Both the position numbers and the translations under genes were made by a program. The notes beneath the pieces were generated by a model. That model did no database searches. It was not told the DNA's origin and was given only the letters and a program-made list of their open reading frames with translations. From Mizuhopecten yessoensis (lineage: Eukaryota): a DNA stretch of 64,000 nucleotides. The stretch lies in the NCBI RefSeq assembly GCF_002113885.1, contig NW_018480070.1, positions 248,001 through 312,000 on the forward strand. The letters run 5' to 3'. Positions 1-64,000 of the stretch are shown here, piece by piece. Position 1 is the stretch's first letter. Each line of letters starts with the position of its first letter.

Positions 1-7
1 ATATAGA

Positions 8-1318
8 AGACAGACATCAGCTAATTTGACAACCACTATTGATAACGACTGCTAATGTGACCACCACTATTGATGACAACATCTGCTAATGTGACCACCA
101 CTACTAATGACAGACACCTGCTAATGTGACCACCGCTATTGATGACAACCCCTACTAATGTGACCATCGTTATTGATGACAGAAACCTGCTAATGTGACA
201 ACCACTTTTGATGTCAGACACCTGCTTATGTGACACCTGCTATTGATGACAGACACCTGCTACTGTGACCACCAATACTGATGACAGACACCTGCTAATG
301 TGACCACAACTATTAGTCACAGACACCTGCGAATGTGCCCATCACTTTTGATGGCAGACACCTACTTATGTGACAACACTATTGGTGACAAACCCCTACT
401 AATGTGATCACAACTATTTGTGACAGAAACCTAGCAATGTGACTACCACTATTGATGACAGACACCTGTTTCTGAGACCACCACTATTGATGACAGACAC
501 CTGTTTCTGAGACCACCTCTATTGATGACAGTCACCTGCTAATTTTCCCACCACAATTGATGGCAGACACCTACTAATGTGCCTACAACTATTGGTGACA
601 AGATACCTACTGATGGCCCACAGCTATTGATGGCAGACACCTACTAATATGCCCACAACTATTGGTGATAGACACCTACTAATGTGACCACAGCTATTGA
701 TGACAGACACCTGCTAATGTGACCACAACTATTGGTGACAGTCACCTGCTAATGTGCCCACCACAATCGATGGCAGACATCTACTAATGTGCCCACAACT
801 ATTGGTGACAGACACCTGCTAATGTGACCACAACTATTGGTGACAGACACCTACTAATGTGACCACCACTTTTGATATGACAGACACCTGCTAATGTGAC
901 CACAACTATTGGTGACAGACACCTGCTAATGTGACCACAACTATTGGTGACAGACACCTAATAATGTGACCACAACTATTGGTGACAGACACCTACTAAT
1001 GTGACCACAACTATTGGTGACAGACACCTACTAATTTGACCACAACTATTTGTGACAGACACCTACTAATGTGACCACAACTATTGGTGACAGACACATA
1101 CTAATGTGACCACAACTATTGATGACAGACACCTACTAATGTGACCACCACTATTGGTGACAGACACCTACTAATATGACCCCAAATATTAGTGACATAC
1201 ACCTACTAATGTGACCACAACTATTGGTGACAGACACCTACTAACGTGACCACCACTTTTGATATGACAGACACCTGCTAATGTAACCATTGTTATGGAT
1301 GACAGACACCTGCTAATA
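8..1318. repeat. 35-bp minisatellite (consensus ~GACAGACACCTGCTAATGTGACCACAACTATTGGT), about 37 copies
   Basis: Period of 35 bp read directly (units start at 241, 276, ...). It lies 3' of the last FAM185A exon found, so it is probably intronic. Confidence 0.95.
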
Positions 1319-1649
1319 TTAATTCAATTACCCAATATTGTTGAAATTGTCTTACAGTTGTGTCTCACTAACACATTTATCATAGTAGTAACACATTCAA
1401 TATCTTAATGATAGGAATCTTCAAAAGTTTAAATAACGCTTGCTGAATATGGCCGTGCTTTGACAATCCAGCAACCTTTATTCCATTTCAAATTAAGTGG
1501 CTTGACTGTTAGACTGCTGGATTGCTCAGACACAATTGTATAGAAAAGGTCAATTGATCTTCAAAACACTAGCCAGATAAACAGACATGGTAATCAATGA
1601 TTGCTTGATTAAGGGTTTCAACTGTACAGCAATTCAATTACAATTAATG

Positions 1650-2050
1650 CATGGGTGTTTCCTGGTTTGAGTGCAATTTATTTCCTGTTTTTGGTGTTAT
1701 TTATAACCTGGTTTGGGTGTTTTTTATTTCCTGGTTTGGGTGTTATTTATAACCTGGTTTGGGTGTTATTTATAACCTGGTTTGGGTGTTATTTATAACC
1801 TAGTTTGGGTGTTTTTTATTTCCTGGTTTGGGTGTTATATATAACCTGGTTTGGGTGTTATTTATAACCTGGTTTGGGTGTTTTTTATTAATAGGTGTGG
1901 GTGTAATTTATTACCTTGTGTGGGTGTAATTTATTACCTGGTGTGGGTGTAATTTATTTCCTGGTGTGGGTGTAATATATTTCCTGGCATGGGTGTAATT
2001 TATTTCCTGGCTTTGGTGGAACTTACTGCTAGTTTTGGATGCATTTTATT
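1650..2050. repeat. 23-bp tandem repeat (AACCTGGTTTGGGTGTTATTTAT)
   Basis: Direct 23-bp periodicity, degenerating toward both ends; abuts the FAM185A exon-5 donor. Confidence 0.9.
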
Positions 2051-2052
2051 AC

Positions 2053-5034
2053 CTGTTTCAGATTTTACTTTTACTTTCTCAGGTCTGGTTATAAATATAT
2101 CAGATGATCCTTTCTGTACCTCAGCATTCAAATTTCCCTCAAAAGAATCTGTAAAAATATAGATACAATTATTACTAAATATCTTATGTCATTTATAAAA
2201 GACAATCATTATATTACCCTTGCAATAAAAGAACAAAATACTGATGTCTTGCTTGCAATTCAATCAAGTTTTAAAACAAAATATAACTTGACTTTAATAT
2301 AGAATTTGTTTGAAATCAAAATATGATACCAACCTATTGTCAAATTTCCTTCAGGAACTATGACATGAGAATCAGCATGACAGTTCGACAGTTTAATGTT
2401 TCCATGGCGACTGGTGAATGATGCCGTACTACTGTACACAGATGAGCAGGTGATGTTGCCATTCTCTGTGCTGCATGTGATTTCAGTCCCCTGAAGTCTA
2501 TCTGTGATAATGTTCTGTAACAGAATTCAAACACTTGTATAACTTATCGTGAACACATGCCACACTCCTTCTCATCCACTGAAGGTAGGTCAAGTTCATT
2601 TATATGAGGAAACTTAGTACCTAATTTCCAAACATAATGACCCTGGGTATTTCAGTTTTCAGCAAGAAGCCTTTAAAATAAATCAGTTGACAGATGGGCC
2701 ATCAACCATACAATAAGATCACAAGCCCTTCCTGTCAGCTAGGTGAGCTTAACACAATGGCTAAGTGTATTAGGTAAAATTTATGGATTTTTATATAAAA
2801 TTTAAAGACAATCCCAAAGTTTATAACCCAACCCCTTGCAATAATATATCATACTTTTAAAAACACGTAGAATAAAAATTTGGGTTGAAGCACCAGGGCA
2901 AAAAAATGATGTTTATCGCCAACAAAATGGAGTAAAGCAGATTCCCCCCCCCCCCCATATGTTGGGTTCTTAAATATTCCAACATCGGGTTACTACCTTC
3001 AAAAAATGACCTACTATGAAAGGAACTCAGCTAAGATAGACATAAATAATACAAAAAAAACAAGAAGCCCATGGGCCTTAACGGTCACCTGAGTCCTACA
3101 GAATTTATTTTTGTTGTTGAAATATGTACCAATTTGAGTACAAAATAGTTAAGTATAACGTTAACTTAAGTTTGTCAGGACCATGAGCTGATCATTCCTA
3201 GACTGAGTTTCAGTTAAATCGGCCTATTAGAACTTGACTTTAAGTTTGGAATAGTTTTTCAAAATGGCGGCCATATTGGATTTCTGATCGACCCAAAAAA
3301 TAACAACATTTGGCCAGGGAGATGTCAGTAACCTTCCCATGAAATATTAATGAAATCCCTTTGCCAGAATTTTAGCTTAAGTTGAAATTGTAAAATGTTA
3401 ACGGACGAGGGCGGACGAAGATGGATAGCAATAGGTCACTTGAGCTAAAGCTCAGGTGACCTAAAATTTCAGCAGCCGTCTATAACCATCTTTGTTTCTT
3501 TACATGTATAAGCATTTGAAACATACTGAATTGCCTTTAGCCTGAAGGTTGAGGTTGCCTTGGAGAAGATTCTGACAGACAAGGTCACCTCCGTTACTTT
3601 CAGCAGAAACAGAACCACTCTGAAAGAAAAATGAAGAATATTTGCTGATTGACCAGAACAAAATTTACCAATCAACAGACTTAACATATATTCTCAATGA
3701 TTCAGTCTGTGTTTAGTCACTTATAAAATTGGAAATTCACACCACATCAGAGGGAAATATTATTGCTTACAGTAGTCACAGGATTGAAAACAGCCATTAT
3801 GTGTGCCTACAGCGAGCAAATGTATAACAAATATGAAAGTGCTCACAGCACTATTCAAGAACAGGACACTAAAACTTGGGAAATGAAAATACCTACATAA
3901 GTATGCAATCAGCACTGAAGATTTTAAAGTCTTGTGGTATGTAAAAAATGGAAGTGAGAAGGATTTGCAATATTTTTCGTCTGTATTCATATTTTAAGAT
4001 ATTATTTTCAAAATGACAAATCATTTTACAGAACGTCAAAACAAATAGAATCAGAAATAGCAAGAGGTCATTGATGTCTTGTCTTTTCCCCTTAATGAAT
4101 AGGAATAATACCTTGGTACTAATAAAGGTACACGACTTAGCCTTCACACTAATACTGTCACTCTCCATTCCTTGTATAACAGTAGTACCCTCACTGCATG
4201 TCACATCCAAATCTGAAATAGAGAAATACATGTACATTACAACATTAGCCTAATTTTCGAGAAATTGTTAAATAAAACTAACAATAGATTATTTCTTTTT
4301 TTCTCCTCTAACAGTTTCCGTCATTTTGACAGTCTAGGGGGAGACAATTCAACATGAAAACTGACTGTTTTCTTTTACTTGAATAATGTTTCCTTTGACT
4401 TGAATAATTCATGTTGCAATATAAACAACTGTTTGACGAGCACTTGGTTAATGATTCTCGACATTTGCTATTAATCTGATTGATGGTTATTTTTTTTGCT
4501 TCCTTTTTTTAAAAATTATTTTAAGCATTTTATGGTTGGATTCTTACCAAATTTAAGTGGTATTTCACAACGACACTCAATTGGGAGCCTCGCTGCCTTG
4601 AATCTTCCATCTACAATGATTTCTTCTGGACGCATACTGTTGTGAGTGTCAAATTTTATTTCGTACATTTTAACTAAACCAGATAAAAATTCGTGTAAAT
4701 CGTCACCTGATGGAATTTCAGGGGCAGTATAAAACAACCTTATAATCACAGTGTTCATGTCAGGATACAGCTGGGGATTTAGACTAGATACGTGGGTATC
4801 AAACGGGAGATTCATTTTCAGTTTTCCAAAGTGTTCCACTCCACAGCTCCACTGCTCCAGTAATCTATTTGACATATCAACTTCAGTCTCCCCATTTCCA
4901 ATGGTATGGACACGCTTGTTGAAAACTTCTGATTTTAACACGGGTTTATTGTTGGTTTTCGGAAATACTGCCGTTGTTGAGAGTCTAACGAATGTACCGA
5001 GAAACCGAGCAGTTTTTCTTGCACACAGACTCAT
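2053..5034 (-). CDS. FAM185A: Protein FAM185A homologue (DUF4097/adhesin-like repeats), 3'-partial; exons complement(4548..5034, 4112..4212, 3527..3619, 2334..2514, 2053..2148)
   Basis: Five exons with GT/AG boundaries and compatible phases (1,0,0,1,1) splice into one frame: ...LLEQWSCGVEHFGKLKMNLPFDTHVSSLNPQLYPDMNTV...CEIPLKF/DLDVTCSEGTTVIQGMESDS.../SGSVSAESNGGDLVCQNLLQGNLNLQAKGNS/NIITDRLQGTEITCSTENGNI.../DSFEGNLNAEVQKGSSDIFI. This is collinear with human FAM185A as recalled (TLKEWTLQVSPFGRLRARLP...LDPLTYPD...APLKFGLDI...IDKLQGSSVTVSTEDG...). The basic, acid-free N-terminus resembles a mitochondrial presequence. Terminal exons were not found in the window. Confidence 0.9.
3059..3466 (+). mobile_element. 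Non-autonomous Helentron/HINE-like element in FAM185A intron 3
   Basis: 5' AACAAGAAGCCCATGGGCC...GGTCACCTGAG, a GACG-rich stretch, and a 3' hairpin AGGTCACTTGAGCT-AA-AGCTCAGGTGACCT-AAAA. Same terminal structure as the elements at 28.5 and 40.8 kb. Confidence 0.7.
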
Positions 5035-5107
5035 TGTTTACAAGCTCTTTAAGCAGCTTGACAATTTATGTATCAGTTGACAGCCGCTTCCACACATGTG
5101 CAAAAGA

Positions 5108-5115
5108 CCGGAAGT
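5108..5115. promoter_or_regulatory. ETS/GABP-type site CCGGAAGT about 75 bp upstream of the FAM185A ATG
   Basis: Perfect consensus immediately 5' of a probable housekeeping gene; function is inferred. Confidence 0.45.
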
Positions 5116-6156
5116 TTACAATGACGGCTACCGGTGTCGGGTCAAATTCATGTACGCTCTAATATTTAAATACCCCTGTTGAAACGATCCAGGTGATTTA
5201 TATAATTATTCCATCGAAAACACTTTGACTTGAATTGTACCAACCTAATATAAACTGCTTTAAATCTACAATGACTGAGCTTTATATAAAGTTTATTCAC
5301 TAAACAAATTGAACATTTAAAAAGGAGAGTCAAAATTTCTTTAGAGACACCACGATTGAAATTGCATGCGTATTATCTATTTGCACCGTATTAGAACAAA
5401 TCATTATATTTACATGACATTCCTTTCTAAAAAAAAATTAAATGACGTTTTTTCCAAGCCGTATTTAAAAAAAAAAATCCAATTAAATATAATCAAATTC
5501 TGCTTCTGGTTTTGCTATCTCAGAGAAGAGTTATAGCCTTAATATTACTACATCATCACCAAAATTCCAGGGCAACACTCACTTTCTTTGATGTACATTA
5601 ACCCGGCAGCGTATTTTTAAAATTGACCGGCTTTGAAGTTAGGTGTTGCTCCTCTGTATTCTATAAAGGACATGTTTCAGCCTAGTGATTGGTCAGTTTT
5701 GTTCATCTGAAACCAACCAAGTAGCTTTGCCACGTGCATTGACGTTTGCAAGGGTGCAAAGAACGTAAGTGGGCGTAACCACTCGAATTTCAATCGAAGA
5801 TGAAATGTATCAACAGGGTCTGTTTCATATGCATCATATTATTCTGCAGAGAAATATTTCTGAAGGTCGAATGGTTTTCGGTGAGATCCGTGATTCCCAA
5901 ATTTTGAGCTATTGATGATGTTCTTTAAAGACCTTCCATTGGGACTTTTTTGTTTGGTTTTGAAGAAAAACATTTGTGTCATAACCAGTTATGAAATGGT
6001 AACATATTTGTTCGATAAAACCTTTTGGTAGATTGTTGTAAAATCGCGTCAAAATGTGTAAATGTGTCCGTATCTTGGAGGTACATGTACCTATAACTGT
6101 ATAGTGGCCGGGGATTCCAAGAAGAAGTTGACGTTGTGACGTACAGACAACCACAA

Positions 6157-6394
6157 GGGTCCAGTTGTTCAAAAGGTGATCAGCTTAATCAGTGATTAGC
6201 GCAAATTTTGATTTTTGTGTATCTTTAAGACAAAACCAGAGTTAGACACAACTTTCCAGATATCAAATATTTAGCAGAATAAATTTACATGCACAATTGC
6301 GAGATTTTACCTTGTATATCGACAAAATTATTAAAGGTTGAAAAAATGTCGTTAAACTGTTATTAAGCTAACCACCTTTTGAACAACTGAACCC
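6157..6394. mobile_element. MITE with ~33-bp TIRs (PIF/Harbinger-like)
   Basis: GGGTCCAGTTGTTCAAAAGGTGATCAGCTTAAT ... ATTAAGCTAACCACCTTTTGAACAACTGAACCC; a related right end occurs near 55730-55762. Confidence 0.75.
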
Positions 6395-6904
6395 AGGTTG
6401 ACTAAACTGAGAGCTGACGCGATGTTTAATTCTGTGCACAACCAGTTTTATACAGCTAATGCGTGTTATCAAAGAAACATTAGCTTCTTGCGCTTTTTGT
6501 TTCCTTCTTCCTACGTTTTCATTGTGAACGCCTCAATGTGTTTCTTGTACCGCCAAGAAACTGCATGATATACCCATTGATGGGCATTTCAACAACCTAC
6601 CAAGAAACTCAACTACAAATCAGTTATGCAATTTCATGCATTAAATATGGCCTTGAAAGTACTTTAATTCCTACATTGACGATCTACACGGAAAGTTTCT
6701 AAAGAGGGAGTCAGTGAACTCATAGAGGGAACATGTCGTCCGTAGAAGCGCAAATTAGCAGAGTACATGATGTACACAAAACAGACACTAGCTGTTGATG
6801 GTTTGGAAACAGAAGTGAAGTCCCCGACGAGTTATTTTATCCGCTCCCATTAAAGCATGTGGACTATTAAGCAATAGTTTGGAGAAATGGTCACTCTGCC
6901 AGGC

Positions 6905-7098
6905 CTGGCCCAGTTTCATTAATATTCCTTAACTTAAGGAAACTTTTTAACTTAATTTTTTCCATAGGAACGCATTACAGAATTTAAGGAAAATTCCTTA
7001 ACTAAGAATTTTTCCTTAAATCCAATAATGCTTTCCTATATAAAGTTAAAGTTAAGGAATTTCGTTAAGTTAAGGAACGTTGAAGAAATTGGGGCCAG
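6905..7098. mobile_element. MITE with long TIRs (PIF/Harbinger-like)
   Basis: CTGGCCCAGTTTCATTAATATTCCTTAACTTAA ... TTAAGTTAAGGAACGTTGAAGAAATTGGGGCCAG, with internal TTAAGGAA sub-repeats. Confidence 0.75.
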
Positions 7099-7967
7099 CA
7101 GATAGTAGATTCCTTCGTCCGCACATTGTGATTCAAGACTAGAGGCCACATGATGTCACATTGAGTCAAATCCTCAAAATATGTTGTCTGGAAACGATTT
7201 TGTGTGCATACCAGATAGTAAACAGGAGGATTGGTTGCAAATACTGCAAATCCCATATACATAGCAATGTGTGCATGTTGGCAACACAATTGATGATCAA
7301 ACTCCTAAAATGAATATTATTTAGTCAAACAAACAGGTTTTTGCCAGGCTGAAGAATTTTGCATTAACATTTTGCCCTTAATTAATGTTTAACATCAAGA
7401 AATATTTTTTGGAATAACCTTATCTTTGATCATTGATACATGGAATGCACGGGAATTCGTTTGCAATTAGCTAATTTGCACAATAAACCATATGATTTAT
7501 CACTGATATAATTGCTTGATATGTATACACGATTGTAATGTCTGATTGCCTAGTTATATAGTAATTGGACAATTCGGTGATGGCGGGCATCAATTTGCAT
7601 ACCTATGATATTATTTCCTATCAACTACTAAAGAGATGTCCTGATTATTTTCACTGACCACCAGAATATAGTCATAGACTCTTTGTTATGTCTGCTTTCT
7701 TGGTTACATAGACATTGTAGGAGATGGAGTTTTGCACTATTGATCATCAATTTGCATGATATGCTTTTACCACTTACAGCGTACATATGTAGATGAAGTT
7801 CTCTCCAATGTGGCGGATTGTGTGACCCACCTTCGCACGGAAGCACAAATCAAACAAGAGATACAGTACATTAAGAGATCTTTATTGCGACTAGCGTCCA
7901 GCGCGTTTTACAAAGGCTGGTTTAAATATAACCTTTATCTTTTTTACAACAATTATGAAAGTTGAAG

Positions 7968-8148
7968 TTATTTCAACTTATATAAATCAATATTATTGGC
8001 CCGGATATTAGCGCGCTGACGGAGTACCCGGAGAAAACCCATGCCATCGGGCTGGTGAACCCCATACCTTTTAACGTCCGATTGGGGAATCGAACCCCGG
8101 TCGCCTTGGTGAAAGGCGAGTGCGTTAAACACTGCACCACCTGACCAG
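7968..8148 (-). mobile_element. tRNA-derived SINE (V-domain type)
   Basis: Minus strand shows A-box-like GGTGGTGCAGTGTTTAA, B-box GGTTCGATTCC, then GGGTTTTCTCCGGGTACTCCG. Confidence 0.75.
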
Positions 8149-8805
8149 ACTGGTTTAAATAGCCTGTTTAAAGGTATGCTATTTTCGATTCGACAAAAGG
8201 GAAACTTTCGAGTTTGACTTGAACTGAACAAAATATAGTTGCATGAAAAACTAAATGTGTTTGACAACATCTAGAAATAACCTAAATTGATAAAACCAGT
8301 CGGCATATGTGTGTGTTTAAAAAAATGATGGTTCTTACATATTTGCACAATTTTGGATTAATTTGCTTTTCGTTCTTATCAGTTATTTAAATGGGTACCT
8401 TTCTAATTTTGATTTTTTTGAACACTTTTGCACTTTCATCACGCACACATACTGTAATTGTGTAAGAGTAATCTCCCATGGATAACTTTGAGATGGTCGG
8501 GTACGTAGTAGTTTTATTTCACCACTCCCTTCGTTGCTAAGTCATGTGACTTTCTTTATTTTCAATTATAAAAATAATAAATATTTTATAACATGAAACC
8601 GCTGGGCTTGTTCTAATAATTTTGCTTCAGTTTAGATATATGAAATATATTTTGTTGCATATGCCGTTCATTATTACGACAATATTATGAGATACGTTTC
8701 GACACTATGACCTACACGCTTGTAATGATGGCACGTTCAGATGTTCGTTACTTGTAAATTGTTTGACTATGAAGCATGATGCATACAATACCTTTTGATA
8801 TATCG

Positions 8806-8821
8806 ATCAATCAACCAACCA

Positions 8822-8854
<33 letters not shown>
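8806..8854. repeat. (ATCA)n microsatellite
   Basis: Direct tetranucleotide repeat. Confidence 0.9.
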
Positions 8855-8857
<3 letters not shown>

Positions 8858-11800
8858 ACTTTACATTCACATGTAAAATGAAATATAAAGAAACTGTCGA
8901 CTTATGAAACGTTTTTACAACACGCTTTACAGGATTGTGAATCACATGTCAAAGATATATATTCTTTAAACAAAATATTCTATATACCACATACAAATAC
9001 AATAAAATTCTATTATTAAAATAATGCCCCAAAGATGTCGATTTACATGACATTATGATTATTAGGCAACACATATCACGTTAAATACATTTAAAAGAAC
9101 AAATTCATGGAAAAGCGGCGATGCTTTACCCCAACAAATAACTTGTAATAAGCAATAAATAGAGATGAGGTGTCTGCAATAAATACCCCACCCCCACCCC
9201 CCTGCGTATAGAGTTCTGATATGATAGATGAAATACTATAAGTATTCATGTGTAATATATTTATATAATTTGTTGCAGTTAAATAAAAAACAAAATTCCA
9301 TCCGCTCTAAAAACTTCTTTCAAACATTCGATTAACAAAGTTTCCCTTTCCGCGAAATTAAATCTAAATTTTCTTTTACTTTCCCAGACACTGTTTATTG
9401 AACACTAACGTGTGTAGCACACGTCCTTATACCGTACACACATACCCTTTTTACTACAGTTACTTAAAAGCATTAACGCCTCGATGAACACCTTTAATTT
9501 AGTAAACAACGTTTTGTCGCTATGATCGAGTGATGGTATGTTTTAAGTCCTTGTTGATTTAAAAATTGTACAACTCAATATACCATACTTAATGGTCCGT
9601 ATTAGACTAATATAATTTGTGTCCTGACATGACTTGCTCCCTTGAAGCGTCCTTAGAGACTATCTTATTATCATCTTCATACAGTGCTTTGGTCTGACTT
9701 CAACTCAATTCTTATGCACTCTTCATAACTGGATATCATCACTCATCTGTAGCCGACAGGCAAATGCTGCGGAATTGATGAGGGTTATTAAAAGGATTTA
9801 TGCAGTTGTTGATTCTGTAAAAACTCACAAAACAATCCGTGCATACAGGGACGAAATTGGTGAACGATTTGTGTCATTAAACGTAATAAATCAACAGAAC
9901 AAAGGAAAGATATTAATATTGAAATAAAAAAGAAAGGCAGAATGAAACTTATAAAAAATACTATACTTATTGTCACAAGTTTTAAGACACAGAAAACAGT
10001 TAAAAGTCAAGAATGAAATGGAATTTTTTCAATATCTTTTACTCTTGCCTGCAAAACCTACTTTTATAAAAAGGGATATAAAGAGGAAAGAGGAAAAAAT
10101 GAATTATAAATATCTTCTGTTCTTATTAGCAGACACTATCTTCACGAGAGAATAACAAAAGAAAAACGTCTAAAAGGAGAAAGAATATTACAAACATCTA
10201 TACTCTTTTCATACGAGACAGAATAATCCGAAAAGTTTAAAAGGAGAAAGAGACATTTACATATACATAGATATCCTCAACTTCGAAACGGATTGTTTGG
10301 CTTAATGATAATAAATGAAGTTTAAATGTAATCTGTTTTAATAGCGTTTAATGTCTCCGAATGAAAATTATAAATAATCTCTAAACAATGAACATGTTAT
10401 TAATATATTGATAGTTAGAAGATAATGACCTCTTCAATTGAGAAGACTTGTTAAACTGTGGCCCCCTATTCTGTGTGGTAGATATCTCTGACTCTGCCAA
10501 CGGACTTGATAACCATCCTTTCGCTAACAACTATACAAGAATGACAACTCTTCAACAAGAGTATACATGTCGGCGACATCTTGACCCGGTACAACCTAGG
10601 CCTTCTACCACTTTCATGGGAACACCATATTGAACCGAACCAAATTATACAAAGCTACATTTAAAGGGCTTTGTATTATCAAAAACCCTCATGACTAAGA
10701 TGATATATGTGTGTTATATGATCTCCTTTCATATCTAAACTTGTGGTCCCTTTACTCGCCTACTCAAGGTTTTATTTTTATTTAAAGGAATGTGAACAAT
10801 ATACAAAGTCTCATGTTACATGATCACTGAAATATATCAAATTAGATTCAAGTATAAATAGTTAATAATCCTGTTAGTTAGCAAGAATTTAGAAATAAAT
10901 TTGACTTTACGTACAGCACATGCTTTAAAAAAATCAGTTTATCATACTAATCTTGTTTGAATTCCTAGATTGGCTCTATTACCACATTATTTAGTTGATA
11001 GATTTGACCCAGAACACACCATATGTTATCCTGTATACCCCGGGGTTACGCTTAGTTACGCTCTCTGCACTACTGGAATATGACATAGGCTCAGTGTGCA
11101 CCACCTTGTGTACGAGGCAATAACACCAGTTTGGTCCATTTTACATGGTGTAATACTCCATAAAGTAATGCAAATTTTCTCCAATCGAGTTCGAAATAAG
11201 AAACCATTCAGAGTAGGCTCTTAATTTGGTAATTTTCGTGATCGATTTACTACCATTGTAATAACATTTGGTTACATGTCTTCTATATTTAGTATAAAAC
11301 GTTAAAAAAGAAGACTTTTAACACGTGTTTGCAAACCATTCATTATTCAAATCGTTATAATTGGTGGAGTTTCATCGTTTAAGTCATTTTAACCTTATAA
11401 CTGTTTTTGTACTTAATTGTTGTAATCGTTGTACACAGCTCAATATCAAATTATTATTTTCATCTATAATTCTGTAAGGAACTGCACGTGGATAACATTG
11501 CTGTGTTGTAGAAAACTACATTATACATAACTCCATACGATTATTGTTTGTTTAATTTTATACTTCAATAATGATGTGAAGAAAGAACATATACATAGCA
11601 CCAGATTGTTATTAGTTGTCGATTTTATACCTGATAAAAATCACCATACATATATATACTAATATTGTTATTGTCGACTTTTCACATGGAGAATGACGGT
11701 TAGAATCGTTACCGACATAGCACATTTGTTATCTGATAAATGATTGTCACCATATTAATAGTATGCATATTTATTCTGAGATAACATCACCTGTTACACC

Positions 11801-13235
11801 CATGGCTTTTTAAATAAATATATACGTAGGTGTTATATTATTTGTATTGGATAAATAAATTTAAACTAATAAAGGCGATCAGCCTAATTGGGTGTTTTTT
11901 TCAATTGAGACGAATTTGATACCGATACCTATTTTATCCTAACTACCATGTACATTTTAAATGTATCTTCGTTCACAATGTTCGGTAATGAAATGTATGT
12001 TATGATAAACAAGACGTATATGTACTGTTTATTGATGTGCCCGTGCTAATAAGCACAATATTCGAGCCTGTTAATTATTTTGGTAGTTAATTTCACACTT
12101 TTAAATTTTACACTTCAGGGTTTTGATGAAACCTGACGCATCACGCACGTAATACACATACCTTGGTCAGATAAACATTAAACAGCTTGGGGATATGTCA
12201 ATCCTTATTAACTTACACACGCTGGAATGGCAGCGACTCCTGAAAGACGGTTATTCAGTCTATCGTAGTTAAAAAACATTTCTGAGTTAATTACACGTTC
12301 CAGATTTAATAGACCCAGGTGCGGTGTTAACGGAGACGATCAATAGGCTTCCATCCTAACATATCGTTGTTTTCCGGAAGCCATAGTGAGCCAGATCAAA
12401 AATTAATATACATGTAATATTAATACTATATCCCGCAATATTTGAACAAGCAAAGTATATCTTTCATCGCTACGTTATGCCTTATGCTTGCATTTAATTG
12501 TGAATATCAACTAGCTGTGTGACGTACGTTATCTACCAAATAAAAACGAGACACCTATGCTATTTTTCGATTCTTGAAATCAGCATATTAGTAAAATATA
12601 TTTGTTATATAGCTTGTATGGTCTGCTGCGCGATAGTCCAAGAAGATAGATAAATAACTGCAGTCAAAGATTTCGAACTGCTTTTTGATCAATAATTACT
12701 CAAAATGGTGGCTGTCACAAATGTGAAATACAAAACGATGTGTGACATACACAGTAGGCAAATTTGAACTCAAATGTCCGTACAACAAAAGCTATTGCGG
12801 GAAATGAGGAGGCATAAGGACGAAATCATATCATTCACCAGAAAAGCCGTATAAAAATCAACCTATACACATTATTATATTGATCAGACTCTGACAAGGA
12901 CACAAATTCCAACCTGATGATTATTTGATACATAGCTATATCCACTCGTATTATGTCAGCATCCTTTGGTATCTGTGTCATATCACTTTTCATACCGTTA
13001 TATACTGTATTAGACATCTATAAGGCGCTATCGTTATCTTGCCATTTCATGTTTATCATTATTCCAGTTACATCAACACATATCTGTTATTTATTATTTG
13101 TTTCATGTTTGACCTAATTGAATTGATCAAGACGTCAATCAAATTAACAAACTAACATTTATCAATCAAACATTTAACTTATTCAAACGATCAATTAATC
13201 AATAATCAATCGATCGATAATCAACCAATGAATGA

Positions 13236-13259
13236 TGAATCAATCAATCAGTCAGTAAG

Positions 13260-13330
<71 letters not shown>

Positions 13331-13343
13331 ATCGATCGATCAA
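13236..13343. repeat. (ATCA)n/(ATCG)n microsatellite
   Basis: Direct tetranucleotide repeat. Confidence 0.95.
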
Positions 13344-16300
13344 ATTGTACTTTATTATTTGAAATATCAAATGAACCGGTTCTAATTTGCCAAATATATA
13401 AATGAGGATTATACATTTAGAAGTAGAAAATGTTTTGATTAATTTGCTACAAAAATAAGAATGGAGAGTATGGTAGCTTTATCAACGGTCGTCATGCCTA
13501 TTGATTTGGCATGTTTGGCTATTTTTTCTCTCATTAAAGTATGGATTACTTATGAATAGTCTTCCTGCCTGTCAATCGTCTCCTGACTATGGGAATTCAG
13601 CATTTAAGGCAAGCTACCAGTTATCAATAATCACCTAGCCCATGGATTCAGCGTGTTTGGCTAGTTACCTTATATCTCTGACACTCTCTGAATACAAAAA
13701 ACGGCCATACGTCAGTTAGAGAAATACCGACGCTCACAAGATCAATATAAATGTGAGATCAGCGAGATATGTGTACTCACACAGCCCGACATCTGTAAAA
13801 AGGACTATTCATGGGAATGAATACGGGTATGCATCACTTGATCTGAATAAGCCCATTTACCTTGAACTTAAATCGGTTTGTTTATTTTGATGGTCGTCTT
13901 GACGGTAGAAATTCGATATCAACGCGAACTCGAGTATTGTTGTGGTTGGCAGTAGAGAGATCTTGAATTCGGCCAATTTACTGTTTGTAGCGCACGAAGC
14001 TTGGCTGGGGATATCGAGAAAACCCATTCATAGTCAGATCATATGTGTTTTGTACCTGTAGTTACCCAGCCAAGTCTAAGACAAAACTCTATTATGCTCC
14101 TTTACTTTAATATAGACAATGATAAGGTTCAAATCATGTCGTAAAAGCAATAAGCCTTTATACCGTTAAGTGATATGTCATTTTAACCTATAGTTGTTGA
14201 CGAAGTCATTCCTGGTTGCTAAGGTAGACCAAGTTCTGTTATTCGCGTCACAAGTTTAAAATATATCTTCTGTATTTTTAAATAATACAAACTAATTGAT
14301 TTTCAATCATTTACTTTTTAACATACCAGTCTCTGACTTTGTGGTAATCATTTTTGAGTCACACGCCGAACTATAGTCTATACACTGTGTATTGTCAATT
14401 TATGTCAGAAAACCAGCAGGGGCAAATCCTTAGATATGTATGTCAACAGCATACACATAGTTAAACACTTGGGAGAAGAGTACCGGTCGTTAAAGCAGTA
14501 CATGTTGTTAGAAACCTTTGATTCGGGTCCATAACGATGTAAAACGCTTTCGTTTGATTCTGTAGAAATTCTATATTGACAGAGATTATGAGAGCGCGCT
14601 CAATATTAATATCAATATTACTGACATCACAAGGTGTTACAGTAATAAATGAGTATTGTGTCATTCTTCTTGTAATTTTGAAGTGTCTCGAAGTAAAGGT
14701 TTCCATTGTTCATTTTTTCCCTATATTTATTGATTTTGAGTTCTGACGATTTTGTTGGCACTGCGATCGGTATTCTCTTTTTTTTTATTAGATGCAATAA
14801 CTGAAACGTTGTAATTTTATTTCTGATATTGTAATATAACGCCATATCTTAAAAAACTTTGACAATGTCTGTTTGAAGTAATTGTTTATCTTTTGTTATG
14901 CAAATTACTCAGGGCCACACATAACGCGGTCGTTGGTATATATGCCACGATTGGTCTATATATAGCAGTATAGAAATGCCTTCAATATGTAGAACAGATA
15001 TTGATTACCGAAGCACGAAAGCCTGCACGCTTAGTTTTTTTTATATTCTGCGACATATAGTATTCCATCAGGTACCCAATAGTTCTATTTACGGTGAAGT
15101 AGATACATTTTTAAAACGTGGTAGTCTTTCAATCGGAAATTCCCCAGATGAATTATAGTGCCGTTCAAAATATTATAATGAAATAAACGATTGACAGTAA
15201 CTTGTTTTCCGGTTCAACTTCTATCACATTTTGGCTTTGTATCAATTGTTTGTTTGTCTTCATTATGAATGCTAACGGTCACTTTATCATTACCACGCAG
15301 CAGCCAAACAAAGGTTTGAAACGCACGAATTGTTTGTGATTTTAACAAACAACTATGCAAGCGAATCGGAAGCTCACGTGTAATGATTTCATTACATTTT
15401 TAAACACCATTTGTTTTTTTGAGCTCTAGATGAAATCCGTTAGGTTTTGCAATTATTCTGTAAGCACAATTTCAGTTATATTTGCCATTACTTACTACAT
15501 CATTATAAGAGTGTGCTAATATGAACAGACAAATAACTGTTTTGAAGCTAATTTGTAATATATTATTTATATACTGCGTATAAATATCCCATTGAACGTC
15601 TGCTATTTTTACCTTATTCAACAAACAATATTGCACCAATGTATAATCTGACAATACAAAGAAGTACAAACAGTGTTACTTTTATAGCATTCCTGTACAA
15701 CACCCACATTTGTAACATACGATTATGTCATACCTGTTTTACGTACCTGTATGACATGACTGTATGACATGTCTCTATGACAACCGTGAATGACGATGAT
15801 AAGCGGCTACATATTTCCAATGGCTGTGTTGAGACAACTTATATGTGGGGATTTTAATCAGCTAAATAGGCAATAACATATTAAGACTATCGATCAGAAA
15901 ACCCCAAATATGATGTTATATGCGTTATCAATGTGACGTAATTTAATTGAAATCACGAATGTAATACTACAGACATTCCATGTATATCAAATTCTGGGAT
16001 CTCTGACGTCATCAGTTAAGATGGTATTGAACGTCCAGATAAGGAGAGATATATATATATCCGTAGCCTAAATGTGTCGGAAGAAAAGATATATCATGTA
16101 ATGTACTGATTAAATACGTGTATTAGCGGCACAGAGTACTGCATGACCGCCATAACGATTTGTTATCATGATTGTTAAAATTCTGCTGAATATTTTAAAT
16201 TACTTTTTTTACGATGACATTGACCCATGCTTTGGTTATTCAGCTTGTGTTTGCCAATTAAATATGGAACCCCCGATAATAAAGTGGGACACACATAACG

Positions 16301-16879
16301 TGTCCTGTACCGTTTTATGATTCGATTAATGAAATACATCCATTCAAGTATTACGGATATTTATAATGGCAACGACATTTACGATAGCGTGTCATCAGAT
16401 TTATTCGACATATCTGTCCCATATTTTATCAACTCAGAATGTTCAATATAAATAAATTGTATAGGCTGTTTTGATATTTGTACACTTTTGTAGGTACTCT
16501 AGTTAAAACTTTCTTTAAAGTATAACATCAGCTTAATCCTCATTATACTGACTCAGCAAGTAATCAATTGTCCCAATATCCATCTTGTGTTTATACTGGA
16601 TTTTTATAAGTGATATACTATGCTCATATTTGCTTGGATTTCGTATGTTACATGTATGTAGTTAAAATCATAGTAAAATAATTATGTACGAGATACGATT
16701 GATATGCCTTGTAAACGCATAAATTACGTAGCCAGGGTTTTCTTGCAGAGAGGTTTCAATCTACGCTGTACAAAACTGCCATAGTTAAAGAATTGTTCAT
16801 TGTGCCTTACATTATTTTCCTTTAATGGATTCAGACAAGTGGAGTTATATAGAAAAAATATATATGATATATCTGTCTA

Positions 16880-19800
16880 CCACGTGTTGGGTCTAGTAGA
16901 ACACATCTGCATATGTCTTTCATGTGCAGGATCTAGTGGGATATATCTATCTGTCATGTGCAGGATCTAGTAGGATATATATATCTATCATGTGCGGGAT
17001 CTAGAAGGATTTATCTGTCAACTATAATCATAAAGTCTAGTAGGATATATCTGTTTACTATGCTCAGGGTATAGAAGGATATGACTGATCCTCCTTTGTC
17101 TGGGTCTAGTAGGATACAGCTGATATCCAATGTTCAGGGTTTAGTAGGATACAGCGGATCTACCATGGTCAGGGTCTAGTAGGATACAGCTGATCTACCA
17201 TGGTCAGGGACTAGTAGGATACAGCTGATCTACCATGGTCAGAGTCTAGTAGGATACAGCTGATCTACCATGGTCAGGGAATAGTAGGATACAGCTGATC
17301 TACCATGGTCAGGGTCTAGTAGGATACAGCTGATCTACCATTGGTAGGGTCTAGTAGGTCACAGCTGATTTACCATTGTCAGGGAATAGTAGGATACAGC
17401 TGATTTACCATGGACGAAATCTAGTAGGATACCGCTGATCTACCATGTGCTTGTCTATAAGGATAGAACTGATCTACCATTGCCAGGGGTTAGTGGGATA
17501 CAGCTGATTTACCATGTGCTTATTTAGTAGGATAGATCTTATCTACATGTGCCAGGTCTAGAAGGACACAACTGATTTACCATGGGCTGGGTCATGTAGG
17601 ACCTAGCTGGATAGAGTTGATCTATCATGGGGAGGGTCTAGTAGGATTCATCTGATCTACCATGGCTAAGGTCTAGTAGGAAACAGCTAACATACCATGT
17701 TCAGGGTCTATTAGGAGACAACTAATCTACCATGGTCAGAGTCTAGTAGGATACAGCTAATCTACCATGGTCAAGGTATATTAGGATATAGCTAATATAC
17801 CATGTTCAGGATCTAGTATGATACAGCTGATCTACCATTGTCAGGGAATAGTAGGATACAGCTGATTTACCATGGACGAAATCTAGTAGGATACCGCTGA
17901 TCTACCATTGGTAGGGTCTAGTAGGTCACAGCTGATTTACCATGTGCTTGTCTATAAGGATAGAACTGATCTACCATTGCCAGGGTTTAGTAGGATACAG
18001 CTGATTTACAATTGGTAAGGTCAAGCAGGATAGAGCTGATCTACCATGGGTAGGGTCTAATAGGATACAGCTGATCTACTATGGGCAGAGTCTAGTGGGA
18101 TACAGCTGATTTACCATGTGCTTATTTAGTAGGATAGATCTTATCTACATGTGCTAGGTCTAGAAGGAAACAACTGATTTACCATGGGCTGGGTCATGTA
18201 GGACCTAGCTGGATAGAGTTGATCTGTCATGGGCAGGGTCTAGTAGGATTCATCTGATCTACCATGGCTAAGGTCTAGTAGGAAACAGCTAACATACCAT
18301 GTTCAGGGTCTATTAGGAGACAACTAATCTACCATGGTCAGAGTCTAGTAGGATACAGCTAATCTACCATGGTCAAGGTATATTAGGATATAGCTAATAT
18401 ACCATGTTCAGGATCTAGTATGATACAGCTGATCTACCATGGTCAGGGTCTAGTAAGATACAGCTGATCTACCATTGTCAGGGTCTAGTAGGATACAGCT
18501 GATCTACCATGGCCAGGGTCTAGAAGGATACAGCTAATCTACCAGGGTGATAATCTAATTGGGTAGAGGTGATCCTCCTTTGTCAGGGTCAAGTATGATG
18601 TGCTTGTCTGGTAGGATAGAGCTGATCTATCAGGGTCAGAGTCAAGTATGATACAGCTGATCTACCATGGTAAGGGTCTAGTAGTATACATACGATCTAC
18701 CATGGTCAGGGACTAGTAGGACGCAGCTGATCTACCGTGTGCTTGTCTGGTAGGATACAGTTGATCTATCATGGTCAGGGTCTAGTAGGATACAGCTGAT
18801 CTACCATGGTCAGGGTCTAGTGGTATACAGCTGATCTACCATGGTCAGGGTCTAGTAGGATACAGCTGATCTACCATGGTCACGGTCTAGTAAGATACAA
18901 CTGATTTACCATGTGCTTGTCTAGAAGGACAGAGCTATCTACCATTGTCAGGGACTAGTTAGATACAGTTGATCTACCATGTGCTTGCCTAGTTGAATAG
19001 AGTTTATTTACCATGGGTAGGGTCTAGTAGAATACAGCTGATCTGGCATGGCTAAGGTCTGATAAGATACAGCTGATCTACCATGGTCTGGGTCTAGTAA
19101 GATACAGCTGCATTGTAAGGGATTAGTAGGATACAGCTGATCTACCATTGTCAGGGACTTGTCGGATGCAGCTGATCTACCATGTGCTTGTCTAGTAGGA
19201 TAGAGCTTATCTACCATGTGATAGGTCTAGAAGGACACAACTGGTTTACCATGGGCTGGGTCATGTAGGACCTAGCTGGATAGAGTTGATCTACCATGGA
19301 CAGGATCTAGTAAGACACAGCTGATCTAGCGTGTGCTTGTCTGGTAGGATAGAGCTGATCTATCATGGTCAGGGTCAAGTATGATACAGCTGATCTACCA
19401 TAGCCAGGGTCTAGTAGGATACAGCTAATCTACCAATGTGATAATCTGATTGGGTAGAGCTGATTCTCCTTTGTCAGGGTCAAGTATGATACAGCTGATC
19501 TACCATGGTCAGGGTCTAGTAGGATACAACTGATTTACCATGGGCAAGGTGAAGTAAGACACAGCTGATCTACTATTGTCAGGGACTAGTAGGACACAGC
19601 TGATCTAACGTGTGCTTGTCTAGTAGGATAGAGCTGATCTATCAAGGTCAGGGTCAAGTATGATACAGCTGATCTACCATGTTCAGGGTCTAGTGGTATA
19701 CAGCTGATCTACCATGGTCAGGGACTAGTAGGACGCAGCTGATCTACCATGGTCAGGGACTAATAGTGTACATTTGATCTACCATTGCCAGGGTATAGTA

Positions 19801-20140
19801 GGACGCAGCCAATCTACTATTGTCAGGGACTAGTAGGACACAGCTGATCTAACGTGTGCTTGTCTAGTAGGATAGAGCTGATCTATCATGGTCAGGGTCA
19901 AGTATGATACAGCTGATCTAATATGGTCAGGGTCTAGTAGAATACAGCTGATTTACATGGGCAAGGTCTATTAGAATACATCTGATTTACCATGTGTATG
20001 GTCTAGTAGGTTACAGCTAATCTACCATGTTCAGGGACTAATAGTGTACATTTGATCTACCATGGCCAGGGCATAGTGGTATAGAGCTGATCTACCATTG
20101 TCAGGGTCAAGTATATTATCATATTTTATCTGTCATGTTT
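16880..20140. repeat. 35-bp minisatellite (GGGTCTAGTAGGATACAGCTGATCTACCATGGTCA), about 3.2 kb
   Basis: Period of 35 bp (TACCATGGTC at 17161, 17196, 17231); degenerate edges; internal higher-order duplication. Confidence 0.97.
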
Positions 20141-22126
20141 AGGTTCTAGTAGATACTCTTACAGTGTGTAGCTGGATATCTGTTATATAATGTGTAAACT
20201 ATTCCCAATCTTAATAACGTAATAAATAAATATGACCTACGTACGTTCTAAATTTCTGCAAATGTCTAATAATTCTCACTGAGTAAAGATGACACGATCA
20301 TTGTCTCTGTTTTGATTATCCTGCATGCACAAATGCATTTTACTAGTATTTATGAGACCCTATGGCTATTCCCACCTTCCAAATAAATCTTAATCCATCT
20401 GCAAATTATATGCATGCACATACCCCAGGTATTGAGGAAAAGATAAATGTATAAGTTGATCCTCGCCATTTTTATGCCGTCAACATTTATGTGCACTTAA
20501 TTGCCCCTAGCACGTATGATACTATATATATACATATAATTTATGAATATGAAAGTATGTAGAGAGCTTCATGCCTAATACTTTACGTTAGCGTGTACCA
20601 GAGGAAACCTTTAAAGGTTAACTTTTGTTGGTCCATGTATTAGATATTCACTACATGTAAACTGCATTGAGGCGTATAAAGAAGGTGGCTCATGTTTCAA
20701 AGGAAGGATATAAGACCGAACGTATGGGTATCTCATGTGAAGAATAGGAAAGATGAACGCAACACACATACAGGAGATTGATCCACTCATCCTTAATTGA
20801 GTATAAAATGCAAGTCAATTTAAACGTACCATGTGCTTTGTAAATATATATTTTAATAATATAAGGAAAATAAAAGGCAGATTAAATAGAATTCAAACCG
20901 TCCCAGCCATATAACAGTGATCTTTAAGGTGTTGGAGAGTATAAACCCATATCTGTTATTTACATTTTTTAAGCCTGCTTTTTTATGCATTTTTTGTCAC
21001 TTTTTTCCATTTAATACACTTTTTTTTTATATTTTCAGATAAAATATGTGTTGATAAGTAAAACATAGTTCGTGTTGACATCTCTTTATTAATTGCATAA
21101 ACATACGTGTACTGCATGTTATTTGTTGTTACGTGGTTGATACTGATGTTTAGTATGTGACATATTTTAGAAATTGATATTTCATTTTGTATGACCTAAC
21201 TGTTTAAATGAACTATTTCACAGTAACCATCTTCGCTTGCTTTACATATATTAATATGTATACATATAAATGTGTTATATTATTTTAGAGGACAGATATA
21301 GGTTTAATCTGTTGTCCTATCCTTTTTGTAATACATAAAATTCCTATTCATTACTGTATAAGATACTAAGAATAAAATATTATCAAAATATGTCGTATAT
21401 GACATTGACATGCTCGAAATTCTATACAAGTCATATTCAAAACACTTAACATTTAACCTACCAGTCGGTTTGAATCCGTATCATGACTTATAATCGAATA
21501 CAGTTTATTGCTGTTTTCAGCAGATACTGGTGTGATAACCAATATCTCACATGGTACGCCTAATGTAATGTGAGTGGTGTTTTAAATTCCAGGAGAAAGA
21601 AACGTACCAAACTATTCCGATTGAGAAGCCGATTTATAAGAGCATCGTCTGAACAGGACTGAGCAAAGGGAAATGATTTGCACGAGGAATGTTCCACTAA
21701 CCAAGAGTAAAATCTGATCAAGGTTTGCTATTGGACAAATAGAAATGTCAGTCAAGAATTAATTAATCAGTCTATATTTTTTTCATTCAGTTTCCATTAA
21801 TGTAAATCCGTCGCGTGCATTGATGGCATTCAATTGAAACATCTAATAAACATAACATGAGGACATTACTCTGCTTTACCAATTTGTATCCCTTTGGAAG
21901 ACATGCATGAATGCTCGAAAGATTACCTTTGCAAGCCATACTAAGACATTCTCCTCATTTACATATTCTTTCAGGTGGATCGCTTTTGTAGGGGAAAATC
22001 TAAATCTATCACATTTTGAATGTCATTAAATATCCTTGCAATATAAAAGTTAATGGGAAACGAAGAGAGCATCAATGATATTATTTGTGTATGCCTGGTC
22101 TCCCTGGTAATCCTATGTGTTTGGGA

Positions 22127-22133
22127 TATATAA
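22127..22133 (+). promoter_or_regulatory. Candidate TATA box of caveolin A
   Basis: TATATAA 89 bp upstream of the ATG, similar spacing to the TATA motifs of E (87), F/G (83) and H (68). Confidence 0.45.
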
Positions 22134-22215
22134 GACCAGAAAGGCCTGCCGACCAGTTACGACTCGATATCCTGACCGGGTGCATCAGTGAAAAGATTCC
22201 AAGGCAAATAGCACC

Positions 22216-23218
22216 ATGGCACAACGATCCGAGGGCGAATGTGACATGGAAAATAGGGATCCAAACGATCTGAACGACCATTGCAAGGTAAGGAAATTGT
22301 ACATATACTGTTAATAACAAAGAGTGAATACATGTCTAAGCAACACATTTTTTTTTTTAACTTCTCAATAAAATAAATGAAAAACGGTAATCCTTACGAA
22401 AAATTCAACGAATTCCTTTTAGTATTTTTCTAATCTAAAACCAAATCAATCATGTTTTTACAGAAGTATTGCAAACACTTCGGCTTATCTTAACAAACAA
22501 AAATTCAAACTTGATCGCGAAAACATTTTCAGGATTGTTTTTTTTTTCTATTTGAATTTAAGTCTGTAGTTCCAATATATTGTATAACGGTTGTCCATAA
22601 CAACAGTAATAACCAAACCGGAACAAGAAAGTTAAAGACATGTTTTCTTTTGAGTGACAATTTAATGTTCAGCTAAGACATTTAATTACCATAGGTTGAT
22701 TGTTATAAGTGATTTATCTTATGAATTTCAATGGAGAAGAGCAACCCAGTGAAATAGGTCATCACAAAACTTTAAATAATGTTGTTCTTCAGAACCTTGA
22801 TTTCTACATCGTAAACATGCATGCTGTTAAAAATGTCTTGATGTTACAATACGTTAATTATATTGTCGTTTCTTGTCTGAATCAGGTTGCTTTCGAGGAT
22901 GTCTTGGGAGAACCAGAAGGCGCTCACAGCATGGACTGCGTGTGGAAGAACAGTTACTGGTGTTTCACCTGCGGTAAAAACTGCTGCTACAAGCTCATGA
23001 CCTGTCTTTGTGGAATTTGCATCGCCCTATACTGGGGTTGTGAGTTTGCCCTGATTGCTTTCGACCAAATCTGGTGCATAACTCCCTCTCTCAGAATCTT
23101 CGCCATCTACTGTGGATGCGCCCAGAAGTTCTTCGGCACTATCGTTCAGTGTTTCCTGGCCCCGATCTGCGAGACCTGTGGACTATGTTTCAGTCGAATA
23201 ACAGTTAAGAACTCGTGA
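22216..23218 (+). CDS. Caveolin A (caveolin-1/-3-like, Cys-rich, 134 aa); join(22216..22287,22886..23218)
   Basis: Exon 1 MAQRSEGECDMENRDPNDLNDHCK|GTAAGG; CAG acceptor; exon 2 VAFEDVLGEPEGAHSMDCVWK...WCITP...FSRITVKNS*. Carries the caveolin RDP motif, an FEDVIAEP-like signature and the P132 equivalent; AATAAA at 23524. Confidence 0.95.
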
Positions 23219-23699
23219 TTCGGCATACCGCCCAGGAGTCATACATATTTCTTGTGCAACAGATAAAATGTAACTGCTTTTATGGGCAAGCATCCTCTCC
23301 TTACTCCTGGTTTTCAAAAACAACTTTTTCCAAATGGATTTTTACGCATTTAAGGTGAAGTCTACTTTATTTTCCAAATTGGATACATTATTTGTCAAAT
23401 TTACATTAAAAGGAAAGGCATTGCCAAAATATGGAAGCTCAAGTGACGAAGTCGTTTTAAACTGTGATATTTATGTTTACCATATTTTTATTTATAATGC
23501 AATTGTCTTGTACATATTATAAAAATAAATTTTGTATTTAATAACTTATATCCTTGCTTTTTATTTGAAGTTAGAAAGATACTCATAAAACTACTTACTT
23601 AATACTTTGCGATCAAATCGTTTCAGAATGACTACAAATGCTTAACAATTTTTCGCAATAAACATTTCAGTATATGACAACATACTTAAGTGGCAATGG

Positions 23700-23865
23700 T
23701 AACCAATGAAGCACTACAAAATCTGTTCATAGCAACCAATCTAATACATATTTGTTCATAGCAACCAACCGGATACATATTTGTTCTTGGCAACAAACCG
23801 GATACAAATTTGTTTATAGCAACCAACCGGATACAGTTTTTTTTATAACAACCAACCGTATATAT
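23700..23865. repeat. Short ~29-30-bp tandem repeat (TTTGTTCATAGCAACCAACCGGATACA..), about 5 copies
   Basis: Direct repeats visible. Confidence 0.75.
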
Positions 23866-24427
23866 GTTTTTAACCTTTCGAATAACATACAAGGCGTAGC
23901 TTGCTTTGATGACAATTTTTGCGGTTTTTTATTTGAACATTTTTATAATATCAATTTGATGTTCTCTACAAAGGAATAATGTGTTATTTAGTATTACTGA
24001 GAGATAAACAGGTATACCTAATTAGTGAAAAAGGACAACTTGATAAACATTTCTATTTTTGACCAACTCGTAGTTAAGCTTTTATTATATTGGGTTTAAC
24101 GTCCGATTAACAGCTGAGGTGATAAAAGGACATGTGTCTAACGTATGCATTCAAGTGTGTATATGTGCTGAAATAGGTATTCTGGTGTAATTGCCTACTT
24201 GCAATGTGATGCCGACTTTATAGTGCTACCTCATTTAAATACCATGTCGAAAACACCCAGCATAGCAGGGGTATTTGGGATGGAACTATAACATAATTAT
24301 TTTTGTGAATAATCATGCATCACATCTTTTCAGTAATACTGATATCACGAACCTTTGTAAGTAAATAAAGCACAATCACACAATGAAAGCAAAAACACAC
24401 AATGAAAGCAAAATCACAGAGTGTTTT

Positions 24428-25188
24428 CATATTGTTACACACAATCATATTGTTTCACACAATCATATTGTTACACACAATCATATTGTTACACACAATC
24501 ATAATGTAACACACAATCATAATGTTACACACAATCATATTCTTACACACAATCATAATGTTACACACAATTATAATGTTACACACAATCATAATGTTAC
24601 ACACAATCATAATGTTAAACACAGTCATATTGTTACACACAATCATATTGTTACACACAGTCATATTGTTACACACAATCATATTGTTACACACAGTCAT
24701 ATTGTTACACACAATCATATTGTTACACACAATCTTAATGTAACACACAATCATAATGTTACACACAATCATAATGTTACACACAGACATATTGTTACAC
24801 ACAATCATATTGTTACACACAATCTTAATGTAACACACAATCATAATGTTACACACAATCATAATGTTAAACACAGTCATATTGTTACACACAATCATAT
24901 TGTTACACACAGTCATATTGTTACACACAATCATATTGTTACACACAATCATAGTGTTACACACAATCGTAATGTTACACACAATCATATTGTTACACAC
25001 AGTCATATTGTTACACACAATCATATTGTTACACACAGTCATATTGTTACACACAATCATATTGTTACACACAGTCATATTGTTACACACAATCATATTG
25101 TTACACACAATCACAATGTTACACACAATTATAATGTTACACACAATCATAATGTTACACACAATCATAATGTTACACACAATCATAT
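24428..25188. repeat. 18-bp minisatellite (ACACACAATCATATTGTT), about 42 copies
   Basis: Exact 18-bp period; it generates the spurious THNHIV/CNNMIV/LHTIIL ORFs. Confidence 0.97.
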
Positions 25189-28100
25189 CGTTCGCCGAAA
25201 TCTTTCGTTTCCGAACGTACACGTCCACTTGTTCGCTCCGTACACAGGGTGATGCTATGATATAAGCGACATGTGATACATAGTTTTGTTTGATTCGTTG
25301 TATTACTTTATCCGCTTATTTTTTATTATGCCATACACTAATACAGATAAACAAACATTGGCTACCAAAATGTGTGCTCATCATTACTGACAAGAAAAAA
25401 ACATAGCATACATTTTCCCCCATACATTCCATTCAAAATTATGATGATATCTGCACTACATCATGGTTAATAGTATCAGCTGCAAAACAAATGACGCCAT
25501 AGAATGTTGTTATGTCACGTGATCATAACGTTACACTTTGTTGACAATGTAACTATGGTCCAAACAGTCTTTGCCATTGCTTTGGAAAGTGTTTTTTGTA
25601 AGATAAACGGGTTTTAATTGGAAACAGACGGATAATCCATTAACTATTTTAATGTAGAGTCAATCATGGGGATCGGAGGTCAACGGGCTTTTGTGCCTAA
25701 AATTAAGGACATGTTCCCAAGCATTTGAAATACCCAGGAAGTAAATTGTTTCAGATTCTTGATAGGCGTTTTTCAGAAAATTTTGTTCTCAATTCAAAAG
25801 AGCTTTTTTTTCTGATATATGGGACATTCGCCAGAGCTTCGCAAAACAATGCACTAAAATCACAATATGAATGGACATGGAATGACACAATGCAAATGTA
25901 AAATTTCAAGAATCATTTTCGTCAATGAAAGTGAGAAAAGTTTGTAATAGTCCAGACGTCTACCTACGCAACGTGATGTCTTGCACTATGACCGTAGCTT
26001 AATATTTGTTTATAGTGCTTCGAAAATATCAGATGGAGTTAAGTGTTTGTTAGGAAAACAACGAAACACATGCGTTATTGCAAAACAAGAAGTTCGATAA
26101 TGGCTGTCTCAATTTCAACGTAAATATCAAAATATAATCATTCATACTTAGTATTAACAATATATATCATAATTTAGCTTATACGATTCTTTTATGACGA
26201 AACGGCTGGTTTGTACTATCAGTAAGACTTTGTCGATAGCGTAAACTATCAGATAAATAAAGGCTAGAACGTTCGTCAAATAGAAAACCCTGCTTATTGA
26301 TATCTTCGTTGTTGTTTAGTGTCTTTTTAGTGTCTTGTCGTATTACATTTGAGTTTAAATTTGATCCTTCTGTGTCTTTGCCTTGATAGTTGTGTTCTAC
26401 TTTAAGTAGTTATGAGTTGAAGAGCTGGGATGGACATAGTAATACTAGGAATTCCTTAGGTGCCTAACTTCTATATTAATAGTGTGAACTGCTGACCTTA
26501 GACCACATTAGAATACTTTGTTTAACAAATACAAAACTCCTTGATATAAGATTAATTTGTGTATCTTTTTTTTTTATATAATTGTAAGGGATTAGATTTG
26601 TCTTCCTTAAAAATGAATGTTTCTTGATAAGGTCTCTTGATTAATACCTTTCACATCAAATATGTTTTCTAAGTAAAATAGAAAAATGGAAATCGATGCA
26701 ATCGACGTAGATACAAAAAATGAATAAAAGGATCTTAAGGGATTCGAGAAAAAAACCCGGGAAACATGAGAACTCGGATTTTAAGGTGATTAGTTGGATT
26801 AAGCGTATCTGCACCACATGTGTCATCGTTCATGATGTCTCGTGCACAATTTAGGAAACATATTGGTCACCAAGGGTTTCGTCATATGGTAGACTTCAAT
26901 TCAGGTATTTCAAGATAAAGATAAAACACATAAATTGTTTTAATCTTTGCCGCTGAATCATTGAGAAATTTTCGGTGCCATATACTCCTAGTTGCATTAC
27001 TTATAATAGAGTACCATGTTACTGTTCAATGTCAATAGAGGCTCCGTTTTCAGTATCAATGATAGGTTCTGAATCGAACAAAAGACGGAAATGAAATTTG
27101 GATATGACAGGAAACACTCATACCAGCACACACTCACACACACAACCACACACAAAGAATAAAATACAGACCCAAAAATATCACGCAATAAGATATTTAA
27201 GCATTGAACTGTTTTTGTATGGTATTCATGATCTATTTGACTGACACAGCTTTGCAAGCAAACAACATAATGCATAGTTCAATACTTATATTTACGTTTT
27301 CTCTGCATCTTATGTTCTTTTTTAACTTCTAATTTATATTCAAAATTAAAAATGCCCGCCTTATCGACAGTTCACACAATTTCGTTCAATAGTTTGAACA
27401 GCGTATTGTCGCGTGCTGATTGGCAAACACGGTAGTACTTTGAAATTTTAACAACCATTTCAATTTTATTCCACAATTCAGTATCAATACAATTGCGTAT
27501 GATATGTCTATAGGGTGATTTAAGTTTATCAATAGAACTCTGAGCTGAAAGTTAGATTTGAAATTGTTTCGCGCATGGACAAATACAGTGAACACCGTAA
27601 ATCCGACCTTGCCCTCCACGAGGGAGTTATTTTTGGAAGTTAATTCGAACTTTTCTCTTTGCTCATTTTGTGAAGAAACCAGGCGTGAATTTATTTGTTG
27701 ATTGTATGGGAACCTGACAACAGTCGGTAGATTCTATAACAGCATCGTTATTTGACATGTCGTCAGAAACTGAGGAACCGTGGATGCGAGACGCGTGAAA
27801 CTGATAGCGTTTGAAGTGAGTGATCTTGCGACGGAGCACAGGTTCGTTACAAATGTCTGAAATGTTTATGTGTGCTGTGACTCATATCAGTAGGTCTGTA
27901 ACATATGTGTCAGTAGGTCTATAGAATATGTGTATTTCAGACATTTGTAACGAACCCCTGTTGATCAGTGCAGTGTAACAGACGATATTTCTGATAAATT
28001 GCATGAGCGTTAAAATTGTTTCCATTGCCGGCATTGGTGATTTCAACCGATGTGCATTTTGTACGATATTGCAGACCTTGGTCTTGTTTTCGTTGTAATA

Positions 28101-28498
28101 AAAGTGTTTTTTCATTTTATTTTTTATTTTGCAAATTAATTTACAATGACATTGTCAAATCTCACAATGCCCAGCGATATGTCAGCAGCCGTCATGTTTA
28201 TTTATATTGGAAATTGTAGTTCCGATCAGTGTTGTATTAATACGCTAAGAATTGTGTCTCGTGATGCATGGTAATTAAAGTCCCATCAACGACACAGTTT
28301 TTAAAGAGGCTATATAGTGACAATGCCATGCAAATGTAAATATATAGCTTTATTTTCGACAAATAACAAGGTATAAACATTCTTTGCCATTGCTTTGGAA
28401 TGAGTTTTTTTTTTTGTGTAAAATAAAATGGTTTTAATTAGAGACAGACGATAACCATTAACAAGAAAATATATTGGTATTGTGTCAATAGCATATTT

Positions 28499-29344
28499 AT
28501 TAACTTACCGGGTCCGATGGACTAAGGTGAGCTTATGCCATACCGTGGCGTCCGACGGTGACGAGTGCACATATGCTTCCAGGATGGCTCCGGGGTCTGT
28601 CCCACCCTTAAAGACTTAACCCCTGGGTCGTAACTTTTAAACAATTAAGATCCCCACCCCAAAAACTATATATACAATTGCTGGGCATAAAGAGACAAAT
28701 GCAGTCATAATATTATAATTGACCCCAGAGTCTTCCCCACCGTTGTAAACTTGAATTCTTGGTCATAACTTTGAAATCCTCACCCCAAAAATATATATCC
28801 AAATGCTGGGCATAAAGAGATGAATGCAGATATGATATTAAAAATTGATCATGGGGTTCGGCCAAACCCCTAGGGACGTAGTTTCTGAGTCTCAGGTCTC
28901 AGTTGAGATCCCCACCCAATAACCATATACCCAATTTCTGAGTATAAAGAGACGAATGCACATATGCTTCCAGGAGGGCCCGATGTCTGCCCCACCATTG
29001 GAGACTTAACCCCTGGGTTATAACTTTAAAACGGTTGAGATCCCCACCCCAAAACTATATATACAATTACCGGGCCTAAAGAGACGAATGCAGTCATGAT
29101 ATAAGAATTGACCCTGGGTCTGGCCACAACCCTAGGGACTTTCTGAGTCACAGCTTGGAAACAGTTGAGATCCCCACCCCATAACAATACATATAATTGT
29201 TGGGCATGAAAAAATCTAATACAGATATGCTACAAGGATTGGCCTGACGGTCTGTTCCATTTCCTGGGATCTTATTTGGAGAATATTTTTCTATGATTGC
29301 TTAGATATCCAGGTGAGCTATACAGGCCCTCTGGGCCTCTTGTT
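28499..29344 (-). mobile_element. Helentron/HINE-like non-autonomous element with an internal ~130-bp tandem array (5-6 units)
   Basis: Minus-strand start AACAAGAGGCCCAGAGGGCCTGTATAGCTCACCTGG; end ...GGCATAAGCTCACC...; ATCCCCACCC recurs at about 28650, 28778, 28908, 29040 and 29170. Confidence 0.75.
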
Positions 29345-29994
29345 GCTAGAGGGAATATTAAACTCTTGATTACATTGCAAGGCAACCCAGTCAACGACAA
29401 TAAGTCCTAAAGGAGGTTTTGTTTGGAATTTTGTCGTGTGTTCAAAACCAGATTTTATTATATAATGAATAATAAAAATATATATATAAATTAGTATCTT
29501 TGGCCAACAAAATAAGGTTTCAGTAAAATCCTGTGTCACTGTACATTTGTCTACTTCCTGCGGTAGTAGCTGACATTTCGGTGAGGTGCTTCCTCCTCAA
29601 CAATACTTGTATATATTGGACTATCTTCCATGACTACTAAATGTTATTGTTCTTCGTTTCTTTTGTTTTATCACGAACTCACTTAGCAATTATCGAAGAC
29701 ACGTATCTAATTTGACAAGTCAAAATGCTATTTAAACCTGAATCAGATACAACCATGCAGAGTTTACGTAAAACAATACCAGATATAAGGTTAAGACAAA
29801 GATCAGATACAACGACTGTGTAACAATAGGTGGTATTTGACATTGATTTACTCTAACCGACCTTGTTCTCAATGGAAATATATATGTTTTTGTGTACTTG
29901 GCAATGGGTAATCCTATGATTTAAAGACGTTGTAAACCTGCAAACGATCATTAGTTCATTTCTGTTGCACGTTCAACATCGCACTCTTGTCAAA

Positions 29995-31879
29995 ATGGCT
30001 CAGCAAAATGAAGGTCTTGATTTGACAGCCAGAGATCCAAACTCCCTTCATGGGGACATACAGGTTAGCTTTTCATTTTTTCTGTTTTTCTTTCTTGTTG
30101 TCATATACCTATTGACATAAGTCGGTTGTCAGGTATGATAATGCGATTGAGTGGAATTGGGGGTATTGATAGGGGGAGTTAAGTAACTCAATAGGAATGA
30201 GTAAATGAATGTTTGTTCTTATTTGATAGGCAAAGCGTCATCTAAGGAAAATGTGAAGCAATCATCTTCATTTTTTTTATGTTTCTATTTAAAGTCAGTT
30301 CCTACAGATTTTTTTATCATTTATCCGTGCTTCTTACATAGTGTTACCTGTTTAAATGTGCAATTTAACATTTCAAAAAGGATAATGTAAGGATGTAAGA
30401 AAGATAATTGATCAGTCTCAACCCTTTAGTGTAATTATAAATAAACAATGCATCGACATTTGTTAAGATGACTTTGCGATGACCGTGTGATGTTATTAAG
30501 GTCATTGGAGTGTATCGATAAACGGAAACAGGAAGTACATCCCTAGTTGAAAATCCAATGTAGGGAGACAGTATCACAATTTCCGCAAATTCCAATGTTT
30601 AATATTAAACTGATGGATATTGTATGTTTATTATTGACAGAACAGTGTGTTCTCTCAATATTAAAGTATTTCAAAGCAATCCAGGCATCAATTCAGGGTT
30701 TTTTTCAATGAGTCACATGTGTCCATTTTTTCTGTACTTCAGGAAACCGGCTACCTATTTCACTACTGTGAAGGTTTTCAAGAACGATAACTCTTACCTG
30801 CAATTACTATGTGTATATGGTTTTATCATAAAATGTCAATTTGTATATCGTGTATAGAGAATTAATTTTACACAATTTCAGCATTCATTAAATTGATATA
30901 CATTAATGCAATACTAATATTTGTCAGTATCATTTTTATTGACATTATTTTGTAAAAATATTGTGTCTTTCATTTTTTTTTTCAAAATTCACTCCTCTCT
31001 ACATAAATTTCCATTTAAAATCCTTAAAATTCTGAGAACCTATATTTTTTTTTCGGCAGAAAATTTTCTTTACTTTAAAGCAATATAACTACAAAATTTG
31101 AAGAAATTCTAACGAGAAATGGTGACACAATCCTATTACCTTAATATACTTTATATGCTTATATTATTTTAATTATTTCATGTGGTATTCAATATGGTTC
31201 TTAGCGAAATATTTAACACTATTTCTGCAACATTAAATTCTCACCAAAGTTATAATTTAAAATTCTTATTTTGTTTATGTGTGAATCTGTCTTAAACTCT
31301 ATTACATTATATCAAAAATCAAGTATATTGTGAAACGTTTGATCTTTACATTCCCGTTCTGACGTATTAAATATATTGTAACAGAATGCAGTTCATTATT
31401 TCTATAGTAGTAAGCAATGTTGATTATCACTAGCGATTAACTTGTTTATCGATAATGTAAATCTTGAGTTATGCACTTAATACAAAGAAATGAATTCTGC
31501 AATGTATGCTGATCATATATATAATAGTAGTGACTTCCTTTAACAGGTTGCCTTTCACGATGTGTTGGGCGAGCCAGACGGTACCCATAGTATCGACTGT
31601 TTGTGGACCTCCTCTCACACGTGCTTCACCTGCTCAAAGAACTGCTGCTACAAGTTTGTCAGTACTTTGTGTGGCCTCTGCATCGCTGTTGCCTGGGGTT
31701 GTGAGTTCGCCCTGATCACCTTTGAGGCAGTGTGGTGCTTTACACCAGCTCTCAAGGCCTACTCAATAATTATGGGAATTAATCAGCGGTGCTTCGGTAT
31801 TCTCATCAGCTGCTGTCTTGCTCCAATCTGTGAAACATTTGGATTATGCTTCAGTAATATTTCAATGAAAAAGATGTGA
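29995..31879 (+). CDS. Caveolin B (133 aa); join(29995..30063,31547..31879)
   Basis: Exon 1 MAQQNEGLDLTARDPNSLHGDIQ|GTTAG; exon 2 (333 bp) VAFHDVLGEPDGTHSIDCLW...FSNISMKKM*. Confidence 0.95.
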
Positions 31880-32229
31880 AAACAATTGACAATCGATGAG
31901 ATATCTAAACTGATCGATAAATGTTACGTTTTCATATACTTGAAGGTGAGAGGATATCTTATGAAAATGCAGTGACTTCTAGATGACTTGTCTTGATAGC
32001 TGCATGACTTCGATAAGCTGAAACATGCTTTGTGCATATCAGGAACAAATCTAGAATCGTAATCACACGGACGTTCATAACATACCGTATAATGGAATGT
32101 CTAGATGCTTAACTGTAAAAAGTGTCGGTCACCAGCAGGCTAAATTAAAATGTTAAATAATTTATATGTTGTGCTTATTTCTTTCTTTGTTTGTTTTTAA
32201 ATATGCTGTAAAATAAGCTAGGCATATTA

Positions 32230-34135
32230 TATCAATAAGCCCCGGTCGATACAGAAGCATCTAATAAGTGAACCTATTACACTGATATAGACTCGTCTAA
32301 TAAGTATACCTAATACACTGATTCAAAACCGGCTAACAAGTATACCTATTACACTGATACCGAACCGTTTAACAAGTAATTACACCTATTACACTGATAC
32401 CGAACAGCAAACACGTTAACCTATTACAAAGATACAGAACCGGCTAACAAATTAACCTATTACCCTTATACAGAACCGGCTAACACGTAATTACACCTAT
32501 TGCACTGATACCGAACCAGCGAACAAGTTAACATATTACAAAGATACAGAACCGGCTAACAAGTTAACCTATTACCCTTATACAGAACCGGCTATCAAGT
32601 AATTACACCTATTACACTGATACCGAACCAGCTAACAAGTTAACATATTACAAAGATACAGAACCGGCTAACAAGTAAACCTATTACACTGATACCAAAC
32701 CGGCTAACATGTATACCTATTACACTGATACAGAACCGGCGAACAGGTAATTACACCTATTACACTGATACCGAACCGGCTAACACGTTAACCTAATACA
32801 CTGATGCAGAACCGGCTTCCAAGTAAACCGATTACACTGATATAGGTTTAGCTAACAAGTTTACCTATTACACTGATACAGAACCGGGTAACAAGTATAC
32901 CTATTACACTGATACAGAACCGACTAACAAGTAATTACACCTATTACACTGATACCGAACCGGCTAACACGTTAACCTAATACACTGATGCAGAACCGGC
33001 TTCCAAGTAAACCGATTACACTGATGTAGGATCGGCTAACAAGTTTACCTATTACACTGATACAGAACCGGCTAACAAGTAAACCTATTACACTGATACA
33101 GAACCGACTAAAACGTATACCTATTACACTGATACAGAACTGGCTAACACGTTAACCTTTTACACTGATACCGAATCGGCTAACACGTAAACCTTTTACA
33201 CTGATACAGAACCGACTAACAAGTATACCTATTACGCTGATACAGAACTGGCTAACACGTTAACCCATTAAACTGATACCGAACCGGCTAACAAGTAAAC
33301 CTTTTACACTGATACAGAATTGGCTAACACGTTAACCTATTACACTGATACCAAACCGGCTAAACAATTAAACCCATTACACTGATACAGAACCAACTAA
33401 AACGTTAACCTTTTACACTGATACCGAACCGGCTAACAAGTAAACCTTTTACACTGATACAGAACCGACTAACAAGTATACCTATTAGATTGATACAGAA
33501 CCGACTAACAAGTAAACCGATTAAGCTGATACTGAACTGGCTAACACGTTAACCCATTAAACTGATACCGAACCGGCTAACAAGTAAACCTTTTACACTG
33601 ATACAGAACCAACTAAAACGTATACCTATTACACTGATACAGAACTGGCTAACACGTTAACCCATTACACTGATACCGAACCGGCTAACAAGTTAACCTA
33701 TTACACTGATACAGAACCAACTAAAACGTATACCTATTACACTGATACAGAACTGGCTAACACGTTAACACTGATACCGAACTGGCTAAACAATTAAACA
33801 TATTTCATTGATACAGAACTGGCTATCAAGTATACCTATTACACTGATATAGGACCGGCTAACACGTATACCTATTACACTGATACAGAACCGGCTAACA
33901 AGTAAACCGATTACACTGATACAGAACCGACTAACAAGTTATTACACCTATTACACTGATACAGAACTGGCTAACACGTTAACACTGATACCGAACTGGC
34001 TAAACAATTAAACATATTTCATTGATACAGAACCTGCTAACATTTTAACCCATTACACTGATACAGAACCGGCTCTCAAGTATACCTATTACACTGATAT
34101 AGGACCGGCTAACAAATATATATATTACACTGATA
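32230..34135. repeat. 36-bp minisatellite (CCTATTACACTGATACAGAACCGGCTAACAAGTAAA; 39-bp variants), about 1.9 kb
   Basis: Period of 36 bp (TACAGAACC at 33061 and 33097). Confidence 0.97.
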
Positions 34136-34645
34136 CATGATAGGTTAAACAGTACATCTGTACACTGATTACGATACATAAATACATTTAATATACATAG
34201 GAAATATGCTGACATGAGCATGTTGCCATAGTAATATCTTTCACATTTTATTAATGTCTGCTTACTGGTCTCAATAAATGTTAATTTCAATTACCTATTA
34301 TATTTTGGTGGTTGTATTTAATGTATTAAAATAAACAATATATTTCTACAAGATGATAACAAATCTTTGCATATACCTTTTTGTATAATAGTGAATTGTA
34401 CCATAAAGTACATATAAGCATCACATTATACTATAAAATACAAGTACCATATTGTTTTATACTATACAATGCATTTAGCACAGTGTATATTTCTATAGAA
34501 ACCTGGACCACATTGTTGTGAGTTATGCTAAGTATTTTATACTACAAAATATACACATATGTATTTTTCACAGACACAACGAGTTGGTAACAGTCAGGGG
34601 CACTAAATTCCTTTGTTTAAATATATTAATTTAGTTAATCTAGCC

Positions 34646-35446
34646 ATGGATGGTTATACATTCGACCTGATGAACAGAGATCCTAACTCGCTCAAATTTT
34701 CTATAGAGGTTAGAGGTATGTATTATTTGTTATGATTTGGTTCAATTAAATGAATATTCCTTAAAGTGAATATTATTACATTTTCGCCAGACAAATATCG
34801 AACTTTATCACTTGATAAAAATGAGATATTTTGCTCTATAACAGATATCAAAAATGATATTTTACAGTATGAAAAAAACATTTATGGGATTCATTTATCA
34901 GAACGGCACTTTCTATTCACTTCATTCGAAATTGCAGATAAAAATAAAACGAAGGTAGACTAAGTAGTTGTTTTGGATACATCTTAGCTAGATTTATTAG
35001 ACACCAATTTACATTTTACTATGTCTTATTTATCATGTAATCAAACTTATCAAACAATAGCACAAAATGGTAGAATTTGTTTTAATAGTTAGCTCTTAAT
35101 TTTTTTGTTTGGATAGGTTGCCTTTGAAGATGTTTTGGGAGAACCAGAAGGGACACATAGTATTGACTTATCTGGCAACACAGCTATTCTTGCTTCACGT
35201 GTGGAAAGAACTAGTGCTACAAGTTCATGAGTACTTGTGTGGCATTTGTATCGCGCTTTACTGGTGGTGTGAGTTCGGCATGATCACGTTCGAGATGGTG
35301 TGGTGCTGTACACCCTCTCTCAAAGTCCACACCATCCTTCTCGGGATTTGCCAACGTTTCTTCGGATCATGTATCCGGTGCTGCCTGGCTCCTCTCTGTG
35401 AAACCATGGGATTATGTTTCAGTAATATTACTATTAATAAAAGTGA
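34646..35446 (+). pseudogene. Caveolin C pseudogene; exon 1 34646..34708, exon 2 35117..35446
   Basis: Exon 1 MDGYTFDLMNRDPNSLKFSIE. Exon 2 starts VAFEDVLGEPEGTHSID, then has a 1-bp deletion (~35169), TAG at 35212-35214 in the ancestral frame, a second 1-bp deletion (~35235) and a third in the A-run before the ancestral TGA (35444). About 200 bp of promoter, including the TATA present in F/G, is missing. Confidence 0.92.
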
Positions 35447-37534
35447 GGGGCGTTGTTTAATGAATTTAGTAATTCGATAAACTAATCAACTTACTTTGTG
35501 CTATATAGTTATTGCTGCATTTACAATAAAATATTTGTTTATATATTGATATGCTCCTTCAACTCAAAGATAACCCAACAGCAAATTGAAGTTAAAAATG
35601 GCCACCGAAGGTGACATTTAATGACCAATTATTACATGACGTACATTTGATCACAGGTTAACTTACATAACCTAGATTACAAAGTGTACATCAATACACA
35701 CTGTTTTTCTAATTATCTAATTATGACCTTTAGCCATAGTGGGGTTGTAAAAATCCGCCCAAAATGAAGAAATATATATTTATATATGTTGTTAATTTGT
35801 TTTCCTTGTATACTTACATGAACATATGTTTGTCAACACATACACTCTCTCACTGGGTAATATTTGGAATTCAAATAATATTAAATGAAAACAAAGTTGT
35901 CTGCAAAAATCGGACACCAAATCTCGAAACTTTTTTTTCATAATTCGAGACGTTGCATAAATTGTTCAGGTTGCTGCTGTATTGACCATCAATGGATTAC
36001 GCATAATGTGCCTATGTTGTGAGGACAATGATAGTACACGATTCCATAAAAAAACAACCGGATATTATATGTTTTTAGGCTTAAAATACTGAAGTTAATA
36101 TATGAAACAATAGATTTGGATAATAATAAATACCAATACTTTCTTCCTTTTTTTGTTATTTTGAAAATGTATAGTGTATGTTTTTCAAGACATGCTTATT
36201 TCATCAACAAAGACGGTTTTGCCTAAATCAAGTGACAAGTAGGTAGCTAACGACGGTATTCCACCTAGAAATATTATGAACAGAGGTAATTATTTTTTCA
36301 ATGCCTTCGCTAGGAGTCAAAGGCAGGACCTCTGGATTAGTGGTCGCACACTCAACCGAATGCGCCAAAGATAATTTCTTCCTAGCCATGTCGTTAAGAA
36401 GCGGATAATATTTTACCACGGTGACAATTAAAATGATCGGATTGCCAGGTTCAGATGGGATCAATTAATAGACATTTCTGTCATTTTATTTACGATAATC
36501 GATGTTAACCTAGATGCTATCTAAATATTTTTCAACCATTTGTTTATTATCTTATTTAAAAACAAACATTTTCCCTTCATCTATTTACCATCTTCATTAG
36601 TATTGTAATTACGTATTGCACGTGATTAAGGGGAGAAGAAAACGAAAAAAGACATGATATTCGATATGTCAGTCAGGTGGGTAAGTGTACACATGTCTTC
36701 CTGAGTAACACATAAATGATTTGGCGATACAAATATGTCCAATTGTAAAGGGAAATTAACAAAATAGGTAAGGTTAATTGAATTAGAACAATACTGTTAT
36801 ATCTAGACAGAATATTGTTATATATAATTGGAAAAGGATAAAATACATCAGCATGACTAAAGGAGGTACAGTTGAGAAGTCCGATAACTCCAAACATCGG
36901 TATAGTGTAAGACAAACCGTCCGTGTCCCGAGAAAAAACAGTACCTCTTATAGGTATACAAAACACGTCAAGAGTTGTGGAGGGATTATTTTATTCAGTG
37001 AATGCAATATATAAAAACCTTGTTAAAAATTCTACAAATTAGATAAAAAGGCTCTTGTGTTAAAAAACCCACAAAAAAAACTTGATTGATAACAGAGCGC
37101 TTCTACAAAGAAATTATACTGATATCTTAAGCAATTTGCAGTAAAGTGAATTCTCCATGATTTTATAAATTGATGAGCAAGTAAGGGCGATATACAGCTG
37201 ATGAGGCAAGTTATCTTTTTGGAAATAAATGCGTTTCGTTTGTCATATATGTTGGCACTGGGATGACTAATATTCCCATATTATAGGTGAATAGCATGAT
37301 ATGCAGTCTATAGTATATTTAAATATGGCCATTAAGGATACATGAATGAGAAAAGAAAGTCATCACCAATATATTTAAATTTATAATTTTAGGATTGGAA
37401 AGTATTTTATCATTATCTGTAATACCGTTTAAAAATTAAGCTTCATACGGTTACACAAGCAGATCCTTGTTTCATACGCGTTTCTTATATATTATCCCTA
37501 GTAGTGTGACGTCACTTCTATCGACAATTAGATA

Positions 37535-37697
37535 TGGTACACCGGGAAACCTGTTGAAAACGATGTTCGCCCTGAATTCATTTTGCCCTTCACATTTAAT
37601 GGCATTGAATAGTACGCAGTGCACAAATATTCACTTTCATGATAAATTCGCCCTCATTACCGAACACGAAAAAAAGGCGAAAGTTCTCGGTATACGT
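37535..37697 (-). mobile_element. Degenerate MITE of the same family as 46201..46387, opposite orientation
   Basis: AATATTCACTTTCATGATAAATTCGCCCTCATTACCGAACACGAAAAAAAGGCGAAA matches the reverse complement of about 46236-46291. Confidence 0.6.
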
Positions 37698-38328
37698 TTG
37701 TTTACAAAACTGAGGCCAAACGAACTGGGTTGCGTTCATGATCCTAGACTTTATATAGATGCTGTATACAGCTTTGAATTTGCGGTAGTATTATTTTTGC
37801 GTTTTTCGTTAAAACGATATAGAACTTACTGTTTCAATTATCTTGTTAACTTAAGTCTTTTATTTACCGCTTAATTACATCTATTGTGAGCGACGAAATA
37901 GTGGTAGGTTTAGAATGAATATTTCAGATTACACATCTGAATACGTATCGCCTAACTCTAAAACTCATTGAGGCAATATTTAAATGACACGTTGTAGTGG
38001 ACAAGACATGATTGACACCCGAATGAGTGGAGTAATATAGAACAATATGTTACTTATATACACATATTTAAAGAATGTAACGATTCTTATCAATACGAAA
38101 ATAATGGGCTGACACAGTTAATGCGTTACAATAAACGTTGATTGTAGTCTAGATTGATTTATCGAAAAATGATCTATTCTGGTAGACATTAACAAGATTA
38201 TCTATGTTTTGGTGTATTGAACAGTTGCTAAGTTCCCTTCACGTGTTAGCAAATCTTTGTTTTAAAATTAGCTACATGGAATACGATCATTAACACGTTT
38301 GTGTCCAGATCTGTTGCGTACCAAAAAA

Positions 38329-39242
38329 ATGGAAGGAGTTGACTTGATGGCAAGGGATCCTAACTCCCTTAATGATCTTGTGCAGGTTCGTTTTTTGGAA
38401 TGCTTATCATTATTTGTTTTGAGCTACAAAGCCAAAACAGCCAAAACAGTCGCAGCACGTCAAACGTTATATGTAAACAGCGAGCAACTTTGATAATACT
38501 AGATATATTAACCGTCGAACAACTGTGAAATCTAAAATGTTTACAATCGCCTGCATTCTATTGTAGAGGTAGGCTGACAAACTGTGTCAGGCCTACAAGA
38601 CAAAGTATTGAAATAATTGAATATGTACTTTTTACTGAATGGTCACTTTGATGAAGTTACTGCTTGTCTAAGCCTACGTAAAGTAAATATTGCATATTAA
38701 AAGCTATGAAAGAATTCATAAACATATTCTGCTATTTCTTAGTATGTGCGGTGAAAGAAGAATTGCGGAATATTTAAGTGTACTATCAATCTATTGTTCC
38801 CATATCGTTTTGTTTTTTTAAATTGAATGTTTGATGTCTTTTGTTTTATAAATTAAAAAAATGCTCAATAACGAAGATATTCAAACTAAAATACGATTTT
38901 CTTTAACAGGTAGCCTTTCACGATGTGTTGGGAGAGCCGGACGGTACACATAGTATTGACTGTGTGTGGACCACCGCTCACACGTGCTTCACCTGCTCAA
39001 AGAACTGCTGCTACAAATTTGTCAGTACTTTGTGTGGCCTCTGCATCGCTGTTGCCTGGGGCTGTGAGTTCGCCTTGATCACCTTTGAGGCAGTGTGGTG
39101 CTTTACACCAGCTCTCAAGGCCTACTCAATAATTATGGGAATTAATCAGCGGTTCTTCGGTATTCTCATCAGCTGCTGTCTTGCTCCAATCTGTGAAACA
39201 TGTGGATTATGCTTGAGTAATATCTCAATGAAAAAGATGTGA
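38329..39242 (+). CDS. Caveolin D (129 aa); join(38329..38385,38910..39242)
   Basis: Exon 1 MEGVDLMARDPNSLNDLVQ|GTTCG; exon 2 (333 bp) VAFHDVLGEPDGTHSIDCVW...LSNISMKKM*; AATAAA at 39371. Confidence 0.95.
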
Positions 39243-39394
39243 AAACAATTGACAAGTGATAAAATATCTAAACTTTTTAATTTATATTTTATTTTCCATG
39301 CTGGAGAAGGTTATACCATCACATCAGCTGGACTTCATTCATTAGAAGAACATTATTATTGATATGGTGAAATAAACAACGATTGTACGTACAT

Positions 39395-39860
39395 TAATAA
39401 TAATAATGATAATATACAATATTTATATAGCGCCCTTTATAATTTGTAAATTTACTCTAAAGCGCTTTACAACATATGAATATAAGTAATAATTGTTAAG
39501 CAAAAACAAAGGCTTAAAATCACTTTACTACATTAAGGAAGCAAATAATCATCGCAATATGCATATAAATGAATAAATATAGGTTGGTATTTACATGACG
39601 TCTTTGCAAACAGCCTTAGGTACAGACGTGAACAAGTGAGTTTTGATGTCCTTCTTTAATTTGGCCTGGGTATTTGACTTTCTAATAGGAGATGGTAAGC
39701 TATTCCACAACGTGGTCGAAACCCTCCCAAAGCACTTGTTTCGATAGGTCAATGTACGAGATTTTGGGACACGCAACAATGACTCCGACCGCAGTGATCG
39801 TGACGGCTGATACAGGATAACAAGCTCTAGTAACGAAAAGCGTTTCCTGTGTGCTCTTGC
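39395..39860 (-). mobile_element. 5'-truncated L2/CR1-group LINE: ORF2 C-terminus and 3' tail
   Basis: Translation YQPSRSLRSESLLRVP...TLWNSLPSPIRKS...KKDIKTHLF is the typical L2-clade ORF2 terminus; 3' end GTAAAGCGCTTTAGAG...GGGCGCTATATAAAT followed by a (TTA)n tail. Confidence 0.85.
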
Positions 39861-40218
39861 GTACATGGTCCGCATGTGTCTTAAAGGAAGTCATAGTGAC
39901 AAACAATGATAAATGTTTGTGAACGAGAATGCATGTTTTCAATTCCAAGTTTGGAGTAATATAAAGGCAACACACGTTGGTAGTCAATTGCATGATTTAC
40001 TTATTGTTGTTTTTACACCAGAATAAACTATACTACATTGTGTTATCAATGTTTTGTTTTCTCTTTCTTGAATTTTAATATCTTATGTCACTGTAGTTGA
40101 TTTCTTGATGCAGATGGTCTAACAATTAACACATAACTAGGGTCACATTTACACGCTAGTCAGCATGCAAATCATCATATTTGATGAAGTGAGAGTTATA
40201 AAGCGACTTTACGTCAAT

Positions 40219-40443
40219 TTGGTTTGGTTTGTTTGAATTTTACATGCTATTAACAGATATGATCACTTCAGGACGTGTCAGGTTTTCGTAGTTGAGGAGG
40301 GAAGCCGTAGTTCCCGGAGAAAAAACACCGACCTGTGGCTAGTTCCTTGCCACTGCCCCACATAGATCTCGAACACACGACCCAGTGGTGAAGGGCTAGT
40401 GGTAGCAGAATATCAGACGCCTTTACCACTTGGCCACCGCGGC
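40219..40443 (-). mobile_element. tRNA-derived V-type SINE
   Basis: Minus strand: GCCGCGGTGGCCAAGTGGTAAAGG (A box), GTTCGAGATC (B box), GGTGTTTTTTCTCCGGGAACTACGGCTTCC (V-like), CAAAC-type tail. Confidence 0.8.
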
Positions 40444-40845
40444 AAAGCAAAGGAGCGTAGTATTGATTTTCTTAAATCACAAATGTCATTTAAATGTCAT
40501 ATGACAGCAAATCATGTTATAACAATGCTATCACAGCAATTACATGCCCTCTGCTGGCTCAAAATAAGTTTGTTCATATTTTATCGTCTACCTTGTAATT
40601 ACACGTAGACTTTTAAGTTACGTTATTTTATCCTGAGCAAAGCTCACATAATATTTCAAATATATTTTCGAATAAATTCTCTAATATCCGAAAACGGATA
40701 TGAAACAGATCTTCGATTTTCTTCTGAAATTTTAATTTTTAGCTAACTAAATCTGTATCGTTCGATTGTTTAGAAATATAGTACGTAGTTTCCGGGACTG
40801 TAAGCCATGGTTCTCTGTAGTCATCATGCCTGGGCATATAATATA

Positions 40846-41500
40846 AACAAGAGGTCCATCGGACCTGTATCGTTCACCTGTTATTCAATGCTGTTTGCAA
40901 AGTACATCTCATATCAGTGACCTTCAAATTAGACTAGTTGAAATACATATTAACGTACTCGATTTCAAGCAAGCTAGCTGTATATAGGCAAGCTATTATT
41001 TTTCTACGCCATATAAACCTCTGAGGAAATGTTTTAATTTTTATTAAACATATAAACGTTAATCGTAATGAAGGTGACTCAGTTTGAATAAACTTTATAA
41101 CCTTTAGTCAATATACTACTGGCTATTATATCATGACCTTGAGCCTCTGGAGTATTCAGACGAAGTTGGTCAAAGTTTTAAAAATATATAAACCTCTGAA
41201 ACCCCAAAAGACGATCAAGATTTTTTTAAACAAACTTGGTAGCACTTCATTACAACATACTTCTAGATAAATATTATGACCATAAGCCTCTTGGTAATTC
41301 AGAATAATTCTTTCAAATATTTTAGCTCAATTGATCATTGTGACTTTTAAAGTGTGTCAAGTTCCATCATTCAATCATGCTACTGGCCTAATTTTTAAGT
41401 GTAGTTGTCTTGAAAGGAAGAAGTTTTTTAAAGACTAGTTGATGCTGGAAGAACGGATGAAGACGAGGCGGGTTGCACCTTCTTGCAGATAAAGTAAAAA
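40846..41500 (+). mobile_element. Degenerate Helentron/HINE-like element
   Basis: Starts AACAAGAGGTCCATCGGACCTGTATCGTTCACCTG; two diverged internal units; right end approximate. Confidence 0.55.
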
Positions 41501-43751
41501 CCAGACTACGAATCACAAATGTTTTACATTAGATGCGCTAAGCATACATACTTTGTTTGATTTGGTATGCTTACGACTTCGACAAGTTTTTTGGCCAATT
41601 TGACCAAATGATGAATGAGAAGATAGTTTTAATACGAATTAAGTGAATCTTGAAAGTGCCTTATAGAGCAATATATGCCGATTTGTAAGGTGTAAATTAT
41701 TTGAACTATTACACGCTACACACCATAAGATTGGAATATTATTGACTTCCGGTTTATGCCGAATCTAATGATCGCCGATGTGCTCCTTTCCAAACCGCAA
41801 TAAACAAAATGTTTGTGAAATCTACCGTTTATTTATTGTAAACCTGTTTGTTTTTCAATGTGTGACACAATGTAGTTGTCAGTGATTTATTATCATGTAA
41901 ATATATATCGAAATATTTATCTGCAAACATAACATCCCAACACCAAGATTTAGGATTTATTTATGCATTACAAAAACGACTATTTAACATAGGTATGCTA
42001 AATTCATTTTTGAACCAGATGAAGATTTTAGCTATGCGACATATATCATCAATCAATGCATGATAGATCTTCCTAGGAAACAAGATATACATAGAAGATT
42101 CGCATTTCATAAAATAATTTAGGAAACGAATTGGGAATTTCTCATTAAAAGCAAGCTTTTGGCAAGTTAAAATATATGTTCGGGATGAGTTGTTTTCAAA
42201 TGATATAGGAATAAACACATGTAAGATTATGTTCATCACACAACACAGCAAAGAAATTCTTGCAAATATTTATGACAACAACCTTTTCCACGTGCGTTCA
42301 TGACACAGTTTATGCAATTATGTATGATAACACTGATATCAGGATATTTATTTGATAAACCTAAATACGGCACGGTTACCTTCCTCTAGATAAAGTGCCT
42401 TGCAATATCACTTAATGCTGTTAGGACATCTAATCAATGAATAGCGGACGTGTTTTAATAATGGAACCAATTTTATGTTTTAGTGAATTTTTGAAACGCT
42501 AAATATCTATAATAGACATAAATACATATTTGATGCAATGATTTATGACACGGGTTTAAATGTGTTCATTCCGTGATCTGGAGCAATACAAAGTTCAAAA
42601 TAGATCTAAGCTTTGTCGGTTTAAAATCTATGATACCATATTTGAAGTACATCGCACAATGAGAGCAGACAGATTTAGTTCGGCTTGTTCGTTTTTAGTT
42701 TCTATACCATGCAGAGCCAGTTTACAAAAAAAACACAAGTGACACAGTTCTGTCCACAAAAATACATATTTAAGTTTGTTTAAATAAAAAAGGTATATAG
42801 ATTATGTTTAATGTTTGGTTAGGGTTATAGAGTATATGCATTTGATTTCTGGTATTTAATTCCATTTAAATCGTCGTGAAGCTAACAATGCTACCGATTT
42901 GTGTTATATGTAGGATCTTCAAGTCAGTAACTCGATACGAAAAGTGTTACTTCAGTTAGGTGTCGCTCTTAGTGGTTATAATCAACTCTACAGCATGAGG
43001 TCAAATATGGTAAACATTTGTAAACATCTGAGATCAATTTCGTTCTTGTGAGATTTTCACGCAAGTTTTAACATTTCAAGCAGCATGTCAACTGTGCTGT
43101 TATATCATTTTTCAAATTTTCGAAAAATTGATTATTAATAATTCTTTATTTTTCACAAGGATTACAAACAGTCAATGGTTACAAGTTGATCTCCTCACAT
43201 GTTACACATAAATACATATTACAACAATTATACGTGGACTTCAGATATCAATTTCCGTACCGCAATCATCTGTGTTCAAACGAAATCACAAACACGTATG
43301 ACACAAACGCACACTATCATACACACTCCTCCTTAACATGATTATATTGTGTTTTAAAATATGGAAATAAAAAAACAAACAAATATATTGCTAAAACGAA
43401 GAATGTGAATTGAAACGACGACCTTGATAAAAGAAAAAAACGTACATTTGCTAATTGTTATCTATCATGGGAATTTCAATAGTTACATGTTAAAGTTCTC
43501 ACAAAACATAAACGTAGGACAAACAATCGTTTGAATGGTTGATCAAACGTATCTGCAGTTACATCGGACTAATCGATATCATTCTTTGTTGTCAGCCCGT
43601 AAATAAAAGGGTTTTAACAATTTCATTCATACAGACCAACAAAGCTTAAAACTCATGTTAGGCTTTCCTGTAGGAGACAAAAGGTAAGGCTATGTCTACA
43701 GAAGGCTTTCGTTAGGTCGTTACCAATGACGCCCGGTTTTTAACAAAAAAT

Positions 43752-43822
43752 GACCCTCCCCTTTCGTCAGTCTGACAGTTGTCAAGCAATTATCAATCGA
43801 CAAAAAACTGATAGGTATAAAA
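43752..43822 (+). promoter_or_regulatory. Caveolin E proximal promoter: GACCCTCCCCTTTC, TGACAGTTGTCAAGCAAT, TATAAAA
   Basis: The same three motifs occur in the same order upstream of F (47814-47898) and G, in otherwise unalignable sequence. Confidence 0.6.
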
Positions 43823-43902
43823 TCCAAACGCAGGACAATTTCGACCACTCACAATATAACGCTTGTCTTGTTCACCTCAGTTTTTCCAACAAACACAACA
43901 AC

Positions 43903-44869
43903 ATGTCGGAGCAGGATAAAGAGGTTGACTTGGAAAGCAGGGACCCCAACTCCCTCAACGGTCATGTGCAGGTACTTATTCGTGACTGTACATCAATAAG
44001 GGAAAATGTTATGAAACATTTTCTTAATAGACAAATTTCATAGGAAAAAATATTTATGGCTTCTTGACAGATTCTTGATTTTTAATTTTATCAATATTAA
44101 TTTGTCGATTTATTGGTTTAAGTGTTATATTGATAGTCATTGAGTGTCGTCCTGAGCTTGGTAGGCAACACAACGAAACTAAAACTTTCTCCTCTTAGGT
44201 TTTGTTATAGTGGTTATCACCACACGGATTCGAAATTAAGTAATAACCAACGATTATATTCATGAACGTATATAGAAACGCTCTATATATTATTAGCGAA
44301 CATGTCACAAATTGCTCAAATTTCAATAGTGCAATAATTCTTAAGTTGCTTGAAGTTTGAATAATTCCCTAGCAACAATGAAAACTTTAAATTTTCATCT
44401 TTTAATATTGCAGTCGATATTCATTATGCAACATAAAGTAAACTATAGATGTATAAGAAATACATTATTACGCATTATATTGCACATACATACATTATAT
44501 CACATCTTAATTTTATTTTATTCGTTATTTTGATAGGTTGTCTTTGAAGATGTCCTGGGAGAACCAGATACGGCACATAGTATCGACTGTGTCTGGAAAA
44601 ACAGCTACTCTTGCTTCAATTGTGGAAAGAATTGTTGCTACAAGTTCATGAGTACGCTGTGTGGCATTTGTATCGCGCTTTACTGGGGATGCGAGTTCGC
44701 CATGATCACGTTTCAGATGGTGTGGTGCTGTACACCCTCTCTCAAGGTCCATACCATCATGCTCGGCATTTGCCAACGTTTCTTCGGATCATGTATCCAG
44801 TGCTGCCTTGCTCCTCTCTGTGAAACCATGGGATTATGTTTCAGTAATATCACTATTAATAAAAAGTGA
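43903..44869 (+). CDS. Caveolin E (133 aa); join(43903..43971,44537..44869)
   Basis: Exon 1 MSEQDKEVDLESRDPNSLNGHVQ|GTACTT; exon 2 (333 bp) VVFEDVLGEPDTAHSIDCVWK...FSNITINKK*; AATAAA at 45087. Confidence 0.95.
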
Positions 44870-45913
44870 GGAGACGTTGTTTCATGAGTTTAGTAACTCG
44901 ATAGACTAATCAACCTACTTTGTGCTATATGGCAATCAAAAGACTGTGATACTGACTGATTTCGACAGGGATCTGCAATTGAGTCAATCATGTTTTTACA
45001 AACACTTGATACTTCTGGGAAATATTCAATGAACTATTTATAAATCATCTGTTAATATTCTAAAGACATTGCTGCATTTCTTTTACAATAAAATATTTGT
45101 TTATATATTTATTTATTTTGTGAATTTGTTCTCTGTGTAATACTTGCATGAATACATTTTTGTCGCCATTATCATAACAAACACGCTCTCCCTGGGTAAT
45201 ATATGAAATTCAAATACTATTGAATGAAGACAAAGGTGTCTGCGAGAATCGGACACCAAATCCCGTAAGTCCCCTTCAAACTTCGAGACGTTGCATTAGT
45301 TGTTTAGGTTGTTGCTATGGTGACCATCAGTGGATTACTCGTACTATGCCTATGTTGTGAGGACAATAGTAGTGCACGGTTCTATATCAAAGCAAACGAA
45401 TATTATATGTATTTAGAATTAAAATCTTTAAGCTAGCATATGAAACAATATGTTTTGATAACAATATACAATTACTTACTTCCCTTCCACTATTTCGAAA
45501 ATTATAGTGCATGTTTTTCAAGACATGCTTATTTCATCAACAAGACGTTTATTTGGTCTAAAGCAAATGGAATGCTGTTTGCTTACAGTCGCAACGCATG
45601 TGTTATTCCACCTAGAAATATTATTAACAGAGGTCATTATTTTTTCAATGGATTCGAAAAAAGGACCTCTTGTTTACCAGTCTACCGAATGAGCTATAGA
45701 GAAATTCTCCCAGGCCGAGTCGGTAGTAAGCAACATGTATTTTACCAAGGTGACAATTAAAAAGATATACAAAACAAGTGTTGTGTAGGGTTAGTTTTTT
45801 CAGTGAATTTAATATATAAAAACATTCTTAAATTTTTTGAAATAAGATAAAAAGGCTCTTGTGTGAAAAAAAGACAAACAAATACTTAATTGACAACAGA
45901 GCGCTTCTACATA

Positions 45914-46140
45914 GCCGCGCTGGCAATCTGACAATCTGCTACCACTAACCTTCTGCCACTAGATCGCGGGTTCGATGCCTACATTTTGTACGTAGGGCAG
46001 TTGCTAGGTATTGACCGTAGGTCGGTGGTTTTTCACCGGGAACTCCGGCTTTCGTCCACCACCAAAACCTGGAACGTCCTTAAATGACTCTAGCTACATG
46101 TATTAATAGGACGTAAAACAAATACACACTAAACCAAACA
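45914..46140 (+). mobile_element. V-type SINE (head partly deleted), same family as 40219..40443
   Basis: GCCGCG...CTGCTACCACTA...GGGTTCGAT...GGTCGGTGGTTTTTCACCGGGAACTCCGGCTTTC...AAACCAAAC. Confidence 0.8.
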
Positions 46141-46200
46141 ATATATAAAAACAAAGAAACAAAGAAAGTAATATTTTAGAACGTTGACAGTGAAATGCAC

Positions 46201-46387
46201 ATACTGTGTACCGGACAATTTTCGCCACAGTTTAATTTTCGCCTTTTTCGCCCTCCGTAATAAGGGTGAATTTATCATGAGAGCTAATATTAGACTACAT
46301 CATACCATTTATATTAAATTCATATGAAAGGCGAAATATACACCTGGCGAATGTTTGACTGAGCGAAAGGTACCCGCTATACAGTAT
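46201..46387. mobile_element. MITE with ATACTGT...ACAGTAT termini and TTTCGCC/GGCGAAA subterminal motifs
   Basis: Inverted termini; duplicate at 50676..50862 and an inverted relative at ~37.6 kb. Confidence 0.65.
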
Positions 46388-47813
46388 CATTTATTTCTAT
46401 GGTGTTACATACTACTATTGACCATTGTTATTAATCGTTGAATATTTGAAGAAAAGCTTTGTCAGGCCCAGCATCAATACATTTGTAGATCAAAAATACA
46501 TATATTTTAGTTGCAAGGCGTTGCATCACTAAGTGTTACGCATTAACACAGTTTTCAAATGAATGAAAGGTCTAGTATCAGTATTTGTAAAATGACATTT
46601 TCTTTCGACGAATTGTGTTCAAATGAAATCATAAATCGGGATGGAAGGGTGAAAATCAACGAACGTAAAAAGAGTGATAATGTTTGAAACTATGCCTATT
46701 ATGTACAATGCAAAAATGGGGGAATGAAAGAGGACCGGTTAAGAAATACATCGAATAAACTAATACATAACCGGCTAACAAGTTAACCCATTACACTGAT
46801 ACAGAACCGGCTAACAAGTATACATATTTCACATATACAGGACCGACTAATAGGTTAACCTATTACAATGCTTCAGAATAAATATATACTAATAAATGCA
46901 TTAAAATCAGAAAATACGATGACATTAGCATGTTGCCACATTACCAACTTTCAGTTTTTATAATTTCCTGTTTACTGGTCATAATAATCGTTTATTTGAA
47001 TTACCGTATTCTGGTTTGATGCCTGTATTTAATGTATTAAAATAAAACAATGTATTATTGCAAGATGATAATCTACCGTATTTACCCAGAATGTAGTATA
47101 ACTGTCAATCATTGATTGAAATTGCATGTAGTATAGTGTATTATACCATAAAGTACATTAAAGCGCATCTCATTATTCTATAAGATACATGTACCATATT
47201 GTTTAATACTTTAAAATACTTTAACACAATGAAATATTCTATAGAAACCTGAACCATATTGTATTCACTACAACATACATGAACCGCAATGTATTATACT
47301 ATACTATACGTGTACTGCATTGAATTTAACACTAATTTTATACATTCTTATAATGTGTATCGACTATACTAGTAGTAATACTTTAGTTAGCATGATACAG
47401 TATCCAATTCTAAAGAATTGACAAATTATTCTTATAAACCACGACCTGTGTCTATCATTGGCTATCATTGTCATTAGCTCAAATTTAATTTTAAAAAAAA
47501 TAGAAATCGTAATTTCACGCACATGACGTTTAAGACATTGTTAACAATATGGACGTCTATTTACGTTTGTTTCGAACATTCTTTTATATATCAAAACACA
47601 TCAGAGAGTAGAAAGTGAGTGTAGGAAAACGTCCATATTTAATTGCTTTTAAATATATAGACCGAGTTTGGTAGAGTGTCATTGATCTATAGTTTAAAAA
47701 CACACATATGCATTTTTCACATACAGCGAGTTGGTAACAGTCAGGAGCACTAAATTCCTGTTTTTAAAGACATAGCATAATGGCGTTTCCCTTGGATTCC
47801 ATTGAAACTTTAG

Positions 47814-47898
47814 GACCCTCCCCCTTTCAAATCATCCATTCAGATTTATAGAGACAGTTGTCAAGTAATCGGAGTATACACAACACAGCCGTATAAAT
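47814..47898 (+). promoter_or_regulatory. Caveolin F proximal promoter (C-rich box, GACAGTTGTCAAG, TATAAAT); copy before G at 52289..52373
   Basis: Motifs shared with the E promoter; TATA 83 bp upstream of the ATG. Confidence 0.55.
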
Positions 47899-47974
47899 TC
47901 GATTCTTTTTTCATTGTTCATTACTTGTAGTCATTCTCTTTATCTGTGCGGATAAGACGACAGTATATCCAGCC

Positions 47975-49344
47975 ATGGAGGAACAATCCCCAGTCGATCT
48001 GGAGAACAGAGATATCAACTCTCTTAATTCATCTATACAGGTATGTATCATTTGTTATGATTTGGTTTAATTAAATGTATACTACTAAAAGTAAATATCA
48101 TTACATTTTTGGCGGATGAATATCGAATTCTATCACTTGATCAAAACGATATCTTTTATCCAGGAGTTATATTAAAAGTGTGAATATATCACCTATACAA
48201 ACTCACTAATCAGAACGGCACTTTCAATTCACTTCATTCAATACTGCAGATTTTCTGTTCAGATACAGATGAAATGATGGTAAAATAAATAGTTGTTTTT
48301 TATACTTCTTAGTTAGACTTACGAAGGAATTAATTTACCTTTATAACTTTAACCATTTATTATATAAATCTCATCAAATAATAACACGAAACTGTAGAAT
48401 TTTGTCGAGTGGCTCTTTCACAACTACATGCAACCTTGTTGTCAAGCATGACGTCATTAGAACATGGCGGCAAAGTAGCGCAGTCATGTCTCAAAATATT
48501 TTGATACAATTACATTTTCGTCGTTGTAGGTAGTTTAAAAATGGTATTAATATAGACATTTAATTTTTTTGCGTTTATTATTAGTATATATATATATATA
48601 TATATATATGTTTCAATCATTTGGCAGAATAAACCGATATTTTCACTCATGAAAAAATTAAGTATTTTGCTATAATCGAAAACTATATATGTGATAATCA
48701 ACTGAATATCCTGTATTTATCTTCCTATGGCAATCTTTATGGAATGGTTTAAAGTTTTACAGTGGTTTAAAGAGTGGTGTTGATTTGCATTTGGAAATGC
48801 TAGGGACACATACTAGTGAACTGCTTAATACCATACCACAAGAACGATTAATTTAAGTTGATAAAACTTGTTCTTTCTTTGTTGTTAAAGAAGATACAAA
48901 AAGTAAATGACTTGCACCAGGGGATACGAAAACACACGAATTTGTGCATTGTTAGGATGTCCTTTCTATTTATATCACATTTAATTTTTATTTAATTCGT
49001 TGTTTTAATAGGTTGCCTTTGAAGATGTTTTGGGAGAACCAGATACGACACATAGTATCGACTGTGTCTGGAAAAACAGCTACTCATGTTTCAATTGTGG
49101 AAAGAATTGTTGCTACAAGTTCATGAGTACGCTGTGTGGTATTTGTATCGCGCTTTACTGGGGATGCGAGTTCGCCATGATCACGTTTCAGATGGTGTGG
49201 TGCTGTACACCCTCTCTCAAGGTCCATACCATCATGCTCGGCATTTGCCAACGTTTCTTCGGATCATGTATCCAGTGCTGCCTTGCTCCTCTCTGTGAAA
49301 CCATGGGATTATGTTTCAGTAATATCACTATTAATAAAAAGTGA
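47975..49344 (+). CDS. Caveolin F (132 aa; G/E chimera); join(47975..48040,49012..49344)
   Basis: Exon 1 MEEQSPVDLENRDINSLNSSIQ|GTATGT; exon 2 (333 bp) VAFEDVLGEPDTTHSIDCVWK...FSNITINKK*. Confidence 0.93.
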
Positions 49345-50388
49345 GGAGACGTTGTTTCATGAGTTTAGTAACTCGATAGACTAATCAACCTACTTTGTGC
49401 TATATGGCAATCAAAAGACTGTGATACTGACTGATTTCGACAGGGATCTGCAATTGAGTCAATCATGTTTTTACAAACACTTGATACTTCTGGGAAATAT
49501 TCAATGAACTATTTATAAATCATCTGTTAATATTCTAAAGACATTGCTGCATTTCTTTTACAATAAAATATTTGTTTATATATTTATTTATTTTGTGAAT
49601 TTGTTCTCTGTGTAATACTTGCATGAATACATTTTTGTCGCCATTATCATAACAAACACGCTCTCCCTGGGTAATATATGAAATTCAAATACTATTGAAT
49701 GAAGACAAAGGTGTCTGCGAGAATCGGACACCAAATCCCGTAAGTCCCCTTCAAACTTCGAGACGTTGCATTAGTTGTTTAGGTTGTTGCTATGGTGACC
49801 ATCAGTGGATTACTCGTACTATGCCTATGTTGTGAGGACAATAGTAGTGCACGGTTCTATATCAAAGCAAACGAATATTATATGTATTTAGAATTAAAAT
49901 CTTTAAGCTAGCATATGAAACAATATGTTTTGATAACAATATACAATTACTTACTTCCCTTCCACTATTTCGAAAATTATAGTGCATGTTTTTCAAGACA
50001 TGCTTATTTCATCAACAAGACGTTTATTTGGTCTAAAGCAAATGGAATGCTGTTTGCTTACAGTCGCAACGCATGTGTTATTCCACCTAGAAATATTATT
50101 AACAGAGGTCATTATTTTTTCAATGGATTCGAAAAAAGGACCTCTTGTTTACCAGTCTACCGAATGAGCTATAGAGAAATTCTCCCAGGCCGAGTCGGTA
50201 GTAAGCAACATGTATTTTACCAAGGTGACAATTAAAAAGATATACAAAACAAGTGTTGTGTAGGGTTAGTTTTTTCAGTGAATTTAATATATAAAAACAT
50301 TCTTAAATTTTTTGAAATAAGATAAAAAGGCTCTTGTGTGAAAAAAAGACAAACAAATACTTAATTGACAACAGAGCGCTTCTACATA

Positions 50389-50615
50389 GCCGCGCTGGCA
50401 ATCTGACAATCTGCTACCACTAACCTTCTGCCACTAGATCGCGGGTTCGATGCCTACATTTTGTACGTAGGGCAGTTGCTAGGTATTGACCGTAGGTCGG
50501 TGGTTTTTCACCGGGAACTCCGGCTTTCGTCCACCACCAAAACCTGGAACGTCCTTAAATGACTCTAGCTACATGTATTAATAGGACGTAAAACAAATAC
50601 ACACTAAACCAAACA
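50389..50615 (+). mobile_element. V-type SINE, duplicate of 45914..46140
   Basis: Identical copy within the 4475-bp duplication. Confidence 0.8.
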
Positions 50616-52449
50616 ATATATAAAAACAAAGAAACAAAGAAAGTAATATTTTAGAACGTTGACAGTGAAATGCACATACTGTGTACCGGACAATTTTCGC
50701 CACAGTTTAATTTTCGCCTTTTTCGCCCTCCGTAATAAGGGTGAATTTATCATGAGAGCTAATATTAGACTACATCATACCATTTATATTAAATTCATAT
50801 GAAAGGCGAAATATACACCTGGCGAATGTTTGACTGAGCGAAAGGTACCCGCTATACAGTATCATTTATTTCTATGGTGTTACATACTACTATTGACCAT
50901 TGTTATTAATCGTTGAATATTTGAAGAAAAGCTTTGTCAGGCCCAGCATCAATACATTTGTAGATCAAAAATACATATATTTTAGTTGCAAGGCGTTGCA
51001 TCACTAAGTGTTACGCATTAACACAGTTTTCAAATGAATGAAAGGTCTAGTATCAGTATTTGTAAAATGACATTTTCTTTCGACGAATTGTGTTCAAATG
51101 AAATCATAAATCGGGATGGAAGGGTGAAAATCAACGAACGTAAAAAGAGTGATAATGTTTGAAACTATGCCTATTATGTACAATGCAAAAATGGGGGAAT
51201 GAAAGAGGACCGGTTAAGAAATACATCGAATAAACTAATACATAACCGGCTAACAAGTTAACCCATTACACTGATACAGAACCGGCTAACAAGTATACAT
51301 ATTTCACATATACAGGACCGACTAATAGGTTAACCTATTACAATGCTTCAGAATAAATATATACTAATAAATGCATTAAAATCAGAAAATACGATGACAT
51401 TAGCATGTTGCCACATTACCAACTTTCAGTTTTTATAATTTCCTGTTTACTGGTCATAATAATCGTTTATTTGAATTACCGTATTCTGGTTTGATGCCTG
51501 TATTTAATGTATTAAAATAAAACAATGTATTATTGCAAGATGATAATCTACCGTATTTACCCAGAATGTAGTATAACTGTCAATCATTGATTGAAATTGC
51601 ATGTAGTATAGTGTATTATACCATAAAGTACATTAAAGCGCATCTCATTATTCTATAAGATACATGTACCATATTGTTTAATACTTTAAAATACTTTAAC
51701 ACAATGAAATATTCTATAGAAACCTGAACCATATTGTATTCACTACAACATACATGAACCGCAATGTATTATACTATACTATACGTGTACTGCATTGAAT
51801 TTAACACTAATTTTATACATTCTTATAATGTGTATCGACTATACTAGTAGTAATACTTTAGTTAGCATGATACAGTATCCAATTCTAAAGAATTGACAAA
51901 TTATTCTTATAAACCACGACCTGTGTCTATCATTGGCTATCATTGTCATTAGCTCAAATTTAATTTTAAAAAAAATAGAAATCGTAATTTCACGCACATG
52001 ACGTTTAAGACATTGTTAACAATATGGACGTCTATTTACGTTTGTTTCGAACATTCTTTTATATATCAAAACACATCAGAGAGTAGAAAGTGAGTGTAGG
52101 AAAACGTCCATATTTAATTGCTTTTAAATATATAGACCGAGTTTGGTAGAGTGTCATTGATCTATAGTTTAAAAACACACATATGCATTTTTCACATACA
52201 GCGAGTTGGTAACAGTCAGGAGCACTAAATTCCTGTTTTTAAAGACATAGCATAATGGCGTTTCCCTTGGATTCCATTGAAACTTTAGGACCCTCCCCCT
52301 TTCAATTCATCCATTCAGATTTATAGAGACAGTTGTCAAGTAATCGGAGTATACACAACACAGCCGTATAAATTCGATTCTTTTTTCATTGTTCATTACT
52401 TGTAGTCATTCTCTTTATCTGTGCGGATAAGACGACAGTATATCCAGCC

Positions 52450-53832
52450 ATGGAGGAACAATCCCCAGTCGATCTGGAGAACAGAGATATCAACTCTCTT
52501 AATTCATCTATACAGGTATGTATCATTTGTTATGATTTGGTTTAATTAAATGTATACTACTAAAAGTAAATATCATTACATTTTTGGCGGATGAATATCG
52601 AATTCTATCACTTGATCAAAACGATATCTTTTATCCAGGAGTTATATTAAAAGTGATATTTTTACAGTGTGAATATATCACCTATACAAACTCACTAATC
52701 AGAACGGCACTTTCAATTCACTTCATTCAATACTGCAGATTTTCTGTTCAGATACAGATGAAATGATGGTAAAATAAATAGTTGTTTTTTATACTTCTTA
52801 GTTAGACTTACGAAGGAATTAATTTACCTTTATAACTTTAACCATTTATTATATAAATCTCATCAAATAATAACACGAAACTGTAGAATTTTGTCGAGTG
52901 GCTCTTTCACAACTACATGCAACCTTGTTGTCAAGCATGACGTCATTAGAACATGGCGGCAAAGTAGCGCAGTCATGTCTCAAAATATTTTGATACAATT
53001 ACATTTTCGTCGTTGTAGGTAGTTTAAAAATGGTATTAATATAGACATTTAATTTTTTTTGCGTTTATTATTAGTATATATATATATATATATATATGTT
53101 TCAATCATTTGGCAGAATAAACCGATATTTTCACTCATGAAAAAATTAAGTATTTTGCTATAATCGAAAACTATATATGTGATAATCAACTGAATATCCT
53201 GTATTTATCTTCCTATGGCAATCTTTATGGAATGGTTTAAAGTTTTACAGTGGTTTAAAGAGTGGTGTTGATTTGCATTTGGAAATGCTAGGGACACATA
53301 CTAGTGAACTGCTTAATACCATACCACAAGAACGATTAATTTAAGTTGATAAAACTTGTTCTTTCTTTGTTGTTAAAGAAGATACAAAAAGTAAATGACT
53401 TGCACCAGGGGATACGAAAACACACGAATTTGTGCATTGTTAGGATGTCCTTTCTATTTATATCACATTTAATTTTTATTTAATTCGTTGTTTTAATAGG
53501 TTGCCTTTGAAGATGTTTTGGGAGAACCAGATACGACACATAGTATCGACTGTGTCTGGAAAAACAGCTACTCATGTTTCAATTGTGGAAAGAATTGTTG
53601 CTACAAGTTCATGAGTACGCTGTGTGGTATTTGTATCGCGCTTTACTGGGGATGCGAGTTCGCCATGATCACGTTTCAGATGGTGTGGTGCTGTACACCC
53701 TCTCTCAAAGTCCATACCATCATGCTCGGCATTTGCCAACGTTTCTTCGGATCATGTATCCAGTGCTGCCTTGCTCCTCTCTGTGAAACCATGGGATTAT
53801 GTTTCAGTAACATTACTATAACAAAGAAATGA
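52450..53832 (+). CDS. Caveolin G (132 aa); join(52450..52515,53500..53832)
   Basis: Exon 1 identical to F; exon 2 (333 bp) ends FSNITITKK*; unique 3' UTR with AATAAA at 54135. Confidence 0.95.
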
Positions 53833-54909
53833 TTCTAAAAATTATATTAAAACTGTGCTGACACGACCCTCCAAATCGTCGAGATTCCAAAGTCATCTGA
53901 ACGCTTTCTACCTCTAAGATGTTCATCATTATAGAATATCCGTGTCATTTAAACTTAAACGAAGACATCATCGGATTTTACACCTAGAGGACATGGGATA
54001 TCCTTTTACGGAGGACAGTAATCGAATGACTGTCAGTAAAAATTCTTGAGATCTGTGATATAGTACATATTTTGCTCAATTTATTTATTTATTTCTACTT
54101 AAAATGTGCAAATGTACCTCACTTTACAATGTTCAATAAATTTTTCATCATTTCTTAATATGTGTTAAATATTCTCTTTATAAGTTATTAATATCTTCTA
54201 AAGAACAATTTCCTCATAGGAAAAGATGTTACAAAATGTTGGAGACGTTTTTGTGATTAAACACGTTATTTCCTTTACATTAATATTCCGGTATGAATTA
54301 TTATAGTTGTGCTTAGTTCAATTTCACATCTTAAACTGTGAAGTTATTTTTTAAGTTGCTGATATAAAAAGGAAAAATTCATCATTGGAATGCGTAAACA
54401 TAGTATAAGTATCTGTAATCATCAAATGAAATATACACAGCGGTGTTCATTTCAATTGGAACATTTATTTATATTGGTTTGAGCAATTACGTAATATATA
54501 TATGAACAGACACAATGAACCTATTACACTGATGCACTTGCATTGTAGACAAACAAATCATTACATTGGTAAGGGTGAGGTATGTTGCTTTCGACGTTTA
54601 TGATCATTTTCGATATGCAATATTATGTTACAAAATTGACATTGTATTTTAACACAATGGTATTATCTAAGGAAACAAATATTCAAACAATGTTTAAATA
54701 ATTTAGAGCATTTAAAATGTAAATAAGAACAAAACACGTGTGGTGAATATGTGCCATCTAGAATAACAGTAACTATTGGTTACTCGCAAATCAAACAAGA
54801 TCAACTTCCTACCACCTGAGAGTTAATTGTAGGATCTTGATCAACTAAACAATTGTCAAAACAGTATCATACTAACAACGAATCATAGTTGAACTGACTT
54901 CAGATGTAT

Positions 54910-54990
54910 TATTAATAAATAATAATATACAACCATTGATATAGCGCCCTTACTAGCTAGAATGAGCTGCCCTAGAGCGCTTTACAGTAC
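54910..54990 (-). mobile_element. Short L2-like 3'-end remnant
   Basis: TATAGCGCCCTT...TAGAGCGCTTTACA preceded by (TAA)n, like the L2 tail at 39395-39470. Confidence 0.5.
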
Positions 54991-55049
54991 ATACAAATAA
55001 TCATTAACAATATAACGTCAACATTTAAGTAATGACATTTCCTGAATTT

Positions 55050-55472
55050 AATCAATATAGAAATTTCTCTCTGTTTTGAGTTTGCAAGATATAGCTGTCA
55101 AGGGTGAAAAAGGAGTGAAGGACATTTTTATATTACACCCCATTTCACGTGACGTGACGTCACAATGGCTCAACGATGACGTGAAGTCACGAATAATGAG
55201 ATTCTTAATGCGTTTTCGTCTAAAAAGGCTTAGGGGTAAAGTTGATATTTTCAAAATGGTAATCAGTCAAAACGCATTTTCATGGTTTCTGAGCTTATTC
55301 TGGTATTTGGAATAAAAGAAAAATACACTTTCATGACCAAGGGTGTTGGAAAGGGAAATTCCACCCTCGGGATTTTCAAATTTGGCAAAGCCTCCGGTTT
55401 TACCAAATTTGAAAACCCCTCGGGTGGAATTTCCCTACCCTATATCCCTAAGCATGAAAGAGTCTTATAATT
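55050..55472. mobile_element. Probable non-autonomous DNA element containing an 85-bp hairpin (55352..55436)
   Basis: The hairpin AGGGAAATTCCACCC..TTTTCAAATTTGG / CCAAATTTGAAAA..GGGTGGAATTTCCCT is seen directly; element limits are approximate. Confidence 0.5.
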
Positions 55473-56004
55473 ATACTGGTACCTTTTCCCGATATAAAAA
55501 GTTAATATAGATGAAAATTGTTTGGTGTTGTGTCGAAATAAAGATGTTGATTAATATAAACAACTAAAACGTCAAGGGTTCAAAGCCTCATTAGCTAACG
55601 ACAACTTAAATTCACACTTAACTTGTATGTATAAGTATTCAAATGGTCATCCCATGATAACTGACACAGTTTGTAATTTTTGAGACAGTTCAAAAATATC
55701 ACATTTTGAAAATTTGAGTTACGGCATGTTAAGCTGATCATCATTTAAACAACCGGACCCAGGTCTCAGAATATCGTGATGTCGTATGCATATTATTGAT
55801 TTTTAAGTATCGATAGTTGTGATGGACATGTCTCACTAAGAAAATGTTTTAAAATCAAAATCATTAATAAAACAAAATAATCCAGGTTTGATGGACTAAA
55901 TTAAAAAACAAAGTATACATTGATCTGTACACTCACATTTTGAAAAAGAGTGATTCCAATACAAGTTGTGTTGCACAATGAAATGTGTAGCACAGGATGA
56001 CGAG

Positions 56005-56170
56005 GTCCGCCTCGTCGGATGGCGCAGTGGATAGCGCACTCGCTTTTCAAAAAGAAGCCGAAGTTTGACTTCCGATCGGACTTGGATAAACAGCCCACAG
56101 CGTAGTACTTTGGTTTCTGGTCATAGTAAGAACCCACTGCGCGCTTCCATCCGGGACATCAAAAGTGATC
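56005..56170 (+). mobile_element. Degenerate tRNA-headed SINE
   Basis: GATGGCGCAGTGGATAGCGCACTCGCTTTTCA resembles the head of the SINE at 8.1 kb; B box decayed. Confidence 0.5.
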
Positions 56171-57864
56171 GGTTTATATTATGACTTGTTTAAGCAAGTC
56201 ATATTGTCAATTAATGAACTCTATAGGTAGCTTTAATGGTATTCAGAAGCCATAATTTGCATTTTTACATTATCTATGTTTTACATCATCTATGTTTTTT
56301 TCTCATTCGTCTCCGCCTATATTTAAGTAGGTACCCTAATTATATATAATAAATAATAATAAAAAAAACACCTGCCAATGACTGCACGACGATGCGACGA
56401 TTACAATACAACCAATAGGTGTAACGACCTGTCACAATGAATACCACCGCAAACCTATCATACGAGATCCGCCACTAAATTACACGACGAAGCGTGCCGC
56501 TTGGGTACAATAGATATGAAAGAGAAAAAGTCCAACAATGTTAAACAGAACAATAGCACACCTGTGTTTATAATCATAATCCTACCTTCAAGTTTGTTTA
56601 CATAAATCACAAAAATACCTAATCCCACACAACAGCCTCAATCATAAAATACGGTATATCCTCTAAAATGTTTTATCGAAAATGCTTATCTTTGACGACA
56701 AGTCTTACACACAAATCGAAATCTACATGTATATAATCTGATAACAATGAAAACGAAAAAACAATTCTTTTGACAACTTTAAGAAACTACAGCTATGCAT
56801 CCTTTTCTCGATGTAAATGATTTCTCTGACAACTGTTTTGGCGGAGACAAGCTACATGTGTTGATCCGGAATTAATTGTGACGTCACAATTAGTACGATT
56901 GAATGAAGTAAAATTTTAAATATACCTGATTATTTTAATTTTACGGTAAGATTCATTCTCGAATGACTAAGCCTTGAAAAAAGCTCCTCTTTGGTGAGAG
57001 ATTGTGTGTATTCTTGTGAAAAACAGGTATTTAAAACAGAACAAAATATGTCTTTGTTATCTCTTCTATATGAACATGTATTGAAAAGACCATTAAAGGT
57101 AAGCTCAGTCAGGTAATGTCAAACACCACATTGATTGTAAGCTGATACCATGCATGGGTGAAGTAACATCAGTACAGGGAGTTGGCCTACCGACTGATAT
57201 TCTGAATATATGAATTGCGCTACTTCCTGTATCTGAACTGTTTTCTAGTCTGCCCTTCTGTACAGGTGAGTTACCTCCTTGCGATGGAAACTGTGGTAAA
57301 TCACATCATCAATGTGCTATTAATCGAATCTCAAAATCATTTAACTAATTTGAAACTGATGAAGTACTTTAAAGCTTAAGTTTCATTGTTTTCCGTTTTA
57401 CTTTGTACTACTTAGCACTGTTCATTGTTCCTTTGTAGCATTCATCATTCACCTAGCACGCACATGTAATTTGATCACGTATTTTCATATAAAGCATATT
57501 TACCCTATCATTTAACATCGATCTGTCTTTAATTGTACATAACTCACACAATAAACGTTATTTAAAACCTTACAAACTAATTCGTAAATACATCATTGTG
57601 CACGGTTTCATTTTTTTCGACATCAATACACACTTTTGTGCATTAAACATTCAATTTATGGCAAATGCATCATATACAAATTTCCTTGAGAAAGCTATGT
57701 GTTTACGCGATATCGATGCATTGATAACAATACTTCATTGTTCTCGATTAGTTTGTGTACCCCAGTGTATTGATACAGGGCGTTGGGGTTGGGTACACAT
57801 AAGTTATAGAATAAAACCTCTGTTCACATCCTCAAACCATGAACATTGGTAGCCATGGCAAAAG

Positions 57865-57871
57865 TATAAAA
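57865..57871 (+). promoter_or_regulatory. Candidate TATA box of caveolin H
   Basis: TATAAAA 68 bp upstream of the ATG. Confidence 0.45.
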
Positions 57872-57932
57872 TGGGGAAGAAATATAGCAACAATAGCCAG
57901 TCTAAGAAAACAGTTCTGAGGATTAACTCACC

Positions 57933-59994
57933 ATGGCAGAACAAGAAATGATTGTTGATGTGGTAAAAAGGGACCCGAATGAGATTAATGCTGCTATACA
58001 AGTAAGTTGTGCCAATTTATTTCTGTCTTTACCGCATATTGCAATTATAACAACTTGGCATGTATGGTTTTATTCAAACTTCCATTTATCACCGAGCTAA
58101 AATGTATATTTGTTAATTTCTAATAAAATGTACCACTAAGGAAGAGTCCGGAATTAACGCAAAACATATATCTGATTGAAAACTATATAAGCTCAGGGCA
58201 ATAAAATATCAAGTGAATAGAAAGCGTTTACATCAGATAAACGTGATCATCAATTAGTTTAAATTGAGCAAAGGACTTGGGGCGTTATGGGTCATTTTTG
58301 GCCTCATAAAGAAATTAAAATTTCAACATAAATGTATTTACCAATTTCTGTTATAAACATCATATTAGTTAATTGGGGCTATCTTTCTTGGTTGTATATG
58401 TTTTCCAATGCGCATGCGTAGATGCCCTATCATAGCAACGAAATTGCGTTGCTATGCAGAAATAGCCAAACTATGGTGTTTTTTGGACAGTAAGCATGCA
58501 GAAAGTAAAGCCTCCGCATGTGACAAACAAAATTTCCTTTCTACGAATGAACACTGGTATGAAAATGTTTAAGCATGTCAAATATCAATTTGTTTATTGC
58601 ATACGGAGGTCTTTCAAAAATTTAAAAGTGTTTAGTTAATTTCCTTCAAAATGGTCAATTTTCAACTAAATAACGCAAAAAAGACGATATTCACGCATTT
58701 TATTATGAAAATGATGGGGTTTTGTGTCTCTTTGTAATGCCATTTCTCTTAAACTGGTTGTCGAATGAGTTTGATATCTCATATTTACTCCAAATTACGA
58801 ATATAACAACAAATTCCAAATCCCCAATGTGGCCGTAAATTACCTTCAACGCCCCTAGTCCATTATTTACTTTTAGATTTTTAGCTCAATGGAAGAAAAG
58901 CCTAGACTATGTACATATCCACTAAAAATCGAAATCGTAATTAAAAATGATTAGTAATAAGTATCCACTTTATATTAGACATTCATCTTTATAACCCTAT
59001 ACGTAGTGTTGTCCTAGTTTACAGTGTGCTATATGCGCAACCAAACAATTGATGATGGTTCAAACAAAGGATACAGCCTCAGAACACGTATTAATAGCAA
59101 ATGGTAGAGTATCCCTTTTGAAGTAATTATTTTTGCCAATTAATGAAATTTACGAATTTACATGAGCAATGATAGCTCAGTGTGAAAAGAGCTAAAGCTG
59201 GGTTGGAAGCTCACACATGACGTTACAGCTCACACAACAAAGCTGAAGTTTATAAAACCAAGCAATAGTTGCTATGAAACCTAATAAAACAAAATCAGAA
59301 AATCAGCGGTTAGTATGGTATCTAACAAGACAAAGTTACAGTAAAATATATGATTTTGGGGGTTTTTTCATTCTTTTTTTACTTGGTATAACTATGGCTA
59401 TATATTTAACCAAACATCGCTGGTATATTTCACTAAGTTGGATGAATACTTTATTTTATAAAATCTTTCGATGCGTCATCCTACTTTTTTACTGATTGGG
59501 TAAAACATCACGTATAGTTGTTTAAAAAACATAACATCTTGCAATTTTGTTCTGAAATTAGAAAATGTTGACATCAGTTTCACCATGATACCTTTTTTCC
59601 ACAGCGAAAATGTCACTGTCTTTATCAAAAGAATATTCACAGTGATCAAATTTAATTTCAGACGAACTTCGAAGACGTTCTTGCTGAACCAGATGGTACA
59701 CACAGCTTTGATTTTATCTGGAAGTACAGTTACGTGTGTTTCAATGGAGGAAAAAACTGTTGCTATAAGTTTCTGAGCACATTATGTGGTTTGTGCATGG
59801 CGCTATTCTGGGGATGTGAGTTCGCAGTGATCACGTTTGAGATGGTGTGGTGCTACACGCCGTTACTGAAAGTCTACACGATTTCTATGGGACTCCAGCA
59901 GAAGTTCTTCGCCGTTTGTATCAACTGTTGTTTGGCTCCTATTTGTCAGACTTTTGGAATGTTCTTCAGTAACATTAACGTTAAGAATGGTTAG
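57933..59994 (+). CDS. Caveolin H (133 aa); join(57933..58001,59662..59994)
   Basis: Exon 1 MAEQEMIVDVVKRDPNEINAAIQ|GTAAGT; exon 2 (333 bp) TNFEDVLAEPDGTHSFDFIWKYSY...FSNINVKNG*; AATAAA at 60230. Confidence 0.95.
58273..58861. mobile_element. ~590-bp TIR element in the caveolin H intron (possibly Kolobok-type)
   Basis: GGACTTGGGGCGTTATGGGTCATTTTTGGCCTCAT ... ATGTGGCCGTAAATTACCTTCAACGCCCCTAGTCC. Confidence 0.7.
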
Positions 59995-61523
59995 AGAAGA
60001 AACGGAACGAAGATACACTATTCACATGGTACTTCCTTGTTCGAACTGAGCACAGTGTTGCTGATAGTTACATTTCTGGCTTGGAAGAAGATATCAAGAA
60101 CAGTCCAAATGAGATTATTTCTGGTCGTATATTACCGAATATAAAACACAGTGTGCTTCTGTGACATTTGATTATGTAATTGATAAGTTCCAACATCATG
60201 CATTTGATTCTATATGTCCAGCTTACAGAAATAAACCACATTTTTATGAGTTTACTTTCGCGTCAGTTTTGTTGATATATGTTTTCACTTTTTGAGGTGA
60301 CTACACAGTCTGCACAAAGCAATGTATGCTTCTAATAGTTACACTACAGACATATCAATCTGTCATCGCACAAAACGCAAATCTTTCTTTTCTTTTCTTA
60401 TTTTTAACCAAAAATAAAAACACGAGAAAATATACTACGTTAATCAGTGGTCTTAATTGTTACCGTCTGATGAAGGCAGCGGTAAGGGTCATTGACAGCC
60501 ATTGTTGTTGGATATTATTTCGTCGGCCTATCCAACTCACATTCGTAATGGGACTTCTTTACACATTTTAAACTATTTTTGTACTGAAAATAACAAAACC
60601 ACTTCTGCCGGACGAGTGTTCGGAATTACTTAAATATATAGTGTCTAATATCAGACATAAGACATATTCAACAGGTAGCTCTTACATTTGACCTTCGAAT
60701 ACACCTTTGTATATAAAACATTATTTTAAGCACAGAAACACAACTTAAGTGACGAAAGAACTAGGACTCGTGCCCTGTCCGAGCCTCGAACTCAAGACCG
60801 ACAGGGCCAAGTCGCCTAGCCTAGAATATTTGCAGCGAAACCATCTCGACCTTCTTCTAACCGTTGTTCCAAATTTGCCATTGGTTTTCGACACTAACAG
60901 TGTATTTCTCGTCGATTCCATTTCAGCATTTTTGTTTAATCATTGTATTTATTTTTTTGTCAGTAAAAATTAATAGCTAGACTCGGTACACATGAAACAT
61001 GGCTGCATAATTACAGGAAACTACAGTACGATGAACAAATGATGATTAAAACATGCTATGGTATGCTAAAGATGTGTATTGAACTAATTGTTAGTCTCAT
61101 CAAACGAGTCTATTTAGAACATTTAAAATATTAGAAATGTAATAGTTATTAGAAATATTCATGAGATACATCGTTTGTTAACGACAATAACTAGTATGCC
61201 AATTTACATTATGATACTGCAGTGATTGAGGAGTAATGAAGATAAAACGACCGGAAGTAATATTTACTTGAGGATCGTGTCTTCTGCAAATATAAGTCTG
61301 TTTGAAATGACAATGCTGGAATACATGTTAATCTAATTTTAGAATAAAAATGCTAGTATTTCCTGTCATGTTAGATTTAATTTCAAGCGCACTAGAACAA
61401 ACATTTTGTGTCATGCTTTGCAGGTGGTTCATGTAATACCATCATTTTTCAGAAGCGTCAATTCCCTTTATCATTGCGTATCGATTTTCAGTCTAGAATT
61501 TGTACTTGGGGATTGAATCGTAG

Positions 61524-61738
61524 TATACTGTAAACTTACTTATTTTAACGGACTCAATTTTTAGTGTATTATCAAAGTTAAACATAAAAGCGCATTGATA
61601 AATTGGCACACTCATAACATATACAATAAGAAATTATAAACAGAAACTTAAATTGCGAAATCATAATTAAGCGCAATATCTAGAGCGCGAAATTTGCGAA
61701 AATCAGAATACCTCTAAAATATGTATGTTTACAGTATA
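61524..61738. mobile_element. MITE with 24-bp TIRs and TA ends
   Basis: TATACTGTAAACTTACTTATTTTA vs TAAAATATGTATGTTTACAGTATA (22/24 complementary). Confidence 0.8.
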
Positions 61739-64000
61739 TTTTCTTCTGATTTAATTTCAATTGTAATTTGGCACGTTCATTGGTGATGATAATGCAAATA
61801 ACTTGTTTATTATTGATTGGCAAGCACATTTGCCATTACAAAAAAATCATAGCATGGCATACAACTTAAACAATTTTTAAATCAAACTTGTGTTTAATTC
61901 TTTTAAACCGCCAGCAAAACTACATATAAACACAGATACAACGTAAATCAAAAATGATGTAAATTCCATCGACCGAGATAACTTATAAAATTTGCGATAT
62001 GTCATATGCATGTATTGTGATCTATAAGTGATAATACACATTTGATTTTTTTATACCAGAAATATGCTAATAAGCAATATCGATATCTATAGGCACAATG
62101 ATTAACTTAGTAACAATAACACACAAAAATTGTGAAGAAAATAAAGAAGAACGCTGTTGTGCATTATCTCTCCACAGTGTCAAAAAAAGGCAATTGACAC
62201 AGACTCATAGTCTCAGTATGTTACAAAATAGTGTGTTGTTATTTAAAAAACACATTTGTCACGTCAATCTGCATAAATACTTCAAGTTCATCTAAACAAA
62301 GTCATTCAACACATTCTAAAAAAAAATGTCGGGGAGACAATTAACAATAACAAATTACTACTTCAACATACAGACATATTTTGCATATTTGGTAGCCACG
62401 TAGAGTTAATATGATAAAGAAGACTGAAAGTAAATAACGTTGTTCAAAAGTGCAAACATATAAAGAGGAACTCCAATTCGAGAAGTAGTCTAAAAATAAA
62501 AAAACAATTACGATTAAAAAAAAGTGTCAAATAGTTCAAAAACTGCGTTTACTTTTAACGCCAAAAAATATAATTCACCAACCTTTAAGCTGAAACTTAA
62601 ACGTCCAACCGCTAATGATTATAATAATTAATTAAATGCTTGATACAAGTATTCATTAGATAAATGCATGATGAAAAGATATAAAGTTGACATTGATACT
62701 TGGTAATTTGTTTTTAAAATATAATTGTGAACACAACAAATATTTCCTCATCAAAAAGCGAACCATACTTTGAATGTACGACTTATCAGATGTACATACA
62801 TATAGTGTTTGAGGAACACCTTCTTGAGACGTATGGAAAATGTCGTGATCGACTTGAAATGGACGTCACCAGTGCATAATGACATGTCATAAAATGTAAT
62901 ACCGCAACACTAAGGTAAATTATGTATATAAGTAATTGTATTGATTTTGATATATGTGTCCGAAAATATTTCACTTTTTCATGAATAATTTCTGTAAAAA
63001 AAAAGGTATTTGAAATATGTGGATATTGAATGCAAGCCATTCTTATACAATACTAATGTATGATTGTTAGTAGTCTCGAGGATACATCTGTAGACATAAC
63101 GATCAATCTTTCTGGAGAATGAAGAAAATTATTTCATTTGCGTATACACTGTATATCAATCTGTTGAATCTAAGGTGAGCAATGAAAGTATGAAAAAGCT
63201 TATTTAGTGTTAAATATATACACACGCAAAAGATCATATTAGTCGTAATGAAACTAAATAGGAGGACATGTATTAATAAGATATACATCAAAGTGCCAAC
63301 ATTGTTCAAATGCTAGTCGTTACAATGTATCAATATAAGAAAGAATGATGGTAGAGATAGACTATTAATTAAAAGTGGTAATGACAGTTTGATTAACCAT
63401 ATTATCGAGATCTGATATCGTTTTCAGTCATCAAAGGAAATTCCTGAAGAGGAATTAATTTGCTTGCGTAAACGAAGGTTTGATTTTTTTATTTCTTAAA
63501 AGTCACGAATAAAGTATTTTTAAGCTGAGGTGAGGCGGCGAGTTCCTGTCAGCGCCGTAAACATAAAGGTTATTAAGATAGTTCAAGTTTAAGTATCTGT
63601 ATCGTAGGGAAAGGCATTGTTATGTTTTAAAACAGTATCAGGTACTATGGCATCATCACGATTGTTAAAAAACGTGTTACAATTTACAAATAATAAAAAC
63701 ACAGAAGGAATGTATAAATATATATGTGATAAGATCAAGCGTGGTATGAAATTCTAGGCCAAAGCTCTCTGAATGAGAAAGGTAAACCCAATTAGAACCA
63801 AATGTTTACTTAACGTTGTCAGTGAAAATAAAAACCACACCATTTTACGCATGAACTTAGATTGTCCACACGACTTTACTAGTTTGTTTCAAGATAAACT
63901 TCTTATTGTATAGACACTCAACTAGTCGAACGTATGTAGGAGATGAATAGCTCTATAATAAAATCCTAACATTGTCCTATAATCAATCACAGACGACAAT

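What the first reader, a model, noticed from the sequence alone, without database searches (positions are those of the whole stretch)
22216..59994. Tandem array of eight minimal caveolin genes with a variable exon 1 and an invariant-length 333-bp exon 2
Seen: eight same-strand caveolin loci in 38 kb, all with one phase-0 intron two codons before the F[E/H]DV signature. Coding exon 2 is exactly 333 bp in all seven intact genes, while exon 1 encodes 19-24 divergent residues around D-x3-RD[P/I]N-x-[L/I]. Known: humans have three caveolins, and CAV1 forms an 11-mer disc. Inference: a lineage-specific expansion of core-only caveolins (no Tyr14-type N-terminal extension) under strict length constraint. 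The subunits could co-assemble into hetero-oligomeric discs or be deployed per tissue. This is the best candidate for an undescribed system here, although caveolin expansions in molluscs may already be catalogued.
Basis: partly seen in the sequence, partly recalled or inferred. Interest (0 to 1): 0.8.

Follow-up and report, generated by a model that had tools for sequence, protein, structure and literature searches.

The report
Scallop tandem array of caveolin genes
The eight short caveolin genes are real, and the three tested (g5, g6, g7) are transcribed, two of them verifiably spliced as modelled. They are the first half of a 16-gene array that the Yesso scallop shares with other scallops and that public databases already annotate, so this is an ordinary, tidy gene-family expansion rather than a new system.

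Summary
Observation confirmed. Eight + strand two-exon caveolin loci lie at 22216-59994: seven intact and one pseudogene. Each has a phase-0 intron two codons before F[E/H]DV. Exon 2 is 333 bp in all seven intact genes, and exon 1 encodes 19-24 residues.

Interpretation partly supported.
- The genome is Mizuhopecten yessoensis, and several of these genes are already annotated there.
- The array continues past the window to 16 loci in ~86 kb. The genome has at least 30 caveolin loci.
- Argopecten irradians and Pecten maximus carry collinear orthologues, so the array predates this species.
- The 333-bp exon 2, the ~130-aa "core-only" form and the high cysteine content (median 15) are shared by spiralian relatives. 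The core aligns to human CAV1 without indels. Four array members beyond the window have longer C-terminal tails.
- RNA-seq shows exact splicing of g5 (112 junction reads) and g6/g7 (43 reads), with strong differences between samples.
- dN/dS is 0.05-0.18.

New here: exon-2-limited gene-conversion tracts (g2/g4 and g5/g7), and g6 as a g7-5'/g5-3' recombinant, which could instead be an assembly loop.

Hetero-oligomeric discs remain untested. The scan had already noted the sister cluster on another contig. No paper found describes these arrays. Interest is modest.

The parts
22216..23218 (+). g1: exon 1 22216-22287 (24 codons), intron 598 bp, exon 2 22886-23218 (333 nt)
   Evidence: Orthologue in A. 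irradians at 89%; Ylistrum balloti P0012 at 86%.
29995..31879 (+). g2: exon 1 29995-30063 (23 codons), intron 1483 bp, exon 2 31547-31879
   Evidence: Groups with A. irradians P0005 (99/94).
34646..35447 (+). psi3: pseudogene. Exon 1 34646-34708. Exon 2 from 35117 has three 1-nt deletions (near 35169, near 35235 and just before the old stop) and an in-frame TAG.
   Evidence: Exon 2 is 89% identical to g5/g6 and the flanks are 70-75% identical and collinear with the g6 unit.
38329..39242 (+). g4: exon 1 38329-38385 (19 codons, CAG|GT donor), intron 524 bp, exon 2 38910-39242
   Evidence: The model equals database protein P0011 (129 aa, M. yessoensis).
43903..44869 (+). g5: exon 1 43903-43971 (23 codons), intron 565 bp, exon 2 44537-44869
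   Evidence: 112 RNA-seq reads (65 start points) cross 43971->44537 in X24. Intron depth is 0. An X1 contig carries the same joint.
47975..49344 (+). g6: exon 1 47975-48040 (22 codons), intron 971 bp, exon 2 49012-49344. Recombinant: g7-type up to 49140, g5-type from 49221 onward.
   Evidence: 43 RNA-seq reads cross 48040->49012 (the same junction sequence occurs in g7). Mosaic structure.
52450..53832 (+). g7: exon 1 52450-52515 (identical to g6), intron 984 bp, exon 2 53500-53832, with its own 3'UTR
   Evidence: The g7-type letter A at the position equivalent to 49221 appears in 37% of X24 reads.
57933..59994 (+). g8: exon 1 57933-58001 (23 codons), intron 1660 bp, exon 2 59662-59994 (starts TNFEDV)
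44495..53832 (+). Recent tandem unit of 4,475 bp: 44495-49344 matches 48970-53832 at 99.2% over 4,865 bp
49141..49220 (+). 80-bp stretch identical in g5, g6 and g7 exon 2, within which g6 switches from g7-type to g5-type
31532..31911 (+). Exon-2-limited homology tract of g2, 94.5% identical to 38895-39274 of g4. Nothing else in the two loci aligns.
   Evidence: dS 0.146
53458..53832 (+). Exon-2-limited homology tract of g7, 94.4% identical to 44495-44869 of g5. It ends exactly at the stop codon.
24427..25192 (.). Intergenic 18-bp minisatellite (42.6 copies)
32248..34137 (.). Intergenic 36-bp minisatellite (52 copies) between g2 and psi3

Best explanation
This is the 5' half of an old, transcribed tandem array of 16 caveolin loci (14 intact, 2 pseudogenes; ~86 kb) in the Yesso scallop Mizuhopecten yessoensis.

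Each gene has the two-coding-exon layout of a CAV3-type caveolin. Exon 1 gives a 2-8-residue acidic stub plus the pin motif. Exon 2 gives the signature/hook motif, the scaffolding segment, the helical spoke region and a short C-terminal strand.

The array was already diversified into about ten paralogue lineages in the common ancestor of scallops. It changes by unequal crossing-over (g6 is g7's 5' part joined to g5's 3' part) and by gene conversion confined to exon 2 (g2/g4 and g5/g7). Copies that break decay (psi3, psi12), and the rest stay under purifying selection.

Inferred, not shown: the proteins form CAV1-like oligomeric discs in the cytoplasmic membrane leaflet and work without cavins, and the paralogues are divided up mainly by where and when they are expressed.
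For: Family: Pfam Caveolin at 105-113 bits for each exon 2. g4's product aligns to human CAV1 7SC0 residues 48-172 at E 3.6e-26, with its only gap in the exon-1 part.

Species and annotation: P0011 equals g4. P0002 and P0008 equal g11 and g14.

Extent: 15 Pfam hits on this contig plus psi12, 11 on C1463 and 4 elsewhere.

Age: all 14 intact genes fall in one clade (96/90) with oyster, mussel, Solemya and other scallop proteins. Gene order is collinear in A. irradians (g1-like, g2/4-like, g5/6/7-like) and in P. maximus (g10/11-, g13-, g14-, g15-, g16-like).

Expression and splicing: exact GT..AG joints with 112 and 43 reads and empty introns. X20 and X23 are near zero at similar depth.

Selection: dN/dS 0.05-0.18.

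Mechanism of change: a 99.2% identical 4.9-kb tandem unit, the g6 mosaic, and homology tracts of 380 and 375 bp confined to exon 2.

Cavins: no PF15237 hit in this genome. The literature says invertebrates lack cavins (PMC12330381, PMC7383883). Ciona Cav-a bends membranes without cavins (PMC7383883).
Against: Disc formation, membrane insertion and any cellular role are inferred from homology alone. The AF2 monomer model is one long helix, and Foldseek found no PDB match.

Only g5 and g6/g7 were tested with reads. g4, g11 and g14 rest on public gene models. g1, g2, g8, g9, g13, g15 and g16 have no expression evidence here.

The sample identities of the runs are coded, so "tissue-specific" cannot be told apart from condition- or individual-specific.

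The tree has only 110 columns and many forks are unresolved.

Orthologues of g8 and g9 were not found in the stretches fetched.

The cavin search had no positive control.
Confidence: 0.8

Rival explanations
1. One reading: the paralogues are built to co-assemble. Equal-length cores let different subunits mix into hetero-oligomeric discs, while the variable exon-1 pin motifs tune which subunits pair.
For: The cores are indel-free across paralogues. Exon-2 conversion keeps neighbours alike while exon 1 stays distinct: 54% against 70% mean identity. g5 and g6/g7 are transcribed in the same runs, X24 and X1. Vertebrate CAV1/CAV2 hetero-oligomers are established knowledge. Han et al. report one AF2 hybrid model for sponge caveolins (PMC12330381).
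Against: Equal core length is a family-wide trait shared with human CAV1, so it is no sign of design for mixing. Co-occurrence in a bulk RNA sample does not show co-expression in one cell.
Confidence: 0.2
2. Part of the copy number is an assembly artefact. g6 and the second 4.5-kb unit could be a loop that the assembler walked twice through the 80 bp shared by g5 and g7 exon 2. The true locus would then be g5-g7, giving six intact genes in the window.
For: g6 carries no base of its own in exon 2: it is g7-type up to 49140 and g5-type from 49221. The two units differ by only about 0.6% outside the exons, in what I recall (not tested here) as the usual range for allelic differences in bivalves. 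A stray 597-bp contig is 100% identical to both g6 and g7. The public model P0001 joins g5's exon 1 to g7's exon 2. The RNA letter counts fit a genome without g6 about as well as one with it.
Against: There is no N or gap anywhere in 124 kb. An unequal crossover gives exactly the same structure, and pseudogene psi3 shows that this lineage has duplicated before. The read data do not exclude g6.
Confidence: 0.3
3. Neutral birth-and-death. The copies are largely redundant products of a recombination-prone, minisatellite-rich region, kept for dosage at most, with no division of labour.
For: 2 of 16 loci are pseudogenes. Minisatellites fill several spacers. Recent copies are nearly identical.
Against: About ten lineages have kept their positions since the scallop ancestor. 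dN/dS is about 0.13-0.15 even for old pairs. Expression differs sharply between samples.
Confidence: 0.15

Closest known systems
Human caveolin-3 / caveolin-1 (Type II caveolins; CAV1 8S complex, PDB 7SC0)
   Same: Pfam Caveolin over the full profile. Pin motif, FEDV-type signature and spoke region align residue for residue with CAV1 48-172, with no indel in the exon-2 part. The two-exon layout resembles CAV3, which has two exons (PMC3132216). From memory, the human intron also lies two codons before FEDV in phase 0.
   Different: Only 2-8 residues precede the pin motif, against 48 in CAV1. There are 11-18 cysteines in the core against 3. CAV1 Pro110 and the aromatic residues at 98/99 are cysteine here. 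The C-terminus is about 3 residues shorter. There is no cavin partner in the genome. There are 16 tandem copies instead of 3 dispersed or paired genes.
Orthologous caveolin runs in Argopecten irradians (CM084275.1) and Pecten maximus (LR736844.1)
   Same: Same strand, 4-5 kb spacing, same gene order, same intron position, same 108-aa F-to-stop distance in most copies, and 75-90% identity to their M. yessoensis counterparts.
   Different: A. irradians has three genes where M. yessoensis has seven loci (g1 to g7). The extra copies g4, psi3 and g6/g7 are absent from the 21-kb stretch fetched.
Second scallop caveolin cluster on contig C1463 (earlier scan finding s1-515145)
   Same: Short, Cys-rich, two-exon caveolins in a cluster shared with other molluscs.
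   Different: It forms a separate mollusc-wide clade (100/99). Exon 2 is 327 bp, the intron lies three codons before the F, the C-terminus ends in FIHFKK-type residues, and strands are mixed.
Ciona Cav-a (cavin-independent invertebrate caveolin)
   Same: An invertebrate caveolin in a genome without cavins. It bends membranes and forms wide-necked pits (PMC7383883), which makes it a working model for what the scallop proteins may do.
   Different: Ciona has three caveolins, not dozens, and the scallop proteins have not been tested functionally.

Membership tests
Caveolin (Pfam PF01146) | Profile match above the curated cut-off | tested here: met
   105-113 bits against a cut-off of 25 for each of seven exon 2s, covering profile positions 24-132 of 133. 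Thirty loci genome-wide exceed the cut-off.
Caveolin (Pfam PF01146) | Signature motif FEDVIAEP at the start of the core | tested here: met
   F[EH]DVL[GA]EP in all eight window loci.
Caveolin (Pfam PF01146) | Collinear alignment to a solved caveolin | tested here: met
   P0011 (= g4) residues 3-126 align with 7SC0 residues 48-172 at E 3.6e-26, with one 1-residue gap in the exon-1 part.
Type II caveolins (Han et al. 2025) | Pin motif N-terminal to the hook | tested here: met
   V/I-D-L-x-x-R-D-P-N-x-L-N in exon 1 aligns to CAV1 residues 49-60. [quoted passage not shown] This is sequence-level evidence only.
Type II caveolins (Han et al. 2025) | Protomers assemble into an oligomeric amphipathic disc with a central beta-barrel | not testable with these tools
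   Only monomer prediction is offered. It gave one long helix (pLDDT 81, pTM 0.46), and Foldseek found no PDB match.
Functional gene (not a pseudogene array) | Transcribed and spliced as modelled | tested here: met
   g5: 112 junction reads. g6/g7: 43 junction reads. Introns are empty. g4, g11 and g14 match public models. The other copies were not tested.
Functional gene (not a pseudogene array) | Purifying selection | tested here: met
   dN/dS is 0.05-0.18 for recent pairs and has a median of 0.13 over 18 pairs.
Classical caveolae system (caveolin + cavin) | Cavin (PTRF_SDPR, PF15237) partner present | tested here: not met
   No hit at E <= 0.01 in the 988-Mb genome. There was no positive control, so this is a weak negative, but it agrees with the literature (PMC12330381, PMC7383883).
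Lineage-specific expansion (M. yessoensis only) | No positional orthologues in related species | tested here: not met
   Collinear orthologues exist in A. irradians and P. maximus for 8 of about 10 lineages.

The most novel reading that the evidence does not exclude
Spiralian short caveolins may be a functionally distinct, cysteine-striped class. Eight cysteine columns are invariant in all 14 paralogues, several spaced i, i+3/4, i+7 along the helices, and they replace bulky hydrophobic residues of CAV1. That would give more than 150 thiols per disc for heavy S-acylation or for redox or metal sensing. In scallop arrays, exon-2 conversion would keep cores compatible for co-assembly, while diversifying pin motifs in exon 1 would set the pairing rules.
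Probability: 0.1. Interest if true: 0.6.

Novelty: new member of a known kind. Interest (0 to 1): 0.3.

Why it matters
Caveolin biology rests almost wholly on three vertebrate genes and their cavin partners. A genome with at least 30 caveolin loci and no cavins offers natural variants of one disc scaffold: the same core length with different pin motifs, inner-spoke segments and tails. These could be used to ask which parts set oligomer size, mixing and curvature.

The array is also a clean small example of how tandem families evolve. It shows an unequal crossover mapped to 80 bp and conversion tracts that stop at the exon borders.

None of this overturns current views. Large tandem families are common in bivalves, and these genes are already annotated.

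Tried and rejected
(1) The AF2 monomer model of g4's product gave a single long helix, and Foldseek against the PDB found nothing. This is uninformative for an obligate oligomer, so I did not go on to VIA or atlas searches.

(2) A look-up of transcript contigs encoding P0011 found nothing on record.

(3) Seven of the eight literature searches were aimed at the arrays, and found no description of bivalve caveolin arrays or of cysteine-rich caveolins. Han et al. list only two P. maximus caveolins and do not mention cysteine or palmitoylation.

(4) I tried to decide from the RNA letter counts whether g6 is real. The marginal counts fit both cases.

(5) The chimeric public model P0001 (g5 exon 1 joined to g7 exon 2) suggested read-through splicing. 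No g5-exon1-to-g6-exon2 joint reached the reporting threshold. The g7 acceptor lay outside the 6-kb stretch.

(6) The cavin search was negative but had no positive control.

(7) I considered and rejected that the array is species-specific, and that the 333-bp length is a constraint special to this array.

Spliced (joined) protein models were not sent to any tool. Exons were searched one at a time by reference, and full-length checks used the database protein P0011. The large representative-protein search was not used, because the family is not in doubt.
Full report
**What is there**

A tblastn search with the window's own exon-2 ORFs finds eight copies. All are on the + strand, ending at 23218, 31879, 35447, 39242, 44869, 49344, 53832 and 59994. 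Counting back 333 nt from each stop lands, in the seven intact copies, directly after a polypyrimidine tract and an AG. The reading frame there opens two codons before F[E/H]DV.

The exon-1 motif D-x3-[RK]-D-[PI]-N occurs eight times on the + strand, each time upstream of an exon 2, and never on the - strand. Each exon 1 starts at an ATG in good context and ends at an in-frame GT. Exon 1 encodes 24, 23, 21, 19, 23, 22, 22 and 23 residues, and introns are 408-1660 bp. Pfam Caveolin matches each intact exon 2 at 105-113 bits (cut-off 25) over profile positions 24-132 of 133.

The copy at 34646-35447 has three single-base deletions and an in-frame TAG. The window has no N.

**Whose genome, and is it already known**

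The word search returned annotated caveolins of Mizuhopecten yessoensis.
- P0011 (129 aa) is exactly the g4 model.
- P0002 and P0008 are the genes I call g11 and g14.
- P0001 joins g5's exon 1 to an exon 2 identical to g7's.

The window is G000:C76743:248001-312000. So the genes are in public annotation as "caveolin-1-like" or "caveolin-3-like".

Seven of eight full-text searches were aimed at bivalve caveolin arrays, and none found a paper describing them. Han et al. 2025 (PMC12330381) list only two P. maximus caveolins.

Incidental hints exist:
- Caveolin is an enriched family among RAR-dependent genes in oyster larvae (bioRxiv 10.1101/2025.03.09.642214).
- "cav1-8 and cav1-9" mark one ciliary cell cluster in a flatworm larva (bioRxiv 10.1101/2023.01.04.522730).
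- Caveolins are under-expressed in vibriosis-resistant Argopecten purpuratus larvae (PMC10020363).

**The array is twice as long**

A Pfam search of the whole genome gave 30 loci above the cut-off: 15 on this contig, 11 on C1463 and 4 elsewhere. I fetched the next 60 kb and modelled 16 loci between window-equivalent coordinates 22 kb and 108 kb. All are on the + strand; 14 are intact and 2 are pseudogenes (psi3 and psi12).

Exon 2 is 333 nt in eleven of the intact genes, but 345, 351 and 360 nt in g16, g13 and g9. Every difference is a longer C-terminal tail.

**Age**

I built a tree of exon-2-equivalent regions (70 rows, 110 columns, many open forks). All 14 intact array genes fall in one clade (96/90) together with oyster, mussel, Solemya and other scallop proteins. 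The C1463 cluster falls in a separate mollusc-wide clade (100/99).

Fetching the loci of two scallop relatives showed collinear runs:
- A. irradians: g1-like (89%), g2/4-like (75%), g5/6/7-like (90%) within 10 kb.
- P. maximus: g10/11-like, g13-like, g14-like, g15-like (89%), g16-like (88%) within 18 kb.

Solemya velum has at least four exon 2s in 30 kb. The Magallana gigas orthologue stands alone beside a P450 gene.

The array is therefore ancestral to scallops. Only some copies (g4, psi3, g6 or g7, one of g10/g11, psi12) look specific to this lineage.

**The "strict length" and "core-only" points**

g4's product aligns to human CAV1 (7SC0) residues 48-172 at E 3.6e-26. Its single one-residue gap lies in the exon-1 part.

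Among 114 spiralian relatives:
- The F-x-D-V-to-C-terminus distance is 108 residues in 47.
- 20-25 residues precede the motif in most.
- Core cysteine content has a median of 15.

That search sees only proteins of 60-192 aa, so longer relatives are not sampled. The acceptor two codons before the F, and the 108-residue distance, recur in A. irradians, P. maximus, Solemya and M. gigas.

CAV3 has two exons (PMC3132216). From memory, not tested here, the human CAV1 and CAV3 introns lie at the same codon and phase, and their last coding exon is 342 nt. Length constancy is thus a property of the family's core, and the minimal form is a property of the spiralian subfamily.

**Expression**

I gave the read tools the 5.9-kb stretch 43700-49600.

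In the raw RNA-seq run X24:
- 112 reads (65 start points) cross a GT..AG joint which, with the stated +2 shift, runs 43971->44537.
- 43 reads (29 start points) cross 48040->49012.
- Both introns have zero depth, and the exons have 40-68 reads per strand class.

The contigs of X1 carry the same two joints. X20 and X23, read to similar depth, have almost nothing on the exons. A g7-type letter at 49221 in 37% of reads shows that g7 is transcribed too. No g5-exon1-to-g6-exon2 joint was reported.

The remaining copies were not tested.

**How the array changes**

Self-comparison shows that 44495-49344 and 48970-53832 are 99.2% identical over 4,865 bp.

Base by base, g6 has this structure:
- Exon 1, the intron and exon-2 bases 1-128 are g7-type.
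- Exon-2 bases from 209 onward, the 3'UTR and the downstream sequence are g5-type.
- The switch lies in 80 bp shared by all three copies.

That is the expected product of an unequal crossover between g7 and g5. It is also what an assembler could produce by looping through the shared 80-mer. A stray 597-bp contig is 100% identical to both g6 and g7, which adds to the doubt. I put the artefact at about 0.3.

Separately, two pairs share homology confined to exon 2:
- g2 and g4 share 94.5% identity over exactly 380 bp (exon 2 plus 15 bp upstream and 32 bp downstream). Nothing else aligns.
- g5 and g7 share 94.4% over 375 bp, ending at the stop codon.

dS is 0.15-0.21 for these pairs but saturated for other pairs. 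This pattern indicates gene conversion confined to exon 2, and it explains why exon 1 looks variable while exon 2 looks constant.

The pin-anchored part of exon 1 averages 54% pairwise identity, against 70% for exon 2. dN/dS is 0.05-0.18. psi3 is a decayed copy of the g5/6/7 lineage, collinear with the g6 unit, and psi12 is a decayed copy of g13. Minisatellites occupy several spacers.

**Protein features**

Within the array, variability is highest at CAV1-equivalent positions 132-157 and in the last six residues. It is lowest at positions 102-131.

Cysteine is invariant in all 14 paralogues at CAV1-equivalent positions 91, 98, 107, 110, 117, 129, 154 and 160, and nearly invariant at 83, 99, 155 and 94 (numbering). 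In g4, none of these cysteines aligns with the three cysteines of human CAV1 (133, 143, 156), which from memory are its palmitoylation sites. CAV1 Pro110 is cysteine here.

What these cysteines do is unknown. S-acylation or helix packing are guesses.

**Function**

Shown: family membership, transcription, splicing and purifying selection.

Inferred: disc-forming monotopic membrane proteins that act without cavins. No PF15237 hit was found (a weak negative), and the literature agrees (PMC12330381, PMC7383883). Ciona Cav-a shows that cavin-free curvature is possible. Monomer structure prediction did not help.

**Method notes and verdict**

Exons were handled by reference, and full-length work used P0011.

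Earlier scan notes on the C1463 cluster, the g6 chimera, the cysteine pattern and gene conversion agree with what I found.

Verdict: a real, well-behaved tandem family of a known kind. Interest is modest.

Noticed in passing
window 22886-59994 and L031-L035: Array caveolins carry 11-18 cysteines in the ~110-residue core. Eight columns are invariant in all 14 paralogues, at CAV1-equivalent positions 91, 98, 107, 110, 117, 129, 154 and 160. The trait is shared by 114 spiralian relatives (median 15 Cys). Han et al. 2025 do not mention cysteines.
   Followed up: partly
G000:C1463:657000-767000 (L001, L004, L005, L010, L011, L019-L022, L025, L026): A second caveolin cluster of 11 loci on mixed strands. 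It includes a distinct subfamily (exon 2 of 327 bp starting TLLFNDV), two truncated copies, and one Cys-poor, vertebrate-like caveolin (L001; 138 bits, the best Pfam score in the genome).
   Followed up: partly
L028 = G000:C64963:1-597: An unplaced 597-bp contig is 100% identical to both 48589-49185 (g6) and 53077-53673 (g7). This is leftover redundancy from the duplicated unit.
   Followed up: yes
window 49086 and 49089: In RNA run X24, about 12% of reads placed on g6 carry the two g5-type letters at these positions, with at least one such read showing no other g5-type difference. This may be a short conversion patch segregating as an allele.
   Followed up: no
window 43860: Three X24 reads have about 55 unmatched letters before 43860, hinting at a further upstream non-coding exon for g5. 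The ATG in those loose letters is out of frame with the main start codon.
   Followed up: no
window 2-1317, 17035-20113; extended coordinates 66036-66758, 70396-73136, 83710-90327: Large minisatellite arrays (periods 35 bp and others; the last is 6.6 kb long) flank and interrupt the caveolin array. The 17-20 kb array explains the local rise in G+C. No other protein-coding gene was evident in window 1-22000.
   Followed up: partly
window 44982-45635: An X1 contig at about 4% of the exon-2 depth continues about 770 bp past the g5 stop. This may be a longer 3'UTR isoform or read-through transcription.
   Followed up: no
P0001 (public M. yessoensis 'Caveolin-1', 133 aa): The public gene model joins g5's exon 1 (43903-43971) to an exon 2 identical to g7's (53500-53832), skipping g5's own exon 2 and all of g6. 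RNA reads support g5 exon 1 splicing to g5's own exon 2.
   Followed up: partly

What the first reader, a model, noticed from the sequence alone, without database searches (positions are those of the whole stretch)
47975..49344. Caveolin F is a chimera of G (5') and E (3') with the crossover mappable to 80 bp
Seen: F matches G in promoter, exon 1, intron and all seven diagnostic exon-2 sites up to 49140 (T in F and G 53628; C in E 44665). F matches E from 49221 (G in F and E 44746; A in G 53709) through the stop, 3' UTR and downstream spacer. Inference: unequal crossing-over between E and G within exon 2 (49141-49220) created a new gene and the 4.48-kb duplication very recently, since I noticed only four differences between the copies. 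It pairs G's promoter with E's 3' UTR. A false duplication made by joining two haplotypes at the near-identical exons would look the same.
Basis: partly seen in the sequence, partly recalled or inferred. Interest (0 to 1): 0.7.

Follow-up and report, generated by a model that had tools for sequence, protein, structure and literature searches.

The report
Hybrid caveolin gene, duplication unproven
In the Yesso scallop's caveolin gene cluster, gene F reads exactly like the product of an unequal exchange between its neighbours E and G, but the genome was built from short reads only, so it is still open whether the extra copy exists in the animal.

Summary
A 4,475/4,488-bp unit (44666-49140, 49141-53628) lies twice in tandem, and the joint falls inside caveolin exon 2. 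F matches G at all 12 diagnostic sites up to 49140. It matches E at all 8 exon-2 sites from 49221, then through the 3' UTR and spacer. Pseudogene C as outgroup shows both edges of the 80-bp interval are shared derived states.

- This is the Illumina-only Mizuhopecten yessoensis assembly. Nine unplaced small contigs tile the unit once, so both scaffold copies were probably rebuilt by gap filling.
- "Only four differences, so very recent" is therefore unsafe. The source data carry further variants that neither scaffold copy shows.
- The F-versus-G differences appear as ordinary polymorphisms in three other animals.
- The pairing of G-type 5' with E-type 3' is not new. Pseudogene C has the same layout at 70-89% identity.
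- Exon 2 evolves in concert within scallop species, so such exchanges recur.

No raw reads were served, so depth and phasing could not be tested. My estimate is about 0.6 for a real, probably copy-number-variable duplication, about 0.3 for an assembly loop artefact, and the rest for an older homogenised three-gene array.

The parts
43903..43971 (+). Caveolin E exon 1 (E-type, 133-aa class)
   Evidence: tblastn of the exon-1 peptide; the protein XP_021343336.1 = P0126 begins MSEQDKEV; donor CAG|GTACTT
44537..44869 (+). Caveolin E exon 2 (333 nt including stop), upstream recombination substrate
   Evidence: Pfam PF01146 at 3.8e-32; acceptor and stop checked
44666..49140 (+). Tandem unit, copy 1 (4,475 bp): E exon-2 3' part, E/F-type 3' UTR, spacer, F exon 1, F intron, F exon-2 5' part
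   Evidence: Alignment to 49141-53628 shows only 4 differences
45600..46350 (.). High-copy interspersed repeat inside the spacer (same in copy 2 at about 50075-50825)
   Evidence: Contig word depth in the thousands in all four runs; dozens of 79-83% matches across the genome; no tRNA call
46759..46867 (.). 36-bp x 3 minisatellite; contigs of the source and of other animals break here
   Evidence: Tandem Repeats Finder; contig ends at 46803/46805
47831..47831 (.). Copy difference 1: A in the F copy, T at 52306 in the G copy
   Evidence: In other animals: T only in X5 and X11, both letters in X4
47975..48040 (+). Caveolin F exon 1 (identical to G exon 1 at 52450-52515)
48041..49011 (+). F intron (971 bp; G's is 984 bp). 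It holds copy differences 2-4: the 14-bp indel at 48177, the T-run at 48564 and (TA)n at 48585
49012..49344 (+). Caveolin F exon 2, the hybrid: G-type up to 49140, E-type from 49221
   Evidence: Pfam PF01146 at 1.1e-32; annotated as XP_021343337.1 = P0132
49141..49220 (+). Exchange interval: 80 bp identical in E, F and G
   Evidence: Bounded by 49140 (F = G, derived T) and 49221 (F = E, derived G), polarised with pseudogene C
49141..53628 (+). Tandem unit, copy 2 (4,488 bp): F exon-2 3' part, 3' UTR, spacer, G exon 1, G intron, G exon-2 5' part
52450..52515 (+). Caveolin G exon 1
53500..53832 (+). Caveolin G exon 2, downstream recombination substrate. The sequence after the stop codon is unrelated to that after E and F
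34101..37110 (+). Pseudogene C locus: an old copy with the same layout as F (G-type upstream, exon 1 and intron; exon 2; E-type 3' UTR and downstream)
   Evidence: Colinear blocks matching 46803-47262, 47696-47768, 47991-48402, 49000-49405, 49577-50241 and 50238-50389 at 70-89%; frameshifted exon 2

Best explanation
F is the duplication-side product of an unequal, homology-guided exchange between exon 2 of caveolin E and exon 2 of caveolin G. These are two old paralogues 8.96 kb apart in the same orientation. Exon 2 is the only part of them that still aligns at the DNA level. The exchange fell in an 80-bp block of identity (49141-49220). It copied the 4.48-kb stretch between the two exons and left a gene with G's upstream region, exon 1, intron and exon-2 start, joined to E's exon-2 end, 3' UTR and downstream spacer. 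This is the layout of haemoglobin anti-Lepore: upstream gene, then a hybrid with the downstream gene's 5' end and the upstream gene's 3' end, then the downstream gene.

Shown: the sequence pattern, the polarity of the two bounding sites, and an intact 132-codon reading frame with GT-AG splice sites.

Inferred: that the extra copy is present in the sequenced animal. If it is, it is probably a copy-number variant, not a fixed gene. Such exchanges recur in scallop caveolin arrays, so F re-creates an old gene layout and does not invent one.
For: Pattern: searches show a perfect 12 | 7 split of diagnostic sites (7 | 8 in exon 2), a period equal to the exon-2 spacing, and no inserted letters at the joint.

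Polarity: pseudogene C carries E's letter at 49086, 49089 and 49140, and G's letter at 49221. F therefore shares a derived state with G on the left and with E on the right.

Signs that the assembler met a two-copy signal: nine unplaced contigs (L001-L009) tile the unit exactly once. Eight of them are 100% identical to both scaffold copies. None was seen in about 19 kb of flanks. None of 8 randomly drawn small contigs has a 100% twin in a scaffold. These pieces therefore behave like repeat-masked graph nodes.

Three versions in the source assembly: at 47445/47489/47831/47852, copy 1 reads C,T,A,A; copy 2 reads C,T,T,A; L004 reads T,deletion,A,T. That is one more version than a single-copy diploid locus can hold.

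Recurrence: E, F and G share four exon-2 residues special to this species, while their two exon-1 types are shared with Pecten, Ylistrum and Argopecten. Pecten maximus has gene pairs with the same exon 1 but different exon-2 ends.
Against: The assembly is Illumina-only (x297 coverage, median scaffold 362 bp; PMC5836269 Table 5). No read can span a 4.5-kb 99.9% repeat.

The two scaffold copies are identical at sites where the source's own leftover contigs break or differ. The sequence is therefore a gap-fill product, and copy 1's A-A pair at 47831/47852 could be a consensus chimera.

In three other animals the 14-bp indel shows one state each: present in X4, absent in X5 and X11. At 47831, X5 and X11 show only T. 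These behave as allelic polymorphisms, not as fixed copy differences.

Contigs of X11 keep the E-type letters at 49086-49140, and those of X4 keep G's A at 49221. Neither is expected if F+G outnumber E, and E+F outnumber G, by 2:1.

Contig word-depth ratios of exon 2 to unit are 1.6-1.7 in X4 and X5. One unit predicts 1.54 and two units predict 1.27. X11 gives 0.75, which fits neither.

The one RNA run laid shows nothing on F's exons.
Confidence: 0.6

Rival explanations
1. Assembly artefact. The animal has only E and G. The shared 80-180 bp in exon 2 makes a cycle in the short-read graph: E 3' end, spacer, G 5' part, shared block, and back to the E 3' end. Scaffolding or gap filling walked the cycle once too often. 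F, and the RefSeq protein XP_021343337.1, would then be phantoms, and the four 'copy differences' would be the animal's two alleles picked differently on the two passes.
For: The assembly is Illumina-only. Every graph node of the unit is left unplaced, so the 9 kb in the scaffold must be filled-in sequence. There are zero differences over 3,085 bp even though the source data vary there. All four differences lie within 755 bp, and two of them are a homopolymer and a microsatellite. The SNP and the 14-bp indel are ordinary polymorphisms in other animals, with a single state per animal in most cases. In X4 and X11 the letters kept at 49221 and at 49086-49140 fit 1:1 better than 2:1. Depth ratios in X4 and X5 fit one unit.
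Against: Short-read assemblers normally collapse near-identical tandem copies; they do not add one. An extra lap would overshoot the mate-pair gap estimate by 4.5 kb. With one unit, its contigs would have normal depth and consistent links, with no reason to be left out. Yet they are, unlike the flanks and unlike 8 of 8 random small contigs. Three versions of 47445-47852 exist in the source assembly. The copies are too alike (99.9%) to have been kept apart as haplotypes.
Confidence: 0.32
2. An old three-gene array kept uniform. E, an F-type gene and G have stood side by side for a long time. F has the ancestral layout, as in pseudogene C. E and G are the chimeric ends of the array, made by older deletions that fused neighbours. 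Repeated gene conversion or cycles of loss and gain keep the units nearly identical, so the present identity says nothing about when F first arose.
For: Pseudogene C is colinear with F across the joint at 70-89% identity, so the F layout predates C's decay. Exon 2 evolves in concert within the species, while the exon-1 types are shared between species. B and D exon 2 are 94% alike with unalignable flanks. E's 5' region and G's 3' region have no relatives in the window.
Against: Conversion tracts of 4.5 kb that cover whole spacers, with 0 differences in 3 kb, amount to a fresh duplication. The zones where E differs from F and where G differs from F are exactly complementary, as one exchange predicts. 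Two independent older joints would not have to be complementary. This reading also presupposes that the copy is real.
Confidence: 0.08

Closest known systems
Haemoglobin anti-Lepore (duplication product of unequal delta/beta-globin crossing-over); from general knowledge, not tested here
   Same: Two same-orientation paralogues recombine out of register. The duplicated chromosome carries the upstream gene, then a hybrid with the downstream gene's 5' end and the upstream gene's 3' end, then the downstream gene. The joint is a single switch of paralogue-specific sites with no new sequence.
   Different: Here homology is confined to one 333-bp exon with identity blocks of only 80 and 101 bp. The hybrid protein differs from G by one residue and from E by exon 1 plus two residues. 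Physical existence is not yet shown.
Red/green opsin arrays and other copy-number-variable tandem arrays shaped by non-allelic homologous recombination; general knowledge
   Same: A head-to-tail array with near-identical units, hybrid genes, concerted evolution of part of the gene, and a likely variable unit number between individuals.
   Different: The opsin units are about 39 kb and homologous throughout. Here the flanking substrates share only exon 2, and the evidence for variable copy number is indirect and mixed.
False duplications in short-read assemblies of heterozygous genomes (described by Kelley and Salzberg 2010 and Ko et al. 2022; cited from memory, not read here)
   Same: An Illumina-only bivalve assembly, a near-identical adjacent copy, copy differences that coincide with population polymorphisms, and redundant leftover contigs.
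   Different: Typical false duplicates are diverged haplotypes set side by side, often next to gaps and with arbitrary ends. Here the copies are 99.9% alike, the window has no N, and the ends sit at homologous points of two paralogous exons.
Caveolin family (Pfam PF01146), mollusc short 'core-only' caveolins
   Same: Exon 2 covers profile positions 24-132 of 133 at E = 1e-32. Close relatives are annotated caveolin-1-like in four scallop species.
   Different: Nothing special to F: it is one more member of an array of at least 11 genes on this scaffold.

Membership tests
Tandem duplication by non-allelic homologous recombination (hybrid gene of anti-Lepore type) | Two paralogous substrates in direct orientation flank the duplicated stretch | tested here: met
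   E exon 2 (44537-44869) and G exon 2 (53500-53832) are both on the + strand, with 15 differences in 333 nt
Tandem duplication by non-allelic homologous recombination (hybrid gene of anti-Lepore type) | The repeat period equals the distance between homologous points of the substrates; the joint adds no sequence | tested here: met
   Exon-2 starts at 44537, 49012 and 53500 give periods of 4,475 and 4,488. The 13-bp excess comes from the three indels. There is no insertion at the joint
Tandem duplication by non-allelic homologous recombination (hybrid gene of anti-Lepore type) | The hybrid shows one switch from downstream-gene letters to upstream-gene letters | tested here: met
   12 sites F=G, then 80 identical bases, then 8 exon-2 sites F=E plus the whole 3' flank; both edges are shared derived states
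Tandem duplication by non-allelic homologous recombination (hybrid gene of anti-Lepore type) | The extra copy exists physically: spanning molecules, or doubled depth | tested here: inconclusive
   Only Logan contigs were served. They break at 49037, 49219 and 49293 and cannot phase 49140 with 49221. Word-depth ratios conflict between runs. Indirect signs from leftover contigs favour two copies
Tandem duplication by non-allelic homologous recombination (hybrid gene of anti-Lepore type) | The reciprocal deletion or other unit numbers segregate in the population | not testable with these tools
False (assembly) duplication | Each copy has half the depth of the flanks | not testable with these tools
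   No raw-read run was offered. No single-copy flank was included in the one read-laying run, which was my own design error
False (assembly) duplication | The differences between the copies are the animal's allelic variants | tested here: inconclusive
   47831 and the 14-bp indel are population polymorphisms, mostly with one state per animal. But the source assembly holds three versions of 47445-47852
False (assembly) duplication | Gaps or contig ends at the borders of the duplicate | tested here: not met
   There is no N anywhere in the window. The borders lie at homologous points inside two exons
Caveolin (PF01146) | A match to the family profile above the curated cut-off | tested here: met
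   113.3 bits against a cut-off of 25, covering profile positions 24-132 of 133, for F exon 2; likewise for E and G

The most novel reading that the evidence does not exclude
The E-F-G stretch is a small copy-number-variable tandem array, and the conserved caveolin exon 2 acts as its recombination hot spot. The F layout (G-type 5', E-type 3') would be the array's ancestral unit, preserved in decayed form as pseudogene C. E and G would be the chimeric ends of the array. Repeated gain and loss of units would explain why exon 2 is homogenised within each scallop species while the exon-1 lineages are older than the species.
Probability: 0.35. Interest if true: 0.45.

Novelty: new member of a known kind. 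Interest (0 to 1): 0.3.

Why it matters
If real, this is a clean invertebrate example of a hybrid gene made by unequal exchange, with the joint mapped to 80 bp. It would be a ready marker for copy-number variation and concerted evolution in a scallop caveolin array. The mechanism itself is textbook.

If it is an artefact, RefSeq protein XP_021343337.1 is a phantom, and counts of caveolin 'expansion' in this widely used reference are inflated by one. It would also warn that near-identical tandem genes in this Illumina-only assembly need read-level checks.

Either way, the number of differences between the two scaffold copies should not be used to date the event.

Tried and rejected
1. Copy number from Logan contig word depths, using per-k-mer ownership that includes pseudogene C. 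X4 and X5 fit one unit. X11 fits neither model. A two-arm bubble in X4 (4.9 + 4.81) adds up to only half of its flanks (about 20). I rejected this as unreliable; I had also laid no single-copy flank.

2. Using which allele the contigs kept at 49086-49140 and at 49221 as a 2:1 versus 1:1 test. This rests on my memory of the contig builder's bubble rule, and on every animal sharing the reference's diagnostic letters. I treat it as a weak hint only.

3. Reading contig breaks at 45948, 46301 and 46804 as copy differences. The first two lie in a high-copy repeat and the third in a 36-bp minisatellite, so they are not evidence.

5. The genome paper's methods. It is not held under its DOI or PMC id. 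Only a summary table in PMC5836269 could be read.

6. Relatives of E's 5' region and G's 3' region within the window. There are none beyond one 94-bp weak match.

7. A tRNA-derived origin for the spacer repeat. ARAGORN found nothing.

8. Expression. The RNA run X19 covers only the interspersed repeat, not F's exons.

9. The spliced 132-codon model was never joined for any search.

Full report
**What is there**

The window is G000:C76743:248001-312000 of a 988-Mb assembly in 82,659 pieces. Source names on the closest proteins identify the organism as Mizuhopecten (Patinopecten) yessoensis, the Yesso scallop.

Eight two-exon caveolin genes lie head to tail in the window. Three more exon-2 copies lie further along the scaffold.
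- E: exon 1 at 43903-43971, exon 2 at 44537-44869.
- F: exon 1 at 47975-48040, a GT..AG intron at 48041-49011, exon 2 at 49012-49344.
- G: exon 1 at 52450-52515, exon 2 at 53500-53832.
- Each exon 2 matches Pfam Caveolin PF01146 at about 1e-32 over nearly the whole profile.
- RefSeq already lists the three as XP_021343336.1, XP_021343337.1 and XP_021343338.1.

I searched the exons one by one and by reference. The joined 132-codon model was not built or searched.

**Check of the observation**

- Self-comparison finds 44495-49344 repeated at 48970-53832 with 99.24% identity.
- The base-by-base alignment shows 12 E-versus-F differences packed into 44506-44665.
- From there to 49220/53708 there are four differences: an A/T at 47831, a 14-bp indel at 48177, and one-base and two-base length changes in a T-run and a (TA)n run.
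- F-versus-G differences begin at 49221. They become dense at 49323-49341, after which G's sequence is unrelated.
- Over 3,085 bp (44746-47830 against 49221-52305) the copies are identical.
- In exon 2 the 15 informative sites split 7 (F=G) then 8 (F=E). With the 12 + 7 sites, a perfect two-block order has chance about 4e-5.

**The 80-bp interval**

Its right edge rests on one site, 49221. Had that been a fresh mutation in G, the interval would widen to 49141-49322.

Pseudogene C (exon 2 at 35105-35444, 89% identical) serves as an outgroup. It has G's A at the 49221 position and E's letters at 49086, 49089 and 49140. F therefore shares a derived letter with G on the left and a derived letter with E on the right. 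On the assembled sequence, the 80-bp mapping holds.

The longest perfect E-G identity blocks are 101 bp (49222-49322) and 80 bp (49141-49220). From general knowledge, these are short but workable substrates for homologous exchange.

**Context that changes the reading**

First, the layout 'G-type upstream, exon 1 and intron, plus E-type 3' UTR and downstream' is not new. I tested this. C's locus (34101-37110) matches 46803-47262, 47696-47768, 47991-48402, 49000-49405, 49577-50241 and 50238-50389, in that order and at 70-89%. It is therefore colinear with F right across the joint. A gene of F's layout existed long before the present near-identical copies.

Second, exon 2 evolves in concert.
- E, F and G share four residues special to this species: S48, N51, Q83 and S91 in the alignment. 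Both gene types in Pecten maximus, Argopecten irradians and Ylistrum balloti carry K, T, E and A there.
- The two exon-1 types, in contrast, are shared across the species.
- Pecten maximus has pairs of genes with identical exon 1 but different exon-2 ends: XP_033745938 with XP_033745939, and XP_033745940 with XP_033745941.
- B and D exon 2 are 94% alike with unalignable flanks.
- E and G align nowhere except in exon 2 and the last 42 bp of the intron.

Exchange within exon 2 is thus a recurring process in these arrays. F is best seen as its latest product, not as a new kind of gene.

**Is the copy real?**

This could not be settled.

The assembly is Illumina-only: x297 coverage, median scaffold 362 bp (PMC5836269, Table 5). 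The genome paper itself is not held.

Nine unplaced contigs of 328-699 bp (L001-L009) tile the 4.48-kb unit exactly once.
- They break at variable sites and at 49185 (49140 + 45) and 49278 (49323 - 45). They therefore look like graph pieces built with a word size of about 45.
- Eight of them are 100% identical to both scaffold copies. The scaffold's 9 kb therefore seems to have been regenerated by gap filling from pooled reads.
- That explains why the copies are identical where the source data vary, and why the only differences lie within 1.5 kb of G's unique flank.
- It also makes 'four differences, hence very recent' unsafe.
- The ninth contig, L004, carries 47445 T, a deletion at 47489, 47831 A and 47852 T. 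Copy 1 reads C,T,A,A and copy 2 reads C,T,T,A.

For a real duplication:
- Such leftover twins are absent from about 19 kb of flanks.
- They are absent for 8 of 8 randomly drawn small contigs, which are repeat variants or unique pieces. The unit's pieces were therefore probably set aside as repeats, as expected for double depth or conflicting links.
- Three versions of 47445-47852 exceed what one diploid single-copy locus can hold.
- Short-read assemblers tend to collapse such repeats, not add to them.

For an artefact:
- Copy 1's A-A pair could be a consensus chimera.
- In three independent animals (X4, X5, X11; all Logan contigs) the 14-bp indel shows one state per animal: present in X4, absent in X5 and X11.
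- At 47831, X5 and X11 show only T.
- X11's contig keeps E-type letters at 49086-49140 and X4's keeps G's A at 49221. Neither fits a 2:1 excess.
- Word-depth ratios of the exon-2 contig to the unit are 1.61 (X4) and 1.72 (X5). One unit predicts 1.54 and two units predict 1.27. X11 gives 0.75, which fits neither.

Limits of this evidence:
- Contigs cannot give copy number.
- All contigs break at 49037, 49219 and 49293, where pseudogene C and the paralogues share 31-mers. None links 49140 to 49221.
- The RNA run X19 shows nothing on F's exons.

**Verdict**

The sequence pattern is a textbook product of unequal homologous exchange, of the anti-Lepore type, with the joint in 49141-49220.
- About 0.6: the extra unit exists in the sequenced animal. 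If so, it is most likely a segregating copy-number variant, given the mixed signals from other animals.
- About 0.3: it is a graph-loop or gap-filling artefact.
- The rest: an older three-gene array kept uniform by conversion.

The event cannot be dated from the scaffold. The promoter/3' UTR pairing is ancestral, not new. Reads of the source sample that phase 49140 with 49221, depth relative to the flanks, or one long read across 44-54 kb would decide the matter.

Noticed in passing
window 43903-53832 (protein P0001 = OWF35034.1): The depositors' GenBank gene model joins E's exon 1 to G's complete exon 2, skipping E exon 2 and all of F. It is probably a homology-guided mis-prediction that picked the best-scoring exons. 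RefSeq models the three genes separately.
   Followed up: partly
window 34101-37110: Pseudogene C (frameshift and stop in exon 2) has the same layout as F, with G-type 5' and E-type 3' parts at 70-89% identity. It also serves as an outgroup for the E/G diagnostic sites.
   Followed up: yes
window 31532-31911 and 38895-39274: Exon 2 of caveolins B and D is 94% identical, while their flanks do not align. This is a second pair in the array that looks homogenised by exchange limited to exon 2.
   Followed up: partly
G000:C76743:316574-316884, 323045-323360 and 343582-343897 (beyond the window): Three more caveolin exon-2 copies (74-75% identity to F) lie downstream on the same scaffold, so the array has at least 11 members.
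   Followed up: no
window 45600-46350 (and about 50075-50825): A high-copy interspersed repeat in the E-F and F-G spacers. It has dozens of copies at about 80% identity genome-wide and a word depth in the thousands in every run, including the RNA run. ARAGORN calls no tRNA.
   Followed up: partly
window 47831 and 47852: Four combinations of two SNPs 21 bp apart are seen: A-A and T-A in the scaffold, A-T in leftover contig L004 and in X4, and T-T in X11. In X4 the two bubble arms (depths 4.9 and 4.81) add up to only half of the flanking contigs (about 20). I have no explanation for this.
   Followed up: partly
window 32248-34140, 16920-20114, 1-1320 and 24427-25192: Large internal tandem-repeat blocks (about 75-92% self-identity) elsewhere in the window. 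One of them fills most of the B-C spacer.
   Followed up: no
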